DNA from: Alphaproteobacteria bacterium
GTDB lineage: Bacteria > Pseudomonadota > Alphaproteobacteria > MPNO01
Reading direction: 5' to 3'
Assembly: GCA_965242495.1 (NCBI GenBank)
Contig: OZ251446.1
Span: forward strand, 2,751,530-2,815,529
Length of the DNA stretch: 64,000 nucleotides
In this document: positions 1 to 64,000 of the stretch, piece by piece
How positions within the stretch are numbered: the stretch's first letter is position 1
How the letters are laid out: the number at the start of each line of letters is the position of its first letter
Notes under the pieces: model-generated
Told to the model about the DNA's origin: nothing
Seen by the model: the letters and a program-made list of their open reading frames with translations, nothing else
Databases searched by the model: none
Position numbers and translations under genes: made by a program

Positions 1-98
1 CGATGATCCGGCGCAAGCGTCCCATCCAAATCCACCATCCGCCACTCCAACTGATGACGATCCGGGCGCATGCAGCGAGCACCTCCCACAACCGACAT
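1..98 (-). CDS. IS1182-family transposase, N-terminal fragment (truncated by window edge)
   Basis: Manual minus-strand translation MSVVGGARCMRPDRHQLEWRMVDLDGTLAPDHR resembles the RPDRxQ...DLD...DHxAR start of IS1182 transposases; GAGGGAGG SD upstream; not in the ORF track. Confidence 0.7.
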   Translation of the reverse strand, partial: MSVVGGARCMRPDRHQLEWRMVDLDGTLAPDH

Positions 99-178
99 AA
101 CAACCCTCCCTCACAAACCAACGACCAACCCACAGAATCACGACCCATCCCAAACGCCAAGGGGTTCTTCACACGCTC
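1..178 (-). mobile_element. Left end of an IS1182-family insertion sequence (continues beyond the window start)
   Basis: Terminal sequence GAGCGTGTGAAGAACCCC (minus strand from 178) matches the MITE TIRs at 32724 and 38622; flanked by GAAAGCGGGAATGAC; a transposase start follows on the minus strand. Confidence 0.75.
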
Positions 179-245
179 GAAAGCGGGAATGACGAGAGAG
201 GGGGCCGCGACGGCCTCCCTCGGGCCGTCGCTACAAGCCTCTCCC

Positions 246-346
246 GTCATTCCCACGCGCCCGGGAATTTCGCGCGCTTGGTCGGCTGAACCGACGCCCA
301 CGCGGACGTCTCGGGATTTCTTCACACGCTCGAAAGCGGGAATCCA
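246..346. repeat. dRS3-like palindrome plus solitary IS1182-type terminus
   Basis: ATTCCC-ACGCGCCC-GGGAAT at 249-268; GGGATTTCTTCACACGCTC ends at 331 followed by GAAAGCGGGAATCCA; reverse complement closely matches 58896-58942. Confidence 0.7.
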
Positions 347-370
347 TTCCCCCCCCCCCCCCCCCCCCCC

Positions 371-540
371 CGGAGCCGCCGGCGCCCGGGCAAGCGGCCG
401 ACCAGGGGCGGGTTCTCGCCGAACATGACGGCATGGCTGGCATAGGCGTGGCGAAGATCGTGAAGACGGAGGCCGGGCAAGCCCGCCTCGACGCGGATGC
501 GACTCCAACGGACGTTTCCGCCGGTTCACGCGATGGCGGA
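371..540 (-). pseudogene. Tyrosine recombinase/integrase C-terminal remnant
   Basis: Minus-strand translation WSRIRVEAGLPGLRLHDLRHAYASHAVMFGENPPLVGRLPGRR: HxLRH box intact, LLGH box degenerated to LPGR, truncated at a C23 run before the catalytic Tyr. Confidence 0.75.
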
Positions 541-723
541 CACCCAACCGGAGGGGATCGACGATGCGTCGGCGGTGACGCCCCGGCGGCCGCGGACGAT
601 CTCGTCGATCCGCGCCGGCGTCGCGCCGATCGCCTTCGCCAGTGCGGCGGCGGACAACGCGAAGGGCTCCATGCAGTCGCGCTTTGGAGCCTCGCCCGGA
701 CGGACCGGCTCCAGTCGGGTCAT
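526..723 (-). pseudogene. higA: HigA/VapI-type antitoxin, truncated
   Basis: MTRLEPVRPGEAPKRDCMEPFALSAAALAKAIGATPARIDEIVRGRRGVTAD matches the HigA HTH N-terminus, then runs into integrase DNA; no toxin gene adjacent. Confidence 0.7.
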
Positions 724-788
724 GTCGTCCAGGTCCTCGGGATGCAACGCCGGATCGCGGGCCGCCGGAACAAGGCGCCGGCGCGCGA

Positions 789-1508
789 TCAGAACAGGTC
801 GCCGACGCCGGCGCGGGCCGAGAAATACTCCCAGGCGCGGTTGGTGGAAAGCGGGCCGGTGAAGGTCCGGGTGCAGGCCTCGATCTCGCCCGGGCTCAGA
901 TAGGCGACCTCCCCCAACCGCATCGCGTCCATCTGGAGCCGGGCGTTGACCTGGAGATAGATCGACCGCATCACCGCGTGCCGGATCGTGGCCCCCGAGA
1001 CCGCGCAGCCATGGCCGCGCATCAGCACCACCGAATGGCCGCCGAGCGTGGCCGCGAGATCGCGCCCCTCCTCCATCCGGGTGACCAGCAGGTCGGTGTC
1101 GCCGAACTTGTCGCGGATGTCCCAGACCGGCGCCTCCGCGCCGATCGCCGCCGCGACGTGGGCCACGGGGCGCAACGGCGTGCGCGAGATGGTGAACGGG
1201 ATCACCTCGTAGGCGTGGTTGTGGACGACCGACGTCACGTCGGCGCGCGCCTCGTAGATGCCGCCATGGATGGGGCGCTCGGAATAGAGCGCCCGGTCGC
1301 CGGCGTCGATCGGCTCGCCGTCGAGGGTGAACTCCAGGATGTCGTCGAGCGTCACCAGTGCGGGGCTTCGCGAACGCGCCATGAGATAGCGCCCGGGATC
1401 GCCCGGATGGCGCATGGTGACGTGGCCGTAGGCGTCGACGACGCCCTCGCGGGCGAGGATGCGGTTGGCGACGACTACGTCGCGCCTGGCCCGTTCGAGC
1501 TCGTCCAT
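789..1508 (-). CDS. Class II aldolase/adducin family protein
   Basis: GVVDAYGHV, SERPIHGGIY, VVHNH, LMRGHG metal-binding motifs; start placed at MDELERAR. Confidence 0.85.
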   Translation of the reverse strand: MDELERARRDVVVANRILAREGVVDAYGHVTMRHPGDPGRYLMARSRSPALVTLDDILEFTLDGEPIDAGDRALYSERPIHGGIYEARADVTSVVHNHAYEVIPFTISRTPLRPVAHVAAAIGAEAPVWDIRDKFGDTDLLVTRMEEGRDLAATLGGHSVVLMRGHGCAVSGATIRHAVMRSIYLQVNARLQMDAMRLGEVAYLSPGEIEACTRTFTGPLSTNRAWEYFSARAGVGDLF

Positions 1509-1602
1509 CGCCGTCGCCCTCTCCGTCGCCGCGCGCCCGGCGGCCCGTCCCGCTTCTACCATGGCGGGCCGGGCGCGGGCGAGCCCGCCTCGTCCCGCCG
1601 CC

Positions 1603-6165
<4,563 letters not shown>

Positions 6166-6186
6166 CGTCCGTCTCCCGTCGTCCGC

Positions 6187-7620
6187 CTACGCCGCCGCCG
6201 CGGCCGTCCTGGCGCGCAGATAGCGGTCCATGGCCTCGGCCGCGTCGCGGCCGTCGCGGATCGCCCACACCACCAGCGACGCGCCGCGCGTCACGTCGCC
6301 GGCGGCGAACACGCCGTCGAGGCTGGTCATCATCGTCTTGCGGTCGATGCGGATCGTGCCCCAGCGGGTGACCTCCAGGCCGTCGGCGCCGAGTTCGGTC
6401 GGCAGGTCGCCGGGATCGAAGCCCAGCGCCTTGATCACGAGACCGGCGTCGAGCGCGAAGCTCGACCCCTCGACCGGCTCCGGCGTCTTGCGGCCGGAGG
6501 CGTCGGGAACGCCGAGGCGGAAGCGGCGCGCGCGCACGGCCGAGACCCGCCCGTCGCCCAGGAACGCCTCCGGGGCGGCGAGCCAGACGAAGCGGACGCC
6601 TTCCTCCTCGGCGTAGGCGACCTCGCGCCGCGAGCCCGGCATGTTTTCGCGGTCGCGGCGATAGAGGCAGCTCACCGACGCTGCGCCCTGGCGGACCGCG
6701 GTGCGCACGCAGTCCATCGCGGTGTCGCCGCCGCCGATCACCACCACGTCCTTCCCCCTGGCGTCGAGGCGCCCGGAGTCGAATTCGGGAACCGCATCGC
6801 CCAGCCCCTTGCGGTTGGAGGCGGTCAGGTAGTCGAGGGCCGGCGCAACGTCGTCGAGCCCCGCCCCGGGAACCCGGATGTCGCGCGCTGCATAGACGCC
6901 GGTCGCGATCAGCACCGCGTCGTGGCGGGCGCGGAGCTCCTCCACTCCGGCGTCGCGCCCCAGTTCGAAACCGCGGTGGAAGACGACGCCGCCTTGCTCC
7001 AGCAGCGCCACCCGGCGGCGCACGACCTGCTTCTCCAGCTTGAAGTTGGGAATGCCGTAGACCAGCAGCCCGCCGATCCGGTCGTGGCGGTCGTAGACGT
7101 GGACCTCGTAGCCTTTGCGGCGCAGCTGCTCGGCCGCGGCGAGGCCGGCCGGGCCGCCGCCGACGATCCCGGCCGAGGCGCCCAGCTCGCGCGCCGGCGC
7201 CGGCGGGCGGACCCAGCCCCGGTCCCACGCGGTCTCGGTGACGTAGGTCTCGACCGCGCCGATCGTGACCGTCCCGTGACCCGCCTGCTCAATCACGCAG
7301 TTGCCCTCGCACAACCTGTCCTGGGGGCAGATCCGGCCGCAGATCTCGGGCAGGTTGTTGGTCGCGGCCGACAATTCGTAGGCCTCCTCCAGCCGCCCCT
7401 GGGCGGTCAGCATCAACCAGTCCGGGATGTGGTTGTGGACCGGGCAATGCACTTGGCAGAACGGGATGCCGCATTGCGAACAGCGGCTCGCCTGCTCCGC
7501 CGCGCCCCCGGCGTCGAAGCGGCGGTGGATCTCGGCGAAGTCGCGCCGCCGCAGTTCCGCCCCGCGCTTCTCGGGCGGACGCATCTCCACGTCGACGAAT
7601 TTGAGCATCCGTTCGGCCAT
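6187..7620 (-). CDS. gltD: Glutamate synthase small subunit
   Basis: RCSQCGIPFCQVHCP and CGRICPQDRLCEGNC Fe-S motifs, GGGPAG and GGGDTAMDC; directly upstream of gltB. Confidence 0.97.
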   Translation of the reverse strand: MAERMLKFVDVEMRPPEKRGAELRRRDFAEIHRRFDAGGAAEQASRCSQCGIPFCQVHCPVHNHIPDWLMLTAQGRLEEAYELSAATNNLPEICGRICPQDRLCEGNCVIEQAGHGTVTIGAVETYVTETAWDRGWVRPPAPARELGASAGIVGGGPAGLAAAEQLRRKGYEVHVYDRHDRIGGLLVYGIPNFKLEKQVVRRRVALLEQGGVVFHRGFELGRDAGVEELRARHDAVLIATGVYAARDIRVPGAGLDDVAPALDYLTASNRKGLGDAVPEFDSGRLDARGKDVVVIGGGDTAMDCVRTAVRQGAASVSCLYRRDRENMPGSRREVAYAEEEGVRFVWLAAPEAFLGDGRVSAVRARRFRLGVPDASGRKTPEPVEGSSFALDAGLVIKALGFDPGDLPTELGADGLEVTRWGTIRIDRKTMMTSLDGVFAAGDVTRGASLVVWAIRDGRDAAEAMDRYLRARTAAAAA

Positions 7621-7866
7621 GCGCCATCCTAGCCGCCTCCATCCCGGAAGGCGAAGGAAAAAATCGCGCTTAGGTCAAGATTTCGTACATATCGGACGGA
7701 AAGCGGGCCGCGAAGGCCGGATCGCCGCCGCTCCGCACGAGGCGCAAGGTCAAACCAGTCCCATATCGAGACTAAATGAATCTCCCACCCTGTCGCCGGG
7801 ACGGCGCGGCGTGGGCCGAATCCCCGCTTGGGCCGGCCCCGGGCCTGTTGTATACGCGGCCCCGAC

Positions 7867-8658
7867 ATGGACCCGATGCAGATTCTCGTCCTCGCCGCGA
7901 CGCAGGGCGCCACGGAGTTCCTGCCGGTCAGCTCGTCGGGCCATCTCGCGCTGCTGCCCGCGGTCTTCGGCTGGCCCGACCAGGGGCTGCCGCTCGACGT
8001 GGCGGTCCATTTCGGGACGCTCGGCGCGGTGTGCGCCTATCTGCGGCGCGATCTGCGCCGGGTGCTGCGGGCGCTCGCCTTCCCCGGCGCGCGCGACGCG
8101 GCCGCGCGGCGGCTCGCTTTGCATCTCGCGGTCGCGACCTGCCCGGTGGCGGTCGCGGGGCTCGCGGTCTTCGTCGCCGCCGGCGACGCGCTCCGCGACG
8201 CCGAGGTGATCGCCTGGGCCACGATCGGCTTCGGCCTGCTGCTATACGCCGCCGACCGGGCGGGAGCCGCGGCGCGGCGTCTCGACGGCATGACCGTGTG
8301 GGACGCGGTCGGCATCGGCGTCTGCCAGGTCTTCGCCCTGATCCCGGGGGCGAGCCGCGCCGGCGTCACGATCACCGCGGCGAGGCTGCTGGGCTTCGAC
8401 CGGCGCGAGGCGGCGCGCTTCTCGATGCTGCTCTCGATCCCGACCGTGCTGGCGGCCGCGGCCCTGGCCGCGACCGGGCTCGCCCGCGCCGACGCGGCCG
8501 CGTGGCGAGACGCGGCGCTCGCCGCGGCGCTCGCCTTCGCCGCCGCCCTGGTCGCCATCGCCCTGCTGATGAAGTGGCTGCGCCGGTCGGGCTTCGCCCC
8601 CTTCGTCGTCTGGCGCCTGGTCCTCGGCGCGGCGCTCCTGGCCTGGCTGCATCTGTGA
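7867..8658 (+). CDS. uppP: Undecaprenyl-diphosphate phosphatase
   Basis: QGATEFLPVSSSGHL and ALIPGASRAGVTI motifs; hydrophobic. Confidence 0.95.
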   Translation: MDPMQILVLAATQGATEFLPVSSSGHLALLPAVFGWPDQGLPLDVAVHFGTLGAVCAYLRRDLRRVLRALAFPGARDAAARRLALHLAVATCPVAVAGLAVFVAAGDALRDAEVIAWATIGFGLLLYAADRAGAAARRLDGMTVWDAVGIGVCQVFALIPGASRAGVTITAARLLGFDRREAARFSMLLSIPTVLAAAALAATGLARADAAAWRDAALAAALAFAAALVAIALLMKWLRRSGFAPFVVWRLVLGAALLAWLHL

Positions 8659-8728
8659 CCCGGCGGCGGCCATGCTATGCTGTCCTGCCGCCGGGAGGGC
8701 GGGACGCGCGCAGGAGGGCGGCGAGGCC

Positions 8729-10372
8729 ATGACCGGGAATGCGACCTTCGACTACATCGTCATCGGCGCCGGGTCGGCCGGCTGCGTGCTGGCCAACCGC
8801 CTGACCGAGGACGGCGACGCCAGCGTCCTGCTGCTCGAAGCCGGGGGGTGGGACCGCGACCCGATGATTCGCATCCCGCTCGGCTGGGGCAAGATCCTGG
8901 AGCAGCGGCGGCACGACTGGGGCTACTTCACCGAGCCCGAGCCCCGCCTCGAAGACCGCCGCATCGAGACCGCGCGCGGCAAGGTGATCGGCGGCTCGTC
9001 GTCGATCAACGCCATGGCCTATGTGCGCGGCAACCGCGCCGACTACGACCGCTGGCGCCAGATGGGGCTCGCCGGCTGGTCGCATGACGACGTGCTGCCC
9101 TATTTCAAGCGCTCCGAAGCCTGGGAGGGCGGGGCGGACGAGCATCGGGGCGACGGCGGCCCGCTCAGGAGCCGCCTGTCGATCTACCGCGACCCGCTGG
9201 TCGAGGCCTATCTGGAGGCCGCCCGGACCGCGGGCTACCCCGTCGTCGCCGACTACAACGGCGCCAGCCAGGAAGGCTTCGCCCGCATCCAGCAGACCAT
9301 CGGCGACGGCCGCCGCTGGAGCGCCGCGGTCGCCTATCTGCGCCCGGCGCTGCGCCGCCCCAATCTCCGCGTCGAGACCGGGGCGCTGACCTCGCGCATC
9401 GCCGTCGAGGGCGGGCGCGCCGCGGGCGTCGAATACCTGCGCGGCGGGCGCCGGCTCGAGGCGCGCGCCGAGCGCGAGGTGATCGTCTCGGGCGGAACCA
9501 TCAACTCGCCGCAGATCCTGATGCTGTCCGGCATCGGCGACGCCGCCCATCTCGAATCCGTCGGCGTCGAGCCGGTGGTCGACCGCCCGCAGGTGGGCGA
9601 GAACCTCCAGGACCACCTGTCGGCGATCGTCGAATACGAACGCCCCGCGCCGGGGCCGTTCCGGGACCGGATGCGGATCGACCGGCTGGGCGCCGACATG
9701 GCGCGGGCCTGGCTGTTCGGGCGCGGGCCGGCGACGGACCTGCCGGGCGCCTTCCTGGCCTTCCTCAAGACCCGGCCCGGGCTGGAGACGCCGGACGTCC
9801 AGTTCCTGTTCCGCCTGCTGCCGGGCGCGACCTGGCCTTGGTGCCCCGGCGTCCGCCGGCCCTGGCGCGACGGCTTCGCCTGCCGCCCGGTCCTGCTGCG
9901 CCCCGAAAGCCGCGGCGCCGTCCGGCTGGCCTCGAAGGACCCCGCCGCCCCGGTCCGCATCCGGCAGAACTTCCTCGACAGCGAGAACGACAAGCGCACG
10001 CTGCGCGACGGCTTCCGCATCGCCCGCGAGATCGCCCTCCAGCCCGCGCTCGACCGCTTCCGCGGCGCCGAGACCTCGCCCGGCGCCGAGGTCCGCAGCG
10101 ACGAGGAGATCGACGCCCATATCCGCGCCACCTCCGCCACCGCGCACCACCCGGCCGGCACCTGCCGGATGGGCATCGACCGCGACGCCGTCGTCGATGC
10201 CGAGCTCAAGGTCGTCGGCGTGGACCGGCTGCGGGTGGTGGACGCCTCGGTGATGCCCGACCTGGTGGGCGGCAACATCAACGCGCCCGTCATCATGATC
10301 GCCGAACGCGCCTCGGACCTGATCCGCGGGCGGCGGCCGCTCGCCCCCGCCGGGGCCGGAGAGGCCGCATGA
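8729..10372 (+). CDS. GMC oxidoreductase (choline dehydrogenase-like)
   Basis: FDYIVIGAGSAGCVLANRL, GKVIGGSSSINAM, HPAGTCRMG, LRVVDASVMP. Confidence 0.92.
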   Translation: MTGNATFDYIVIGAGSAGCVLANRLTEDGDASVLLLEAGGWDRDPMIRIPLGWGKILEQRRHDWGYFTEPEPRLEDRRIETARGKVIGGSSSINAMAYVRGNRADYDRWRQMGLAGWSHDDVLPYFKRSEAWEGGADEHRGDGGPLRSRLSIYRDPLVEAYLEAARTAGYPVVADYNGASQEGFARIQQTIGDGRRWSAAVAYLRPALRRPNLRVETGALTSRIAVEGGRAAGVEYLRGGRRLEARAEREVIVSGGTINSPQILMLSGIGDAAHLESVGVEPVVDRPQVGENLQDHLSAIVEYERPAPGPFRDRMRIDRLGADMARAWLFGRGPATDLPGAFLAFLKTRPGLETPDVQFLFRLLPGATWPWCPGVRRPWRDGFACRPVLLRPESRGAVRLASKDPAAPVRIRQNFLDSENDKRTLRDGFRIAREIALQPALDRFRGAETSPGAEVRSDEEIDAHIRATSATAHHPAGTCRMGIDRDAVVDAELKVVGVDRLRVVDASVMPDLVGGNINAPVIMIAERASDLIRGRRPLAPAGAGEAA

Positions 10373-12309
10373 CGGAAGCGGACGCCGCCGCCGCTGCTGA
10401 CGCCGCCGCCGCGGCGGCCTGGCGCGCGGCCCATGCGCGGTCGCTTCGCGACCCGGAGGAGTTCTGGGCCGAGGCCGCCGAGCAGGTCCATTGGCATCGG
10501 CGCTGGGACCGGGTGCTCGACGACTCCGACCCGCCCTTCTACCGCTGGTTCCGGGGCGGCGTCGTCAACAGCTGCTACAATGCGCTCGACCGGCACGTCG
10601 AGAACGGACGCCGGCGTCAGACGGCGCTGATCTACGACAGCCCGGTCACCGGGACGGTCGCGACCTACAGCTACGGGGAGCTGCTGGACCTCGTCTCGCG
10701 CTGCGCCGGCGCCCTCGCCGCCCTCGGCGTGGGCAAGGGCGACCGCGTCGTCGTCTACATGCCGATGGCGCCGGAGGCCGTGGTGGCGATGCTCGCCTGC
10801 GCGCGGCTGGGGGCGGTGCATTCGGTGGTGTTCGGCGGCTTCGCCGCCAACGAGCTCGCCGCCCGCATCGACGACTGCAAACCCAAGGTCGTGGTCGCCG
10901 GCTCCTGCGGCATCGAGCCCGGCGGGATCGTCGCCTACAAGCCGCTGCTCGACCGGGCGATCGAACTCGCCGCGCACGCGCCCGACCGCTGCATCGTCCT
11001 GCAACGCGAGGCCGGGCGCGCGGCGATGATCCCCGGCCGCGACGTCGATTGGGGCGACGCCCTGGCCGCCGCGTCCCCGCATGACTGCGTGCCGGTGGCG
11101 GCGACCGATCCGCTCTACGTCATCTACACGTCGGGCACCACCGGGCGGCCCAAGGGGATCGTCCGCGACAACGGCGGCCATCTGGTCGCGCTGCGGTGGT
11201 CGATGCCCAACGTCTACGGCGTCGAACCCGGCGAGGTCTTCTGGGCCGCGTCCGACGTGGGCTGGGTGGTGGGCCACTCCTACATCGTCTACGCGCCGCT
11301 GTTCAACGGCTCGACCTCGGTCCTGTTCGAGGGCAAGCCGGTCGGGACGCCGGACGCGGGCGTCTATTGGCGGGTCATCGCGCAGCACGGCGTCAAGGCG
11401 CTGTTCACCGCGCCCACCGCCTTCCGCGCCATCAAGCGCGAGGACCCGGACGGGCTGCTGATCGGGGGATACGACCTGACGCGGTTCGAGACCCTGTTCC
11501 TCGCCGGGGAGCGGGCCGATCCCGACACGGTGAAATGGGCCGAGACGCGGCTCGGCGTGCCGGTGATCGACCATTGGTGGCAGACCGAGACCGGCTGGGC
11601 GATCGCCGCCAACTGCGTCGGGCTGGGCCGGCTGCCGGTCAAGCGCGGTTCGCCCACCCGGCCGGCGCCGGGATGGGACCTGCGGGCGCTCGACGACGCC
11701 GGCCGCGAACTGCCGCCGGGCGAGATCGGCGCCCTTGCGGCTCGGCTGCCGATGCCGCCCGGCTGCCTGACCACCCTGTGGAACGCCGACGACCGCTTCC
11801 GGGAGGCCTATTTCGACGACTATCCCGGCTACTACAAGACCGCCGACGCCGGCTATATCGACGAGGACGGCTACGTCTGGGTGATGTCGCGCACCGACGA
11901 CGTCATCAACGTCGCCGGGCACCGCCTGTCCACGGGGGCGATGGAGGAGGTGCTGGCGGCGCATCCCGACGTGGCCGAATGCGCGGTCGTCGGGGCGGCG
12001 GACCGGATCAAGGGCCAGACGCCGCTGGGCTTCCTGGTGCTCAAGGCGGGGGCGGGGCGGACGGACGCCGAGGTCGTGGACGAGGTCGTCCGCATGGTGC
12101 GCGACGACATCGGGCCGGTGGCCGCGTTCAAGACCGCGACCGTCGTCAAGCGGCTGCCCAAGACCCGTTCGGGCAAGATCCTGCGCGGCGCGATGCGCCG
12201 AATCGCCGACGGCGAGGACTGGTCGACGCCGGCGACGATCGACGACCCCGCCATCCTCGACGAGATCGCCGCGGCGCTGCGCGCGATCGGCTACGCCGGA
12301 ACGGGCTGA
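10369..12309 (+). CDS. prpE: Propionyl-CoA synthetase
   Basis: YTSGTTGRPKG AMP-binding motif, DHWWQTETG, LPKTRSGKILR; ATGA overlap with the GMC gene. Confidence 0.88.
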   Translation: MTEADAAAAADAAAAAAWRAAHARSLRDPEEFWAEAAEQVHWHRRWDRVLDDSDPPFYRWFRGGVVNSCYNALDRHVENGRRRQTALIYDSPVTGTVATYSYGELLDLVSRCAGALAALGVGKGDRVVVYMPMAPEAVVAMLACARLGAVHSVVFGGFAANELAARIDDCKPKVVVAGSCGIEPGGIVAYKPLLDRAIELAAHAPDRCIVLQREAGRAAMIPGRDVDWGDALAAASPHDCVPVAATDPLYVIYTSGTTGRPKGIVRDNGGHLVALRWSMPNVYGVEPGEVFWAASDVGWVVGHSYIVYAPLFNGSTSVLFEGKPVGTPDAGVYWRVIAQHGVKALFTAPTAFRAIKREDPDGLLIGGYDLTRFETLFLAGERADPDTVKWAETRLGVPVIDHWWQTETGWAIAANCVGLGRLPVKRGSPTRPAPGWDLRALDDAGRELPPGEIGALAARLPMPPGCLTTLWNADDRFREAYFDDYPGYYKTADAGYIDEDGYVWVMSRTDDVINVAGHRLSTGAMEEVLAAHPDVAECAVVGAADRIKGQTPLGFLVLKAGAGRTDAEVVDEVVRMVRDDIGPVAAFKTATVVKRLPKTRSGKILRGAMRRIADGEDWSTPATIDDPAILDEIAAALRAIGYAGTG

Positions 12310-12341
12310 ACGCCGGGGAGCGGCCGGATCGGCCCGAGAAA

Positions 12342-12426
12342 GGCCGTCGGCTCGAGGCGGATACGCCGACGATTCGTCGTTCCCCCGCTTCCGCGGGGGC
12401 AGGCTCCGCGGAAGCGGGGGAACGAC
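12342..12426. repeat. REP-like composite: conserved linker plus perfect 21-bp inverted repeat
   Basis: GTCGTTCCCCCGCTTCCGCGG-N9-CCGCGGAAGCGGGGGAACGAC at 12376-12426; linker GGCC(G/A)T(C/T)GGCTCGAGGCGGATACGCC recurs at 32675 and 58961. Confidence 0.75.
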
Positions 12427-12537
12427 GGGAGGGGGCCGTAGCGCCGGCCCGTATTTCTCATTCCGCTCGCCCGCAAGCCTCGTCCGGCGGCGTCCTCGTC
12501 CCTGGACGATTCTCATGAAAAAAACGCTTGCAGTCCC

Positions 12538-12564
12538 TTGACCCCCCCCCCCCCCGCGTATGGT
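12538..12564 (+). promoter_or_regulatory. Sigma70-like promoter with C14 tract in the spacer
   Basis: TTGACC (12538) - poly-C (12542-12555) - GCG - TATGGT (12559); 15-bp spacer. Confidence 0.65.
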
Positions 12565-12637
12565 AGCCGTGAGCCGACTTCGGACGGGGCATCGCATTTC
12601 GGATTGAAATGCGATGCCCCTGGGAAAGGAAAACGTG

Positions 12638-14122
12638 ATGAACACGAGAAGCACTGCGCGATTCACCGGCTTGGCCTTGACCATGGCCGCCGCCCTGGCG
12701 ACGTCCGGGTGCGGCGGCGGCAGCTCCAAACCCCCGATGCCAATGGAGCCAACGCAATTGCCTTTCCGCTCGATCGACTCTGCGGTGACAAGCAACGACC
12801 AACGACAGGGCATCCGGGCCGCGGCCGTGGAGGCGGCCGGAAACGCGCCCAACGGGGGGGTCTTCAGGAGCGTCACGCAATCCTCGACCGCCGGCGACAG
12901 TGTTCGGGTGGCGCGCTTGGTGCGCCGCGCGGACGGGGCGATAAACTGGGGGGTGGGGAAGGCCGGCGGATGGTCGGTCGACGGGGACAATGCCCGGGTG
13001 CTGGCGGAACCGCGCGGAGAGGGCTGGAGGGGCATCCAGTTCCATCAGGCGCCGGGCGGCGGCAAAGGCAGCGGAACGGGTCCGGGACTGTACGTCAACG
13101 TCTACACCGACATCGAGGTGCCGACGACCAGACCGGCGCTGGTACCCGCGGCGCTGGCGCCGGCGGACCATCCCGAGGGATGTGGAGTCGGCGGCACCGT
13201 GTCGGCCGGTCATTCCTGCACGTACGAAGCCAACGGCCAGACGTTCACTCTGCGAATGGACGGCAACAGCGTTTGCTTCGCGTTCGGATGCGCTGGGGGG
13301 AACCAACGTATCATCGACAGCACTTTCAATGGTGTGCGGGTCACTCTCGTGACCGAGGGAAGCGGCGCGAGTCGGACAATCGCCCAGCTCGGTGGTGATC
13401 TCGCCGCGCCCGCCGCGGCGGGGCCGCCGCCCGCCGACGCGCCGGCGCCGCAGCCGCCCGACGACATGCCGGCGCCGCCCGACGCCAGGGAGCCGGCGCC
13501 GCCGATGCCCGTCTTTGACCCCGACCTTGCTGGGCAGGACGCCGACTATCTGGCCGGCGGCATCTGGGTGCGGGTCCCGGAGGGCGCCGCCAGCGTGGCC
13601 GACTACGAGTTCGGCGCCTTCATGGACGGCGGCGACCCCTTCGTGCAGGACAATCTGGCGGGCCTGACGGGCAGGGCGACGTACACGGGCGAAGCGAGCG
13701 CGGTGTACTCCTATCAGCCGACGAACCGGAACTACTTCGTCGACGGCGTGGTGAGACTGACGGCCGACTTCGGCGACGCCGACAGCCTGGGAAGCATCCG
13801 CGGAGCCATCACCGACATCACGGGAGAAGGGCCGGAGCGGGGCTGGTACGAGGGAGGCAGCGTGGTGCTGGGGACCGCGCAAATCGGAAGCGCCGACAGC
13901 GGCTTCTTCACCGGCGACACCTCCACCCGGAGTAGCGACCCCGACGACCCCGTGCTTACCGGCAAGTGGGGCGGCCGGTTCTACGGCAACGGGGCCGCGG
14001 GCGCCCATCCCGGCTCCGTCGCCGGCACGTTCGGCGGAGCGACCGCCGACGGCAGCCAATCCTACGTCGGCATATACGGCGCATTCCGGGGGGAGGATCA
14101 GGAGCCGCCGCAGCCGCGGTAA
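12638..14122 (+). CDS. TbpB-like surface lipoprotein 1 (probable Slam substrate)
   Basis: Lipobox LATSG-C-GGGSS; C-terminal GRATYTGEA...LTADFG...GKWGGRFYGNG...GSVAGTFG...GIYGA barrel motifs; AAGGA SD. Confidence 0.8.
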   Translation: MNTRSTARFTGLALTMAAALATSGCGGGSSKPPMPMEPTQLPFRSIDSAVTSNDQRQGIRAAAVEAAGNAPNGGVFRSVTQSSTAGDSVRVARLVRRADGAINWGVGKAGGWSVDGDNARVLAEPRGEGWRGIQFHQAPGGGKGSGTGPGLYVNVYTDIEVPTTRPALVPAALAPADHPEGCGVGGTVSAGHSCTYEANGQTFTLRMDGNSVCFAFGCAGGNQRIIDSTFNGVRVTLVTEGSGASRTIAQLGGDLAAPAAAGPPPADAPAPQPPDDMPAPPDAREPAPPMPVFDPDLAGQDADYLAGGIWVRVPEGAASVADYEFGAFMDGGDPFVQDNLAGLTGRATYTGEASAVYSYQPTNRNYFVDGVVRLTADFGDADSLGSIRGAITDITGEGPERGWYEGGSVVLGTAQIGSADSGFFTGDTSTRSSDPDDPVLTGKWGGRFYGNGAAGAHPGSVAGTFGGATADGSQSYVGIYGAFRGEDQEPPQPR

Positions 14123-14146
14123 CGCGCGGCCCGACCGCGCCGGCCC

Positions 14147-14373
14147 GTCCTGGTTCAGATACATGCGAGACACGGCCCATCGGGTCGGTCGGTATCCGGC
14201 CTCGCCATGGCCGGAAGCCTGCTTACGGTCATGGTTGCCCTCGGCCGTTGGGAGCGGTGGGTCACCCGAAGGGCCGGAGCGGAGCGGAGGAGCCGCGAAG
14301 CGGCTTGACGCGCCGCTCCCAACGGCCCACGCGGTGTCTCATATGTGGTGTCTCATATGTATTGAACGAGGAC
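14147..14373. mobile_element. Non-autonomous element with IS481-like terminal inverted repeats
   Basis: Left GTCCTGGTTCAGATACATGCGAGACAC and right GTGTCTCATATGTATTGAACGAGGAC are inverted repeats resembling the ends of the IS at 55562-56702; GGCCC on both flanks; internal 15-bp IR. Confidence 0.6.
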
Positions 14374-14379
14374 GGCCCC

Positions 14380-14407
14380 TTGACCCCCCCCTCCCCGTGT
14401 GCATGGT
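14380..14407 (+). promoter_or_regulatory. Paralogous promoter with interrupted C8TC4 spacer tract
   Basis: TTGACC-CCCCCCTCCCCGTGTG-CATGGT, then AGCCATGAGCCGACTTCGGA nearly as after the 12538 promoter; 16-bp spacer. Confidence 0.6.
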
Positions 14408-14538
14408 AGCCATGAGCCGACTTCGGAACGGGAGCGCCAACCACCGTACGAGCGATGCCGCGAAACGCTCACGTCCCGAAAATCATGAACATGGCGTCCG
14501 GAGGCGGACTCTCAAACGCAGGCATGAGGAGAAACGCG

Positions 14539-17043
14539 ATGAACGCGAGAAGCGCTGCGCGATTCACCGGCTTGGCCTTGACCATGGCCGCCGCCCTGGC
14601 GATGTCCGGATGCGGCGGCGGCAGTTCCACACCATCCACGCCAGCCATATCATCCATACTCACGCCGGTACCATCGCGCGTCAGTTCGCCAACGCGGTTC
14701 TACACATTCGACTCTGCATTGACGAACGCTGCCCAACGACACCACGTCCGAGCCGCGGTTGCGGCGGCGGCCGGAAACACGCCCAACTCGGGGAGCGTCA
14801 CGCAATCCTCGACCGGCGACGGCGCCGCCACCGACAGCGTTTCGGTGACCGTGGAGCGTGATGCGAGCGGAACGGTAAGTTATACGGTACGGGAGGCTGG
14901 CGGATGGTCCGTCGACAGGGACAGTGCCCGGGTGTTGGCGGAATCGAGTAAAGGGATCTGGAAGGGCATCGAGTACCATCAGGCGCCAGGAGGCGGCCAA
15001 GGCAGTGGAACGGGTCCGGGATTGTATGTCGCGGGATTGTATGTCGACGTCTACACCGATATCGAGGCGCCAGGAACCGCGTCGGACGCCGACTCCGACT
15101 ATCTGGCCGGCGGCATCTGGATGCGGGTCCCGGAGGACGCCGCCAGCGTGGCCGACTACGAGTTCGGCGCCTTCGCGGACGGCAACGACCCCTTCACGCA
15201 GGCCAATCTGGCGGGCCTGACGGGCACGGCGACGTACGCGGGCGACGCGACCGCGGTGTACTCCCATCAGGCAACGAACCGGAACTACTTCGTCGACGGC
15301 GACGTGAGCCTGACGGCCGACTTCGGCGACGCCAGCAGCTTGGGAAGCATCAGCGGAACCGTCTCCAACTTCACGGGAGAAGGGCCGGAGTCGGACTGGT
15401 ACGAGGGAGTCAGCGTGTCGCTGGGGGACGCGCAAATCGGAAACGCCGACAGCGGCTTCTTCACCGGCGACACCTCCACCCGGAGTAGCGACCCCACCGA
15501 CCCCGGGCTTACCGGCAAGTGGGGCGGCCAGTTCTACGGTAACGGCGCCGCGGGCGGCCGTCCCGGTTCCGTCGCCGGTACGTTCGGCGCCGCGACCGCC
15601 GACGGCAGCGAATCTTTCGTCGGCGCATACGGCGCATCCAGCCTGGCAGGCCCCGCGCTGGGCTACAGGCCGGTGCCGGCAGGCCCCGCGCTGGGCTCCA
15701 GGCCGGTGCCGCCGCCGGCAGAGCGGGCGCCGGCAGAGCCGGCGCCGGCAGCGTCCGCGCTGCCAGAGCCCGCGCGGCCACAATCGCGCGACCGGTCGTC
15801 AACGTTGTTCTACACATTCGACTCTGCGTTGAGGAACGCCGTCCAACGATGGGGCGTCCGAGCCGCGGTTGCGGAGGCAGCCGGAAACACGCCCAACCCG
15901 TACACCCTTGAAGCCGATGTCTCCGGGGGCGTCACGCAATCTTCGACCGGCGACAACCAAATTCTTTCGAGTGTGTGGCGGGACGAGGACGGAACGTTAC
16001 TCCTGGCGGCCTCGGGGTGGTACGGCATAGACCACCGGATCGTCGGCAGGGACAGTGCCCGGGTGTTGGCGGAATCGAGTAAAGGGATCTGGAAGGGCAT
16101 CGAGTACCATCAGGCGCCAGGAGGCGGCCAAGGCAGTGGAACGGGTCCGGGATTGTATGCCTACGTCTACACCGACTACGAGGAGCCTACGTCCTCGTGC
16201 GGATTGGTGGGCGGCATCTTGTCGAGAGGTGCTCTCTGCACGTACGAACTCGACGGCCAGACGTTCACTCTGAGCTCGACTGCCTTCACGATTAACGGCG
16301 TTTCTAGCGAAGCAATTTGCTTCGACGACATTTGCGGGGATAACGTCAACCTAGAGGGCTGGACTGTGGGTACGGGTGAAGGTGTGAAGGTCACCATAGT
16401 GACCGAGGGAAGCAGCGGTGGGGATCGGAGAATCGCCCGGATCTCGCAGAACCTTGCGGACGCCGCTGAGCGGGAGCCATCCGACGCCGACTATCTGGCC
16501 GGCGGCATCTGGATGCGGGTCCCGGAGGACGCCGCCAGCGTGGCCGACTACGAGTTCAGCGCCTTCGCGGACGGCCTCGACCCCTTCACGCAGGCCAATC
16601 TGGAGGGCCTGACGGGCACGGCGACGTACGCGGGCGACGCGACCGCGGTGTACTCCCATCAGGCAACGAACAGGAACTACTTCGTCGACGGCGACGTGAG
16701 CCTGACGGCCGACTTCGGCGACGCCAGCAGCTTGGGAAGCATCAGCGGAACCGTCTCCAACTTCACGGGAGAAGGGCCGGAGTCGGACTGGTACGAGGGA
16801 GTCAGCGTGTCGCTGGGGGCCGCGTCAATCGGAATCGCCAACAGCGGCTTCTTCACCGGCGACACCTCCACCCGGAGTAGCGACCCCACCGACCCCGGGC
16901 TTACCGGCAAGTGGGGCGGCCGGTTCTACGGTAACGGCGCCGCGGGCGACCATCCCGGTTCCGTCGCCGGTACGTTCGGCGCCGCGACCGCCGACGGCGG
17001 CGAATCCTTCGTCGGCGTATACGGCGCACGGCGGCAGCAGTAA
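14539..17043 (+). CDS. TbpB-like surface lipoprotein 2 with two tandem modules
   Basis: Lipobox LAMSG-C-GGGSS; two copies of DYLAGGIWMRVPED...GKWGGxFYGNG...AGTFGA; Pro/Ala linker. Confidence 0.8.
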   Translation: MNARSAARFTGLALTMAAALAMSGCGGGSSTPSTPAISSILTPVPSRVSSPTRFYTFDSALTNAAQRHHVRAAVAAAAGNTPNSGSVTQSSTGDGAATDSVSVTVERDASGTVSYTVREAGGWSVDRDSARVLAESSKGIWKGIEYHQAPGGGQGSGTGPGLYVAGLYVDVYTDIEAPGTASDADSDYLAGGIWMRVPEDAASVADYEFGAFADGNDPFTQANLAGLTGTATYAGDATAVYSHQATNRNYFVDGDVSLTADFGDASSLGSISGTVSNFTGEGPESDWYEGVSVSLGDAQIGNADSGFFTGDTSTRSSDPTDPGLTGKWGGQFYGNGAAGGRPGSVAGTFGAATADGSESFVGAYGASSLAGPALGYRPVPAGPALGSRPVPPPAERAPAEPAPAASALPEPARPQSRDRSSTLFYTFDSALRNAVQRWGVRAAVAEAAGNTPNPYTLEADVSGGVTQSSTGDNQILSSVWRDEDGTLLLAASGWYGIDHRIVGRDSARVLAESSKGIWKGIEYHQAPGGGQGSGTGPGLYAYVYTDYEEPTSSCGLVGGILSRGALCTYELDGQTFTLSSTAFTINGVSSEAICFDDICGDNVNLEGWTVGTGEGVKVTIVTEGSSGGDRRIARISQNLADAAEREPSDADYLAGGIWMRVPEDAASVADYEFSAFADGLDPFTQANLEGLTGTATYAGDATAVYSHQATNRNYFVDGDVSLTADFGDASSLGSISGTVSNFTGEGPESDWYEGVSVSLGAASIGIANSGFFTGDTSTRSSDPTDPGLTGKWGGRFYGNGAAGDHPGSVAGTFGAATADGGESFVGVYGARRQQ

Positions 17044-17120
17044 CGCGCGGCCCGACCGCGCCGGTCTGGAAACGGGGGAGGGGCGGCCGCGCGGCCGCCC
17101 CTCTATTTTCCGCGCCGACG

Positions 17121-18473
17121 ATGAAATGGGTCTGCATCCTCGCGGTCGCGGTTTTGCTTCCCGCTTCGGCCTCGTCCGCTTCCGCTTCGGAGCGCTCCCA
17201 TCTGTCCTCCGACCCCCGGGTCAACGACGCCCGGTCGCTGATCGAAGACGGCCGGTTCTCCGAAGCGCTGGCGGTCCTGCGTCCGCTGGCCCCGGACCAC
17301 GCGGACCGCACCGACGTCCTGTTCCTCGTCGGCCTCGCCGCCATCGGCGCCTCGCAGCAGGCCGGCGCCGGAGAAGGGGAGCAGACCGCCCTGCTCGACG
17401 AGGCCGTCGCCGCGCTGCGCGCCATCCTCGTCGACCGGCCCGGCCTGACGCGCGTGCGCCTGGAGCTGGCCCTCGCCTTCTTTCTCAAGAACGAGGACGA
17501 TCTCTCGCGCGAACACTTCGAGCGCGTGCTGGCCGGCGGGCCGCCGCCGGCGATGGCGGCGAACGTCCGCCGCTTCCTGGAGGCGATCCGGGCGCGGCGG
17601 CGCTGGAGCGGCTATTTCGGCGCGGTCTTCGCTCCCGACAGCAACCTCAACGCGGCCTCGAAGTCGGACGTCATCCACATCCGCGGCGCGCCGTTCCGCC
17701 GCGACGCGGACGCGGGCGCCCGCTCGGGGGTGGGGGTCGTCCTGTGGAGCGGCGGCGAGTATCAGCATCCGCTCCACCGGAGGCTGCGGCTGCGGGCGGG
17801 CGTGGACCTCGCCCGCCGGGAATACGCCGGAAGGGACTTCGACCAGACCTTCCTGTCCGGGCACGTCGGACCCCGCTGGCTGATCGACCGGGACACCGAG
17901 GCGAGCCTGCTCGCCAGCGTCCAGCGCCGCTGGACCGCCGGCAAGCCGGAGAGCGACGGCCTCGGCGCCCGCCTCGAGGGCGAGCGCCGCCTCTCCCGGC
18001 GCCTGACGGCGAACCTGCGCGCCGCCTGGCGCCGGCGCGAGTACCGGAGGAGCGGATCCCTGGACGGGCCGCAGGCCACCCTCTCCCTCGGGGCCGCCTG
18101 GCTCCTGACCTCGACCGCGCAAATCGACGCGACGATCGGCCATGCGCGCGAACGCCCCGAAGCGGCGTTCCGGCGCAACGCCACCCGCTGGGCGCGGATG
18201 GGCCTGTCGGTGGCGTTGCCGGTCGTCACCGTGCGCGGCAGCGCCGAATTGCGCCGGACCCGCTTCGAGGGCGATTGGTCCCCGTTCACCCCCGCGGGCG
18301 CATCGCGGGCCGACCGGACCCGGATCCTGCGCGTGTCGATCTTCAACCGGGCCTTCACCGTGCGCGGATTCAGCCCGCAACTCGTGCTGACGAACGAAGC
18401 GCGCGAATCCAACGCGCAGTTGCACGACTACAGGCGCAACCGCGCCGAACTGCGGCTCGTGCGGCAGTTCTGA
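17121..18473 (+). CDS. Slam (surface lipoprotein assembly modulator, DUF560; type XI secretion outer-membrane protein)
   Basis: Signal peptide, TPR-like helices with RVRLELALAFF, PDSNLN barrel start, C-terminal Phe; directly downstream of TbpB-like genes. Confidence 0.82.
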   Translation: MKWVCILAVAVLLPASASSASASERSHLSSDPRVNDARSLIEDGRFSEALAVLRPLAPDHADRTDVLFLVGLAAIGASQQAGAGEGEQTALLDEAVAALRAILVDRPGLTRVRLELALAFFLKNEDDLSREHFERVLAGGPPPAMAANVRRFLEAIRARRRWSGYFGAVFAPDSNLNAASKSDVIHIRGAPFRRDADAGARSGVGVVLWSGGEYQHPLHRRLRLRAGVDLARREYAGRDFDQTFLSGHVGPRWLIDRDTEASLLASVQRRWTAGKPESDGLGARLEGERRLSRRLTANLRAAWRRREYRRSGSLDGPQATLSLGAAWLLTSTAQIDATIGHARERPEAAFRRNATRWARMGLSVALPVVTVRGSAELRRTRFEGDWSPFTPAGASRADRTRILRVSIFNRAFTVRGFSPQLVLTNEARESNAQLHDYRRNRAELRLVRQF

Positions 18474-18505
18474 CCCGCATTGCTCATACTGCTCGTCCGC
18501 CGACG

Positions 18506-18547
18506 CTCCCTCCCCCTGGACGGGAGGGAGGTCGGGAGGGGGGTGGA
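18506..18547. repeat. REP-like hairpin between convergent genes
   Basis: CTCCCTCCC-CCTGGAC-GGGAGGGAG followed by GTCGGGAGGGG. Confidence 0.5.
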
Positions 18548-18603
18548 TCGCGGTCCCGCAACGCCGCGCCCTCCTCGATCCTCCACCGATTATGGGAAAT
18601 GCG

Positions 18604-19068
18604 CTAATGCCCGCGCCGGCGCGCCCGGACCTCGACCTCGACCGCGACCGGCCCCGCCCGGTCGAAGACCAGCGTCAGCGACAGCCGCCCGCCCGCGGTC
18701 AGCTTCCGGCGCAGCCCGATCAGCATCACGTGGCGGCCGCCGGGCGCGAGCCGGACCGCGCCCCCGGCCGGGACGTCGACGCCGCCGATGCGCCGCATCC
18801 GGACGACGTCGCCGGTCGCGACGTGGGTGTGGAGTTCCGCCGCCGCGGCGGCCGGCGTGGACGCCCCGACCAGCCGGTCGGCGCCGGCGCCGCGGTTGCG
18901 GATCTCCATATAGACGGCCCCCGCCCGGGCCGCGCCCGCGCTCGCCGGCGCCCACGCGCCCGCCACCTCGATCGCGCCCGCCTTGGGCGCGCCCTGCGCC
19001 CCGGCCGGGGCCGGCGGCAGGGCGAGCAGCGTGGCGAGGGCGGCGGCGCGCAGCGCCGGGCGCGTCAT
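18604..19068 (-). CDS. Periplasmic copper chaperone PCu(A)C
   Basis: Signal peptide; AELHTH...VRMRRI...LAPGGRHVMLIGL motif. Confidence 0.88.
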   Translation of the reverse strand: MTRPALRAAALATLLALPPAPAGAQGAPKAGAIEVAGAWAPASAGAARAGAVYMEIRNRGAGADRLVGASTPAAAAAELHTHVATGDVVRMRRIGGVDVPAGGAVRLAPGGRHVMLIGLRRKLTAGGRLSLTLVFDRAGPVAVEVEVRARRRGH

Positions 19069-20282
19069 CCGGGCGCCTTCACCTCGGTCCATGAGTGGGT
19101 GGCGATGGCGTGGTTGGCGTCCGGGTCGCGGACGACGTTCTGCGGGTCCTCGCCTTGCGCCATGCGGTCGAGCGAGCGCCGCAACGCCTTGCGCACCATG
19201 ACCACCCCGCGGTCCGACCGGGCGAGGTTCTCCAGCGCATGGACGGCGATCCGCCGCTGGCCCTCCTGCGCCTCCATGTCGTCGGGCCGGCGCTGCTTGT
19301 CCTCGTAGGGCCGGTCGCGCAGGCTGCCCGGGCGGACCTCGGCGCGGGTGTCGGTGCCCGGCTTCCAGCCCGCCAGCGGGCGGCCGTCCCGCAGCGGCCA
19401 GGCGACGATGCTGATGCCGTAGATGCGCTCGTTGTCCACCGGCACGCACCAGGAGAGTTCGGAGCATTTGTAGCGCTCCTTCGGCGCCTCGCCGCGCTCG
19501 TGGATGTTGGCGATCAGGAAGATGTTGGGGAGGATGCATTCGGTGAACCGCTCCAGCCGGTTGCCGTTGGGCAGGTCGCGGAAGAAGCAGTAGCGCGCCC
19601 CCAGCGGGGTCTCCTCGAAGTCGATCTCGGCCGGCCCCGGCGCGGTGATCGCGCTGTCGAATTGGTCGCCCGAAGCCGCGTCGTGCAGCATCAGCAGATG
19701 GTGGGCGTCGATCGCGTTCTCGAAATGCTGCAACCAGTTGCAGTCGCGGACGAACCCGACCGAGTGGTCCTCCCACAGCCGCATGCCGCAGAGCGCCGCG
19801 TCGTCGCGATGGCGGGTGTCGATGATGTCGTACATCGGCAGCAGCGGGCGCTTGTCGGGCGGCCCCATGTAGACGAAGGCGAGGCCGCCGTATTCCTGCA
19901 CCGGATAGGCCGGCTGCCACACGTCCATGCGCGCGGCGTAGCCCTCGGCCTCGCACGGCATCTCGAGGCAGCGGCCGTCGGCGCCGTACAGCCAGCCGTG
20001 ATAGCAGCAGCGGATGCCGCGCTCCTCGATGCGGCCGTATTCGAGCGACGTCCCGCGATGCGCGCAATGCAGTTCGAGGCAGCCCGCCCGCCCGGCCCCG
20101 TCGCGGAACGCGATCAGGTCTTCGCAGAGTATCCGCACCCGCCGCGGCAGCGCCCCGAGCTCCGCCGACAGGCAGAGCGGCTGCCAGTAGCGCCGCATCA
20201 TCTCGCCCATCGGCGTCCCGGGATCGACGTGGGTCAGCGCCGCGTCCTCGCCCGGCATGGCCCGCCCATAGGCCGACTTCAT
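19065..20282 (-). CDS. Rieske non-heme iron oxygenase alpha subunit (phthalate 4,5-dioxygenase-like)
   Basis: CAHRG...CCYHGW Rieske motif; ENAIDAHHLLMLH iron ligands; GTPMGEMMRRYWQP N-terminus. Confidence 0.88.
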   Translation of the reverse strand: MKSAYGRAMPGEDAALTHVDPGTPMGEMMRRYWQPLCLSAELGALPRRVRILCEDLIAFRDGAGRAGCLELHCAHRGTSLEYGRIEERGIRCCYHGWLYGADGRCLEMPCEAEGYAARMDVWQPAYPVQEYGGLAFVYMGPPDKRPLLPMYDIIDTRHRDDAALCGMRLWEDHSVGFVRDCNWLQHFENAIDAHHLLMLHDAASGDQFDSAITAPGPAEIDFEETPLGARYCFFRDLPNGNRLERFTECILPNIFLIANIHERGEAPKERYKCSELSWCVPVDNERIYGISIVAWPLRDGRPLAGWKPGTDTRAEVRPGSLRDRPYEDKQRRPDDMEAQEGQRRIAVHALENLARSDRGVVMVRKALRRSLDRMAQGEDPQNVVRDPDANHAIATHSWTEVKAPG

Positions 20283-20436
20283 GGCTCGCCCTCCTCGCCG
20301 TCGCGGTCCCGGCCGCCGGGCGATCATGCGCCGCCCGCCGCCCGGCGGCAAGCGCCGCCCGGCAGGCGGAGGCGCGCGCCTTGACCGGGCGGGGCGCGCG
20401 TGAAACCCTGGATCGCTGGGCCATGCGGAGGCGGGG

Positions 20437-21930
20437 ATGTCCAAGACCGGCGCCGACCATCTGAAGAGTCTCGACGACGGGCGCGAGATCTGGCTCGACG
20501 GCGCCCGCGTCGAAGACCACGTGAACCATCCCGCCTTCCGCAACGCGATCCGCTCGGCGGCGGCCCTCTACGACTTCCAGGCCGCCAATCCGGAGCTGAT
20601 GACCTTCCCCTCGCCCGGCTCGGGCAAGCCGGTCAACCGGGCGTGGCAGCTCACCCGAACCCGGGACGAGCTGGTCCGGCGGCGCGAGGCGCTGGCCGCC
20701 TGGTCGCGGACGACCTGCGGCTTCATGGGCCGGTCGCCCGACCACATCGCCAGCAGCCTGGCCGGCCAGGTGATGGGCATCGACGTCTTCCGCCGCCACG
20801 GGGCGGACCGCGCCCGGGCGGTCGAGGAGTATTTCGCCTACGCCCGCGACAACGACCTGTTCCTCACCTACGTCATCATCAACCCGCAGGGCGACCGCGG
20901 CCGCGACGCCTCCGAACAGGGCGAGGAGTATCTCGCCTGCGGCGTGGTCGACGAGGACGCCGCGGGGATCACGGTGCGCGGGGCGAAGATGCTGGGCACC
21001 TCCTCGATCATGGCCAACGAAGTGCTGTTCGCCAACATCCAGCCGCTGCGGCCGGACGAGGACAAATACGCCGTCTCCTTCGTGCTGCCGATGAACGCCA
21101 AGGGCCTCAAGATCCTGTCGCGCAAGTCCTACGAGCAGAACGCCGCCTCGCGCTTCGACTACCCGCTGTCCTGGCAGTTCGACGAGAACGACGCGCTGAT
21201 CTATTGCGACGACGTGAAGGTGCCGTGGGAGCGCGTGTTCGTCTATCGCGACCCCGACGTCTGCCGCGCCCAGTTCCAGGACACCTGGGCCCATACCAGC
21301 CAGAACTACCAGTGCCAGATCCGGCTGATGGTCAAGCTCCGCTTCCTGCTGGGCGTCGCCCGCAAGATCGCCGAGACCAACGGCATCGCCGGCTTCCCCC
21401 AGGTGCGCGACGCGCTGGGCCGGCTCGCCGCCCAGGCGGCGATGGTCGAGGGCATGGTGCACGGCATCGAGGCCGCCGGGGAGGACTACAACGGCTACTA
21501 CGTCCCCAGCCGCCATCTGGTCTACGCCGCCCAGGTGCTCACCCAGGAGATGTATCCCGAGCTGGTCAACGCCATCCGCGAGCTCGCCGGCGGCGGCGTC
21601 ATCATGCTGCCGTCTTCGGCCGCCGACTTCGACCATCCCGAGCTGGCGGCGTTGATCCGCCGCACGCAGCGCTCCCCCGTCGTCGATTCCGAGGGCCGGG
21701 TCAAGCTGATGAAGCTCGCCTGGGACGCGCTCGGCTCGGAGTTCGCCTCGCGCCACGTCCAGTACGAGATGTTCTACGCCGGGGCGCAGTTCGTCACCCG
21801 CGGCCACATGTTCCGCACCTTCGACTGGGACGATGCGACCGGGATGGTGGACGACATGCTGAGCCGCTACGACCTCGCCGATTCGATCGGCCGGTCGCGG
21901 ACCTCCCCCGCCCGCGCCGCCGCCGAATGA
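20437..21930 (+). CDS. 4-hydroxyphenylacetate 3-hydroxylase family flavin-dependent monooxygenase
   Basis: SLDDGREIWLDG, GRSPDH, FDYPLSWQFDENDA, GSEFASRHVQYEMFYAG. Confidence 0.88.
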   Translation: MSKTGADHLKSLDDGREIWLDGARVEDHVNHPAFRNAIRSAAALYDFQAANPELMTFPSPGSGKPVNRAWQLTRTRDELVRRREALAAWSRTTCGFMGRSPDHIASSLAGQVMGIDVFRRHGADRARAVEEYFAYARDNDLFLTYVIINPQGDRGRDASEQGEEYLACGVVDEDAAGITVRGAKMLGTSSIMANEVLFANIQPLRPDEDKYAVSFVLPMNAKGLKILSRKSYEQNAASRFDYPLSWQFDENDALIYCDDVKVPWERVFVYRDPDVCRAQFQDTWAHTSQNYQCQIRLMVKLRFLLGVARKIAETNGIAGFPQVRDALGRLAAQAAMVEGMVHGIEAAGEDYNGYYVPSRHLVYAAQVLTQEMYPELVNAIRELAGGGVIMLPSSAADFDHPELAALIRRTQRSPVVDSEGRVKLMKLAWDALGSEFASRHVQYEMFYAGAQFVTRGHMFRTFDWDDATGMVDDMLSRYDLADSIGRSRTSPARAAAE

Positions 21931-21972
21931 CCCCGCCCGCCGCGCCGGCGGCGCAACGCCGGCGCCGCCCCG

Positions 21973-22824
21973 TCAGTCGCGGAACTCGGGGATCTCCGGC
22001 TTCGCCCCCCAGACGCAGAAGGAGGAGGCGTCGAACGGGAACTGGCGCGGGCGTTCGTCCGGCCCCACCATGCGCACGCCGTGCGAGTATTCGTACACCA
22101 TCCCGTCCGGCCCCTCGAAATAGAGGAACTGCGCCCCCGAGGTCGCGTGGCGGCCGGGCCCGAACACGATCCGCACCTGGCGTTCGCGCAGGAAGTACCA
22201 GGAGCGCATCAGGTCGTCCACGCTCTCGACCTGGAAGTTGACGTGCTGGACCCCGGGCCGGGGCGACGGGAACAGGGCGATCCGATGATGGACCTCGTCG
22301 AAGGAAAGCAGCGCCGCGTCGCCGATCCAGTCGTTCGCCCGGACGTTGAAATGGCCGGTCCAGAACGCCTCGTCGCGCGGCGCGTCGCTGGTCCGCAGCC
22401 CGACATGGCTGAACCCCCGGATGCCGGCGTCGCGGCCGGGGAAATAGCGCCGGCCGCTGTGATACGGGCGCAGCACCAGCTCGATCCGGTTGCCGGTCGG
22501 GTCGTCGAAGGCGAGGAAGTCCGTCACCCGCCGTTCGGCGCAGTCGGCGGCCGCGCCCCGGCGGACCGCCGCCCCGGCCCGGGCGAGGGCCGCGGCGGCG
22601 GCGTCCAGGGCCGCCCGGTCGCGCAGCTCGAACGCCAGCGCGTGATCGTCGGGATCGCCCTCGACGTAGCAGACCTCGTGGTCGCGGTCGCTGCCGCGCA
22701 GATAGGCGCGCCCGTCCGCCCGCCCGACCAGTTCGAGCCCCAGCAGCCCGGTCGCGAACGACACCGCCCGGTCCAGATCCGCCGTCCCCAGCCGCACGTA
22801 GCGGATGTCCACCAGCTCGATCAT
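21973..22824 (-). CDS. VOC-family extradiol ring-cleavage dioxygenase (CmtC-like)
   Basis: DIRYVRLGT, FSHVGL, HHRIAL, HVNFQV, FGPGRH, FLYFEGPDGMVYEYS. Confidence 0.85.
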   Translation of the reverse strand: MIELVDIRYVRLGTADLDRAVSFATGLLGLELVGRADGRAYLRGSDRDHEVCYVEGDPDDHALAFELRDRAALDAAAAALARAGAAVRRGAAADCAERRVTDFLAFDDPTGNRIELVLRPYHSGRRYFPGRDAGIRGFSHVGLRTSDAPRDEAFWTGHFNVRANDWIGDAALLSFDEVHHRIALFPSPRPGVQHVNFQVESVDDLMRSWYFLRERQVRIVFGPGRHATSGAQFLYFEGPDGMVYEYSHGVRMVGPDERPRQFPFDASSFCVWGAKPEIPEFRD

Positions 22825-22955
22825 GCTGCCATTCCCCCGGACCCGCCGCGCCGCCCGCCTCGCCGCTTCGGCGGCCCGTTTCCCGCCCGCCGGCCGACGG
22901 TCCGATCGTAACCGCATCCCGCGCCCCGTTCCAGCCGCCGGCCGGGCGCCGCCTA

Positions 22956-23024
22956 TGGATTCCTGCTTTCGCGGAGCCTGCCCCCGGTCCGACCGGGAGC
23001 AGGCTCCGCGAAAGCGGGAATCCA
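22956..23024. repeat. Nested 69-bp REP palindrome (dRS3-like arms)
   Basis: TGGATTCCTGCTTTCGCGGAGCCTGC...GCAGGCTCCGCGAAAGCGGGAATCCA. Confidence 0.75.
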
Positions 23025-23065
23025 GGGCGGTCGCGCCCCGGCGGGACCCGATCTCTCGAACGGAC

Positions 23066-23089
23066 ACTCATATGCAGTGAACCCGGACA
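23066..23089 (+). mobile_element. Solitary IS481-type right end
   Basis: CTCATATGCAGTGAACCCGGACA versus CTCATATGTAGTGAACCCGGACA at the end of the IS (56702). Confidence 0.65.
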
Positions 23090-23216
23090 GGCGCTGGCGA
23101 GGCGGGCGGTCGCATGGTATTCTGCCCGAGGTGCCCGGGCGAGGCGATTCCATGAAGCTGTCGCCCCGCGGGCGCCGGCGTCGCGCGCAACGCCCGTTGC
23201 AAGGCCGGAGACGGCG

Positions 23217-24071
23217 ATGAAAACGATTGCGACGATCAACTTCAAGGGCGGCGTCGGCAAGACGACCGTCACTTGGTGTCTGGGAGACGTGCTTTCGACG
23301 TTCGATGCTTCCCAGGTCCTCCTGTTCGATCTCGATGCGCAAATGTCTCTCACGCAGGCGATCGCATTGGATGCCGATGGGGGATCTTCGGAGAGATTCC
23401 ATAAATGGCGCGAAGGAGCCATTGCGAACGACAGAAGTATTTTCTCCGTCCTCTGTCGACATTTGGAAGGAGATCTGACGAAATTTCAGCCCGATAATGG
23501 ATTTGTATTCAGGCACAAACGCAATTATCACTTTGTTCCTTCGACGGAACAACTATATTGGCTTGAACTCGAAAATCCGAATCCTGGAAAAGGGAAATTC
23601 TTCGTCAAGAATCTTCTAGGCAGAATTAAAGGATCCCCACACCTTCCAGGATACGACTACGTTCTGTTCGATTGCCCGCCGTCTTTCACGATCATGTCGT
23701 ACAGCGTTCTTACCTGTTGCGATCTCGTTCTGATTCCGTTCAATCCGGACTTCTTCGCCGCCAGCGGCATCGGTCTTTTGATCGCTGGCTTGCGCCAACA
23801 GATACAGCCCCATCCGCTGCCCCGGTTGGGCGTGTTCGCGAACCGAGTGCGCACCCATGGTCAACCCACAAAGGCGGCGCAGGGTTGGATCGGCGACGTC
23901 CGCAATGCTTGCGAACGGGCCGGCGCGCAGAACGATCTCGACGTCCGTTTTATGGACACATGGATTCCCGACCGCGCTTCCCTGCGCGACGCGATAACGA
24001 ACAGGAGGACGCCGCCCGAACTCGAGGGCTGCTTCAGGTCGCTCTGGAGCGAAGTGAGGAGAATGCTATGA
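23217..24071 (+). CDS. Orphan ParA/Soj-family ATPase
   Basis: Deviant Walker A NFKGGVGKTT, DLDAQMSLT, Walker B VLFDCPPS; visibly lower GC than the flanks. Confidence 0.85.
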   Translation: MKTIATINFKGGVGKTTVTWCLGDVLSTFDASQVLLFDLDAQMSLTQAIALDADGGSSERFHKWREGAIANDRSIFSVLCRHLEGDLTKFQPDNGFVFRHKRNYHFVPSTEQLYWLELENPNPGKGKFFVKNLLGRIKGSPHLPGYDYVLFDCPPSFTIMSYSVLTCCDLVLIPFNPDFFAASGIGLLIAGLRQQIQPHPLPRLGVFANRVRTHGQPTKAAQGWIGDVRNACERAGAQNDLDVRFMDTWIPDRASLRDAITNRRTPPELEGCFRSLWSEVRRML

Positions 24072-24511
24072 GGCCGGACGACGACATCCGCGCGGAAGAT
24101 CGGAACGAGCTGGAATATCTCGCGCTCGAACTGTCGGAGGTCAAGGGCGTCCTGCGCGAACTGTCGCAGCAGCTGCTGCGAATCGAGAGGCGGTTGCGGG
24201 CGGCGTTGCCTCCGCCCGATAAATCGGCGCAACCGGCTCGCGGGAAGCGTATCGACGAAGACGCCGCGCGCCGCCTCATCGACCGCTTGACCGAACGGGC
24301 CGGGGCGGGCGAACGGATCGAAAGCGAGCTCCGGCGCATGACGGTCAAGGGAGAGCTGACGGCCTTGGCCAGGAGTCTGGGAATGACCAACGCCAGACTG
24401 CCGCCCAAAGACGACCTCGTCCGCCGCATCTCGACCCGGCTTCGCCAGGGCGCCTCCGTCGCCAGCGGCATCCAGGAAGGCGCGCGGGAGAACAGCCGGC
24501 GCGTGGCTTGA
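24068..24511 (+). CDS. Hypothetical 147-aa ParA partner (coiled coil plus HeH/Rho-N-like C-terminus)
   Basis: ATGA overlap with parA; heptad LEYLALELSEVKGVLRELSQQLLRIERRL; LRRMTVKGELTALARSLGMTNARLPPKDDLVRRI. Confidence 0.65.
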   Translation: MRPDDDIRAEDRNELEYLALELSEVKGVLRELSQQLLRIERRLRAALPPPDKSAQPARGKRIDEDAARRLIDRLTERAGAGERIESELRRMTVKGELTALARSLGMTNARLPPKDDLVRRISTRLRQGASVASGIQEGARENSRRVA

Positions 24512-24536
24512 CGGCCGCCCGACGCCGGGGGCCGTT

Positions 24537-25634
24537 CTGACGCTCGTCGGCCTGCTCGCCGTCGCCGTCGGCGTCTGCGCCCTGTCGGCCGCGCTGACCC
24601 GGCTGACGCTGGGGGCCGGGATCCTGGCGGTCCCCAACCCGCGGTCGTCGCATTGCCGGCCGGTCGCCACCGGCGGCGGGATCGGCCTCGCCGTCGCGGC
24701 GGCGGCGGGGCTCGGCGCCGCCTGGCTCGCCGCCGGGCGGGCGGGGGGCGCGCCGGGCGGGGCGACGGCCGTCGTCGCGGTCGCCGCGGCCCTGGGGCTG
24801 GCCTTGGTGGGCCTCGCCGACGATCTCGGCCGGGTGCGGCGGCGCAGCGTCAAATTCGCCGCCCAGCTCGCCGCCGGCGCCGCGCTCGTCGCCTGCGGGG
24901 CGGTCTTCTCCCGCCTGTCCTTGCCGGGGGTGGGGACGGTCGAGCTCGGCCCGTGGGCCGGCCCCGTCACCCTCGTCTGGGTCGTCGCCATGACCAATGC
25001 GTTCAACTTCATGGACGGTCTCGACGGCCTCGCCGGCGGCTGCGCCGCCCTCGCCGCCGCCGTCTTCGCCCTCCTCGCCTGGCTGGCCGGGGCGGGGCCG
25101 GCCGCCGCCGCCGCCGTCGTCCTGGCCGCCGCGGTCCTGGGCTTCCTGCCGTTCAACCTGCCGCGCGCGCGCATCTTCATGGGCGACGCCGGCAGCCAGT
25201 TCCTGGGCTTCGCCTTCGCCGCCCTGGCCGCGGCCGCGGCGGCGGACGTTGGCGCGGCGGGGGGCGCGGGAGGCGGCGCGGAGGGGCGCGCGGAAGGCGG
25301 CGTGCCGCCGCTGGCGATGCCGCTGCTGTTCCTGGGATTCCTCTTCGACACCGGGCTTACGATCCTTCGCCGCCTCGCCGCCGGGCGCAACGCGCTCGAT
25401 GCCCATCGCGGCCATCTCTATCAGCTCCTCAACCGGCTCGGCGCCTCCCATGCCCGGGTCGGCCTGCTGCATTACGCGATGACGCTGCTGCACGGGGCCG
25501 GCGCGCTGTGGCTGATCGAACTCGCCCCGGCCCAGCGCGGCGCGGCGTTCCTGCCCTTCCTCGCCCTCCAGCTCCTGTATGCGGCGCTGGTGCTGCGCGC
25601 GGCCGGCCGGGCCGGGCTGCTGGCGCGCGATTGA
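24537..25634 (+). CDS. MraY/WecA-like glycosyltransferase family 4 (start uncertain, possibly CTG)
   Basis: In-frame PNPRSSH...TGGGIG upstream of the ORF-track start; GLADD, NAFNFMDGLDGL, IFMGDAGS, HRGHLYQ. Confidence 0.85.
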   Translation: MTLVGLLAVAVGVCALSAALTRLTLGAGILAVPNPRSSHCRPVATGGGIGLAVAAAAGLGAAWLAAGRAGGAPGGATAVVAVAAALGLALVGLADDLGRVRRRSVKFAAQLAAGAALVACGAVFSRLSLPGVGTVELGPWAGPVTLVWVVAMTNAFNFMDGLDGLAGGCAALAAAVFALLAWLAGAGPAAAAAVVLAAAVLGFLPFNLPRARIFMGDAGSQFLGFAFAALAAAAAADVGAAGGAGGGAEGRAEGGVPPLAMPLLFLGFLFDTGLTILRRLAAGRNALDAHRGHLYQLLNRLGASHARVGLLHYAMTLLHGAGALWLIELAPAQRGAAFLPFLALQLLYAALVLRAAGRAGLLARD

Positions 25635-25670
25635 GCCGCCGCGGAACCCGCCGCGGGATCGGCCGCGGGG

Positions 25671-26288
25671 TCAGCGGCCGGGCCGGATGTCGATCACCCG
25701 CGCCGCCCACTCGATGCGCACGTCCTTCATCGGCGGGGCGTTCCAGCTCTCGAGGGTGAACAGGCCGTCCGCGTCCCCCGGGCGCAGCTCCTTGATCAGC
25801 GTCGGCCCGTCGCCGGCGATCCGGACCACGCAGAGTTCGCCCAGGCAGGCGGGCGGCACGCCGTCCTGGTCGCGCGAATAGAACACCAGCCAGCCGTCGC
25901 GCAGCGGGCGCATCGAATCGCCGCGCACGCGGACGGCCACCATCGGCCCCTCGCGCCGGACCGGCGGATCGACCTCGTCGAGCCCCTGCCCCAACACGTG
26001 GTCGTCATAGGGAAAGACCCGCCCGCCGGCCCCGGCGTAGCCGACCACCGGCACCGCCTCCGAGCGCCGCGGCCGGCCCAGCAGCAACGCCAGCCGGTCC
26101 GCCGGATAGGACGCGCGCGCGGCCAGTTCGTACAGCCGGGCGAGCGAGGCGCGGTCGGGGTCGTCGCGCCCGCGCTCCCAGCGGCTCACGCTCGGCTGGG
26201 TGACGCCGATCTCCTCGGCGAGCCGCTGCTGGTTGAGGCCCAGATGCGTCCGCAACCCCCGGACCCAGTTCGCTGTCGAGGACGACAT
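25671..26288 (-). CDS. CI-like repressor: XRE HTH plus S24 peptidase
   Basis: LNQQRLAEEIGVTQPSVSRWERG HTH; VVGYAGAG cleavage-type site; VRGDSM serine; LIKEL lysine. Confidence 0.85.
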   Translation of the reverse strand: MSSSTANWVRGLRTHLGLNQQRLAEEIGVTQPSVSRWERGRDDPDRASLARLYELAARASYPADRLALLLGRPRRSEAVPVVGYAGAGGRVFPYDDHVLGQGLDEVDPPVRREGPMVAVRVRGDSMRPLRDGWLVFYSRDQDGVPPACLGELCVVRIAGDGPTLIKELRPGDADGLFTLESWNAPPMKDVRIEWAARVIDIRPGR

Positions 26289-26319
26289 GACCGCCAGTAT
26301 CGGCGACCGGCGCCGGGCG

Positions 26320-26384
26320 CGCAAGAAAAAATATACGCCATGCGCATTTTTTTTGCTTGCCGTCTTATTCGCACAGCGTATATT
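26320..26384. promoter_or_regulatory. AT-rich divergent promoter region with two operator-like palindromes
   Basis: ATACGC-CAT-GCGCAT inside a GCAAG...CTTGC inverted repeat, and ATTCGC-ACA-GCGTAT. Confidence 0.6.
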
Positions 26385-26391
26385 CACCTCC

Positions 26392-26697
26392 ATGGAGATC
26401 CTCCCCCTCGACGATTCCCATCTGTGGCGCCGGCTCGACGACGACGGACCGTTCCTCGGCCTGCCGCAACCGATCCCCCCGGTCCCGCCGCCCGCAGACC
26501 CGCTGGACCCGCAATTCCCGCAGGGCTGCCGCTTCATCGACGGCGACCCGGCGGAGCCGGGCTGGGGCTATTGCCGCGCGCCGATCCACCGCCGGTCGCT
26601 GTGCCGGGCGCATTTCGACCTCTGCTACCGGCCGCCGAACGACCGGCGGCTGGCCCGGCTGTGGGCGCTGGCCCGGGAGGCCGGCGCGACGGACTGA
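26392..26697 (+). CDS. Small protein with GcrA C-terminal-like Cys/His motif
   Basis: CRFIDGDP...YCRAP...SLCRAHFDLCY resembles the GcrA CRWPIGDP..FCG..YCxxH motif. Confidence 0.6.
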   Translation: MEILPLDDSHLWRRLDDDGPFLGLPQPIPPVPPPADPLDPQFPQGCRFIDGDPAEPGWGYCRAPIHRRSLCRAHFDLCYRPPNDRRLARLWALAREAGATD

Positions 26698-26716
26698 TCC
26701 GCGCCGGGCTTGCCGC

Positions 26717-26850
26717 CGCGCCTTTCCCGTGCGATTCTGCGCCGCCGGGAGGATCTTCATGCCGCTCGCTCCGCTGGCCGGAACCCGCGACGCGCCCTTT
26801 CCCGCGCAGTGCGCCGCCGGGAGTATCTCCATGCCGCTCGCCTCGCTCGC
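26717..26850 (+). repeat. Two degenerate direct repeats of about 70 bp upstream of the nucleoside transporter
   Basis: CGCGCC(C)TTTCCCG...TGCGCCGCCGGGAG(G/T)ATCT(T/C)CATGCCGCTCGC occurs twice. Confidence 0.55.
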
Positions 26851-26906
26851 GAGGCGCCGCCCGCGCGACGCCGCAACCGGCGCTCCGGCGTCCTGACGGG
26901 CGGGGC

Positions 26907-28151
26907 GTGGCCGCGGTCCAGCCCGTCCTGGGCCTCGCCGTCCTGATCGGGTTCGCCTGGCTGATCGGCGAGGACCGCCGCGCCTTCCCGTGGCGGACCG
27001 CGGCGATAGGCCTCGCCGCCCAGCTGGGGCTCGCTCTGCTGCTGCTGCGGCTGCCGGCGGCGCAGGCGGCCTTCGCCGGCCTCAACGACGTCGTGCTCGC
27101 CCTCCAGACCGCGACCGAGGCGGGGACGACGCTGGTCTTCGGCTTCCTCGGCGGCGGCCCGCCGCCCTTCCAGGAGACCCATCCCGGCGCCGCCTTCGTG
27201 CTCGCCTTCCGCGCCCTGCCGCTGGTGCTGCTGATGAGCGCCCTGTCCGCCCTCCTCTACCATTGGCGCGTCCTGCCCTGGGTGGTGCGCGGTTTCGCCT
27301 GGGCGTTGAGCCGGGGGCTCGGCGTCGGCGGCGCGGCGAGCTTCGCCACCGCCGGCAACGTCTTCGTCGGCAACGTCGAGGCGCCGTTGCTGATCCGCCC
27401 CTATCTCGACCGGATCGACCGCGCCGACCTGTTCGTTGTCATGGTCGCCGGCATGGCGACGATCGCCGGCACCGTGTTCGCGCTCTACGCAACGCTGCTC
27501 CGCGACGTCGTCCCCGACGCCGCCGGCCAGCTGCTGGCGGCGTCGGTGGTCAGCGCCCCGGCCGCGGTGGTGGTCGCGCGGATCATGGCGCCGGGCGCGG
27601 ACGGCCGCGCGGACGGCCGCATCGAGATCGAGCGGCGCTACGACAACGCCATGGACGCCGTCACCCGGGGGACGATCGACGGGCTGCGGCTGCTCGCCTA
27701 CATCGTCGGCATGGTGCTGGTGCTGGTGGCGCTGGTGGCGCTGGCGAACCTCCTGCTCGGCGTCCTGCCCGACGTCGCCGGCGCGCCGCTGACCCTCCAG
27801 CGGATGCTGGGATGGCTGCTGGCCCCGGCGGCGTGGCTGATGGGCGTCCCCTGGGAGGAGGCCGCCGCCGCCGGCCGGCTGCTCGGAGCCAAGATCGTCC
27901 TCAACGAGCTGGTGTCCTATATTGAACTGGCGCGGCTGCCGGCCGGCGAGCTCGGCGAACGCGGCCGGCTGATCATGACCTGGGCGATGTGCGGCTTCGC
28001 CAATTTCGGCGGGCTCGGGGTGATGATCGGCGGGCTCGGGGCCATCGCCCCGTCGCGGCGGGACGAGATCGTCCGGCTCGGCGTGAAGGCCCTGATCGCC
28101 GGCAATCTCGCGACCTGCATGACCGGCGCCGTCGTCGCCTTGCTGATCTGA
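26907..28151 (+). CDS. Concentrative nucleoside transporter (NupC/CNT family)
   Basis: NVFVGNVEAPLLIRPYL, GMATIAG, KIVLNELVSY, MCGFANFG; GTG start. Confidence 0.9.
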   Translation: MAAVQPVLGLAVLIGFAWLIGEDRRAFPWRTAAIGLAAQLGLALLLLRLPAAQAAFAGLNDVVLALQTATEAGTTLVFGFLGGGPPPFQETHPGAAFVLAFRALPLVLLMSALSALLYHWRVLPWVVRGFAWALSRGLGVGGAASFATAGNVFVGNVEAPLLIRPYLDRIDRADLFVVMVAGMATIAGTVFALYATLLRDVVPDAAGQLLAASVVSAPAAVVVARIMAPGADGRADGRIEIERRYDNAMDAVTRGTIDGLRLLAYIVGMVLVLVALVALANLLLGVLPDVAGAPLTLQRMLGWLLAPAAWLMGVPWEEAAAAGRLLGAKIVLNELVSYIELARLPAGELGERGRLIMTWAMCGFANFGGLGVMIGGLGAIAPSRRDEIVRLGVKALIAGNLATCMTGAVVALLI

Positions 28152-28172
28152 ACGCAACGCAGGAGTCCTCGC

Positions 28173-31100
28173 ATGTTGTCGTCCACCACCTCCCCCCGGA
28201 ACCTTCGTGACGGAGCGCCGGTCCGAGATGGGCGCGCCTCGCGCCGTTCCGGCCCCGCCGGGTCCGTTTCCGCCGCCCTCGCCCTGGGGTGCGCCGCCGC
28301 GTTGGTTCTCGGCGCGGGAGGGGCGGCGGCCCAGAACCTGTGCGCGGGCGACGTCGTGGCCGACCGCACGTCGATCGTCGTATGCGACCGCGCCGCCGGC
28401 GAGACGAGAGACGTCCACATCAACCTCCGCAACCCCGACATCGCGCTGACGGGCTTCAACGAGTCCCCCGTCACCGCCGACACCTACGGCGTGGGGAGCG
28501 TCACCATCGAGGTGACGGGCGGCTCCCTGTCGTCCTCGGGCAACTGGGCGAAAGGCATCCGCAGCTGGAGCAACGGCGGAAGCGGCGACGTCGCCGTCAC
28601 GGTGAAGGACGTCGACATCACGACGGCCAACGACAACGGCAACGCCGTATACGTCCGTCGCCAGGCCGGGACCGGCGACATCAAGATCGACGTGTCGGGC
28701 GGCGTCCTCACGACGACGGGAGGAGGCGTCAGCCAGGGCATCACCGGCTGGGCGCAGGTCGCGGGCGACATCGATATCGACGCGAAGGACGTCGTCATGA
28801 GGACGGAGGGAGCCAACTCCCTCGGCATCTTCGGCTATCAACAGGGTCCAACGGGAGACGTCGACGTCGCCGTTCAGGGCGGCTCCATCGAGACGAACGG
28901 CTTCCTCGCCCACGGCGTCTATAGCGGGAAAATCGGCGGGACCGGAAACGCCGGCTTGAGCGTGTCGGGCGCCTCCGTCACGACCCGGGGCCGATTCACC
29001 CGCGCCGTCAACGGCGTCTCATCGGGCGAGGGCGACGTCACGGTCGACGTATCGGGCGAAGCCGTCGTCGTGGCGGAAGGCGAGGGCAGCGTCGGCGTCT
29101 ATCTGCTTCACGTCGGCAACGGCTCCGGCCATGCGACGATCGGCGCCGCGGCGCGGACCGCGGCGCCCTTCGGCAACGGCGTCTACGGCCGGCTGATGCC
29201 CTCCGCGAACGCGGCGGGGCGCATCGTCATCGACGCGCGGGGCCGGATCGAGGCCCGGAACGCGGGCGTTCTCGCCTGGGCCGAGCCCCGGAGCGGCTCC
29301 ACCTTCGGAGAAGGAAACGAGGCCGCGGACGAGACGGCCGGAACCGCGCCCATGATTCACGTCGCCTCCAGCGACGACGTCACGGTCGGCGAGGGCGTGA
29401 TGGACGCTTATGTCCGCGCGGCGGTCGCGGGCGACGACGGGACGCTTCAGGCGGGCGAGCAGGCCGTCCTCGACGCCATCGAGGGAGACGATTCGGACGC
29501 GCTGGACACGGCGCTGGGCGCGCTTCCCGATGATTACGACGACGCCTGGAAGGCGCGCATGCGGGCCTTCCGGGTCGGGCGCGGCGCGGAGCGGACGGAT
29601 CACCATGGCTCCCAGGGAAACGCTCCGGGGGCCAACGCCAGACTGGCGGAGGAGGCGGCGGTCGAGATTCTGGACATCCCCCGGGCGGGTATCCGCGCCA
29701 TGGCGCTTTCCCACACCGAGATAGCGGATTACGTCCGGCGCGGCGGCTTCGGCGGGTCGCTCTCGGACGACGAGCGGACGGTGCTGGCGGCCGTCCTGAC
29801 GGGCCGCGGCCTGGAGGCGGCGCTCGCCGCGCTTCCCGCCGACTATACCGACTCCTGGAAGGACGGCGTCCGGCTGCGCGCCATGAGCTACAACGCCGGC
29901 GACATCCAGGTGGACGTCGCCGGAGGGACGATCACCGCTGACGGCGACGGCGTTCACGCGCGCTACGTCGTCGCGCACGACCGCAACGGCGCCATCGCCG
30001 TGACCGTGGCCGAGGGCGCGAGCGTCGCCGGCGGGCGCCACGGCGTCTTCGTCGGCGGGGCGGGCCTGGACGACGACGGCCTGCGCGCCCATACGGTGAC
30101 GGTGAACGGCGCGGTCATGGGCGGGACCGGCGCGGGCGTCTATCTGGACGGCTGCGGAACGGTGACGATCGGCGAGAACGGGCGCGTGAGCGCGGCCTCG
30201 GGCGTCGGCATCCTCTCCGACGGCGCGGGCGACTTCTACGCGACGGTGGCCGGCGCGGTGGAGGGCGACGTCCGCAGGACGGGCGGCGGCGACATGAGCG
30301 CGACCGTCTCGGGCGCGGTGGAGGGCGACCTTCTCGTCCAGGGCGGCGGCGATTTGAGCGCGACGGTGTTGGGCATGGTGAAGGGCGACCTCCGCGCGAT
30401 GGACGGCGGCGCCCTGACGGTGGACGTGATGGAAGGCGGCGTGGTGACGGGAACGGTCCACGATCCCGTCGGCCCGCTGACGGTGCGCGGCGGCGTCGGG
30501 CGGCTTCTCTACGGCAACGGCGCGACGGTCACGGTGGCCAGGACGGGCCGGCTCACCGGCGTCGAGGGCGAGGCGCTCCGCAGCGCGGCCGGAGACCTGG
30601 ACGTGACCGTGGCGGGGACGGTCGCCGGCGACCTCCGCGCCCCGACCGGCGGCGCGTTGACGCTGGACGTGCAGGAAGGCGGCGCCGTCGCCGGAACCGT
30701 CCACGATCCCGTCGGCCCGCTGACGGTGCGCGGCAGCGTCGGGCGGCTGCTCTACGGCAACGGCGCGACGGTCACGGTGGCCGCCACCGGCAGGCTCACC
30801 GGCGTCGAGGTCGAGGGCCGGCGCGAGGCGCTCCGCAGCGAAGCCGGAGACCTGACCCTGACCGTGGCCGGGATGGTCGCCGGCGACGTCGTCGGGGAGG
30901 GCGACGGCGACTTGCGCGCGACGATCTCGGGCATGATCGCCGGCGACGTTTTCGGCCGCGGCGCGGGCGAACACGTCGTCACGGTGGCTGCGGGCGGGGC
31001 GGTGACGGGCGTCATCCATCTGGCTGCCAGCGCGGTGAGGGTGGACGGCGCGGCCGGGCGCGTACAGTTCGACCGGGGCGGCGCGGTGACGGTCGGCGGG

Positions 31101-32516
31101 ACCGGCCGGATCACGGGCGTCGACGGGGTTGCGGTCCGCAACGCCGCCGGCGAGCTGAGCGTAACGGTGGCGGCCGGCGGCAGGATCGACGGGGACGTCG
31201 TCGATTCGGGCAGCCGTCCCGCGATGGTCTCGACCGGGGCCGGGAGCGCGGTCCAGGGGATCGACGTGGCCGGAGCGGGCAGCGAGCTGCGGATCGGCGG
31301 TACCGCGGAGCGGGCGCGCCTCCGCCGGGGCGGGACGGTGACGGTGGGGCCGGACGGCTCGGTCGGCCCGGTATCGAGCGACCGCGGGGAGTTGGAGGCG
31401 GTGGCCAGACAGGGCGCGGGGGAGACGCAGGCGGAGGCGCTGCAACGGGCCTTTCGGGGCGAGGTGGACGAAGCCGGGGGCGCGCCGACCATACAGACGC
31501 AGAAGGAGGGCGAGCCCCCGCGGACGGTGGGGCCGCCCGGTACCGGGGCCGCGGCGCCCGACGGCGCCTTCGACGTGGGCGTCGAGACCACCGGAGGGGG
31601 CGGCGTGCGGATCGTGCCGAGGTACGCGCCGCGTTCGCGCGTGTACGAGGCGCTGCCGTCGGCGCTGCTGGGGTTGAACGATCTGCCGACGCATCGCGAT
31701 CGTCTGTCGGCGCTGCGTTCGTCGAACGGGATCTGGGCGCGCGTGGAGGCGGAGGGCGGCGAGCGCCGGGCGAAGCGTTCGACGTCCGCGGCCGCCCTCT
31801 CCTACGACCATCGCCGTTACGGCGTGCGGACCGGCGTGGACGTTCCGTTGGGGTCGTCCGGCATGGCGGGCGTCTCGGCGCATCGCCTGCGCGGGTCCGC
31901 GGAACTGTCGGGGAAGGACGGCGAGATCGAGGCGTCCGGTACGGGCTTCGGCGTGTCGGGCGCATGGCGGTTCCCGGACGGCGTCTACGTCGACGGGCAG
32001 GCGCAGGCGACGTGGTACGAGGCGGACGTGAAGTCGGGGCCGCGCGGGGTGCTGAAGTCCGGGGCCAGGGGCTTCGGCTACGCGCTTGGGCTGGAGGCGG
32101 GCCGCCGGCTGGCCCTGGGCGTGGTGACGCTGACGCCGCGCGCGCGTCTGGCGCGTTCGCAGCTGCGGCTGAACGACTTCACCGACGCCCTGGGCGGTCG
32201 GGTGTCGCTGGAGAAGGGGCGCAGCGTGACCGGTCGCGCGGGGCTGCGCGTCGAGGCCGCGCCGTCGGGCCCCGGCGGCGGTCGGCTGTTCGCTTCGGCG
32301 GAGGTGGAGCGGGAGTTTGTGGCCGAGACGCGGATGCGCGTGTCGGGCGAAGGGCTGTCCTCGGAGCGCGACGCGACCCGGGCGCGTCTGGCCCTGGGCG
32401 GTTCGCATGAATGGGGCGAGGGCCGCTACGCCGTGCAAGGCGCGGCAAGCTACGCCGCCGGCCGCCGCGGCAACCGCAGCTACGGCGGCGCGCTGAACCT
32501 GAAGCTGCGGTTCTGA
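28173..32516 (+). CDS. Large autotransporter 1
   Basis: Signal-like AAAQ; Gly/Val/Thr beta-helix repeats; YAPRSRVYEALP linker; barrel ending YGGALNLKLRF. Confidence 0.88.
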   Translation: MLSSTTSPRNLRDGAPVRDGRASRRSGPAGSVSAALALGCAAALVLGAGGAAAQNLCAGDVVADRTSIVVCDRAAGETRDVHINLRNPDIALTGFNESPVTADTYGVGSVTIEVTGGSLSSSGNWAKGIRSWSNGGSGDVAVTVKDVDITTANDNGNAVYVRRQAGTGDIKIDVSGGVLTTTGGGVSQGITGWAQVAGDIDIDAKDVVMRTEGANSLGIFGYQQGPTGDVDVAVQGGSIETNGFLAHGVYSGKIGGTGNAGLSVSGASVTTRGRFTRAVNGVSSGEGDVTVDVSGEAVVVAEGEGSVGVYLLHVGNGSGHATIGAAARTAAPFGNGVYGRLMPSANAAGRIVIDARGRIEARNAGVLAWAEPRSGSTFGEGNEAADETAGTAPMIHVASSDDVTVGEGVMDAYVRAAVAGDDGTLQAGEQAVLDAIEGDDSDALDTALGALPDDYDDAWKARMRAFRVGRGAERTDHHGSQGNAPGANARLAEEAAVEILDIPRAGIRAMALSHTEIADYVRRGGFGGSLSDDERTVLAAVLTGRGLEAALAALPADYTDSWKDGVRLRAMSYNAGDIQVDVAGGTITADGDGVHARYVVAHDRNGAIAVTVAEGASVAGGRHGVFVGGAGLDDDGLRAHTVTVNGAVMGGTGAGVYLDGCGTVTIGENGRVSAASGVGILSDGAGDFYATVAGAVEGDVRRTGGGDMSATVSGAVEGDLLVQGGGDLSATVLGMVKGDLRAMDGGALTVDVMEGGVVTGTVHDPVGPLTVRGGVGRLLYGNGATVTVARTGRLTGVEGEALRSAAGDLDVTVAGTVAGDLRAPTGGALTLDVQEGGAVAGTVHDPVGPLTVRGSVGRLLYGNGATVTVAATGRLTGVEVEGRREALRSEAGDLTLTVAGMVAGDVVGEGDGDLRATISGMIAGDVFGRGAGEHVVTVAAGGAVTGVIHLAASAVRVDGAAGRVQFDRGGAVTVGGTGRITGVDGVAVRNAAGELSVTVAAGGRIDGDVVDSGSRPAMVSTGAGSAVQGIDVAGAGSELRIGGTAERARLRRGGTVTVGPDGSVGPVSSDRGELEAVARQGAGETQAEALQRAFRGEVDEAGGAPTIQTQKEGEPPRTVGPPGTGAAAPDGAFDVGVETTGGGGVRIVPRYAPRSRVYEALPSALLGLNDLPTHRDRLSALRSSNGIWARVEAEGGERRAKRSTSAAALSYDHRRYGVRTGVDVPLGSSGMAGVSAHRLRGSAELSGKDGEIEASGTGFGVSGAWRFPDGVYVDGQAQATWYEADVKSGPRGVLKSGARGFGYALGLEAGRRLALGVVTLTPRARLARSQLRLNDFTDALGGRVSLEKGRSVTGRAGLRVEAAPSGPGGGRLFASAEVEREFVAETRMRVSGEGLSSERDATRARLALGGSHEWGEGRYAVQGAASYAAGRRGNRSYGGALNLKLRF

Positions 32517-32613
32517 GCGCAATCCACGGCGGGAAGGCGCCGCCCCTCGGGCGCGCCCGCCTCGCCCGACGCCCGCCCCCGGCCCCACGGAAACGGGATA
32601 CGGGATACGAATA

Positions 32614-32640
32614 TGGATTCCCGCTTTCGCGGGAATGACG
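32614..32640. repeat. Unoccupied dRS3-like palindrome
   Basis: GGATTCCC-GCTTTCGC-GGGAATGAC; reverse complement GTCATTCCCGCGAAAGCGGGAATCC is the empty MITE target. Confidence 0.8.
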
Positions 32641-32723
32641 AGGGGGGGGGGGGGCGGGACACTGGTCCCGGGAAGGCCATTGGCTCGAGGCGGATACGCC
32701 AACCATCCGTCATTCCCGCGAAA

Positions 32724-32874
32724 GAGTGTGTGAAGAAATCCCAAGACATCCGCGTAATTCGGAATTTTCGCCGTGTCGATAGAAACATAAATGGTCTATA
32801 TGAGGAACATATATGGGTCAAATGTGGTGAATCGACTGGATAGACCACAGGTCTTGGGGTTTCTTCACACACTC
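32724..32874. mobile_element. 151-bp MITE, copy 1 (IS1182-type TIRs)
   Basis: 24-bp TIR GAGTGTGTGAAGAAATCCCAAGAC / GTCTTGGGGTTTCTTCACACACTC (1 mismatch); GAAA duplicated at 32720-32723 and 32875-32878; AT-rich core. Confidence 0.85.
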
Positions 32875-33029
32875 GAAAGCGGGAATCCATGGCGGGGGAG
32901 GACGGGTCCTCGGGCGCGCCCGCCTCGCCCGACGGCTTCCCCCGGCCCGTCGTCACAGGCCCCCCCCCTCCCCACGGAAACGGGAATCCAGGAGCCTCGA
33001 CGATACCGCAAGCAGGCCGCATTTTCCGC

Positions 33030-33057
33030 TTGACAGACGGAATTTCTGTTCCATCTT
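33030..33057 (+). promoter_or_regulatory. Putative sigma70 promoter of the NYN leader
   Basis: TTGACA-N16-CATCTT. Confidence 0.5.
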
Positions 33058-33097
33058 CCCCCCAAGGCAGATACCCGCTGGCAGCGTGCTGTCGGCT

Positions 33098-33132
33098 CAA
33101 GGGCCGCTCCCCGGAGCGGCCCTTGCTTTTTT
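33098..33132 (+). terminator. Intrinsic terminator just upstream of the NYN start codon
   Basis: CAAGGGCCGCTCC-CC-GGAGCGGCCCTTG then CTTTTTT; SD GAGGA and ATG follow within 12 nt. Confidence 0.75.
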
Positions 33133-33143
33133 CGAGGACGACC

Positions 33144-33914
33144 ATGAGAACGAGAGTCTATGTCGACGGCTTCAACCTGTACTACGGAGCGCTCAAGGGA
33201 ACGCCCTTCAAGTGGCTGAATCCTGTCGATCTGGCGCGCCGGGCGCTGCCGGCGGGATACGTCGTGGATAAGCTGCTTTACTTCACCGCCCATGTATCCG
33301 GCGTTTCGGACCCGGGCGCGCCGGCCCGCCAGCATGCCTACCTCACCGCGCTCCGCACGCTGCCGGAGGTGGAAGTGCATTTCGGGAGCTTTCTCGCCAA
33401 GACGGTCTGGCGTCCGCTCGTCAACCTGCCGGTGGCTGGCCGGCGGATCGACGCGCCGCGGCCGGTGACGTTGCCCGCGGGCGATCACCCGGTCGTCGGG
33501 TCGCGGATGCAGACGCTGCCCGTGGGCCGCTACCCCGAACGCGGCGCGGGAAGGAAGAAGCGACGCAAGGCGTCGGCCCCGCTGCCGGACGCATTGGTCG
33601 CGGAGTTTCACGCCATGGAGGAGAAAGGCTCCGACGTGAATCTTGCGGCCCATCTCCTGAACGACGCCTGGAGCGATTTGTTCGAGGCGGCGGCCGTCAT
33701 CTCGAACGATACCGATCTTGTGACTCCGATCCGCATGGTGACCGCCGAGCGGAGGAAGCAGGTCATCATCGTGTGTCCAGGGCGATGGCAGGTCGCGCCG
33801 AAGCTGCGCGCCGCGGCGAGCCATGCGCGCCATATTCGCCCCGCGATGCTGAGAGGGGCGCAGTTTCCCGACACGCTGCCGGGCGCTGCGGTCTCGAAGC
33901 CGACGGGCTGGTAA
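33144..33914 (+). CDS. NYN (LabA/DUF88, PIN-like) domain ribonuclease
   Basis: VYVDGFNLYYG, EEKGSDVNLA, VISNDTDL acidic motifs. Confidence 0.88.
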   Translation: MRTRVYVDGFNLYYGALKGTPFKWLNPVDLARRALPAGYVVDKLLYFTAHVSGVSDPGAPARQHAYLTALRTLPEVEVHFGSFLAKTVWRPLVNLPVAGRRIDAPRPVTLPAGDHPVVGSRMQTLPVGRYPERGAGRKKRRKASAPLPDALVAEFHAMEEKGSDVNLAAHLLNDAWSDLFEAAAVISNDTDLVTPIRMVTAERRKQVIIVCPGRWQVAPKLRAAASHARHIRPAMLRGAQFPDTLPGAAVSKPTGW

Positions 33915-34043
33915 GTGCGCGCGCCAAACCATTGAGCCTGCGACGGCGGCAAGGAAAGCGGGAATCCATGGCGGGGAAGGGCGGGTCCTCGGGCGTATCC
34001 GCCGACCGACGGCCTCCCCCGGTCCCTCGTCCCCACCGAAAAC

Positions 34044-34071
34044 TTGACGGGGGGGGGGGGGGGGTTATGCT
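34044..34071 (+). promoter_or_regulatory. Autotransporter 2 promoter with G16 spacer tract
   Basis: TTGAC-G16-T-TATGCT; 16-bp spacer. Confidence 0.65.
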
Positions 34072-34111
34072 GGAGTCGGCCGTTCCGCTCACGGGGTTTC
34101 GGAGAGACGCG

Positions 34112-37100
34112 ATGAACGCAACCGCCGCGCCGACGAAGACGAAGCCGGCGCGAACGCCGGCCGCCGCGCTCGCCCTGGGGGCGGCCCTCGTCCTCGGCGC
34201 CGCCGGAGAGGCGGCGGCCCAAGGGGTATGCGCCGGCGCTTTGCCCACCGCGCCCAACTCGAACGTGGGCGGCGTCCGAATCGTCTGCCAGGAAAGCAAC
34301 CCGAGCGCGAGCGGCATCCGGATCAACGCGGAGAGCGTCACCCTCTCCGTGACGTCGTCGAACTTCGCCTTCCGGCCCGCCATCGACGCCCGCCTCAACA
34401 GCGCCAGTGACGAGAACGACGTCAACGTCCGCCTGGGCCGGGGGCTCGTCATCAGCACGGGGGCCGCCAGGGAAGCTTTCATAGGCGCCTACGCCCGGAA
34501 CGCGGGCAGCGGCGCCACCACGGTCGTCATGGAGGACGGCGCCTCCATCACGACGACGGGCGGTGACGCCGACGGCATCCGTTATTCGAACCCGAGTACC
34601 GCGACGGGAACCACCGACGTCCGGATGACGGGCGGATCGATCACGACGTCGGGCACTGAGGCCCACGGGATCTATATCCTGCACAACGGGTCGGGCGCCT
34701 CCACCGTCAGCATGAGCGGCGGCGCCATCAAGGCGTCGGGCAGCCTCAGCAGCGGCATCTACGTCAACAAGCAGAGAGGCTCGGGCGACGCCACGATAAC
34801 CTTCTCGGGCGGCTCCATCGAGAAGTCGGGGGGGGACGGGGCCGGGATCGGCTTCTATGGCAACCCGGCTGCGAACGCGGCCAACGCCCGCATCCGCGTG
34901 ACGGGCGGCTCCATCGCGGTGGAGGGGGTGGCCAACGCCCACGGCGTGTACGTCGATCATCGGGGCGCGGGCGGAGGGGACGTCGCCATGACGGGCGGCT
35001 CCATCACGGCGTCGGGCGACAGCTTCTCCCACGGCGTGTTCGCCTTCCTGCGCAACGCGGCGAACGAAGCGCCGATCGTCATCGGCATGGCGGGCGGCTC
35101 GATCGCGACGAAGGGTCGCGCCTCCCTGGGTCTCTACGGGGCTCACCGGGGACTGGGTTCCGTCACGGTGACGATGGAAGGGGAAGCGGAGATCGCGACG
35201 TCGGGCGACAGTTCCGAAGGCATGTTCGCCCTTCTGGACAACGCCGCGAACGAAGCGGCGATCGTCATCGGCATGGCGGGCGGTTCGGTCGCGACGGAGG
35301 GTCGCCGCTCCTCGGGTCTCTACGGGGCTCACCATGGACTGGGCTCCGTCACGGTGACGACGGGAGGGGAAGCGGAGATCGAGACGCCGTTCGCCGTCGG
35401 CGTGGAGGGCCGGCTGGTCAACGCCGCGAACGCGGCCGGGCGCCTCGTCGTCACGCATGGCGGCGCGGTCGAGGCGGGGGACGTGGGCGTTCTCGCCTGG
35501 GCCGCGCGCCGGAGCGGCCATACCTCCGGCGACGGCGCGGAGGAGGCGGACGACGCGGCCAGGACCGAGCCCATGATCCACGTCACCTCGAGCGGCGACG
35601 TCACGGTCGGCGCGCAGGTGACGGACGCCTTCATCAGGAACAGGATCGCGGGCGACGACGGGACGCTCTCGGCGCGCGAGCGGGCCGTTCTCGACGCCAT
35701 CACCGCGGACGATTCGGACGCGCTGACGACGGCGCTGGAGGCTCTGCCCGCGGACTACGACGACGACTGGAAGGCGGAGGCCGAGAACCTTCGGCGAAAG
35801 CGCGCCGAGGGGACGGACGATTCGGTGCTGGCGGCCCGGGCGACGGAAGAGATCCTGGGCCTGACCAGGGCGGGGGTGCGGGCGCTGGCGCTCTCGCATG
35901 AAACGATTACCGGCCACGTGCGCTTCGGCGACGGCGACAGGGCGTTCTCGGACGCCGAGCGGACGGCGCTGGAGGCGGCGCTGACCGGCCGCGGCCTGGA
36001 GACGGCCCTGGCCGCGCTCCCCGCCGCCTACACCGATGCATGGAAGGACACGCTCCGGGCGCACGCGGCGAGCTACAACGCAGGCGATATCCAGGTGGAC
36101 GTGACCGGCGGGACCATCGCCGCCGAGGGCGACGGCGTGGACGCGCGCTACGCGCTGGCGCACGACCGGAACGGCGCCATCGCGGTGACCGTGGCCGATG
36201 GGGCGGAGATCACCGGCGGACGCCACGGCGTCCACGTCGGCGGGGCGGGCCTCGCCGCGGGCGGCGGGCTCCGCGACCAGACGGTGACGGTGAACGGCGC
36301 GGTCATGGGCGGGACCGGCGCGGGCGTCCACCTGGCCGGCGGCGGGCGGGTGACGGTCGGCAGGACCGGGCGCGTCGGCGCAACCTCGGGCGACGCCGTC
36401 CTCTCCGACGGCGCGGGCGGCCTCGTCGCGACGGTGGCCGGCGCGGTGGAGGGGCATGTCCGCGCCGAGGGCGGCGGGGACCTGACGGTGACGGTGGAGC
36501 GGGAAGGCGAGATCGCCGGCGACGTCCGCGCCGAGGGCGGCGGCGATTTGAGCGCGACGGTGTTGGGCATGGTGAAGGGCGACCTCCGCGCGATGGACGG
36601 CGGCGCCCTGACGGTGGACGTGCGGGAAGGTAGCGAGGTGACGGGAACGGTCCACGATCCCGTCGGCCCGCTGACGGTGCGCGGCTTCGTCGGGCGGCTT
36701 CTCTACGGCGACGGCGCGACGGTCACGGTGGCCAGGACGGGCCGGCTCACCGGCGTCGAGGGCGAGGCGCTCCGCAGCGCGGCCGGGGACCTGACCCTGA
36801 CCGTGGCCGGGATGGTCGCCGGCGACGTCCGCGGCCTTGGCGATGGCGATCTGGCGGCCGTGGTGTCCGGCAGGATCGATGGCGACCTTGTCGAGGAAGG
36901 CGCCGGCGACTTGCGCGCGACGATCTCGGGCGCGGTCGCGGGCGACGTTTTCGGCCGCGGCGCGGGCGAACACGTGGTCGCGGTGGCTGCGGGCGGGACG
37001 GTGACGGGCGTCATCCATCTGTCCGCCAGCACGGTGACGGTGAACGGCGAGGCGGGGCAGGTGCGGTTCGACGACGGCGGCGCGGTCACGGTGGGCGCGA

Positions 37101-38557
37101 CGGGCCGGATCTTGGGGATCGAGGATGTCGGCATCCGCGTCGGCGTCCGCAGCGAGACGGGCGATCTGTCGGCGACGATAGCGGGCGCGGTGACGGGCGA
37201 CGTTCTCGCCCTGGGGAGCGGAGAGCATCGGGCGTCGGTTCTGGAAGGCGGCCGGGTTTCGGGTAGGGTCCGCCTCGCCGCCGCGGGCGGCGTGGTGACG
37301 GTCGGCGGCGTCGCCGGGCAGGTGCTGCTGGACGGCGGCGGGTCGGTGACGGTGGGCGAAGCGGGCGAGATCGTCGGCGTCGCGGAGGACCCCGACGACC
37401 CCGACGCGATCCGCAGCGAGCGGGGCGAACTCGAGGTGACGGTCTGCCGGGGCGCGGGCGAAACGTTGCGCGGCGCCGCGGGCCGGCTCGGCGGTCGTCG
37501 GATCGTCGAGAAAGGCGGCGTCCCGCGCGTGCTGTACCGGGCCGGGTGCGGCGGTCCCGCGGTGGAGATCGGCGCGCTGGGCGCGCCGGAGGCGGCGCCG
37601 GACGGCGCCTTCGACGTGGGGTTGGCGGCGGACGAGGACGGCGGCGTGCGGCTGCGGCCGGAATACGCGCCGCGTTCGCGCGTGTACGAGGCGCTGCCGT
37701 CGGCGCTGCTGGGGTTGAACGATCTGCCGACGCATCGCGACCGGCTGTCGGCGCTGCGTTCGTCGAACGGGATCTGGGCGCGCGTGGAGGCGGAGGGCGG
37801 CGAGCGCCGGGCGAAGCGTTCGACGTCCGCGGCCGCCCTCTCCTACGACCATCGCCGTTACGGCGTGCGGACCGGCGTGGACGTTCCGTTGGGCGCGTCC
37901 GGCATGGCGGGCGTCTCGGCGCATCGCCTGCGCGGGTCCGCGGAACTGTCGGGGAAGGACGGCGAGATCGAGGCGTCGGGCGCGGGTTTCGGCGTGTCGG
38001 GCGCATGGCGGTTCCCGGACGGCGTCTACGTCGACGGGCAGGCGCAGGCGACGTGGTACGAGGCGGACGTGAAGTCGGGGCTGCGCGGGATGCTGAAGTC
38101 CGGGGCCAGGGGCTTCGGCTACGCGCTTGGGCTGGAGGCGGGCCGCCGGCTGGCCCTGGGCGTGGTGACGCTGACGCCGCGCGCGCGTCTGGCGCGTTCG
38201 CAGCTGCGGCTGAACGACTTCACCGACGCCCTGGGCGGTCGGGTGTCGCTGGAGAAGGGGCGCAGCGTGACCGGTCGCGCGGGGCTGCGCGTCGAGGCCG
38301 CGCCGTCGGGCCCCGGCGGCGGTCGGCTGTTCGCTTCGGCGGAGGTGGAGCGGGAGTTTGTGGCCGAGACGCGGATGCGCGTGTCGGGCGAAGGGCTGTC
38401 CTCGGAGCGCGACGCGACCCGGGCGCGTCTGGCCCTGGGCGGTTCGCATGAATGGGGCGAGGGCCGCTACGCCGTGCAAGGCGCGGCAAGCTACGCCGCC
38501 GGCCGCCGCGGCAACCGCAGCTACGGCGGCGCGCTGAACCTGAAGCTGCGCTTCTGA
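34112..38557 (+). CDS. Large autotransporter 2
   Basis: MNATAAPTK...AAAQGVCAG signal; GGSI-type beta-helix repeats; barrel almost identical to autotransporter 1. Confidence 0.88.
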   Translation: MNATAAPTKTKPARTPAAALALGAALVLGAAGEAAAQGVCAGALPTAPNSNVGGVRIVCQESNPSASGIRINAESVTLSVTSSNFAFRPAIDARLNSASDENDVNVRLGRGLVISTGAAREAFIGAYARNAGSGATTVVMEDGASITTTGGDADGIRYSNPSTATGTTDVRMTGGSITTSGTEAHGIYILHNGSGASTVSMSGGAIKASGSLSSGIYVNKQRGSGDATITFSGGSIEKSGGDGAGIGFYGNPAANAANARIRVTGGSIAVEGVANAHGVYVDHRGAGGGDVAMTGGSITASGDSFSHGVFAFLRNAANEAPIVIGMAGGSIATKGRASLGLYGAHRGLGSVTVTMEGEAEIATSGDSSEGMFALLDNAANEAAIVIGMAGGSVATEGRRSSGLYGAHHGLGSVTVTTGGEAEIETPFAVGVEGRLVNAANAAGRLVVTHGGAVEAGDVGVLAWAARRSGHTSGDGAEEADDAARTEPMIHVTSSGDVTVGAQVTDAFIRNRIAGDDGTLSARERAVLDAITADDSDALTTALEALPADYDDDWKAEAENLRRKRAEGTDDSVLAARATEEILGLTRAGVRALALSHETITGHVRFGDGDRAFSDAERTALEAALTGRGLETALAALPAAYTDAWKDTLRAHAASYNAGDIQVDVTGGTIAAEGDGVDARYALAHDRNGAIAVTVADGAEITGGRHGVHVGGAGLAAGGGLRDQTVTVNGAVMGGTGAGVHLAGGGRVTVGRTGRVGATSGDAVLSDGAGGLVATVAGAVEGHVRAEGGGDLTVTVEREGEIAGDVRAEGGGDLSATVLGMVKGDLRAMDGGALTVDVREGSEVTGTVHDPVGPLTVRGFVGRLLYGDGATVTVARTGRLTGVEGEALRSAAGDLTLTVAGMVAGDVRGLGDGDLAAVVSGRIDGDLVEEGAGDLRATISGAVAGDVFGRGAGEHVVAVAAGGTVTGVIHLSASTVTVNGEAGQVRFDDGGAVTVGATGRILGIEDVGIRVGVRSETGDLSATIAGAVTGDVLALGSGEHRASVLEGGRVSGRVRLAAAGGVVTVGGVAGQVLLDGGGSVTVGEAGEIVGVAEDPDDPDAIRSERGELEVTVCRGAGETLRGAAGRLGGRRIVEKGGVPRVLYRAGCGGPAVEIGALGAPEAAPDGAFDVGLAADEDGGVRLRPEYAPRSRVYEALPSALLGLNDLPTHRDRLSALRSSNGIWARVEAEGGERRAKRSTSAAALSYDHRRYGVRTGVDVPLGASGMAGVSAHRLRGSAELSGKDGEIEASGAGFGVSGAWRFPDGVYVDGQAQATWYEADVKSGLRGMLKSGARGFGYALGLEAGRRLALGVVTLTPRARLARSQLRLNDFTDALGGRVSLEKGRSVTGRAGLRVEAAPSGPGGGRLFASAEVEREFVAETRMRVSGEGLSSERDATRARLALGGSHEWGEGRYAVQGAASYAAGRRGNRSYGGALNLKLRF

Positions 38558-38621
38558 CGCGGTCCCGCTTTCCCGGAGCCTGCCCCCGGCCCGTCCTCCC
38601 CCCTTCGTCATTCCCGCGAAA

Positions 38622-38772
38622 GAGTGTGTGAAGAAATCCCAATACATCCGCGTAATTCGGGATTTTCGCCATGTCGATAGGAACACAAATGATCTATATA
38701 AGGAACGTATGTGGGTCAAATGTAGTGAATCGACTGGATAGACCACAGGTCTTGGGGTTTCTTCACACACTC
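38622..38772. mobile_element. 151-bp MITE, copy 2
   Basis: Same length, near-identical TIRs and GAAA duplication (38618-38621, 38773-38776) inside GTCATTCCCGC...GCGGGAATCCA. Confidence 0.85.
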
Positions 38773-38854
38773 GAAAGCGGGAATCCATGGCGGGAGAGGG
38801 CGGGTCCCCGGGCGTATCCGTCGGCCGACGGCCTCCCTCGTCTCCACGGAAAAC

Positions 38855-38874
38855 TTGACGGGGGGGGGTATGCT
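38855..38874 (+). promoter_or_regulatory. Paralogous promoter with collapsed G9 tract
   Basis: TTGAC-G9-TATGCT; only 8-bp spacer. Confidence 0.55.
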
Positions 38875-38914
38875 GGAGTCGGTCGTTCCGCTCACGGGGT
38901 TTCGGAGAGACGCG

Positions 38915-39127
38915 ATGAACGCAACCGCCGCGCCGATGAAGACGAAGCCGGCGCGGCCGCCGGCCGCCGCGCTCGCCCTGGGGCTGGCCCTCGCCCTCGG
39001 CGCCGCCGGAGAGGCGGCGGCCCGGGGAGTATGCGCCGGCGAGCTCGCCGCGCGCGCGGGCGGCCCGGCGGGAGGCGGCCCGGCGGGAGGCGGCCCGGGC
39101 GCCGTCTCCGCCCTTGCCGGCAAGTGA
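38915..39127 (+). pseudogene. Autotransporter 3 stub (signal peptide only)
   Basis: MNATAAPMKTKPARPPAAALALGLALALGAAGEAAARGVCAG nearly identical to the AT2 start, then 15-bp tandem repeats and a stop. Confidence 0.75.
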
Positions 39128-39199
39128 CGCCGCCGCCATGCGGCCTGCGCCGGGCGCCGCCGCTTGCAGCCGCGCGGCCGCGGCCCTATGCTGGCGCGC

Positions 39200-39928
39200 A
39201 TGGCGCAGGCGATGAACCCCGCGGCCGACGGCCCGCCGGGGCCGGAATATCTGGCCCCGACGTCCTGGTTCGATTTCGATCGGCCGATCGTTCGCGACTT
39301 CGCCGCGCGCGCGACCGCGGGCGCGGCGAGCGCGACCGACAAGGCGGTCCGGCTCTACTACGCGGTGCGCGACGGCATCCGCTACGACCCGTACAGCCTG
39401 GAGCGCGACCCGGCGACCTACCGGGCGAGCCGGGTGCTCGCCGACGGGGCCGCCTTCTGCATCCCCAAGGCCATCCTGCTGGTCGCCGCGGCCAGGGCCT
39501 GCGGCGTCCCGGCCGGGCTCGGCCTCGCCGACGTGACCAACCATCTGTGCACCGAACGCCTGCTCCGCATCCTCGGCGGCAACCGGCTGTTCCCGCATCA
39601 CGGCTATGCGGCCCTCCATCTCGACGGGCGCTGGGTCAAGGCCGCGCCCGCCTTCAACGTCGAGCTCTGCGACAAGTTCGACGTGGCCCCCAGCGAGTTC
39701 GACGGCCGCAACCACGCCTTGTTGCAGGAATACGACCGGCGCGGTCGCCGGCATATGGACTACGTCGCCGATCACGGCGTCTGGCCCGACTTCCCCTATG
39801 ACCGGGTGATGGACGACCTCGCCGCCTTCTATCCGGCGACGGTGTTCGACGATCTGGCGCGGGCGCGGGCGGACAACGCCGCCAGGGCCCGGCCCGCCTT
39901 CGCCGACGAGCGGCGGTCTCCGGCCTGA
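39200..39928 (+). CDS. Transglutaminase-like family protein
   Basis: LYYAVRDGIRYDPY, FCIPKAILL, HGY, WVKAAPAFN. Confidence 0.85.
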   Translation: MAQAMNPAADGPPGPEYLAPTSWFDFDRPIVRDFAARATAGAASATDKAVRLYYAVRDGIRYDPYSLERDPATYRASRVLADGAAFCIPKAILLVAAARACGVPAGLGLADVTNHLCTERLLRILGGNRLFPHHGYAALHLDGRWVKAAPAFNVELCDKFDVAPSEFDGRNHALLQEYDRRGRRHMDYVADHGVWPDFPYDRVMDDLAAFYPATVFDDLARARADNAARARPAFADERRSPA

Positions 39929-39932
39929 CGCC

Positions 39933-40892
39933 ATGGGCGTCGGCGTCGCCGCGGTCTTCGGCGGGTCGGGGTTCGTCGGCCGCTACGTCGTCCGCGCCCT
40001 CGCCCGCCGGGGGGCGCGCGTCCGCGTCGCCGTCCGGCGTCCCGAACGCGCCCTGTTCCTGAAGACCGCGGGCGCGCCGGGCCAGATCGTCCCGGTCGCC
40101 GCCAACCTGCGCGACGACGACTCGGTCCGCGCCGCGGTCGAAGGCGCGGATGCGGTGGTCAATCTGGTCGGCATCCTGTTCGAGCGCGGCCGCCAGCGCT
40201 TCGACGCGGTCCACCGGGCGGGCGCCGGGCGGGTGGCGCGGCTCGCCCGCGCCGCCGGGGCGCGGCGGCTGCTCCACGTCTCGGCCCTCGGCGCGTCGTC
40301 GTCTTCGCCCTCGGCCTACGCCCGCTCCAAGGCGGCCGGCGAGGCGGCGGCGCGGGACGCCTTCCCCGGCGCCGTCGTGGTTCGGCCGAGCATCGTCTTC
40401 GGGCCGGAGGACGATTTCTTCAACCGCTTCGCCGCCCTGGCCCGGCTGACCCCGGCGCTGCCGCTGTTCGGCGGCGGCGCCACCCGCTTCCAGCCGGTCT
40501 ATGTCGGCGACGTGGCCCGCGCCGCGGCGGCGCTGCTCGACGCCGCCGACGCCGCCGGGCGGACCTTCGAACTGGCCGGCCCCCAGGTCCGGTCGTTCAA
40601 GGCGCTCCTGGAGCTGGTGCTGGAGGCGACCGGCCGCCGCCGGCTGCTGCTGCCGGTCCCCTACGCGCTGGGCGAGATCAAGGCGAGCCTGCTGCAGCTG
40701 CTGCCCGCGCCGCCGCTGACGCGCGACCAGGTCCGGCTGCTGCGGGCCGACAACGTGGCCGGCGGGACCTTGCCGGGGCTGGCCCAGCTCGGCATCGAGC
40801 CCACCGCCCTCGAAGCCGTCGTCCCCGCCTGTCTCGAACGCTACCGCCGCCGCGGCGCCCGCCCCCGGGGCGGCGCGCCCGGGACGGCGTGA
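39933..40892 (+). CDS. Complex I NDUFA9-like NAD(P)-binding protein
   Basis: VFGGSGFVGRYVV, NLVGILFE, YARSKAAGE, RPSIVFGPEDDFFNRF. Confidence 0.9.
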   Translation: MGVGVAAVFGGSGFVGRYVVRALARRGARVRVAVRRPERALFLKTAGAPGQIVPVAANLRDDDSVRAAVEGADAVVNLVGILFERGRQRFDAVHRAGAGRVARLARAAGARRLLHVSALGASSSSPSAYARSKAAGEAAARDAFPGAVVVRPSIVFGPEDDFFNRFAALARLTPALPLFGGGATRFQPVYVGDVARAAAALLDAADAAGRTFELAGPQVRSFKALLELVLEATGRRRLLLPVPYALGEIKASLLQLLPAPPLTRDQVRLLRADNVAGGTLPGLAQLGIEPTALEAVVPACLERYRRRGARPRGGAPGTA

Positions 40893-40929
40893 CGCCGGCG
40901 AGGGACCGGCCGGACAGGGAGGAAACCCG

Positions 40930-42459
40930 ATGGAATTCACGCTGCCGACGACCGAAGCGATCAAGCGGATCGGCGCCGGTCTCGGGTTCGAGATCGACGA
41001 CGCGGGCGCCGCCGACATGCTGGCCTACATGGCGCCCTTCGCCGACGGGTTCAACGCCGTGGACGCGCTGTCCGACGACCTGCCCGCGGTGAAGTATCCG
41101 CGCGGCGCATGGCGGCGGCCGGCGGCGGCGGAAAACCCGTACAACGCCTGGTCCGTCAAGTGTTCGATCCGGGGCGCCGCCGCCGGCATGCTCGCCGGCA
41201 AGCGGGTCGCGATCAAGGATTCCGCCTGCGTCGCCGGCCTCCCGATGATGAACGGGGCCTCGGTGCTCGAGGGCTACGTCCCCGAATTCGACGCCTCGGT
41301 GGTCGCCCGCCTCCTCGACCACGGCGCCGAGATCGTCGGCAAGGCCGAGTGCGAGTATTTCTGCATCTCCGGCGGCAGCAGCACCTGCGCCAACGGCTAC
41401 GTCGAGAGCCCGCGCAACCCGGGGCATACGCCGGGCGGCTCCTCGACCGGGAGCGCCGCCCTGGTCGCCGCCGGCGAGGTCGACATGGCGCTCGGCGGCG
41501 ATCAGGCGGGGTCGATCCGCATCCCCGCCTCCTATTCCGGGATCGTCGGCGTCAAGCCGACCTTCGGCCTGGTGCCCTATACCGGCATCATGGGGATCGA
41601 GGCGACGATCGACCACACCGGCCCGCTCACCGCCGACGTCGCCGCCAACGCCTTGTTCCTGGAGGCGATGGCGGGGGAGGACGGCCTCGACCCGCGCCAG
41701 CGCGCCGCGGTCGCCGCCCCGCCCTGCGCCGACGCCCTCGGGCGGAGCGCCGCGGGACTCCGGATCGCGGTCGTCGCCGAGGGGTTCGGCCGCTACGACT
41801 CGGAGGCCGACGTCGATGCGACCGTGCGCGCCGCGGCGGCGCGGCTGCGGGCGCTCGGCGCCGAGGTCGACGAGGTCTCGATCCCGCTGCATGCGACCGG
41901 CTCCTCGATCTGGGGCGCGATCTGCCTCGACGCCATCTACCGCCAGATGCACCGGGGCTACGGGTTCGGCGGCAACGTCGGCGGCGTCTACCCGACGACG
42001 CTGATCGACCGCCTCGCCGCGGCCGGCGACCGGATGCGGGAGCTGCCGCACACGCTGCGCTTCGCCCTGCTGCTGGGCCGCTACGCCGACCAGGCCTATG
42101 GCGGCCATTTCCACGCCAAGGGGCAGAACGCCCGGCGCGCGCTGCGGGCGGCCTATGACGAGGCCCTCGCCGGCCGCGACCTGCTGCTGATGCCGACGAC
42201 GCCGATGAAGACGTCGCGCATCGTCCCCCGCGACGGGCCGTTCCTCGAGGTGATGCGGCATTGCTGGGAGGCGATCGGCAACACCTGCCCGTTCAACGTC
42301 ACCGGCCACCCGGCGATCTCGCTCCCCTGCGGCCTCGCCGACGACCGCCCGGTCGGGCTGATGCTGATCGGCCGCCACTTCGACGAACCCACCCTCTATC
42401 GCGCCGCCCACGCCTTCGAACAGTCCGCCGACTGGCGGACCATGGGCCCCGCGGGCTAG
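40930..42459 (+). CDS. Amidase signature family enzyme 1
   Basis: AIKD lysine, GGSSTGS, GGDQAGSIRIPAS. Confidence 0.92.
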   Translation: MEFTLPTTEAIKRIGAGLGFEIDDAGAADMLAYMAPFADGFNAVDALSDDLPAVKYPRGAWRRPAAAENPYNAWSVKCSIRGAAAGMLAGKRVAIKDSACVAGLPMMNGASVLEGYVPEFDASVVARLLDHGAEIVGKAECEYFCISGGSSTCANGYVESPRNPGHTPGGSSTGSAALVAAGEVDMALGGDQAGSIRIPASYSGIVGVKPTFGLVPYTGIMGIEATIDHTGPLTADVAANALFLEAMAGEDGLDPRQRAAVAAPPCADALGRSAAGLRIAVVAEGFGRYDSEADVDATVRAAAARLRALGAEVDEVSIPLHATGSSIWGAICLDAIYRQMHRGYGFGGNVGGVYPTTLIDRLAAAGDRMRELPHTLRFALLLGRYADQAYGGHFHAKGQNARRALRAAYDEALAGRDLLLMPTTPMKTSRIVPRDGPFLEVMRHCWEAIGNTCPFNVTGHPAISLPCGLADDRPVGLMLIGRHFDEPTLYRAAHAFEQSADWRTMGPAG

Positions 42460-42495
42460 CCCGCGCCGGCGTTCCGCCCCGCCGCCGCCCCGGGG

Positions 42496-44007
42496 TCAGA
42501 ACCCGCGCCAGTCGGCGGACTGTTCGAAGGCGTGGGCGGCGCGGTAGATCGCGCATTCGTCCCAGTGGCGCCCGGCCAGCATCAGCCCGATCGGCAGGCC
42601 GTCGCCCAGGCCGCAGGGGAGGCTCATCGCCGGGTGGCCGGTCAGGTTGAAGCCCGACGTGTTGGCGAGCATCTCCCACGCGACCCGCGTGACCTCCTCC
42701 GGGGCCGCGTCGGGCGGCGGCAGCTTCGACGCCTTGACCGGCAGCGTCGGCATCAGCAGCAGATCGCAGCCGGCGAGCGCCTCGTCGTAGGCGGCGCGCA
42801 GCCGGCGGCGCAGATTCATCGCCTTGGCGTAGTAGCGCCCGCGATAGCGGCCGAGCGAATACTGGCCGAACAGGGCGATGATCTTGATCGTGTCGGCGAA
42901 CTCGTCGGCGCGGCCGCGCCAGCCCGCGGCGGCGTTGAGCAGGCTGGCGACGTAGAGCCCCTCATGGTTCACCCCGCCGCCGTTCATCGTCATCATGGTG
43001 ACGAAGCCGCCGTCATGGCCGACCGGGACCCAGATGCGCGACGCCATGGCGTGCAGCGGGATCGAGACCTCCACCGGCTCGGCCCCGAGCCCGGCGAGCC
43101 GTTCGACGCCCGCCCGCACCTTGGCGTCGACGTCGGGCTGGGAATTGTCGTGGCCGAACCCCTCCTTGACGACGCCGATGCGGAGACCCTTCGCGTCCTG
43201 CCCCAGCGCCTCCGTGTAGCGCGCGACCCGGGCCCCGCGCTGGCGCGAATCCAGCCCGTCGGGCCCCGCGATCGTCTCCAGCAACAGCGCGTTGTCGGCC
43301 ACGTTGGCGGTGATCGGGCCGCAATGGTCGACGGTGGTCTCGAGCGAGACCGCCCCGGTATAGGGAACCAGGCCGAAGCTGGGCTTCATGCCGTAGACGC
43401 CGCAATAGGACGCCGGGATGCGGATCGACCCGGCCTGATCGCCGCCCAGGGCCATGTCCACGTCGCCGGCGGCCACGACCGCGGCCGAGCCGGACGACGA
43501 CCCGCCGGCCGACCAGCCCCGCCGCCAGGGGTTGTGCACCGGGCCGGTGGCGCTGGTCGCGCTGGTGCCGGAGACGCAGAGATACTCGCACACCGCCTTG
43601 CCGGCGATCTCGCCGCCGGCGTCGAGGATGCGCGTGACCACGGTGGCGTCGACCTCGGGGGTGTAGCCTTCGAGCACGCTGGCGCCGTTCATCATCGGCA
43701 CCCCGGCGACGCAGATGTTGTCCTTGATCGCGACCCGCCGGCCCTCGAGCCGCCCGCGCGGCGAACCCCGGATGGCGGTCTTGTAATACCAGGCGCCGTG
43801 CGGGTTCTCGTCGGCGTCGGGGCGGTAGCCCGGGGTGCGCGGATAGCGGACCTCGGGCAGTTCGTCGGGCAGCGCGTCCAACGCCCGGTAGGCCGCGGCC
43901 AGCGGCTTCATGATCCGCCGCGCCTCCTCCAGATAGTCGTCCGCAGGCGCCATGCCGAGCGCATCCGCCGACTCCCGGAGCTGCGCAACCGTCGGAAGCT
44001 GAAACAT
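42496..44007 (-). CDS. Amidase signature family enzyme 2
   Basis: AIKDNI, GGSSSGS, GGDQAGSIRIPASYCG. Confidence 0.92.
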   Translation of the reverse strand: MFQLPTVAQLRESADALGMAPADDYLEEARRIMKPLAAAYRALDALPDELPEVRYPRTPGYRPDADENPHGAWYYKTAIRGSPRGRLEGRRVAIKDNICVAGVPMMNGASVLEGYTPEVDATVVTRILDAGGEIAGKAVCEYLCVSGTSATSATGPVHNPWRRGWSAGGSSSGSAAVVAAGDVDMALGGDQAGSIRIPASYCGVYGMKPSFGLVPYTGAVSLETTVDHCGPITANVADNALLLETIAGPDGLDSRQRGARVARYTEALGQDAKGLRIGVVKEGFGHDNSQPDVDAKVRAGVERLAGLGAEPVEVSIPLHAMASRIWVPVGHDGGFVTMMTMNGGGVNHEGLYVASLLNAAAGWRGRADEFADTIKIIALFGQYSLGRYRGRYYAKAMNLRRRLRAAYDEALAGCDLLLMPTLPVKASKLPPPDAAPEEVTRVAWEMLANTSGFNLTGHPAMSLPCGLGDGLPIGLMLAGRHWDECAIYRAAHAFEQSADWRGF

Positions 44008-44020
44008 TCCGTCCTCTCCT

Positions 44021-44725
44021 TCAGGCCCGGAGGCCGACGAATTCGTCCACCGCCGCCGCCTCGCCCAGCCGGGCCGGGTCCGGCCCCTCCCGGATCGCGC
44101 CCTTCTGGATGATCAGCACCCGGTCGGACAGTTCGGCGACGAACTCCAGATTCTGCTCGACCAGGACGACGGTCAGATCGCGCGCGCGCCTCAGCCCGGC
44201 CAGCAGTTCGAGGATCTGGCCGACGATCGACGGCTGGACGCCCTCGGTCGGCTCGTCGAGCAGGATCAGCCGCGGGCCGGCGCACAGGCAGCGGGCGATG
44301 GCCAGTATCTGCTGCTCGCCGCCGCTGAGCGCGGCTCCCTGGCGGTCGAGCAGCGGCCGCAGCCGAGGGAAGTCGGCGAGCACCGCCTCGACGGCGCCGC
44401 TCTCCGCTTTGCCGCCCGCCAGCGCGCCCATCCGCAGATTGTCCATCACGCTGAGCCGGGGGAAGATGTCGCGCCCCTGGGGGACGTAGCCCATGCCGCG
44501 GCGCGCGCGGCGATGCGGCGGCTCGCGGGTCACGTCCTCGCCGTCGAAGCGGACGGCGCCGCCGGTGGCCGGGATCAGCCCCATCAGCGCGCGCATCAGC
44601 GTCGTCTTGCCCATGCCGTTATGGCCGAGGATGCCGACGACCTCGCCCCGGGCCGCGTCGAAGCCGATCCCGTCGAGGATCGGGATGCGGCCGTAGCTGG
44701 CCCGAAGGCCGTCTACGCTAAGCAT
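44021..44725 (-). CDS. ABC ATPase (UrtE/LivF-like)
   Basis: GHNGMGKTT, YVPQGRDIFP, LSGGEQQ, LLDEPTEGVQPSIV. Confidence 0.9.
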   Translation of the reverse strand: MLSVDGLRASYGRIPILDGIGFDAARGEVVGILGHNGMGKTTLMRALMGLIPATGGAVRFDGEDVTREPPHRRARRGMGYVPQGRDIFPRLSVMDNLRMGALAGGKAESGAVEAVLADFPRLRPLLDRQGAALSGGEQQILAIARCLCAGPRLILLDEPTEGVQPSIVGQILELLAGLRRARDLTVVLVEQNLEFVAELSDRVLIIQKGAIREGPDPARLGEAAAVDEFVGLRA

Positions 44726-45458
44726 CGTCCGCCTGGCGCGCGCCCGCCGCCCGCCGGCCGAGATAGACGTCGCGGACGCGGTCGTCGGCGAGGACGCGCT
44801 CGATGTCGTCCTCGACCAGAATCCGGCCCCGATGGAAGACGGTGACCTTGCGGGCGATCATGCGGACGAACTGCATGTCGTGCTCGACCACGATGGTCGT
44901 CCGGTCGCGGCCGATCTCGCGGATCAGCCCGGCCGTGCGCGCCACCTCCTCCTGGGTCATGCCCGCGGTCGGCTCGTCGAGCAGCAGCAGCCGCGGCTCG
45001 CTCGCCAGCACGACGCCGAGCTCCAGCCATTGGCGCCGGCCGTGCGGCAGATGGCCGGCCGCCATCCGCGCCTGGTCCTGCAAGCCGACGCGGGCGAGGA
45101 TGCGCTCGACCGCCTCGCCGGCCTCGGCGCGGCCGCGCCGGCGGCGCGCCGCCAGCCGCAGATTCTCGGCCACGCTCAGCCCGTCGAACAGGCTCGGCGT
45201 TTGGGTCTTGATGGCGACGCCGAGGCGGCCCACCGCATGGGGCTGCGCGCGGGTCACGTCGCGGCCGTCGAACAGGATGCGCCCCGCGCTCGGCCGCAGC
45301 TGGCCGGTCAGGCATTTGAAGAAGGTGCTCTTGCCGGCCCCGTTGGGGCCGATCAGGCAGCGCAGCTCGCCCTCCTCCAGGGTGAAGTTGGCGCGGTCCA
45401 CCGCGGTCACGCCGCCGAACCGCATCGACAGGTCGCGGGTCTCGAGGATCGGCGCCAT
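44718..45458 (-). CDS. ABC ATPase (UrtD/LivG-like)
   Basis: GPNGAGKST, LPHGRRQWLELG, VVEHDM. Confidence 0.9.
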   Translation of the reverse strand: MAPILETRDLSMRFGGVTAVDRANFTLEEGELRCLIGPNGAGKSTFFKCLTGQLRPSAGRILFDGRDVTRAQPHAVGRLGVAIKTQTPSLFDGLSVAENLRLAARRRRGRAEAGEAVERILARVGLQDQARMAAGHLPHGRRQWLELGVVLASEPRLLLLDEPTAGMTQEEVARTAGLIREIGRDRTTIVVEHDMQFVRMIARKVTVFHRGRILVEDDIERVLADDRVRDVYLGRRAAGARQADDA

Positions 45459-45478
45459 GCGCGCGCGTCCCGGCGGCC

Positions 45479-46489
45479 CTAACGCGCCCGGGTCGCGAAC
45501 AGCCGGTCGCCCAGCGGCGCGAACAGGCGGGCCGCCAGCGGCGCGAGGCCGCGCGGGGCGAACAGCACGATCGCCACGAACACGACGCCCAGCACCAGGT
45601 TGATGTCGGTGATCTTGGTCTCGCCCAGCCAGGTGGCGACGTATTGGATCAGCACGCAGCCGACGATCGGCCCGAACAGCGTCCCCAGCCCGCCGACCAG
45701 CAGCCACATGATGATCTGCGCGGTCTGTAGCAGCGAGAACACGGTCGGGCTGACATAGGCGCCCCAGGCGCAGAACAGCACCCCGGCGAGCCCGGCGATG
45801 CCGGCCCCGACGGCGAGCACGATCAGCTTGTAGCGGCGGACGTCGTAGCCGAGCAGCTCGGCGCGGGTTTCGTTCTCGCGGATCGAGACGACGACGCGGC
45901 CGAAATCGCTGGCCAGCAGCAGGCGCAGGCCGAAATAGACCGCGACCAGGAGCGCCGCGCTCAGCACGTAGAGGTCGTCGTAGACGATCGGCGCGCCGGC
46001 GTCGCCCGGCGCGTTGATCGGCGGCACCGACGGTATGCCGTTATAGCCGCCCAGCAGCGCCTTGCCGATCTTGTATTCGCTGCCCGCGGTGGCGCCGACG
46101 AAGTAGTAGAAGATCAGCGACGCCGCGAGGGTGATCACCGCCAGATAGACGTCGCTGACGCGGCCCCAGAACATGAAGTAGCCGAGCACGACGGCGAGCA
46201 GCGCCGGCAGCAGAACGCCGAGCAGCAGCGGCAGCGTGCTCTCGCCGATGTTGATCGCCGCGACGGCGTAGCTGTAGGCCCCGAGGCCGAAGAACATCGA
46301 TTGGCCGAGACACAATATGCCGCCGAACCCCCAGACCAGGGCGAGGCTCAGGGCGAGGATCGACATCGTCGCGAACAGGGTGAGATCGAACATCAGGAAG
46401 GTCTCGGCGACGGCCGGGACGACGAAGACCGCGCCCGCGCCGAGCCCCGCCATGGCCCACAGCCCCGCGGCGCCGGAGGACAGTCTCAC
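45479..46489 (-). CDS. ABC permease (UrtC/LivM-like)
   Basis: VWGFGGILCLGQSMFFGLGAY, SIRENETRAELLGYD; GTG start overlapping the upstream stop. Confidence 0.88.
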   Translation of the reverse strand: MRLSSGAAGLWAMAGLGAGAVFVVPAVAETFLMFDLTLFATMSILALSLALVWGFGGILCLGQSMFFGLGAYSYAVAAINIGESTLPLLLGVLLPALLAVVLGYFMFWGRVSDVYLAVITLAASLIFYYFVGATAGSEYKIGKALLGGYNGIPSVPPINAPGDAGAPIVYDDLYVLSAALLVAVYFGLRLLLASDFGRVVVSIRENETRAELLGYDVRRYKLIVLAVGAGIAGLAGVLFCAWGAYVSPTVFSLLQTAQIIMWLLVGGLGTLFGPIVGCVLIQYVATWLGETKITDINLVLGVVFVAIVLFAPRGLAPLAARLFAPLGDRLFATRAR

Positions 46490-47352
46490 AGCCCGCGCCG
46501 GAAATAGCGGCCGGTGATGCCGTTCGGCAGCATCCGCAGCAACACGATCGCCACCGCCAGGAGCGCGACCTCGCCGACGACCGGCCGGCTGACGAAGGTG
46601 ACCCCCTGGCTGACGACGCCGAACACCGCCGCCGCGGCGCCGGTGCCCGAGAGCGCCACCGCGCCGCCGCCGATCACGGTGATGAAGGCCTTGACCACGT
46701 AGGTGATCCCGACGTCGGGCAGCACGCCCGCGATCGGCGCCAGGATCGCGCCGGCGAGGCCGCTGAGCGCCGCGCCGATGCCGAAGGTGACCGCGTAGAC
46801 GCGGCCCACGTCGGCCCCGAGAGCGCCGGACATGGCGGCGTTCTGCATCGCGCCGCGCGCGATCAGGCCGAAGCGGGTGTATTTGAGGCCGGCATAGACC
46901 GCGGCGAGGATCGCCGCGGTCATGCCGATGACGAAGAAGGTGTAGCCGCCCTCCTTGTAGGCGCCGATGTCGACGTCGCCCAGCGGCGGGGCGACGCCCT
47001 TCTGGTGGTAGCCGAGCGCGACCGCGGCGAGGCCGATGAAGAACAGGCTGAGCCCCCAGGTGGCGAGGATCGTCTCGACGATGCGTCCGTACAGATGGCG
47101 GATGACCAGCCGCTCGACGATCACGCCGACGACGCCGACCGCGGCCGGGGCCACGACCAGCATGGCGATCCACAGGTTGACGCCGGCCCCGGCCGCCATG
47201 ATGAAGGCGTAGCCGCCCAGCATCAGGAACTCGCCATGGGCGAAGTTGATGACGCCCATCATGCCGAAGATGACCGCCAGCCCGATGCTGATCAGCGCCA
47301 GGCTGGCGACCGCATAGAGTATCTGGACGACGACGACGACCGCCAGATCCAT
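46486..47352 (-). CDS. ABC permease (UrtB/LivH-like)
   Basis: GLAVIFGMMGVINFAHGEFLMLG, TILATWGLSL. Confidence 0.88.
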   Translation of the reverse strand: MDLAVVVVVQILYAVASLALISIGLAVIFGMMGVINFAHGEFLMLGGYAFIMAAGAGVNLWIAMLVVAPAAVGVVGVIVERLVIRHLYGRIVETILATWGLSLFFIGLAAVALGYHQKGVAPPLGDVDIGAYKEGGYTFFVIGMTAAILAAVYAGLKYTRFGLIARGAMQNAAMSGALGADVGRVYAVTFGIGAALSGLAGAILAPIAGVLPDVGITYVVKAFITVIGGGAVALSGTGAAAAVFGVVSQGVTFVSRPVVGEVALLAVAIVLLRMLPNGITGRYFRRGL

Positions 47353-47405
47353 GCCGCTCGGCCTCTTCGCCGCGGCGCCGGGGGGCGGGGGACCGGCGCG
47401 CGGTC

Positions 47406-48644
47406 TCAGATCTCCGGCTCGTACATCACGTTGGTGTCGGGCCGGGCGATCAGATCGCACTGGCCGCCGGTATTGGTCGGCGGCACGTTCGGGAACTTCT
47501 TGCGAATGTGGAACCGGCCGCCTTGCGCCTCGGCGATGTACATGTCCATGTGGCAGTGATGGGTCTTGGGATCGACCGTCAGCGGCCCGCCCGGCCCGTC
47601 GATCGACAAGCCGCTCTCCATCGCTTCGATGACCTTCTCGCGGTCGATGGAGCCCGCCTTTTCGACCGCGGCGGCCCACAGCTTCCAGCCGTACCAGTCC
47701 TTCGGCGGAACGTCGGTGAGATAGCCGTAATCGGCGCCGTAGCGCTTGCGGAAGGCGGCGAGCCAGGTCTTGTTCTCCGGCGTGTCCAGGTCTTCGTAAT
47801 AGGAGCCGGCGGTCATGATGCCGTCCGCCACCGCCGGCGGCATGCGCACCACCTCGCCGGCGGCCCCGAAGGTGGTGGATACCTGCGGGATGCGCTTGTT
47901 CATGCCGGCGGCCGCCCACTGGCCGTAGAAGGAGGCGTGGGCGGGGCCGACGAAGACGTTCATGACGTAGTCGGGTTCGGCCGCCTGGATCTTGCTGATC
48001 GTGGCGCCGAACTGGTTCACGTCGAGCGGGAAGAACTCCTCGCCCACGACCTCGCCGCCGATGTCGCGGGCGGCCTTGCGGATCCATTTCGCCGTGATCT
48101 GGCCGTAATTGTAGTCGGCCGCGAGCACGTAGACCTTCTTGCCCCAGCGCTTGGCCGCCTCGCCGACCAGCAGGTCGACGTAGCCGCCCGGCATCGAGCC
48201 GGTGGCGAAGAAGTTGCGGTCGCACACGCCGCCTTCGTAGTTGGTGTTGTAGATGTAGAGCGTCTTGAGCTTGTGCAGGATCGGACGGATGACCTCGCGC
48301 GACGAGGAGGTGAGCCCGCCCTGGACCACGGCCACCCGGTCGCGCAGCGCCATCTGGTTGCCGTACTGGTTGTAGAACTGCATCTGCGACTGCGAGTCGT
48401 AGGACTTGACCTCGAGCCGCCTGCCGAGCAGCCCGCCCGATTCGTTGATCTCGTCGATCGCCATCCGGGCGCAGCGCCACTGGTTCTGCCCGAACAGCTG
48501 GAGCGGGCCGGAAAGGTCGTAGATCGCTCCCACCTTGATCGTGTCCGCGGCCCGCGCGCGCGCGGACAGGACGAAGGGGCCGGCGGCGAGGGCGGCGGCA
48601 GCGGCGGCCGATCCCTTGACGAAATCACGGCGTTTGACACCCAT
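47406..48644 (-). CDS. ABC substrate-binding protein (UrtA/AmiC-like), Tat-exported
   Basis: KRRDFVK twin-arginine signal; GGLTSSSRE, YEGGVC, ADYNYG. Confidence 0.88.
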   Translation of the reverse strand: MGVKRRDFVKGSAAAAAALAAGPFVLSARARAADTIKVGAIYDLSGPLQLFGQNQWRCARMAIDEINESGGLLGRRLEVKSYDSQSQMQFYNQYGNQMALRDRVAVVQGGLTSSSREVIRPILHKLKTLYIYNTNYEGGVCDRNFFATGSMPGGYVDLLVGEAAKRWGKKVYVLAADYNYGQITAKWIRKAARDIGGEVVGEEFFPLDVNQFGATISKIQAAEPDYVMNVFVGPAHASFYGQWAAAGMNKRIPQVSTTFGAAGEVVRMPPAVADGIMTAGSYYEDLDTPENKTWLAAFRKRYGADYGYLTDVPPKDWYGWKLWAAAVEKAGSIDREKVIEAMESGLSIDGPGGPLTVDPKTHHCHMDMYIAEAQGGRFHIRKKFPNVPPTNTGGQCDLIARPDTNVMYEPEI

Positions 48645-48887
48645 TTCGCTTCCTCCCTGTCGAGTCTGCTGCGACGTTCGTCCCTGGCGGCCGCGGCGAC
48701 GCGGCCGCGACCGCAACCGGCACGATAGCCCGCATTTCTCACCCTGTCCACGACCTGCGTCCCCGTCCCCGGCGCCGGGGCGGATCCCGGTCGCCCGCGA
48801 AACGGCTGTCGGGGAGGCCGCGCCCGCGGTATGGTCTCGCATGTCCGCCCGCGGCCGCCGCCGGCGGCGGGCGGTGGGGGTCCGACC

Positions 48888-49901
48888 ATGACGCTGGCGC
48901 TGATCTGCTGCTCCCACAGCCCGCTGTCGCTGGGCTTTCTCGACCCCGCCGACCGCGAAGCCGAAGACGACTGGCGGCGCGCGCTCGCCGGCCTCGACCG
49001 CTGGGTGCGGGACTACGACCCCACGCTGGTGGCGATCTTCTACCCCGATCATTTCAACGCCTTCTTCTACCGGGCGATGCCGTCCTTCTGCATCGCCACC
49101 GCGGCGCGCGGCGGCATCGACTGGGGCGGCGCGCCCGCCCCGCTCGACGTCCCCGCCGCCATCGCGATGGGCTGCCTCGAAGCGGTCCGCGCCGCCGGGG
49201 TCGACGCCGCCCTGTCGCGCCGGATGCTGGCCGACCACGGCGTGACGATGCCGCTCAACGCCTTCTGCGGCGGGCTCGACGCCCGGCCCTGCCTGCCGAT
49301 CATGGTCAACGGCAACGCGCCGCCCTGCCCGGGCTTCGCCCGCGTGCGCCGGCTGGGCGAGGCGGTGGGCGGCTATCTCGCCGGGCTGGACGAGCGGGTG
49401 CTGATCGTGGGTTCGGGCGGGCTGTCGCACGATCCGCCCAACGCCGGGCCGGCGATGTTCGACGGCGGCCTGCCCGACCGGCTGATCGACGGCGGCGAGG
49501 CCGCCAAGCCCGATTACGATCGCCGCCAGGAGCGGGTGATCCGCGCCGCCCGCGACCTCGCCGCCGGCGGCAACCCCTGCCTGCCGCCCGATGCGGCGTG
49601 GGACCTGGCCTTCATGGAGTCGCTCCGCGCCGGCGATCTGGAGGCGTTCGACGACGCCGACGACGACGCCCTCGCCGCGGTCGGCGGGGCCGGCGTCCAC
49701 GAGGTCCGCTGCTGGACCGCGGCCTTCGCCGCGCTGCGGACGCAAGGCCCCTCTCGCGCGGTGATCGACTGCTACCGCGCGGTGCCCGAATGGCTGACCG
49801 GCATGGGAATCATGCGCGCCGTCCTGCGCGACGGCGCGCGCGACGCCCCGGAGCTCGACGCCGCGCCGCCGGCCGAGGCGGCCGCGCTCAGCCGCCGGTG
49901 A
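48888..49901 (+). CDS. MhpB/LigB-type extradiol dioxygenase
   Basis: CCSHSP, PDHFNAFFY, ADHGV, GSGGLSHDPP, HEVRCW. Confidence 0.82.
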   Translation: MTLALICCSHSPLSLGFLDPADREAEDDWRRALAGLDRWVRDYDPTLVAIFYPDHFNAFFYRAMPSFCIATAARGGIDWGGAPAPLDVPAAIAMGCLEAVRAAGVDAALSRRMLADHGVTMPLNAFCGGLDARPCLPIMVNGNAPPCPGFARVRRLGEAVGGYLAGLDERVLIVGSGGLSHDPPNAGPAMFDGGLPDRLIDGGEAAKPDYDRRQERVIRAARDLAAGGNPCLPPDAAWDLAFMESLRAGDLEAFDDADDDALAAVGGAGVHEVRCWTAAFAALRTQGPSRAVIDCYRAVPEWLTGMGIMRAVLRDGARDAPELDAAPPAEAAALSRR

Positions 49902-50919
49902 TCTTCTTCCGCGCCCGCTCGAGCACTTCGGGCGAGATGTCGAACGACCGGTCGACGATCTTCTGGATGGCGGCCGCCGGCAGCGGGTTGATCCGCAGCT
50001 TCCGCTTCTCGGCCGCGGCCAGCAGGCCGGGCTCGGCGACCGTCGCGGCGAACGCCTTCCGCAGCGCCGCCACCCTGTCCGCCGGCGTCCCCGGCGGCGC
50101 CACCAGACCGCGCCCGATCGAGCTCAGCGACGCCAGGAAGGCGACGATCTGCTTGTCCTCCTCGCTGGTCAGCAGGTCCGACAGCATCGGGACGCCCGGC
50201 AGGTCCTTCTCCGGTTCGTAGCCGATCTGCGCCAGCGCCTTGACGAAGCCGCCCGGCTTGAACCACTCCGCCTTGTTGGTCTTCCACGACAGCCAGGTCA
50301 GCGCGATCCCCTGCGCCTCGCCCTGCTCGACGGCGAGCTGCATCTTGGCGGCGCCGCGATAGCCGGTGACGATCTTGAACTTCGCCCCGGTGAGCGCGCC
50401 CACCGCGCGCGGCATCAGATAGGTCGGAGAACTCCTGCCGCTGGCCGCCATGACGACCTCTCTGGTCTTGAGGTCGGCGAGCGAGTCGGCGCCCGCGTCG
50501 GCGCGCACGCCGATCACCGAGTTGGTCTGGATCGCGGTGCCGAGCCAGATGAACTCGCGCGACCGGTATTTCGCCTTTTCGGGCCGCAGCAGCTCGAAGA
50601 TGACCATCGTCTCCAACGGCATGTAGAGCCCGGTGCCGTCCTTGGGCAGCACGTTGAAGGCGTAGTTGGCGGCCTTGAGTCCGCCCGCCCCCGGCATCGA
50701 CTGGGTGATGACCTTGGGGTTGCCCGGGATGTGTCTGGTCAGGAACTCGGCCAGGATGAAGGAATACTTGCCGTAGGTCCCGCCGGGGCCGAAGCCGTAG
50801 ACGATCTTGACCGTCTTGCCCTTGTAGAAGTCGGCGATCGCATCCGCCCGCGCCGTCTGCGACGCGCACAGGGCAAGCGCCGCCGCCGCGGGCAGCGCGA
50901 ATTTGAGCATTCTCGACAT
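49888..50919 (-). CDS. Tripartite tricarboxylate transporter substrate-binding protein (Bug/TctC)
   Basis: ADFYKGKTV, GPGGTYG, MPGAGGLKAAN, GYRGAA; AGGAGG SD. Confidence 0.85.
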   Translation of the reverse strand: MSRMLKFALPAAAALALCASQTARADAIADFYKGKTVKIVYGFGPGGTYGKYSFILAEFLTRHIPGNPKVITQSMPGAGGLKAANYAFNVLPKDGTGLYMPLETMVIFELLRPEKAKYRSREFIWLGTAIQTNSVIGVRADAGADSLADLKTREVVMAASGRSSPTYLMPRAVGALTGAKFKIVTGYRGAAKMQLAVEQGEAQGIALTWLSWKTNKAEWFKPGGFVKALAQIGYEPEKDLPGVPMLSDLLTSEEDKQIVAFLASLSSIGRGLVAPPGTPADRVAALRKAFAATVAEPGLLAAAEKRKLRINPLPAAAIQKIVDRSFDISPEVLERARKKITGG

Positions 50920-51100
50920 GACGCCTCCTGTCTGTGGACTGCCGTCGAATCTTCTTGTCGTTCGGGCGATACTAACCCGCATTTCGCGGCTTGGCCATGG
51001 GGCCGTCCTGTTTCGCTGCGGCGGTCGGAGCGACCGATCCCCGGTTTCCGCCCGCCGCCCGGCCGCCGCAGGCCGCGCCGCCGTCCGGGAGCGATGCCGC

Positions 51101-52765
51101 ATGGTCGATGCCGTCACGACCCAGGTGCTGCGCAACAAGATCGCGAGCCTCACCGACGAGATGCACTATCGCTTCTACCGCTCGGGCTATTCGACCATCA
51201 TCCGCGAATCGCGCGACTTCAGCTGCGTCGTCCTCGATCCTCGCGGCGGCCTGATCGTCGCCCCGCCGATGTTCTTCCACGCCCCGGTCTACAAGCATCT
51301 GGTCGGCCGCATCCTCGAACTGTACGGCGAGGACGGCCTCCGGGACGGCGACGTGTTCGTCTGCAACCACCCCTACGAAGGCGGCCTGCCGCACGTCTCC
51401 GACATGGCGTTCGTGGCCCCGATCTTCGCCGACGGGGCGCTGACGGGCTTCTCCGGCTCGATCGCCCACAAGGCGGACGTGGGCGGGGCGAACCCCGGCA
51501 GCACCTCGGCCGCCGCGACCGAGATGTATCACGAGGGCGTGCTGCTGCCGCCGGTCCGCATCCATGCCGCGGGCGCGCCCAGGGCCGACCTCGAACGGCT
51601 GATCCTCGCCAACAGCCGTCAGCCCGCACTGGTGCAAGGCGACATGCAGGCCCAGATCGCGGCCACCCGGTTCGGCGTCGAGCGCGTCCAGGAACTGTGC
51701 CGCCGCTTCGGGCGGGATACGCTGTCGCAAGCCTTCGCGGCGATCCTGGAGGGCGCCGCCGCCGGACTCCGCGCCGCGGTCGCCGCCCTGGAGGAGGGCT
51801 CCGCCACGGCCGAAGGGTTCATGGATTCCGACGGCGTGGACGTCGACCGTCCAATCCGTTTCGCCGTCACCGTGACCGTCGCCGGCGGGCTGGTGACGTT
51901 CGACTTCACCGCCAGCGACCGCCAGGCCAGGGGGCCGGTCAACCTGCGCCCGTCGATGGTCGAGGCGTGCTGCTTCTACGCCCTGATCGGCTGCCTCGAT
52001 CCCGGGTTGCAGTTCAACGACGGGATGCGGCAGGTCGCGCGCTTCGTCTACGCGCCCGGGACGATCGTCAACGCCGACCCGCCGGCGCCGGTCTCCAGCT
52101 ATCAGATGGCCAACCTCAAGCTGGTCGACGTGATCCTCGAAGCCCTGGCCCGCTTCAAGCCCGAACGCGCCGTCGCCAACGCCGGGTCGAGCAGCGCGCT
52201 GCTGATCTCCTGGTCCGGCGGCGGCCGCCCCGACCGGGCGAACCTGCAATACGAGATCCACGGCTCGGCGTATGGCGGCGGGCGGCAGGGCGACGGCGCG
52301 ACGGGGCTGGCGACGCATCTCAGCAACCTCCACGTCACCCCGATCGAGATCGTCGAGTCCGAGTTCCCCTGCCGCGTGGCCGAGTTCGACCTCGTCGCCG
52401 ACAGCGGCGGGCCGGGCGCGCATCGCGGCGGGCTGTCGCTGGCGCGGAGCTACGACCTGCTCCGGGACGCGGTGGTCGTCCGCCGCTACGACAAGTCGCG
52501 CCATCCGGCGGGCGGCCTCGCCGGCGGCGGCCCCGGCCGACCGGCCCGCTTCGTGATCCGCGCCGGGAGCGACCGGGAGGAGGAGACCCCCGCCTCGGGC
52601 CGGTTCGATCTCGAGGCCGGCGACCGCATCCGCCTCGAGACCGCGGGCGGCGGCGGCTTTGGCGATCCGCGCGCGCGCGCCGCTGCGGCGGTCGAGCGCG
52701 ACCTCGCCGAAGGGTACGTTTCGGCGGCCGCCGCCCGGCGCGAGTACGGCTGGCCGCGCGCGTGA
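51101..52765 (+). CDS. Hydantoinase B/oxoprolinase family protein
   Basis: STIIRESRDFSC, NHPYEGGLPHVSD, HKADVGG, DSGGPGAHRGG, TAGGGGFGDP. Confidence 0.9.
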   Translation: MVDAVTTQVLRNKIASLTDEMHYRFYRSGYSTIIRESRDFSCVVLDPRGGLIVAPPMFFHAPVYKHLVGRILELYGEDGLRDGDVFVCNHPYEGGLPHVSDMAFVAPIFADGALTGFSGSIAHKADVGGANPGSTSAAATEMYHEGVLLPPVRIHAAGAPRADLERLILANSRQPALVQGDMQAQIAATRFGVERVQELCRRFGRDTLSQAFAAILEGAAAGLRAAVAALEEGSATAEGFMDSDGVDVDRPIRFAVTVTVAGGLVTFDFTASDRQARGPVNLRPSMVEACCFYALIGCLDPGLQFNDGMRQVARFVYAPGTIVNADPPAPVSSYQMANLKLVDVILEALARFKPERAVANAGSSSALLISWSGGGRPDRANLQYEIHGSAYGGGRQGDGATGLATHLSNLHVTPIEIVESEFPCRVAEFDLVADSGGPGAHRGGLSLARSYDLLRDAVVVRRYDKSRHPAGGLAGGGPGRPARFVIRAGSDREEETPASGRFDLEAGDRIRLETAGGGGFGDPRARAAAAVERDLAEGYVSAAAARREYGWPRA

Positions 52766-52829
52766 CCGGGCGGGGAAGAGCCGGGACGGCGACCGGCGTC
52801 GTCGTCCCAATCCGCTCCGCCGCCTCGCC

Positions 52830-53100
52830 CTACGGCGTCCGCGGCGTCGCCGCGGGCAGGGCGTCGAGGCGCGCCGCGAACTGCGCCGCCCCTCCTGCTT
52901 CCGTCGCGCGCGTCGTCGTCTGCACTCCGATGGTGTCCATGTCCGTGTCCACCGTCACGGCGGGGGTGAGGAGCGGGATCCACTTGGCGATCGCGAGGCC
53001 GAAACTCGGATAGTAGACCGCGCCCACGAAGCCGCCGTTGGAGATCATGGTCTGGGTCGGCGTGAAAGAGAGCGAACGGGCGTTGGGAGAAAAGGCGCCG
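52830..53100 (-). pseudogene. Possible TAXI-type TRAP receptor N-terminal remnant
   Basis: ISNGGFVGAVYYPSFGLAIAKWI resembles the TAXI IxTGGxxGVYYPxGxAIA motif; short, no clear start. Confidence 0.35.
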
Positions 53101-53197
53101 CGAACCCGCTCATGGCCGTTCGCCGTATGCCTGCAACCCTGGCCCTTGGTCGAAAACGACCGTCGCCGTCAACTCTTCCCGGGCGGCGGGGCGTGGG

Positions 53198-53965
53198 CTA
53201 TACCGCCGACCGGATCAGGCCGCCATCGACGGCGACGGTGACGCCGTTGACGTAGCTCGCGCGCTCCGACGCCAGGAAGGCCACCACGTCCGCCACCTCG
53301 CGCGCCGCGCCCAGCCGGCGGATCGGCAGGTCGGCGGCGCTGTCGCGGTAATACGCTTCTTCGTCCATGCCCGACGCCCGCGCGCCGTCGCGCAGGCGGT
53401 CGGTCAGGATGCGTCCGGGCGCCACGGTGTTGAGCAGGACGCCGTCGGCGGCGAGTTCCGCCGACAGGTCCTTGATCAGGCCGGCGGCGCCCGGCCGCGC
53501 CGCGTTGGAGGCCGCGAGGCCCGGGATCGGCTCCTTGACCGAGCGCGACTGCACGGCCACGATCCGGCCCCAGCCCTTGCTGCGCATGTGCGGCGCGACC
53601 GCGCGGATCAGGCGGGCGGTGGCCAGCACCGTCATCTCGAAGGCGCGCGCGAAATCCTCGTCCGTCGTCCGGTCGAACGGGCCGTAGGGCGGCGAGCCGC
53701 CGATCGCGACCAGCACGTCGACGCCGCCGAAACGCGCGACGGTCCGCGCCACCAGCCGGTCGACGTCGCCTGCCTCGGTCACGTCCGCGGGTTCAGCCAT
53801 CGCGCCGGGGCCGATCTCGGCGGCCGCGGCGCGGAGTTCCGCCGCGCCCCTGGCGCAGATCGCGACGTTCGCGCCCTCGCCCGCCAGGGCCGCGGCGCAC
53901 GCCTTGCCGATGCCGCGGCTGGCCGCCGTGACGATCGCCGTCTTCCCCGCGAGCCCCAGGTCCAT
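53198..53965 (-). CDS. SDR oxidoreductase
   Basis: MDLGLAGKTAIVTAASRGIG, SNAAR, NTVAPGRILTDR. Confidence 0.9.
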   Translation of the reverse strand: MDLGLAGKTAIVTAASRGIGKACAAALAGEGANVAICARGAAELRAAAAEIGPGAMAEPADVTEAGDVDRLVARTVARFGGVDVLVAIGGSPPYGPFDRTTDEDFARAFEMTVLATARLIRAVAPHMRSKGWGRIVAVQSRSVKEPIPGLAASNAARPGAAGLIKDLSAELAADGVLLNTVAPGRILTDRLRDGARASGMDEEAYYRDSAADLPIRRLGAAREVADVVAFLASERASYVNGVTVAVDGGLIRSAV

Positions 53966-54075
53966 CCATCGGCCTCCCCGGCCCCACTCTCCGTCATTAG
54001 GGCGGGGCTGTCGATCCCGGCGGGCGCCGACCGGGTCGTGGCCAGGGCGGGAAGCGCGGGCTAACCTGCCTCCGC

Positions 54076-55545
54076 ATGGCCGCTTGGAGCATATCGGACC
54101 GCCCCGGCATGGCGGTCGCCGCGTTGTGCGCGGCGCAGGCGGCGTTCTGGACCCTGGCGCCGGGCTTGAGCCATCAGGCGCCGCCGCTCGACGTGGTCGA
54201 GAGCCTCGTCTGGGGGCGCGAGGGCGTAGTTGCGACCTACAAGCATCCGAACCTGCCGGGGCTGGCCCTGGAGGGCGCGCGCCTCCTGTCCGGCGGCGCG
54301 GTCTGGCCGTCCTTTCTGGTCTCGCAGGCCTTCGTCGTCGGCAGCTTCGCCGCCGTCTACTTGCTCGGGCGGGCGCTTCTCGGGTCGAGACGCGCGCTCG
54401 CCGGCGTGCTGCTGTTGACCGGCGTGTTCTACTATTCCTGGCCGACCCCGGAGATGAACCACAACGTCGCCCAGATGCCGCTCTGGGCCGGCCTCTGCCT
54501 GTCGCTGTGGCGCGCCTCGCGGGGCGGCGGCCTCGTCTGGTGGATCGCGCTCGGCGTTTTCGCCGGCCTGTCGCTATGGGCGAAATACGCCGCCTGCGCG
54601 CTGTTCGCCGCGGCCCTCGGATGGATGCTGTGGGACGCGCAGGCGCGGTCCCGCCTGGCGACGCCCGGACCCTGGGTCGCCCTGGCCCTGGCGGGGCTGA
54701 TCGCCCTACCGCAGCTGCGCTTCGTGATCGCGAGCGGCCTGCTGCCGGTGGAATACGCCTTGGCGCGCTCGTCCGGCGTTCGCGGCGACGGGGGGGGGGG
54801 CGCGCAGGGTTTCCTGCTCGCCCAGCTCGCCGACCACGGCGTGTTTCTGCTCATGGCCGCGGCCGCCGGGCTGTTCGGCCCCGGCGCCGCGCGGCGGCCG
54901 CCGCACGAGGCCGCGGCGCGCCGCTTCCTGCTGGCGATGGGTCTGGGGCCGGCGCTGCTGGTCGCCGCGTCGGCCGCCCTGCTGGACATGGGGGTCAAGG
55001 ACATGTGGGGCGCGCCCATGTTCAACCTGTCGGGCCTCCTGGCCCTCGCCCTGTTTCCGGGGCGGTTCGGCGACCGGGGGCTGCGGCGGCTGATCGGCTG
55101 CGCCGCGGTCCTGCTGGTCGCGGTCCCTGCCGCCTACGGCGCGGCGGTCGCCTTTCGCGGCCAGCTGTCGGACCGGCCGTCGCGGGCCGTATGGCCGCAG
55201 GACGCCATCGCCCGCAGCCTCCTCCGGGCCTATGAGAGCGAAGTCGGGCGGCCGCCCGACGTCGTCGCCGGTCCGGTATGGGAGGCCGGCCTGGTCGCGC
55301 TCCGGGCGCCGGGCCGTCCGTCGGTCCTGATCGACGGCGAGGTCGCGAAGTCTCCCTGGCTGGCCGGGCGCGATCCGGCGCGGCGCGGCGCGCTCGCCGT
55401 ATGGTCGACCGAAGCCGGGCCGCCGGACGGGCTGAAGCCGTTGATCGCGGACCGCCCGGTCGGGCGGCGGACTTACCCGTGGACCGGCGCCGACGGCGCG
55501 CGGCCGATCCGGCTGTCCTACGTCGTCGTCCCGCCGCGCGAATAG
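54076..55545 (+). CDS. ArnT/PMT-like (GT39/GT83) membrane glycosyltransferase
   Basis: PLDVVE...WG...YKHPNL, NHN, LWAKY motifs; polytopic; G11 run at 54790-54800. Confidence 0.8.
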   Translation: MAAWSISDRPGMAVAALCAAQAAFWTLAPGLSHQAPPLDVVESLVWGREGVVATYKHPNLPGLALEGARLLSGGAVWPSFLVSQAFVVGSFAAVYLLGRALLGSRRALAGVLLLTGVFYYSWPTPEMNHNVAQMPLWAGLCLSLWRASRGGGLVWWIALGVFAGLSLWAKYAACALFAAALGWMLWDAQARSRLATPGPWVALALAGLIALPQLRFVIASGLLPVEYALARSSGVRGDGGGGAQGFLLAQLADHGVFLLMAAAAGLFGPGAARRPPHEAAARRFLLAMGLGPALLVAASAALLDMGVKDMWGAPMFNLSGLLALALFPGRFGDRGLRRLIGCAAVLLVAVPAAYGAAVAFRGQLSDRPSRAVWPQDAIARSLLRAYESEVGRPPDVVAGPVWEAGLVALRAPGRPSVLIDGEVAKSPWLAGRDPARRGALAVWSTEAGPPDGLKPLIADRPVGRRTYPWTGADGARPIRLSYVVVPPRE

Positions 55546-55561
55546 CCGGGGCGGTCCCGGC

Positions 55562-56702
55562 TGTCCAGGTCCAGACAGATGTGAGACGAGGAGGTTGAAG
55601 GAAGGTTGGGGGTCTCCGAAGCTGTTGGTTTGGACAGACAGCTGGAAGGAGAACCCCCATGCAGGTTTTCGGCCTGCCCCGTCATGTTACACGGGGCACC
55701 GCCCTGGCGTCACGCCTGTGCGGCAAGGAGCGGAGCGACGAGGCGCACAGGCGTGACGCCCTGAAGCGTTGGCATCGCGCCCGCGACAATGGCCTCTGCG
55801 CCGCCGATGCGGCCGCCGCCGTCGGCGTGTCGCGGGCCACCCTCTACCGCTGGCGGAAGCTTCACGACCAGGGCCGCCTGGCCCCGCGCTCGCGACGGCC
55901 CCGGCGCTCACGACGGCCCGAATGGTCGCCGCAACTGGCGGCGGCGGTGCATGAGATGCGCGCCGACTTCCCGATGTGGGGCAAGGCCAAGCTCACCATC
56001 CTGCTGCGCCGCCAGGGATACACCGCCAGCCAGAGCACCGTGGGCCGCATCCTCAAGAACCTCGTCCAACGAGGCGCCGTCACCCCCGTCCCCACCCTCC
56101 GATGCAAGGCCCCGCGACGCAGCCGCAAGCACAGCCGGCCACACGCCAGACGCCTCCCCAAGGGGCGCAGACCCACAGCCCCAGGCGAGATCGTCCAACT
56201 CGACACCCTCTCCCTCTCCCCAGGACACGGACGACCCCCACTCAAGCAGTTCACCGCCTGCGATCCCGTCGCCAAGTGGACCTGCGCACAAGCCTGCCGG
56301 CGCGCAACCACACACAACGCCAAACGCTTCCTCGACAAGCTCCAGGACGACATGCCCTTCCCCATCCAGGCCATCCAGGTCGATGGCGGCTCCGAGTTCA
56401 AGGCCAGCTTCGAGCACGAATGCCAGAAACGCGGCATCCAACTCTTCGAACTGCCCCCCAAATCGCCCGAACTCAACGGACACGTCGAGCGCAACAACGC
56501 CGCTTGGCGATACGAATTCTACGCAACCTGGGACCTCAACACCGACAACCTCGACGACATCAACCGATGGATCGACGCCTTCGCCGACGAGTTCAACACC
56601 TTCCGACCACACCAAGCCCTCGACGGACATACCCCCGCCGAGTACCTTCTCTCACTGACAGCACAGGAAACCCCACCGTCTCATATGTAGTGAACCCGGA
56701 CA
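55562..56702 (+). mobile_element. Complete IS481-family insertion sequence, 1141 bp
   Basis: TGTCCAGGTCCAGACAGATGTGAGAC / GTCTCATATGTAGTGAACCCGGACA ends (TGT...ACA); 5-bp target duplication CCGGC (55557-55561, 56703-56707). Confidence 0.88.
55659..56690 (+). CDS. IS481-family DDE transposase
   Basis: GVSRATLYRW HTH; VQLDT, IQVDGGSEF, NGHVERN; RPHQAL. Confidence 0.92.
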   Translation: MQVFGLPRHVTRGTALASRLCGKERSDEAHRRDALKRWHRARDNGLCAADAAAAVGVSRATLYRWRKLHDQGRLAPRSRRPRRSRRPEWSPQLAAAVHEMRADFPMWGKAKLTILLRRQGYTASQSTVGRILKNLVQRGAVTPVPTLRCKAPRRSRKHSRPHARRLPKGRRPTAPGEIVQLDTLSLSPGHGRPPLKQFTACDPVAKWTCAQACRRATTHNAKRFLDKLQDDMPFPIQAIQVDGGSEFKASFEHECQKRGIQLFELPPKSPELNGHVERNNAAWRYEFYATWDLNTDNLDDINRWIDAFADEFNTFRPHQALDGHTPAEYLLSLTAQETPPSHM

Positions 56703-56770
56703 CCGGCTTGCGGATCGGACGGCGTCTGCTAGGCTCCGCGGCGAGGACATCCCGACGCTCCGGGGGTGCG

Positions 56771-57472
56771 ATGGCGGACGCCCCGACTCCGGCCCGGGCC
56801 GCCGTCCCCGTGGCGGCCAACCTCGCCGCCGCGCGCGCGCGGATCGACGAAGCCGCGCGCCGCGCCGGCCGGGCGCCCGAATCGGTGACGCTGGTCGCGG
56901 TGGCGAAGACCCATCCGGCGGCGCTCGTCCTCCCCGCCCTCGATGCGGGCCATCGCGTCTTCGGCGAGAACCGGGTCCAGGAGGCGAAGGCGAAATGGCC
57001 GCCGCTCAAGGCGCGCCATCCGGACGTCGAGCTGCGTCTGATCGGGCCGTTGCAGACCAACAAGGCGAGGGAGGCGGTGGCCCTGTTCGACGTGATCGAG
57101 ACCGTCGACCGGCCGAAGCTCGCCCGCGCCCTGGCCCGCGAGATCGATCGCGGCGGGCGGCGGCCGTCCTGCTTCGTCGAGGTCAACACCGGCGAGGAGG
57201 CGCAGAAGTCGGGCGTCCCGCCCGAGGAGGCCGACGCCCTGGTCGCGCTGTGCCGCGACGAGTGCGGGCTCCACGTCCAGGGGCTCATGTGCATCCCGCC
57301 GGCCGGCGAGGAGCCGGCGCTGCACTTCGCCCTGCTCGCCCGGATCGCGGCGCGCAACGGGCTCGACCGGCTGAGCATGGGAATGAGCGCCGATTTCGAG
57401 ACCGCGATCGCCTTCGGCGCCACCCATGTCCGGCTGGGGACGGCCGTCTTCGGGGCCAGACGGCGGTCTTGA
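56771..57472 (+). CDS. yggS: PLP homeostasis protein
   Basis: LVAVAKT, FGENRVQE, IGPLQTNK, GLMCIPP, LSMGMSADF, HVRLGTAVFG. Confidence 0.93.
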   Translation: MADAPTPARAAVPVAANLAAARARIDEAARRAGRAPESVTLVAVAKTHPAALVLPALDAGHRVFGENRVQEAKAKWPPLKARHPDVELRLIGPLQTNKAREAVALFDVIETVDRPKLARALAREIDRGGRRPSCFVEVNTGEEAQKSGVPPEEADALVALCRDECGLHVQGLMCIPPAGEEPALHFALLARIAARNGLDRLSMGMSADFETAIAFGATHVRLGTAVFGARRRS

Positions 57473-57522
57473 AGTCCGTCCGCCGGCCGATCCGCGTGAC
57501 CCCGATCGACGACGAGGGCCGG

Positions 57523-58056
57523 TCAGCCCGACCCGGATCGGGGCGGCGGTTCGATCCGCACCAGGTCGTCCGGCCGCCACGCCGACAGCAGGGTCGCGAG
57601 GTCCGCGAGCGCCATGGCGATGCAGCCTTCGGTCGGCGGATAGCCGGGCCGCGCGACGTGAAGGAACACGGCGCTGCCCAGCCCGCGCCGCACCGGGTCG
57701 TCGTTGTGGCCGATGACCGCAATCAGATCGTATGCCCCGTCCTCCCGCCACAGCGCCTCGGCGCGCGCCGGGTAGGGCAGCGCCACCTGCCGGTTGTAGG
57801 CGGTGTCGTCCGGATCGTCGCACCAGCCGTCGCCGGGCGACAGCGCCCGCGCCGGCAGGATCGACGCCGGGACGGTCAGCCGGTCGGGCCGATAGAGCAC
57901 CCGGCGCAGCGGGAAGACGCCGGCCGGCGTGGCCCCGTCGCCCTCGCGCTTGCGCCGCGCGACGCCGGCCCGCCCGACGGCGCAGCGGAGCCGCCGACCC
58001 CGCCACAGGGCGACGCCGTCGGCGTGGACCGTCATGCCGCGGATCGCGCGACCCAT
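57523..58056 (-). CDS. L,D-transpeptidase family protein
   Basis: KREGDGATPAG, WCDDP, GSAVFLH...TEGC. Confidence 0.88.
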   Translation of the reverse strand: MGRAIRGMTVHADGVALWRGRRLRCAVGRAGVARRKREGDGATPAGVFPLRRVLYRPDRLTVPASILPARALSPGDGWCDDPDDTAYNRQVALPYPARAEALWREDGAYDLIAVIGHNDDPVRRGLGSAVFLHVARPGYPPTEGCIAMALADLATLLSAWRPDDLVRIEPPPRSGSG

Positions 58057-58187
58057 GCCGCCCTTATACCGCCGGCCCGGCACCGTCGAAAACCGGCGCC
58101 GGGCGGGTTGACGCCGGCGCGCGGGCGACTATCTCCCCGAAGGCGGGACGCGACGCGGGGACCGGCGGCCGGGGCGAGCCGAGGACG

Positions 58188-58877
58188 ATGACCAACGGCC
58201 GGACGATTCTGCTGGTGGACGACGACGAGGCCCTGTGCGAGGCGCTGAGCGAACAGCTCCGGCCGCAGGCGGAGTTCGCCGTCGTCGTCGCCCATAGCGG
58301 CGCCGAGGCGCTGGAGCGGAGCGAGGCGGCGGAGATCGACCTGGTGCTGCTCGACGTGGGGCTGCCCGACATGGACGGCCGCGAGGTCTGCCGGTTGCTC
58401 CGCCGAGCGAATCTGCGCGCGCCGATCATCATGCTGACCGGCGCGCAGGGCGAAGCGGACACCATTCTGGGCCTGGACGCCGGGGCCAACGACTACGTGA
58501 CCAAGCCGTTCCGTCTCGGCGTGCTGCTGGCGCGCATCCGGGCGCAGCTGCGCCAGCACGAGCGCAGCGAAGATGCGGTCTACGCCATCGGGTCCTACCG
58601 CTTCCGACCGGCGGCCAAGCTGCTGCTCGACGCCGACGGCCGCCGCAAGGTCCGCCTGACGGAGAAGGAGACCGCGATTCTCCGATACCTGCTGCGCGCG
58701 GGCGAGGCCGCGGTCGGGCGCGACGCGCTGCTTCGCGAGGTGTGGGGCTACAACGCCGGCGTGACCACCCACACGCTGGAAACGCACGTCTACCGCCTGC
58801 GCCAGAAGATCGAGCGCGATCCGTCGCGGGCGGAAATCCTGGTCACCGAGCCGGGCGGCTACCGGTTGATCCCCTGA
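58188..58877 (+). CDS. OmpR-family response regulator
   Basis: LLVDDD, LLDVGLPDMDG, DYVTKPF, winged helix HTLETHVYRLRQKIE. Confidence 0.93.
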   Translation: MTNGRTILLVDDDEALCEALSEQLRPQAEFAVVVAHSGAEALERSEAAEIDLVLLDVGLPDMDGREVCRLLRRANLRAPIIMLTGAQGEADTILGLDAGANDYVTKPFRLGVLLARIRAQLRQHERSEDAVYAIGSYRFRPAAKLLLDADGRRKVRLTEKETAILRYLLRAGEAAVGRDALLREVWGYNAGVTTHTLETHVYRLRQKIERDPSRAEILVTEPGGYRLIP

Positions 58878-58887
58878 GAAATCGGAC

Positions 58888-59026
58888 CCGCGAAAGAGCG
58901 TGTGAAGAAATCCCGAGACGTCCGCGTGAGTGTCCGTTCAGCTGCCGACGGCCCGAGGGAGGCCATCGGCTCGAGGCGGATACGCCAACAATTCGTCATT
59001 CCTCCGGCCCCGACCGGGGGAATGAC
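58888..59026. repeat. REP composite with solitary IS1182-type end
   Basis: CCGCGAAA then GAGCGTGTGAAGAAATCCC (58896), conserved linker (58961) and GTCATTCC...GGAATGAC palindrome. Confidence 0.7.
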
Positions 59027-59114
59027 GGAGGGGCTGTACGGACTCTGAATCCTCCGAACGGTCGCGCCGGCCCGCGCGTCTCGCCCCTGCCGCGGCCCGG
59101 GCGAGACACATGGG

Positions 59115-59879
59115 CTACAGCGTCAGCACGCCGCCGCCGTCCACGTTGAGCACGGTCCCGGTGATGTAGCTCGCCCGGTCGGAGGCGAGGAACAGCACCG
59201 CGTCGGCGACCTCGCCGGCCTCGCCGAAGCGCCGCAGCGGGAAGGAGGCCGCCGGGTCGCGCCCGCCCGCGGCGGCACTCGCGTCCTGCATCGCGTCCTG
59301 GCGCGGCGAACGGATCGGCCCCGGGGCCACGGCGTTGATGCGCACGCCCTCCGGGCCGAAGCGGTTGGCGAGCCCGCGCACGATCAGGTTGACCGCGGCG
59401 TTGACGCTGCCGCCCGGCATGTGGATCGGGATCGGCATCTTGCCGCCGGTGCCGGTGACGCAGACGATCGCGCCCCGGCCGCGCGCCGCCATGTCGGGCA
59501 GGGCGGCCTGGATGCAGGCGACGTAGCCCAGATACTTGGCCCCGATGGTGGCCTGGAAGGCGGCCTGGTCGAGATCGAGGAACTCGCCATAGGCCGGTAC
59601 GTTCATGCTGGTCACCAGAACGTCGATCCGGCCCCAGGCGCCGACGATGCGCGTCGCCGCGGCCTTGGCCTCGGCGGCGACGCTGGCGTCCATCGGCGCC
59701 TCCAGCGCGTCGCGCCCCGCGGCGCGAAGCTCCGCCGCCAGGGCGGCGACCGCCGCCGCGCGCCGCGACGAGAGCGCCGTCCGCGCGCCCTCCGCCGCGA
59801 AGTCGCGCGCGATCGCGGCGCCGAGCGCGCCCGTGGCGCCCGCGATCCAGACCACCTTGTCCCGCAGTTCGAGGTCCAT
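59115..59879 (-). CDS. SDR oxidoreductase
   Basis: VWIAGATGALG, INAVAPGPI, FLASDRASYITG. Confidence 0.88.
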   Translation of the reverse strand: MDLELRDKVVWIAGATGALGAAIARDFAAEGARTALSSRRAAAVAALAAELRAAGRDALEAPMDASVAAEAKAAATRIVGAWGRIDVLVTSMNVPAYGEFLDLDQAAFQATIGAKYLGYVACIQAALPDMAARGRGAIVCVTGTGGKMPIPIHMPGGSVNAAVNLIVRGLANRFGPEGVRINAVAPGPIRSPRQDAMQDASAAAGGRDPAASFPLRRFGEAGEVADAVLFLASDRASYITGTVLNVDGGGVLTL

Positions 59880-60055
59880 GCCTTGTCCGTCCCCATCGCC
59901 GCCGACAATCGCCGCGCCCACTCTGGCGCAGTCGCGGCGCGTTCGCCAGAGCCGGGACGCCGGCCAGGGATTCGCGCTTTCCCCGGCGCGGGGGTTCGCG
60001 CAAACTGAACGATGCGGCCGCCGGCGGCGGGGCGGCGGGGATTCGGAGCGCAGGC

Positions 60056-60889
60056 GTGGAATCAGGCGGCGGATTTTCGGTGCGCTTCTGGGGAGTCCGG
60101 GGCAGCATCGCCTGCCCCGGACCCGACACGCTGCGCTACGGCGGCAACACGCCCTGCGTCGAGATGCGCTGCGGCGAGCGGGTGCTGGTCTTCGACGCCG
60201 GCACCGGCATCCGGCGGCTCGGCGAGGACCTCGCGGCGCGCGGGGTGGACGACGTCGACGTGTTCTTCTCGCACACCCATATCGACCACATCGTCGGCGT
60301 GCCCTTCTTCGGCTTCGCCTACCATCCGGGCAACCGAGCGCGCGTATGGGGCGGCCATCTGCTGCCCGACCGGACGATCGAGGGCGCGATCCGCGCCTTC
60401 ATGAGCGCGCCGCTGTTCCCGGTGCCGTTCGACGCGCTCCGCGCCCGCGTCGCGTTCGAGGACTTCCGCGCCGGCGAGCGGCTCGACCCGCGCGCCGGGA
60501 TCGCAGTCGGGACGGCTCCGCTCCGCCACCCCGACGGCGCCACCGGCTACCGCGTCGAGTACGGCGGCAAGGCGGTCTGCTACGTCACCGATACCCAGCA
60601 CGCGCCGGGGACGCCGGACGCCGAGGTGCTGACCCTGATCGAAGGGGCCGACGTCGTGATCTACGACGCCACCTTCACCGATGAGGAGTTCCCCCGCTAC
60701 GCCGACTGGGGACATTCGACCTGGCAGGAATGCCTGCGCCTCTGCCGCCGCGCGGGCGTGCGGACTCCGGTGATGTTCCACCATCTGCCGGGCCGCGACG
60801 ACGACGCGCTCGACCGCATCGCCGAGGCCGCGGCGCAGGCGTTTCCGGGCGCCGTCGTGGCCTGCGAGGGCATGACGCTCAACCCGTGA
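60056..60889 (+). CDS. MBL-fold metallo-hydrolase
   Basis: FWGVRGSIACP, YGGNTPC, DAGTG, SHTHIDH, WGHSTW, FHH. Confidence 0.9.
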   Translation: MESGGGFSVRFWGVRGSIACPGPDTLRYGGNTPCVEMRCGERVLVFDAGTGIRRLGEDLAARGVDDVDVFFSHTHIDHIVGVPFFGFAYHPGNRARVWGGHLLPDRTIEGAIRAFMSAPLFPVPFDALRARVAFEDFRAGERLDPRAGIAVGTAPLRHPDGATGYRVEYGGKAVCYVTDTQHAPGTPDAEVLTLIEGADVVIYDATFTDEEFPRYADWGHSTWQECLRLCRRAGVRTPVMFHHLPGRDDDALDRIAEAAAQAFPGAVVACEGMTLNP

Positions 60890-61764
60890 CCGGGCGGATC
60901 CGAGGCGCCGGCCCGCGCGCGCGGCTGCGCCGCCTGGCGATGGGCCTGGGGACGGCGACGGGGCTCGCGCCGCGGGGTTTCTTCATCCCCTACCGCTTCG
61001 CCGGCCGGCTGCCGGCGCGGACCGCGTCCTACCCGGGCCTCGCCGCGCGGTTCGAGGCGCGGCGGCCGGCTTTCGCCTGCTGCCTCGACGCCATCGAGAC
61101 CCATGCGCAGGAGCTCGAGGCGATCGGCGGAGCGGCTCCGCCCGCGCCGCGCTGGGACCAGGACTGGTTTCCCCGCCTCGACGCCGCCGCCGCCTACGCC
61201 CTGCTGCGCCGACTGCGTCCGCGCCGCGTGATCGAGGTCGGCTCCGGCCACTCGACCCGCTTCCTCGTCCGGGCGGCGCGCGACGGAGGGTTCGATCCCG
61301 GCGTCGTCTGCTTCGACCCGGCGCCGCGCGCGCGCCTCGACCGCCTCGGCGTCGAGCACCGCCCGCGCATGGTCGAAGCGGCCGACGCGCCGCTGTTCGC
61401 CGCGCTGGAGGCGGACGACGTGGCGTTCGTCGATTCGAGCCATATCCTCATGCCCGGGACCGACGTCGACATCCTGCTCAACCACGTCTGGCCGATGCTG
61501 CGCGCGGGCGTCGTCCTGCACGTCCACGACGTGTTTCTGCCCGACGACTACCCCTCCGCCTGGCGCTGGCGCGGCTACAACGAGCAGCTCGGCGTCGCCC
61601 CGTTGATCGCGTCGGCGGCGGCCGAACTGCTGTTCGCCAGCCGCTACGTCGCGACCCGTATGGCCGGGCGGGTCGCGACCGGCGTCCTCGGCCGGCTGCC
61701 GCTGCCCGCGGGCGCGGTCGAATCGAGCCTCTGGCTGCGCAAGCGGGTCCCGGCGGCGGCGTGA
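60886..61764 (+). CDS. Class I SAM-dependent methyltransferase (Methyltransf_24-like)
   Basis: VIEVGSGHST, FVDSSH, HVHDVFLPDDYP, YNEQ. Confidence 0.82.
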   Translation: MTGRIRGAGPRARLRRLAMGLGTATGLAPRGFFIPYRFAGRLPARTASYPGLAARFEARRPAFACCLDAIETHAQELEAIGGAAPPAPRWDQDWFPRLDAAAAYALLRRLRPRRVIEVGSGHSTRFLVRAARDGGFDPGVVCFDPAPRARLDRLGVEHRPRMVEAADAPLFAALEADDVAFVDSSHILMPGTDVDILLNHVWPMLRAGVVLHVHDVFLPDDYPSAWRWRGYNEQLGVAPLIASAAAELLFASRYVATRMAGRVATGVLGRLPLPAGAVESSLWLRKRVPAAA

Positions 61765-61850
61765 CCTTCGATTCGGGGTTCCCTTCGCGCCGCCCCGATG
61801 CCAGTCTGCGCGCCGTCGAACGGCCCGGACCCCGGAAACCGCCCGCTGCG

Positions 61851-62666
61851 ATGCATCCGTTCCGCTACCACCGGCCGACGAGCGCCGCCGCGGCCGCGGC
61901 CGTCCTCGCCGCGGCGCCCGAGGCGCGGCCGCTCGCCGGGGGCATGAGCCTGACGCCGATGATGCGGCATCGGCTGGCCCGGCCGTCGGACCTGGTCGAT
62001 CTCGCCGGCGTCGCCGGGCTCGACGGGATCGCCGTCGAGGACGGCGAGGTCGTCGTCGGCGCGATGACGCCGCACGCCGCAGTCGCTTCCTCGGCCGAGA
62101 TCGCCCGCGCCATCCCCGCCCTCGCCCGGCTCGCCGGCGGGATCGGCGATCCCCTGGTCCGCAACCGGGGGACGCTCGGCGGCTCGCTGGCGCATAACGA
62201 CCCGGCGGCGGACTATCCGGCGGCGGCGCTGGGCCTCGCCGCCTCCATCGTCACCGCGCGGCGCACGGTCGCGGCCGACGCCTTCTTCGTCGGCGCGTTC
62301 GAGACCGCGCTCGAGCCGGGCGAGATCGTCGTCCGGGTGCGCTTCCCGATCCCCGACCGGGCGGCCTACGTCAAGTTTCCCAACCCCGCCTCGCGCTTCT
62401 CGATCGTCGGCGCGTTCGTGTCGCTGACCGGGGCCGCGGCCCGCGTCGCGATCACCGGGGCGGGCGCCTGCGTCTTTCGCCAGACCGCCTTCGAGGCCGC
62501 GCTGTCGCGGCGCTTCGCCCCCGATGCGATCGAGTCGATCGAAGTCGCGCCCGACGGGCTGATCGCCGATCTCCACGGCGACGCCGAATATCGCGCCCAT
62601 TTGATCGGGGTTCTGACCCAGGATGCGGTCGCGGCCGCGGTCGGCGCCGCGCCGCCGCCCGGCTAG
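61851..62666 (+). CDS. CoxM/xanthine dehydrogenase-family FAD-binding subunit
   Basis: LAGGMSL, IGDPLVRNRGTLGGSLAHNDPAADYP, KFPNPASRF. Confidence 0.9.
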   Translation: MHPFRYHRPTSAAAAAAVLAAAPEARPLAGGMSLTPMMRHRLARPSDLVDLAGVAGLDGIAVEDGEVVVGAMTPHAAVASSAEIARAIPALARLAGGIGDPLVRNRGTLGGSLAHNDPAADYPAAALGLAASIVTARRTVAADAFFVGAFETALEPGEIVVRVRFPIPDRAAYVKFPNPASRFSIVGAFVSLTGAAARVAITGAGACVFRQTAFEAALSRRFAPDAIESIEVAPDGLIADLHGDAEYRAHLIGVLTQDAVAAAVGAAPPPG

Positions 62667-62692
62667 GCGGTCGGCCCGGATCCCGCCGCGGC

Positions 62693-63976
62693 ATGTCGGA
62701 CCGGCGCCGCATCGCCGTCGTCGGGCTCGGCTATGTCGGGCTGCCGCTCGCCGTCGCTCTCGCCCGCCATTACCCGGTCACCGGCTTCGACGTCGATGCG
62801 CAACGGATCCGGGAGCTGCAGGCGGGCGAGGACCGCACGCGCGCGGCGCCGCCGGAGGCGCTGCGGCGCGCCGCGGTCGCGTTCACCGGCGACGCGGCCC
62901 GGCTCGGCGGCTGCGCCGTCTATATCGTCGCCGTGCCGACTCCGATCGACGCGCATCGCGCGCCCGACCTCGGCGCCCTCCGCGCGGCGTGCCGGCTGGT
63001 CGGCGGCGCCATGGGCCGGGGCGCGATTGTGGCGTTCGAGAGCACGGTCTATCCGGGGGTGACCGAGGAGATCTGCGCCCCCGAACTCGCCCGCGCGTCG
63101 GGCCTCGCCTGCGGGCGCGACTTCTTCGTCGGCTACGCGCCGGAGCGCAGCAACCCGGGTGACCGCGAGCACACGCTCGATCGGATCGCCAGGGTGGTCG
63201 CAGGCCAGAACGAGGACGTGACCGCGCGGCTCGCCGAGATCTACGGCCGGACGACGTCGGGCGGCGTCTTCGTCGCGCGCGACATCCGCACCGCGGAGGC
63301 CGCGAAGGCGATCGAGAACGCCCAGCGCGACATCAACATCGCCTTCGTCAACGAAATCGCGACGATCTGCCACAAGATGGGCCTGTCCACCCGCGATGTG
63401 CTGGCGGCCGCGGCGACCAAGTGGAACTTCCTCGACTTCTCGCCCGGCCTCGTCGGCGGCCACTGCGTCGGCGTCGATCCGTTCTATCTCGCCCACGCCG
63501 CGGTTTCGAGCGGGCACCGCCCGGAGATCGTCCTCGCCGGCCGACGGATCAACGACGCCATGAGCGGGTTCGTCGCCGACTGCATCGTCCGCGAGCTGAC
63601 GCGCGCGGGCCGCGGTCGGGGGGCGCGGGTGCTGGTTCTCGGGCTGACCTTCAAGGAGAACGTCCCGGATCTCCGCAATTCGCGCGTCGTCGACCTCGTC
63701 GCCGCGCTGTCGGAGCGGGGCTTCCCGGTCGACGTCCACGACCCCTGCGCGGATCCCGAGGAGGCCGGCGCCCGCTACGGCATCCGGCTGCGCCCCGACC
63801 TGCGCGACGCGCGCGGCTACGCCGCCGTCGTCGGCGCGGTGGCGCACGACGCCTATCGCGCCCTGACCGCGGCCGCCCTCACCGGGTTCGTCCGCGAGGG
63901 GGGGCTGATCGCCGACGTGAAAGGAATATGGCGCGGCGTCGTCACCCCCGGCGGCTATCGACGCTGGCAGCTCTGA
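62693..63976 (+). CDS. Nucleotide-sugar dehydrogenase (TviB/WbpO-like)
   Basis: VGLGYVGLPLA, ESTVYPG, KAIENAQRDINIA, PGLVGGHCVGVDP, GLTFKENVPDLRNS. Confidence 0.92.
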   Translation: MSDRRRIAVVGLGYVGLPLAVALARHYPVTGFDVDAQRIRELQAGEDRTRAAPPEALRRAAVAFTGDAARLGGCAVYIVAVPTPIDAHRAPDLGALRAACRLVGGAMGRGAIVAFESTVYPGVTEEICAPELARASGLACGRDFFVGYAPERSNPGDREHTLDRIARVVAGQNEDVTARLAEIYGRTTSGGVFVARDIRTAEAAKAIENAQRDINIAFVNEIATICHKMGLSTRDVLAAAATKWNFLDFSPGLVGGHCVGVDPFYLAHAAVSSGHRPEIVLAGRRINDAMSGFVADCIVRELTRAGRGRGARVLVLGLTFKENVPDLRNSRVVDLVAALSERGFPVDVHDPCADPEEAGARYGIRLRPDLRDARGYAAVVGAVAHDAYRALTAAALTGFVREGGLIADVKGIWRGVVTPGGYRRWQL

Positions 63977-64000
63977 CGGGCGCTACGTCTCACGTGGTCG

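What the first reader, a model, noticed from the sequence alone, without database searches (positions are those of the whole stretch)
12538..38874. Four surface-protein promoters have homopolymer tracts in the -35/-10 spacer: candidate phase-variation programme
Seen: TTGAC-C14-GCG-TATGGT (12538, spacer 15) before lipoprotein 1; TTGAC-C8TC4-GTGTG-CATGGT (14380, spacer 16) before lipoprotein 2; TTGAC-G16-T-TATGCT (34044, spacer 16) before autotransporter 2; TTGAC-G9-TATGCT (38855, spacer 8) before the AT3 stub. Two unrelated gene families use the same design with opposite bases. Established: poly-G/C promoter tracts tune Neisseria porA, fetA and opc by slipped-strand mispairing. Inference: this alphaproteobacterium varies its surface proteins the same way; the interrupted tract may be a locked state and G9 an off state.
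Basis: partly seen in the sequence, partly recalled or inferred. Interest (0 to 1): 0.8.

Follow-up and report, generated by a model that had tools for sequence, protein, structure and literature searches.

The report
Homopolymer switches in surface-gene promoters
Long runs of C or G fill the gap between the two recognition boxes of the promoters of two surface lipoprotein genes and an autotransporter gene in an uncultured alphaproteobacterium, and they belong to a genome-wide set of such slippage-prone runs at surface and secreted-product genes, the same kind of stochastic on/off dial known from Neisseria and Bordetella, although actual switching has not yet been measured.

Summary
All four sites are in the sequence as described, apart from a one-base miscount at the two C tracts. 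They are not isolated. The genome has 111 G/C runs of 9-33 nt. Runs of at least 12 number 56, against about 2 expected from a first-order Markov model. Sixty-nine runs lie in a REP/MITE-like repeat. The other 42 are mostly intergenic and sit at surface, envelope and secreted-peptide genes. These include 10 of 14 autotransporters and a YadA-like adhesin.

The two lipoproteins lie next to a Slam gene. In two other MAGs the same genes carry tracts at the same places with conserved flanks but different lengths. Three orthologous autotransporter promoters keep a 17-nt spacer with G16, G14 and G12.

Best reading: slipped-strand contingency promoters, a new member of a known kind. No read-level length heterogeneity or transcription start could be obtained. 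The scan noted similar tracts earlier in other uncultured alphaproteobacteria.

The parts
12538..12564 (+). LP1 promoter: TTGACC, C run 12542-12555 (C14), GCG, TATGGT; spacer 15
   Evidence: Read. Found by the regex scan. Not called by the generic scan because its spacer range is 16-18.
12586..12620 (+). 15-bp perfect hairpin in the LP1 5' leader
   Evidence: MFE -36.1 kcal/mol for the leader, z -4.5, 0 of 200 shuffles as stable. Single copy in the genome.
12638..14122 (+). LP1, a 494-aa lipoprotein (signal peptide ending ...LATSGC)
   Evidence: Translation. NF041636 slam_lipo 3.9e-5, 24 bits, below the cut-off of 80. No Pfam family.
14333..14366 (+). Duplicated 'GTCTCATATGT..GAAC' box just upstream of the LP2 -35
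   Evidence: The same box precedes a TTG -35 in 30 of its 39 genomic copies.
14380..14407 (+). LP2 promoter: TTGACC, C8 (14384-14391), T (14392), C4, GTGTG, CATGGT; spacer 16
   Evidence: Orthologue in G041: TTGA-C11-GTGTGCATGGT.
14539..17043 (+). LP2, an 834-aa lipoprotein with two copies of the LP1 C-terminal module
   Evidence: tblastn: LP1 residues 301-482 are 80% identical to LP2 185-366 and 53% identical to LP2 405-832. slam_lipo 1.1e-6, two stretches.
17121..18473 (+). Slam (surface lipoprotein assembly modifier) gene
   Evidence: PF04575 SlipAM 1.4e-23, 84 bits against a cut-off of 22, plus N-terminal TPR.
28173..32516 (+). AT1, an autotransporter paralogue without a tract. It starts 22 nt after the nucleoside-transporter stop codon.
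   Evidence: PF03797 6.2e-31. Upstream sequence read.
33954..34031 (+). Copy of the dispersed repeat 'GAAAGCGGGAATCCATGGCGGGG...' abutting the AT2 promoter
   Evidence: Query positions 5-82 match about 20 other places in G000 at 77-90% identity.
34044..34071 (+). AT2 promoter: TTGACG, G16 (34049-34064), T, TATGCT; spacer 16
   Evidence: Only promoter-like site in 33700-39200, against 0.1 expected. Also.
34112..38557 (+). AT2, a 1481-aa type Va autotransporter. It holds a further G8 at 34828-34835 inside the coding sequence.
   Evidence: PF03797 1.4e-30, TIGR01414 3.1e-36. The G8 is listed.
38855..38874 (+). Remnant promoter: TTGACG, G9 (38860-38868), TATGCT; spacer 8
   Evidence: In the alignment to the AT2 upstream region the promoter differs by the tract length and the T that follows it in AT2; an 8-nt indel lies upstream of the -35.
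38915..39127 (+). AT3 stub: 70 codons of signal peptide and N-terminus, then a stop. It is followed by an unrelated transglutaminase-like gene (39164-39928).
   Evidence: Translation. PF01841 7.5e-13 for the next gene.

Best explanation
The four tracts are slipped-strand contingency elements built into sigma-70-type promoters.

Each run of C or G forms most of the spacer between a CTTGAC-type -35 box and a TATGNT or CATGGT -10 box. Gain or loss of one base during replication changes the spacing and the angular register of the two boxes. This dials transcription of the gene behind it up or down, heritably but reversibly.

Predicted states in this assembly:
- LP2 and AT2, spacer 16: near optimal.
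- LP1, spacer 15: weakened.
- The AT3 remnant, spacer 8: dead, heading a truncated gene.
- The T inside the LP2 tract splits it into C8 and C4, which should slow switching.

The four sites are part of a genome-wide repertoire with three tract placements:
(a) in the -35/-10 spacer;
(b) immediately 5' of the start codon, or possibly within a 5' coding extension;
(c) inside the coding sequence.
The repertoire is concentrated on autotransporters, a trimeric adhesin, Slam-type lipoproteins, envelope glycosyltransferases, a restriction enzyme and NHLP-type peptide precursors.

Shown here: the anatomy, the excess and placement of tracts, the gene classes, and length differences between orthologues.
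Inferred: the promoter identity, the slippage itself, and its effect on expression.
For: 1. Anatomy. The only promoter-like site the generic scan finds in 33700-39200 is the AT2 site.

2. Excess. There are 111 G/C runs of at least 9 nt. Runs of at least 12: 56 observed against 1.9 expected from a first-order Markov model. Runs of at least 14: 32 against 0.15.

3. Placement. 39 of 46 non-REP runs are intergenic, although about 87% of the genome is coding by my crude gene caller (p about 1e-27). After a wider REP filter, 42 non-REP runs remain.

4. Gene class.
- 10 of 14 type Va autotransporter genes have a run of at least 9 within 150 nt upstream of the start. Nine were found by script and the one on contig C2 by reading.
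- The background is 30 of 3170 called genes.
- The other genes are a YadA-like adhesin, Wzy_C, GtrII, GT2-GtrA, PMT_2, an S8 lipoprotein protease, HlyD, LpoB, four NHLP-like precursors and a BPTD_3080 restriction endonuclease.

5. Conserved design with variable length.
- LP promoters: C14 and C8TC4 here; C12 and C11 in G041.
- Autotransporter C1:1475324: TTGCAA-C-G16-TATATT here, TTGCGC-GGC-G14-TATACT in G041, TTGCAA-AGA-G12-AG-TAAAAT in G040. All three spacers are 17.
- AT2 homologue in G040: TTGCAT-AC-G15-TAATGT, spacer 17.
- 5'-proximal class with an identical 26-nt left flank: C22 and C15 here, C10 in G041, C16 and C12 in G040.

6. Tracts at the same places in three separate assemblies argue against artefact.

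7. One contig of run X2 has 1 nt left out at 14392, the interrupting T. This gives a pure C12 allele at depth 69.5 of 583.

8. Established precedent: a poly-C tract between -10 and -35 of fetA alters expression, and porA behaves likewise (passages of PMC5320596). The Bordetella fim 'C-stretch' promoters are a further case (passages of PMC1891110).
Against: - No within-population length heterogeneity could be measured. All runs offered were assembled contigs, which break at the G runs.
- No transcription start is known, so the hexamers are predictions. LP1 and LP2 are not called by the generic scan, and their -10 boxes are weak.
- MutS and MutL are intact, so slippage is not boosted by loss of mismatch repair.
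- Six of the 12 promoter-type sites compared across the three genomes have exactly 17 nt, reached with compensating non-tract bases. This could also mean selection for a fixed spacing rather than for switching.
- 69 of 111 long runs lie in a REP/MITE-like repeat. The genome therefore makes long G/C runs for reasons unrelated to gene control, and the AT2 and AT3 promoters abut such a repeat.
- Four of 14 autotransporters have no long tract.
- Apparent frameshifts at intragenic tracts could be homopolymer errors of the assembly.
Confidence: 0.7

Rival explanations
1. Static spacer DNA. The G/C runs are rigid, fixed-length filler, or a sequence-specific element, that sets promoter strength or binds a factor. 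They are kept at one length in each lineage and do not function as a switch.
For: Three orthologous or homologous autotransporter promoters hold the spacer at exactly 17 nt with G16, G14 and G12 plus compensating bases. LP1 and its G041 counterpart both have a spacer of 15, with C14+GCG and C12+GTGTG. MutS and MutL are present.
Against: Tract length differs in every orthologue comparison made, 7 of 7 loci. The 5'-proximal class varies from C10 to C22 between identical flanks. Spacers of 14, 15 and 16 also occur. Runs of 12-16 G/C are intrinsically slippage-prone in every system where this has been measured (established knowledge).
Confidence: 0.12
2. Neutral by-product. A genome-wide mutational or mobile-element process, the REP/MITE-like repeats with an internal G run, seeds long G/C runs in intergenic DNA. 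Those near genes are tolerated rather than selected, so there is no 'programme'.
For: 69 of 111 runs of at least 9 nt lie in REP/MITE-like copies, all intergenic, with lengths of 9-26. The AT2 and AT3 promoters directly follow a repeat copy. Long G14 runs are patchy across the order: 27 of 78 genomes have at least one.
Against: Non-REP tracts are concentrated on one functional class: 10 of 14 autotransporters against 30 of 3170 genes overall. They sit at exact functional positions, either filling a 14-17 nt spacer between good hexamers or between the start codon and the signal peptide. They are kept at orthologous positions in three genomes. The LP promoters are not next to the G-run repeat.
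Confidence: 0.1
3. Assembly or sequencing artefact. The homopolymers, or their lengths, are errors of long-read or two-colour chemistry.
For: Homopolymer length is the commonest long-read error. Two paralogous membrane genes are split at G14 and G12, one base away from the joining length G13. Some fragmented relatives have G runs at contig ends.
Against: The tracts lie inside a 3.9-Mb contig on both strands. They recur at the same positions in paralogues and in two other assemblies with conserved flanks. Contigs of independent runs reach into the G13 run of the repeat copy at 32642 (loose ends at 32648-32652), and one X2 record ends just before the AT2 run at 34047. Errors change a length by a base or two; they do not create runs of 14-33.
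Confidence: 0.03
4. Structure-forming regulatory DNA or RNA. The runs act as G-quadruplex or i-motif elements, or as sites of transcriptional slippage, rather than through spacer length.
For: Runs of at least 15 G can in principle fold into an intramolecular quadruplex (general knowledge). Tracts of the 5'-proximal class lie in or near transcribed sequence.
Against: Both C and G orientations are used in the same promoter position. Tracts as short as 9-12 occur in the same design. Precise filling of a 17-nt spacer points to spacing as the controlled variable. Nothing here tests structure.
Confidence: 0.05

Closest known systems
Neisseria porA (poly-G), fetA (poly-C) and opc (poly-C) promoter tracts
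   Same: A G/C homopolymer lies between -35 and -10 of an outer-membrane protein gene, and its length sets spacing and expression. Tract length differs between strains, for example fetA C10-C14 (passages and Table 1 of PMC5320596; opc only from a reference title in PMC5084427).
   Different: Here the host is an uncultured, 70% GC alphaproteobacterium seen in runs labelled sponge metagenome. The tracts are longer, filling up to 16 of 17 spacer bases. The targets are Slam-type lipoproteins and type Va autotransporters. No expression or switching data exist.
Bordetella pertussis and B. bronchiseptica fim2/fim3/fimX 'C-stretch' promoters and homopolymer-bearing tcfA and bapC
   Same: A high-GC proteobacterium with long C tracts (up to C19) in promoters of surface-structure genes. 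Length influences transcription. Further tracts lie in autotransporter-family genes (abstract and passages of PMC1891110).
   Different: In Bordetella the tract lies between an activator (BvgA) site and the -10 box. Here it lies between canonical -35 and -10 hexamers. The repertoire here is larger: 42 non-REP runs of at least 9 nt.
Campylobacter/Helicobacter poly-G/C 'phasome'
   Same: Dozens of intergenic and intragenic G/C tracts concentrated on surface-structure and glycosyltransferase genes (abstract of PMC8355987 in the listing).
   Different: Those genera lack MutS and MutL (recalled). This genome has both. Tracts here reach 33 nt, and many lie in a dispersed repeat.
Neisseria Slam-dependent surface lipoproteins (TbpB, LbpB, fHbp, HpuA), with hpuA phase-variable through an intragenic poly-G
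   Same: Lipoprotein genes lie beside a Slam gene. One of the known substrates is under homopolymer control (abstract of PMC3786947 in the listing).
   Different: Control here is at the promoter spacer. LP1 and LP2 reach only sub-threshold slam_lipo scores, and their ligands are unknown.
Earlier notes of this scan on other uncultured alphaproteobacteria (e1-1146919, e1-4460640, e1-2950264)
   Same: G/C runs in promoter spacers and near gene starts, read as slippage switches, with length differences between relatives.
   Different: Those are other genomes with shorter tracts (8-12 nt). I did not check those notes.

Membership tests
SSR-mediated transcriptional phase variation (promoter-spacer type, porA/fetA/opc-like) | Homopolymer at or above the length at which slippage becomes frequent (about 8-9 nt or more for G/C) | tested here: met
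   C14, C8+C4, G16 and G9.
SSR-mediated transcriptional phase variation (promoter-spacer type, porA/fetA/opc-like) | Tract lies between the -35 and -10 elements of the promoter that drives the gene | tested here: inconclusive
   The hexamers and spacers of 15, 16 and 16 fit. AT2 is called by the generic scan; LP1 and LP2 are not. No transcription start data.
SSR-mediated transcriptional phase variation (promoter-spacer type, porA/fetA/opc-like) | Tract length is polymorphic between strains or relatives while the flanks are conserved | tested here: met
   LP: 14 and 8T4 here against 12 and 11 in G041. Autotransporter promoters: G16, G14 and G12. 5'-proximal class: C22, C15, C10, C16 and C12.
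SSR-mediated transcriptional phase variation (promoter-spacer type, porA/fetA/opc-like) | High-frequency, reversible length change within one clonal population | tested here: inconclusive
   Only contigs were available. A single minority contig in X2 lacks the T at 14392, and it may come from another strain.
SSR-mediated transcriptional phase variation (promoter-spacer type, porA/fetA/opc-like) | Expression level changes with tract length | not testable with these tools
   No RNA holder was listed. Needs reporters or paired DNA and RNA reads.
Type Va (classical) autotransporter | C-terminal 12-stranded beta-barrel translocator domain | tested here: met
   PF03797 in AT1, AT2 and L112. TIGR01414 in AT2 and L101. 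Ten further loci are supported only by tblastn to the AT2 barrel, at 41-50% identity. Pfam reported nothing for five of the large paralogues (L096, L101, L104, L106, L118) and only a sub-threshold PBP_like match for L097 at E <= 1e-4.
Type Va (classical) autotransporter | N-terminal signal peptide and a large passenger | tested here: met
   AT2 N-terminus MNATAAPTKTKPARTPAAALALGAALVLGAAGEAAAQ and a passenger of about 1180 aa, read from the translation. No signal-peptide predictor was run.
Slam-dependent surface lipoprotein | Lipoprotein signal peptide with lipobox cysteine | tested here: met
   ...AALATSGC (LP1) and ...AALAMSGC (LP2), read from the translations. No predictor was run.
Slam-dependent surface lipoprotein | Gene adjacent to a Slam (PF04575/DUF560) outer-membrane protein gene | tested here: met
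   Window 17121-18473: PF04575 at 84 bits against a cut-off of 22.
Slam-dependent surface lipoprotein | C-terminal 8-stranded barrel domain recognised by the family model | tested here: inconclusive
   NF041636 scores 24 and 29 bits, below the cut-off of 80. No structure was predicted.

The most novel reading that the evidence does not exclude
This uncultured alphaproteobacterium, whose near-identical DNA turns up in runs labelled sponge metagenome, runs a very large, three-mode 'phasome' of 40 or more loci. Hypermutable G/C tracts of 9-33 nt sit in promoter spacers, 5' leaders and coding 5' ends. They stochastically shuffle most of its autotransporters, a trimeric adhesin, Slam-displayed lipoproteins, envelope glycosyltransferases, a restriction enzyme and even NHLP-type ribosomal peptide precursors. 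New switches may be seeded by a dispersed repeat that carries an expandable G run. That would extend contingency-locus biology from mucosal pathogens to an environmental animal symbiont and to natural-product precursors.
Probability: 0.45. Interest if true: 0.75.

Novelty: new member of a known kind. Interest (0 to 1): 0.6.

Why it matters
Homopolymer-driven phase variation has been worked out almost entirely in human and animal pathogens such as Neisseria, Haemophilus, Bordetella, Campylobacter and Helicobacter.

This genome carries an unusually dense and long-tract repertoire. It belongs to an uncultured alphaproteobacterium found in animal-associated metagenomes, and the repertoire is aimed at the proteins and glycans that would face a host, phages or neighbours. 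If the tracts switch, the cell surface of such symbionts is a shifting mosaic. That bears on how they persist in a filter-feeding host, evade phages and are recognised.

It also has practical consequences:
- Consensus assemblies will report arbitrary on/off states.
- Apparent pseudogenes at G/C tracts should not be read as gene loss.

No paper in the searched library combined sponge, symbiont, phase variation and autotransporter (0 hits). None of the 15 papers listed contained 'sponge symbiont'.

Tried and rejected
- Read-level test. The run search listed 12 runs, all kept as assembled contigs, with no RNA holder listed. Laying X1, X2, X4 and X5 on 14300-34299 gave fragmentary contigs. They break in the G13 run of the repeat copy at 32642 (loose ends at 32648-32652). 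No row appeared for the AT2 G16, so allele counts were impossible. LP1 and the AT3 remnant lay outside the 20-kb limit of that single call.
- Public scans. The metagenome-contig scans with the LP leader pattern and the autotransporter leader pattern both gave 0 hits.
- Orthologue searches. The split membrane gene (L105) found no orthologue in the 5 genomes searched. The O-antigen ligase (L103) also found none.
- Taxonomy. The acetyl-CoA synthetase search gave at most 71% identity to assorted Rhodospirillales-like and unrelated MAGs, so it is not informative beyond 'alphaproteobacterium'.
- Order-wide G14 count. The tool counts overlapping positions and includes contig-end runs, so I used it only for presence or absence.
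- Rfam: no family anywhere in the window.
- Contig C2 as an alternative haplotype carrying another tract allele: rejected. Its best match to C1 is 87-88% identical, so it is a paralogue.
- Frame analysis of the 5'-proximal class. An upstream ATG is in frame with the signal peptide at C22 and C15 here, but out of frame at C29 here, C10 in G041, and C16 and C12 in G040. In 70% GC DNA, open frames are too common to decide whether that ATG is used.
- My gene caller is crude: codon log-odds, 87% coverage. It misses low-GC genes, so counts based on it are approximate.
Full report
OBSERVATION

All four sites exist at the stated coordinates.

| Site | -35 | Tract and remaining spacer | -10 | Spacer |
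|---|---|---|---|---|
| LP1 | TTGACC 12538-12543 | C run 12542-12555 (14 C including the two of the hexamer), GCG | TATGGT 12559-12564 | 15 |
| LP2 | TTGACC 14380-14385 | C8, T (14392), C4, GTGTG | CATGGT 14402-14407 | 16 |
| AT2 | TTGACG 34044-34049 | G16 34049-34064, T | TATGCT 34066-34071 | 16 |
| Remnant | TTGACG 38855-38860 | G9 | TATGCT 38869-38874 | 8 |

The spacers are right.

LP1 and LP2 share the promoter core and the first 25 nt or so of the leader. AT2 and the remnant are near-identical from a repeat copy through the promoter to about codon 60. Within the promoter they differ by the tract length and the T that follows it in AT2; an 8-nt indel lies upstream of the -35. The window therefore holds two independent designs, each present twice.

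The generic promoter scan finds AT2 as the only site in 5.5 kb, against 0.1 expected. It does not call LP1 (spacer 15 is out of its range) or LP2 (weak -10 box).

THE GENES

- AT1 and AT2 are type Va autotransporters (PF03797; TIGR01414).
- The 'AT3 stub' is 70 codons of signal peptide and N-terminus ended by a stop. A transglutaminase-like gene follows.
- LP1 (494 aa) and LP2 (834 aa, with the C-terminal module twice) have lipobox signal peptides and no Pfam family. They have sub-threshold matches to the Slam-dependent surface lipoprotein model (24 and 29 bits against a cut-off of 80).
- The next gene, 17121-18473, is a clear Slam (PF04575 1.4e-23, with TPR).

'Surface proteins' is therefore well founded for both families.

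THE GENOME-WIDE PICTURE

The window is C1:2751530-2815529 of a 3.96-Mb, 70% GC assembly.

Run lengths of G or C fall about five-fold per added base from 3 to 7 nt and then plateau. There are 111 runs of at least 9 nt, reaching G33.

| Run length | Observed | Expected (first-order Markov) |
|---|---|---|
| at least 12 | 56 | 1.9 |
| at least 14 | 32 | 0.15 |

Sixty-nine of the 111 lie in or beside a dispersed REP/MITE-like repeat (for example ...CGCTTTCGCGGGAATGACGA-Gn-...) and 42 do not. With the first, narrower filter, 39 of 46 non-REP runs were intergenic, although about 87% of the genome is coding by my crude gene caller.

The non-REP runs cluster on a recognisable gene set.

Ten of 14 autotransporter genes (loci from tblastn) have a run of at least 9 within 150 nt upstream. 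Nine were found by script and the C2 copy by reading. The background is 30 of 3170 called genes. The four autotransporters without a long tract are:
- AT1;
- one with an ordinary TTGCAA-N17-TATGGA promoter;
- one with G7;
- one whose tract has decayed to C6TC2TC2.

The other tract-associated genes are:
- a YadA-like trimeric adhesin, with C31 between its start codon and signal peptide, in frame;
- an S8 lipoprotein protease (C11, in frame);
- an O-antigen ligase-like gene (G16, 50 nt upstream);
- GtrII, GT2-GtrA and PMT_2 glycosyltransferases;
- two paralogous membrane glycosyltransferase-like genes split at G14 and G12, where G13 would join both;
- HlyD (G24);
- an LpoB-like lipoprotein;
- a BPTD_3080 restriction endonuclease (C12, 22 nt upstream);
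- four NHLP-type small precursors.

Some tracts sit by housekeeping-type genes (UbiD, a ROK regulator, an ABC ATPase), so the association is strong but not exclusive.

THREE PLACEMENTS

(a) In the spacer. These are the four window sites plus TTGCAA-C-G16-TATATT before autotransporter C1:1475324 and TTGCAA-ACCC-G13-TATGAT before an NHLP gene. A weaker case is TTGACA-C9-N8-TATATC before a low-GC island gene.

(b) Eighteen to 30 nt upstream of the signal-peptide start of six large autotransporters (C29, C23, C22, C15, C13, C9). Whether an upstream ATG reads through these as polyproline cannot be decided.

(c) Inside coding sequence.

One tract (G15) lies just upstream of a TTGACG -35 box.

COMPARATIVE EVIDENCE

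A related MAG (G041) is 92-95% identical in nucleotide sequence in three genes. A second MAG (G040) is 81-94% identical. Both carry tracts at the same places.

| Locus | This genome (G000) | G041 | G040 |
|---|---|---|---|
| LP promoters | C14, C8TC4 | C12, C11 | not compared |
| Autotransporter 1475324 promoter | TTGCAA-C-G16-TATATT | TTGCGC-GGC-G14-TATACT | TTGCAA-AGA-G12-AG-TAAAAT |
| 5'-proximal class (identical 26-nt left flank, near-identical right flank) | C22, C15 | C10, plus a disrupted copy with C4 | C16, C12 |
| AT2 | G16 in the spacer | G12 inside the 5' coding sequence, in frame | TTGCAT-AC-G15-TAATGT |
| HlyD | G24 | C16 on the opposite strand | none (also none in G004 or G067) |

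- All three spacers of the autotransporter 1475324 promoter are 17 nt. The G040 AT2 homologue also has a spacer of 17.
- In G041 the adhesin homologue carries a 13-nt tandem repeat array upstream instead of a homopolymer.
- Tract length differed in 7 of 7 loci compared.

This is the pattern expected of hypermutable tracts under selection for position, and it also rules out artefact.

It cuts both ways. Exact 17-nt spacers reached with compensating bases would also fit a fixed-length spacer.

WHAT COULD NOT BE SHOWN

The public runs that hold this DNA are kept only as contigs. Laid on 14300-34299 they fragment at the G runs. The one relevant row is a single X2 contig lacking the T at 14392, a pure C12 allele at depth 69.5 of 583. 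It may come from another strain.

No RNA run was listed and no transcription start is known. MutS and MutL are intact, as in Neisseria.

MECHANISM

I commit, at about 0.7, to slipped-strand mispairing in the tract changing the -35/-10 spacing and so transcription.
- Spacer 16 (LP2, AT2): on.
- Spacer 15 (LP1): reduced.
- Spacer 8: a decayed promoter of a dead gene.
- The T in the LP2 tract acts as a stabilising interruption.

The anatomy, enrichment and inter-genome polymorphism are shown. The promoter identity, the switching and its phenotypic effect are inferred from the established behaviour of fetA and porA (PMC5320596 passages) and of the Bordetella fim C-stretches (PMC1891110 abstract and passages).

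The rivals are a static spacer, a neutral by-product of the repeat family, an artefact, and G-quadruplex or i-motif structure. They are weighed in their own sections.

NOVELTY

The mechanism is textbook. What is new is the host and the scale: an uncultured alphaproteobacterium whose DNA is near-identical to contigs in runs labelled sponge metagenome, with very long tracts, Slam lipoproteins and NHLP precursors among the targets.

Searches found no paper combining sponge, symbiont, phase variation and autotransporter, and nothing on sponge symbionts among the papers listed. Supplements were not available.

This scan has noted comparable tracts in other uncultured alphaproteobacteria; I did not check those notes.

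Verdict: a real feature, a new member of a known kind, interest 0.6.

Noticed in passing
window 32615-32735 (example copy); 69 runs of at least 9 nt genome-wide: A dispersed REP/MITE-like element with inverted ends (CGCTTTCGCGGGAATGACG ... CGTCATTCCCGCGAAAG) and an internal G run. The run varies from 9 to 26 nt between copies. It accounts for most long G/C runs of the genome.
   Followed up: partly
window 14333-14366; G000 C1, 39 copies: A 25-nt box GTCTCATATGTAGTGAACC(C/A)GGACA occurs 39 times. In 30 of the 39 copies a TTG (-35-like) follows 3-6 nt later. A partner box (41 copies) usually lies about 170 nt away, facing outward. This looks like a MITE that sits just upstream of promoters, or carries them. 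The LP2 promoter and two other tract promoters follow such a box.
   Followed up: partly
window 12638-18473: Two paralogous lipoprotein genes followed by a Slam gene form a Slam-type surface-lipoprotein cluster in an alphaproteobacterium. LP2 carries the C-terminal module twice.
   Followed up: partly
window 12586-12620 and 12566-12585: The LP1 leader holds a perfect 15-bp hairpin (z -4.5). The small stem GAGCCGACUUCGG at the predicted 5' end of the mRNA is conserved in LP1, LP2 and both G041 leaders.
   Followed up: partly
L110 (G000 C1:2950265-2953267, minus strand): A YadA-like trimeric autotransporter has a C31 run, in frame, between its start codon and signal peptide. No alternative start lies after the tract. 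The G041 homologue instead has a tandem array of the 13-nt unit CCTCTTCACGGGG upstream (L132:1250-1430).
   Followed up: partly
L105 and L117 (G000 C1:1335002 and C1:3392309): Two paralogous membrane glycosyltransferase-like genes are each split by a G run (G14 and G12). G13 would restore both frames. This is either an 'off' state or a homopolymer error in the assembly.
   Followed up: partly
L099, L120, L121, L123 (G000 C1:558708, 3867136, 3867977, 3890672): Four NHLP-type small precursor genes score 39-49 bits on TIGR03793 against a cut-off of 50.9. One also has a CFI-box C-terminus and one a thiocillin-like core. All four have C14, C18, C19 or G13 tracts upstream of or inside their 5' ends.
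   Followed up: partly
L003, L146, L149 (G040): The tool labels G040 as another family of the same order. Its autotransporter 5' regions are nevertheless 92-94% identical in nucleotide sequence to this genome, and HlyD is 81% identical. This points to horizontal exchange of adhesin genes or to a coarse label.
   Followed up: no
window 34828-34835, 54790-54800 and 349-371: Further runs in the window: G8 inside the AT2 coding sequence; G11 in frame inside a PMT_2-type glycosyltransferase gene; and C23 beside a repeat copy near the window start.
   Followed up: no
L102 (G000 C1:1058894-1061971, minus strand): A BPTD_3080-family restriction endonuclease (1292 bits) has a C12 run 22 nt upstream of its start.
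   Followed up: no
G000 C1:3473858-3474560: A TTGACA-C9-N8-TATATC site heads a markedly low-GC stretch with an open frame that my gene caller missed. This is possibly an acquired island.
   Followed up: no

Follow-up and report, generated by a model that had tools for sequence, protein, structure and literature searches.

A predicted structured leader RNA conserved upstream of NYN nuclease genes in mobile bacterial modules

The leader and its downstream nuclease gene

The window analyzed here, a 64,000-nucleotide stretch of alphaproteobacterial DNA, carries on its forward strand an intact gene for a NYN nuclease of 256 aa (33144..33914), which is preceded by a short putative RNA gene with an intrinsic terminator. 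The predicted leader comprises 64 nt (33069-33132) and starts with a single-stranded 5' flank of the YACCC type, AGAUACCC (33069..33076), at which conservation with related loci begins. The flank is followed by a hairpin, P1 (33077..33096), whose eight base pairs, two of them G-U, join positions 33077-33084 to positions 33089-33096 around a CGUG loop, and then by the terminator stem, P2 (33098..33125), with 12 base pairs, nine of them G-C, and the 4-nt loop CCCG. A C residue and a U6 tract (33126..33132) close the intrinsic terminator and mark the predicted 3' end of an RNA of about 64 nt. The first-pass annotation had suspected an imperfect hairpin in the leader, which proved to be real, and a 13-bp GC-rich inverted repeat followed by T6, of which the GC-rich stem and the T6 tract hold up and the stem shrinks to 12 bp. 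The leader fold, calculated for 111 nt, has a predicted energy of -45.5 kcal/mol (z = -3.48) that was equalled by none of 200 shuffled sequences, and both the MFE and the centroid structure consist of two independent hairpins.

The U-tract ends 11 nt upstream of the NYN start codon, and the intervening spacer (33133..33143) holds the Shine-Dalgarno motif GAGGA (33134-33138). The ribosome-binding site, ATG and intact reading frame described earlier are thus all present, with the ATG at 33144 rather than 33145. Because an 11-nt spacer is too short to accommodate a second promoter, the nuclease gene would be transcribed only by polymerases that read through the terminator. Upstream of the leader, a candidate promoter (33030..33057) combines a perfect -35 element, TTGACA (33030-33035), with a 16-nt spacer and a weak -10 element, CATCTT (33052-33057). 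The promoter-like site proposed previously is therefore sound in its -35 half; its -10 element matches at only three of six positions, the site was not called in a promoter scan of the window region, and the stretch shows no homology to promoters at related loci. As judged from the sequence, transcription probably starts at or just before position 33069, and it is here that homology to four relatives (G040, G009, G008 and G012) sets in abruptly. At the other end of the module, homology to G040, a 93%-identical relative, stops about 20 nt past the stop codon.

The module is bracketed by two forward-strand direct repeats of about 65 nt, one on its left (32884..32948; family D1) and one on its right (33963..34027; D1, D3), the latter just upstream of the promoter of the next autotransporter gene. 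A further copy of the same repeat (32521-32585) lies 3' of the upstream autotransporter gene, whose reading frame ends at 32516, 582 nt short of the terminator and in agreement with the distance of about 580 bp given before. The leader itself is present once in its own genome. An apparent match between P1 and the complementary strand of a conserved 16S rRNA stretch was inexact and was dropped.

The protein matches the Pfam NYN profile (PF01936) just above the cutoff and in its C-terminal half only (25.7 bits vs a cutoff of 24.2; E 1.8e-5), finds no match among the NCBIfam models and is recognized far more clearly by the PADLOC profile of the defence candidate HEC-09 (PDLC04163; 125.8 bits, E 4.1e-37), in two stretches split by an insertion. 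Eight relatives, plasmid and phage forms included, match the same profile with E-values of 3.7e-27 to 1.5e-54. The window protein belongs to subfamily A of HEC-09, which shares with the described candidate, a Hma-embedded, NYN/MARF1-like protein, its family, its single-gene format and the conserved aspartates, and differs from it by an extra basic insertion of about 50 aa, modelled with low confidence and spanning roughly residues 92-150. An AlphaFold2 model (pLDDT 84.3, pTM 0.74) gives the protein a NYN/PIN-like fold, and its top Foldseek matches in the PDB, each with a probability of 1.00, are 2qip (E 1.5e-5) and the MARF1 NYN domains 5yaa and 6fdl. All 65 aligned family members share the residues D8, D164, D174, D189 and D191, and on sequence and model the nuclease looks active. 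The aspartates of HEC-09 are equated with MARF1 D358/D426/D452 in the preprint that describes this candidate (bioRxiv 10.1101/2024.01.29.577857). A stand-alone bacterial NYN protein is described as a Mn-dependent, sequence-nonspecific ssRNase (PMC11346440).

Conservation and covariation of the leader

A covariance model built from seed leaders, R1, locates the leader 5' of NYN relatives in many phyla. It matches all 77 genome loci with at least 100 nt of upstream sequence, 72 of which were themselves seed members, and in 76 of them the match lies in sense orientation just upstream of the gene. On viral contigs, none of which had been used in model building, a leader was recovered at 41 of 59 loci, and a Leptospira plasmid locus scored 30.3 bits; among three further plasmid loci, two (L109 and L110) gave strong matches and one (L108) reached 12.3 bits only. 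A search of 61 whole genomes of relatives returned 13 matches of at least 50 bits, 12 of which coincide with a NYN gene or pseudogene, the remaining one marking a place from which the NYN gene has disappeared. A second match within the window (17051-17109; 17.4 bits, E 0.057) is weak and was taken as chance. The homologue on a Rhizobium plasmid has no leader, its gene overlapping an upstream ORF instead.

The first-pass annotation had proposed a search for covarying structure upstream of NYN homologues, and this search turned out positive, with leader and terminator kept across phyla and covariation in both helices. Across 87 leaders, 88.7% of the cells in paired columns can pair, compared with 74.7% after shuffling and 33-54% in slid controls; 19 of the 20 base pairs have changed on both sides, with 238 double-change cells vs 65 in the shuffled set. 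In 30 leaders outside the seed, the corresponding values are 86.1% vs 64.2% for pairing and 130 vs 44 for double changes. Both-side changes affect seven of the eight P1 pairs, in the full set as well as in the 30 independent leaders, and all 12 pairs of P2 (87 leaders). By this comparative evidence, the leader is a conserved structured RNA.

Within the module, conservation is strongest in the RNA part. In subfamily A, to which the window belongs (n=20), identity amounts to 85% in the leader, 74% at codon positions 1+2 and 41% at position 3, and falls to 36% in the 45 nt upstream and 37% in the 64 nt downstream; in subfamily B (n=17), the leader reaches 87%, codon positions 1+2 83% and position 3 51%, with 44% upstream and 37% downstream. 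P1 is the most invariant part, most of its columns showing at least 90% identity in subfamily A. Judged by these identities, the leader RNA is under tighter constraint than the NYN protein.

The order of promoter, leader, terminator, Shine-Dalgarno motif and ATG is common to the window and its relatives, in which the terminator mostly lies 17-24 nt from the start codon. The six nucleotides that precede P1 have ACCC at their 3' end in 58 of 87 leaders, the loop of P1 reads CGUG in 44, and P2 has a mean predicted energy of -21.3 kcal/mol; at least four U residues occur within the seven positions after P2 in 73 leaders, leaving 14 with a weak U-tract. A promoter of the form TTGnnn-N16-18-TAnnnT stands directly upstream of 52 of the 87 leaders, compared with one of 87 when a control position 200 nt farther out is scanned instead; the window belongs to the 35 leaders without it. 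The relatives' alignments that we inspected contain no conserved start codon for a leader peptide, and the complementarity of the 5' flank to the Shine-Dalgarno region is, on inspection, not kept between the window and its relatives. P1 falls into discrete sequence types that follow the protein clade in a quick, unfinished tree, in which a switch of the loop from CGUG to UUCG appears to be a single event. Adjacency alone explains such clade-matched leader types, and we draw no inference from them on co-evolution of leader and protein.

Tandem repeats, which the first-pass annotation had noted to be lacking in comparison with ToxIN, are indeed absent from the single-unit leader of the window and nevertheless occur in its family. 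Seventeen ColE1-type plasmids from E. coli, Salmonella and Klebsiella carry a promoter, four to five tandem P1 units of 29-33 nt joined by A-rich linkers, and then a terminator ahead of the NYN gene, and one viral contig has two full leaders in tandem. Analysis of 147 upstream regions with TRF found arrays in one lineage only, most loci being single-unit. Extra copies of promoter plus leader with no NYN gene behind them occur at three loci; one such copy has kept P2 by two compensatory changes, and one sits before an integrase gene.

Mobile contexts and comparison with known systems

Relatives of the nuclease number at least 557 among species-representative genomes, together with 157 plasmid records, some of them of carriers of only 3.4-4.6 kb, and 59 loci on viral contigs; a phage collection gave one, partial, protein match. 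Plasmids, prophages and genomic islands in numerous bacterial phyla carry the pair of RNA and nuclease, with near-identical copies across phyla. When 2745 ORFs from 85 loci were clustered all-vs-all, no conserved protein partner emerged, in keeping with the earlier statement that no protein antitoxin is adjacent: the clusters comprise the NYN protein and overlapping shadow frames, and the next real cluster consists of integrases, at five loci. Integrases, a transposase and HipA are neighbours at some loci, and in one viral contig (L184) the module is inserted between the prohead protease and major capsid genes. These contexts are mobile and of the conflict type. Among 80 genome loci, eight ORFs fall outside the range of 190-275 aa taken to denote an intact NYN protein (six truncated, two over-long) and two more have no detected start; at seven of the 13 leader-bearing places in relatives, the NYN ORF is broken or missing. 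We did not count broken ORFs as a sign of toxicity, because the ORF presents a 12-fold larger mutational target and many of the records are MAGs.

No family in Rfam 15 reaches its gathering score on the window leader, and in the loci of 35 relatives only tRNA and RNAI do so. The best match, the Bradyrhizobiaceae sRNA BjrC68 (RF02353), resembles the leader in having two hairpins, the second of which is a terminator, and its match, though weak (19.5 bits vs a gathering score of 39), covers exactly 33069-33132, as that of no other family does; however, its P1 contains a 16-nt insert and has no sequence in common with the window leader, and the loci of 20 relatives contain no BjrC68 match at gathering. 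We consider BjrC68, like istR, 6C and STnc320, a sub-threshold similarity that reflects generic hairpin or terminator likeness only. The pairing of leader and NYN gene had been put forward as undescribed, which agrees with Rfam 15 and with the literature searched, in which we found no description of it. The protein family is already a named defence candidate, and the accessible part of the HEC-09 preprint describes the protein and makes no mention of a leader RNA (bioRxiv 10.1101/2024.01.29.577857). The Mn-dependent ssRNA-cleaving enzyme of Bacteroides fragilis, also a NYN protein that stands alone in a defence setting, differs in that it is encoded in a type III CRISPR locus, where it is proposed to trim crRNA intermediates (PMC11346440).

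The closest parallels in layout are type III toxin-antitoxin systems. Like ToxIN, CptIN and TenpIN, the module lines up one promoter, an RNA gene, a Rho-independent terminator and an endoribonuclease gene in a single unit with the RNA first; it has no protein antitoxin and is carried by plasmids and other mobile elements. This arrangement leads to an excess of RNA over enzyme in ToxIN-type systems, and such an excess is predicted for the window module as well. Type III systems are further marked by tandem RNA repeats and a ToxN/AbiQ-fold toxin, neither of which is found in the window. The ColE1-plasmid relatives do carry repeats (of about 30 nt), whereas the window and most relatives have a single unit in which the terminator hairpin forms part of the conserved RNA, and the window nuclease has a NYN/PIN-like fold. 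To our knowledge, the toxins of described type III systems share the ToxN/AbiQ fold rather than that of NYN proteins.

Structured elements in nuclease transcripts also serve autoregulation: the RNases encoded by rne and rnc of E. coli, as well as Regnase-1, limit their own synthesis via a structured element in their own transcript. The leader resembles these elements in being open to recognition by the enzyme encoded downstream, whereas they are not known to have a promoter-proximal terminator that releases an sRNA, arrays or separate promoter-plus-leader genes. In the pR'-tR' unit of phage lambda, which gives rise to the 6S RNA, a strong promoter and a nearby terminator produce a short RNA, and expression of the downstream genes requires read-through. 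The window module shares with this unit, and with phage morons, the close succession of promoter and terminator and, in L184, the insertion into a phage structural operon. It differs from them in that no linked antiterminator or Q-binding element was seen, in that the module is found mostly outside phages, and in that P1 is conserved together with the nuclease.

Possible roles of the leader RNA

We lean, at a confidence that falls somewhat short of even, towards a type III-like module in which an abundant terminated RNA restrains an RNase whose synthesis is limited by read-through. Such a module would be a self-contained mobile unit of two parts, a small structured RNA gene and a NYN gene arranged head-to-tail behind one promoter. 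Transcription would start a few bases 5' of 33069, and most polymerases would halt at P2 and the U6 tract, freeing an RNA of about 64 nt with the YACCC flank, P1 and P2; a minority would read through to yield the NYN mRNA, leaving the leader RNA in large excess over the enzyme. The RNA, chiefly through P1 and its flank, may then bind the nuclease, or be bound and cut by it, and so render it harmless. A drop in transcription or a shift in the ratio of the two components, caused by loss of the plasmid or island, phage-induced shut-off or read-through of the terminator, could free the nuclease, which would cut RNA and arrest growth. The working principle proposed is that of type III toxin-antitoxin and abortive-infection systems, with a different nuclease fold. 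We infer each element of this scheme: the short transcript, its recognition, inhibition or processing by the nuclease, and the toxicity of the latter.

The sequence comparisons favour this type III-like reading insofar as P1 is the most invariant part although a plain terminator does not need it, and the obligatory read-through layout, the linkage of leader and gene, the covariation, the lack of a conserved neighbouring protein, the ToxIN-like arrays, the NYN-less leader copies, the mobile contexts and the active look of the nuclease point in the same direction. Against it stand the single unit at most loci, the NYN fold in place of that of ToxN/AbiQ, the weak or uncertain promoter in the window, the weak U-tracts of some leaders and the leaderless Rhizobium homologue, as well as a negative phage screen: according to the preprint, none of the coliphages tried was countered by a HEC-09 representative that had been cloned together with its putative native promoter region (bioRxiv 10.1101/2024.01.29.577857).

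The listed features of the module also fit a regulatory leader that acts in cis only and is recognized by the nuclease. In this main rival explanation, which we regard as a serious possibility though a rather unlikely one, the leader attenuates transcription and so holds a potentially harmful nuclease to very low levels, while the short RNA arises as a side product that does nothing in trans. P1 would be where the NYN protein, or else some host factor, contacts or cleaves the 5' UTR of the nuclease's own transcript in a feedback loop. The position of the element within a 5' UTR that transcription must cross speaks for it, as do the prevalence of single-unit leaders and the outcome of the HEC-09 screen just cited. 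However, P2 and the U-tract would suffice for attenuation, and conservation is nevertheless highest in P1 and its flank; no alternative antiterminator pairing was seen on inspecting the fold, and arrays of four to five P1 units and separate promoter-plus-leader copies are hard to account for on a purely cis-acting basis. A gate for antitermination, as in morons, appears quite improbable. Here, the terminator would silence the NYN gene until polymerase becomes terminator-resistant, for instance through a phage Q- or N-type factor, with P1 as the loading or recognition site of that factor. A strong promoter followed by a strong terminator within about 65 nt suits this idea, as do the viral-contig loci and the position of the module in L184, which antiterminated late transcription would cross; against it, the module is spread over many phyla and is carried by tiny ColE1 plasmids and by chromosomal islands with no linked antiterminator gene, the P1 types travel with the NYN gene rather than with the host or phage lineage, and the repeat arrays are given no role.

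More doubtful again, and in our view very unlikely, is that the conserved segment acts as DNA, in the form of an operator or a recombination or attachment site, or encodes an independent host-regulating sRNA, the NYN gene being merely co-inherited. P1 is indeed a near-palindrome just past the promoter, a frequent place of operators, and integrases lie near five of 85 loci and behind one orphan leader. Nevertheless, it is RNA pairing, and not the dyad symmetry of DNA, that the G-U pairs and compensatory changes maintain, all but one of the strong matches in the relatives' genomes coincide with NYN genes or their remnants, and discrete leader types within one architecture argue against a single shared host target. 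There remains the notion of a chance or generic terminator that happens to precede the gene, with which the terminator scan of the 1.8-kb region would agree, its two hits against 1.5 expected being no more than chance predicts. Conservation across phyla, covariation and the independent recovery of leaders by R1 refute this notion and leave it a negligible probability; since the element is conserved and covaries across homologues, it lies far beyond chance.

If the RNA is indeed the partner of the nuclease, as in the favoured type III-like reading, RNA-controlled toxin modules of this kind would make up a large new family whose nuclease fold is not known from type III systems, the lack of a phenotype for the NYN protein tested in isolation could be explained, and a structured RNA of about 60 nt would be added to the catalogue. 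It is tempting to go further and to speculate, although we hold this to be unlikely, that the terminator itself is the sensor of a ratio-based trap in which the hairpin RNA keeps a nonspecific NYN RNase in check. A polymerase that ignores the terminator, or a halt in leader synthesis, would then tip the ratio of RNA to enzyme and release the nuclease, in response to phage antitermination of the Q/N type, a takeover of transcription in the host or loss of the plasmid. Were this so, HEC-09 and its leader would represent a very widespread new class of RNA-antitoxin systems for abortive infection and addiction, found across many phyla, on ColE1 plasmids as well as in prophage structural operons, with a nuclease fold unlike that of any known type III system. 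Should the leader be merely cis-regulatory, it still constitutes a deeply conserved, covarying RNA motif that is missing from Rfam 15. The tiny E. coli plasmids with their RNA array of four to five units offer a ready model. In existing annotation, the relatives appear as lone genes for a "NYN domain-containing protein" or are mis-annotated, and start-codon annotations that extend over the repeat array are put right by the leader.

Anatomy and conservation of the leader RNA

In the window, an intact NYN ORF of 256 amino acids (ATG at 33144, set by homology; stop codon at 33912-33914) is preceded by a leader consisting of the 5' flank AGAUACCC (33069-33076), the 8-bp hairpin P1, with two G-U pairs and a CGUG loop (33077-33084 paired with 33089-33096), a single unpaired base and the 12-bp hairpin P2, with nine G-C pairs and a CCCG loop (33098-33125). 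P2 was picked up by the terminator scan and is followed by a C and a T6 tract ending at 33132, with an 11-nt spacer containing GAGGA between the T-tract and the NYN start. The order of elements described in the first-pass annotation, a hairpin, a GC-rich terminator and a Shine-Dalgarno sequence ahead of an intact NYN gene, is thus borne out by sequence reading, terminator scan and folding, with the 111-nt leader reaching -45.5 kcal/mol (z = -3.48) and none of 200 shuffled sequences folding as well. Likewise, no upstream gene accounts for the terminator, as the upstream autotransporter ORF already ends at 32516 in the ORF list. The proposed promoter held up only in part: TTGACA (33030-33035) is present as a -35-like sequence, but the promoter scan of the window did not call the site, because its best -10 sequence has only 3/6 matches. 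BLAST and R1, our covariance model of the leader, detected a single leader copy in the 3.96-Mb genome.

The NYN protein is patchily distributed, with matches at E <= 0.001 in 14 of 61 relatives' genomes (genome G000 of this set counted), including one copy from a different family that is 93% identical to that of the window. When five upstream regions were aligned, near-invariance started abruptly at the 5' flank and lasted through the U-tract, with one double compensatory change in P2. The four other loci have clear TTGnnn-N17-TAnAnT promoters ending ~7 nt upstream, to which the window's sequence 5' of the leader is unrelated. In a distant 207-aa subfamily, the leader sequence is wholly different and the architecture the same. 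A scan of species-representative genomes yielded at least 557 relatives among 591 candidates, and the best 80 of these share the leader plan across Pseudomonadota, Acidobacteriota, Gemmatimonadota, Nitrospirota, Chloroflexota, Bacteroidota, Verrucomicrobiota and others. Of the 87 leaders compared, 44 have CGUG as their P1 loop and 24 have UUCGA; the CGUG-loop type of P1 is shared by two protein clades that are only ~40% identical. The six positions 5' of P1 end in ACCC in 58/87, P2 has a mean energy of -21.3 kcal/mol and is followed by at least four U within seven positions in 73/87, and a promoter-like pattern lies directly 5' of the leader in 52/87, as opposed to 1/87 at a control position. 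Leader and terminator are therefore conserved among homologs.

The leader RNA is more constrained than the protein. In the window's subfamily A (n=20) and the other leader/protein subfamily B (n=17), mean pairwise identity is 85% and 87% for the leader, compared with 63% and 74% for the protein, 74% and 83% for codon positions 1+2, 41% and 51% for codon position 3, 36% and 44% for the 45 nt upstream, 47% and 53% for the terminator-to-start spacer, and 37% in both for the 64 nt downstream. Most P1 and junction columns are at least 90% invariant, and the top of P2 is variable. Judged from these alignments, the constraint on the leader RNA exceeds what a terminator would need.

Covariation and independent recovery of the leader

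R1 comprises 65 positions and 20 base pairs and was built from the window and 72 loci, leaving out five loci with a displaced or masked leader (L054, L060, L071, L087 and L090) and three with too short an upstream sequence. It matched all 77 loci with at least 100 nt upstream, most of them seed loci, 76 in sense just 5' of the gene and one (L087) on the opposite strand, and regained the five displaced or masked loci. Across 87 matches (E <= 1e-5), 88.7% of cells were paired (74.7% after shuffling; 33-54% in slid controls), 19/20 base pairs changed on both sides, and double-change cells numbered 238 versus 65 after shuffling. Four P1 pairs contain 21-30 unpaired cells, because subfamily B has a bulge that shifts the register in R1. 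Thirty matches from 29 non-seed viral and plasmid loci, whose alignments are fitted to R1 and hence biased towards the structure, a bias addressed by the slid and shuffled controls, gave 86.1% paired cells (64.2% shuffled), 130 double-change cells (44 shuffled) and a covariation score of 0.572 (0.220 shuffled). Covarying structure 5' of NYN homologs, which had been suggested as a check, is thus present in both sets.

Applied to the whole genomes of the 61 relatives, R1 returned 13 matches of at least 50 bits in 12 genomes, 12 of them at NYN genes or remnants and the remaining one, in genome G015, a leader whose NYN gene has gone; six more matches were weak (25-29 bits). Among 59 viral-contig loci with NYN relatives of 24-41% identity, 41 had a sense match just upstream, four had opposite-strand matches only, and 14, including L173, which lacks upstream sequence, had no match at E <= 0.01. 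On plasmids, R1 scored 59 bits in Phaeobacter and 41 bits in Granulicella, and relatives from Leptospira, Xanthomonas, P. syringae, Thiothrix, Shinella and a 3.5-kb E. coli plasmid follow the flank-P1-terminator plan with sequences of their own. A Mycobacterium plasmid relative has a hairpin without a U-run, and a Rhizobium homolog lacks the leader, its gene abutting the upstream ORF. At this Rhizobium plasmid locus (L116:986-2193), the abutting ORF encodes a 170-aa hypothetical protein and a restriction endonuclease gene adjoins; it may represent a variant in which a protein partner replaces the RNA. The locus on a 3461-bp E. coli plasmid (L108:760-917; R1 score only 12.3 bits) apparently has two different P1-like hairpins in series, followed by P2 without a U-run, and the sole other annotated gene on the plasmid encodes a VbhA-family antitoxin.

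The nuclease and the possible role of its leader

The window protein scores barely above the Pfam NYN threshold (25.7 versus 24.2 bits), matches the PADLOC family HEC-09 with E = 4.1e-37 and returned nothing in an NCBIfam search. Its AlphaFold2 model, based on 65 family sequences (pLDDT 84.3), has 2qip and MARF1 NYN domains as top PDB matches (probability 1.00), and five aspartates (D8, D164, D174, D189 and D191) do not vary across the aligned 65 sequences. A basic, Arg/Lys/Pro-rich insertion of ~50 aa in subfamily A (window 33420-33593, residues ~92-150), modeled with low confidence (pLDDT around 50) and missing from the 207-aa forms, could be an added RNA-binding loop. HEC-09 is described as an NYN/MARF1-like candidate inside Hma defense systems that gave no protection against the phages tried, with RNA unmentioned in the accessible part of that preprint (bioRxiv 10.1101/2024.01.29.577857). 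A CRISPR-associated stand-alone NYN protein is an Mn-dependent, sequence-nonspecific ssRNase (PMC11346440).

Because NYN expression is forced through a strong terminator, the short RNA is predicted to greatly outnumber the mRNA. From comparative sequence data, our preferred, if tentative, reading is that the leader is a putative RNA antitoxin of the NYN nuclease. Alternatively, it may act solely in cis, as an attenuator or autoregulatory leader, which we consider possible but less likely; the stronger constraint on P1 than on the enzyme, the absence of a protein partner, the multiplication of the RNA unit in one lineage and its retention at a few loci as a gene of its own all point beyond a mere brake, to the RNA as the nuclease's partner. 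Consistent with the claim that no protein antitoxin is adjacent, clustering of 2745 ORFs from 85 loci revealed no conserved neighbor gene. Gating of NYN by antitermination appears improbable, and the little probability left falls to other roles of the leader.

The multiplied unit occurs on NZ_CP122630.1, a 4568-bp E. coli ColE1-type plasmid, where a promoter, four tandem units with A-rich linkers between them and a terminator precede an NYN gene starting with TTG at L114:1501. Each unit (period 29-33 nt) comprises a C-rich flank and a 7-bp hairpin with a CGUG loop (CGAG in the third unit), and the 173-nt array region folds with z = -6.55. The array is found on 17 plasmids of E. coli, Salmonella and Klebsiella, with five units on NZ_OW968114.1; TRF detected none outside this enterobacterial plasmid lineage in 147 upstream regions. 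Viral contig L147 carries a tandem pair of full leaders that have diverged from each other, and the proteins of the array and tandem-leader loci are HEC-09 members (PADLOC). Separate copies, with promoter and leader and no following NYN gene, occur at three loci (L048, L053 and L064), the duplicated unit beginning ~25-45 nt 5' of the leader. The flanks of the duplicates diverge within a few bases 3' of the P2 stem in L048 and L064 and only after the U-run in L053, whose orphan copy preserves P2 by two compensatory changes.

Type III toxin-antitoxin/abortive-infection systems are the nearest working analog of the module. It does not belong to the type III families known so far, its toxin having a different fold and its RNA in the window being without repeats. 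The contrast with ToxIN-type loci drawn earlier, an absence of tandem repeats, therefore stands for the window but not for the plasmid relatives with their four- to five-unit arrays. Apart from tRNA and RNAI, no Rfam 15 family reached its gathering score in the window and 35 relatives' loci. Within the accessible full-text literature on NYN proteins, type III systems, RNA antitoxins, anti-phage toxins, structured noncoding RNA and plasmid small RNA, we found no description of an NYN protein paired with a leader RNA, in line with the initial impression that this pairing is not a described system.

Annotation, mobility and genomic setting

Several deposited annotations deserve comment. The NYN CDSs at L114:1324-2148 (NZ_CP122630.1) and L122:135-441 (NZ_OW968114.1) begin 5' of the tandem hairpin array and extend through it, and their starts look mis-called, since the TTG codon of L114 opens the conserved N-terminal sequence MKTIVYVDGFN. 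HEC-09-type NYN proteins on Pseudomonas and Xanthomonas plasmids (L115, from P. syringae plasmid NC_019328.1, and the plasmid matches H55, H60 and H64) are annotated as nicB, 6-hydroxy-3-succinoylpyridine 3-monooxygenase or hydroxylase, which looks like a propagated misannotation of the NYN nuclease. On a Shinella plasmid (L120:1992-2969) and in matches H51 and H54, NYN makes up the N-terminal portion of a 325-aa protein whose annotation includes an Xre/MbcA/ParS antitoxin toxin-binding domain, preceded in Shinella by a long P1 and a terminator; such a protein would combine the nuclease and a toxin-antitoxin-type domain in one chain.

The window and its 93%-identical relative are homologous only from the leader start to ~20 nt beyond the stop codon, and a quick NYN protein tree places near-identical copies across different phyla. 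Homologs occur on 157 PLSDB plasmids, some of just 3.4-4.6 kb, and tRNA genes lie near the module in 3/20 loci. Neighbors include a DDE transposase, HipA, an AAA ATPase and, in five loci, integrases: in L064 (1162-2696), the orphan promoter-plus-leader is followed by ~250 nt, a tyrosine integrase gene, ~230 nt and the NYN-linked leader, and four further loci have integrases next to the module. On viral contig L184 (1995-4246), the module lies between the prohead serine protease and major capsid genes, downstream of the portal gene, a moron-like position within a phage structural operon. Its upstream region is near-identical in seven other viral-contig loci, and its P2 terminator hairpin recurs in two more, L194 and L196.

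In the window, the module is located in a repeat-rich spacer between two large paralogous autotransporter-like ORFs (28173-32516 and 33773/34101-38557), whose translations are nearly identical over ~350 aa at the C-terminus. Direct repeats flank it on both sides, copies of an element otherwise found ahead of autotransporter genes. At 32712-32886 lies a MITE-like element whose terminal inverted repeats (36 nt, 86% complementary) enclose an AT-rich core of 103 nt; near-identical spurious-ORF translations at 32791 and 38671 reveal a second copy (~38650-38800) downstream of the second autotransporter gene. A homopolymer tract between -35 and -10 is a classic layout for slipped-strand phase variation. 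The promoter-like site of the next autotransporter gene (34044-34071; TTGACG, 16-nt spacer, TATGCT) has a ~15-G run in its spacer, and comparable G13 and C9 runs occur within the upstream repeat elements at 32642-32655 and 32960-32968.
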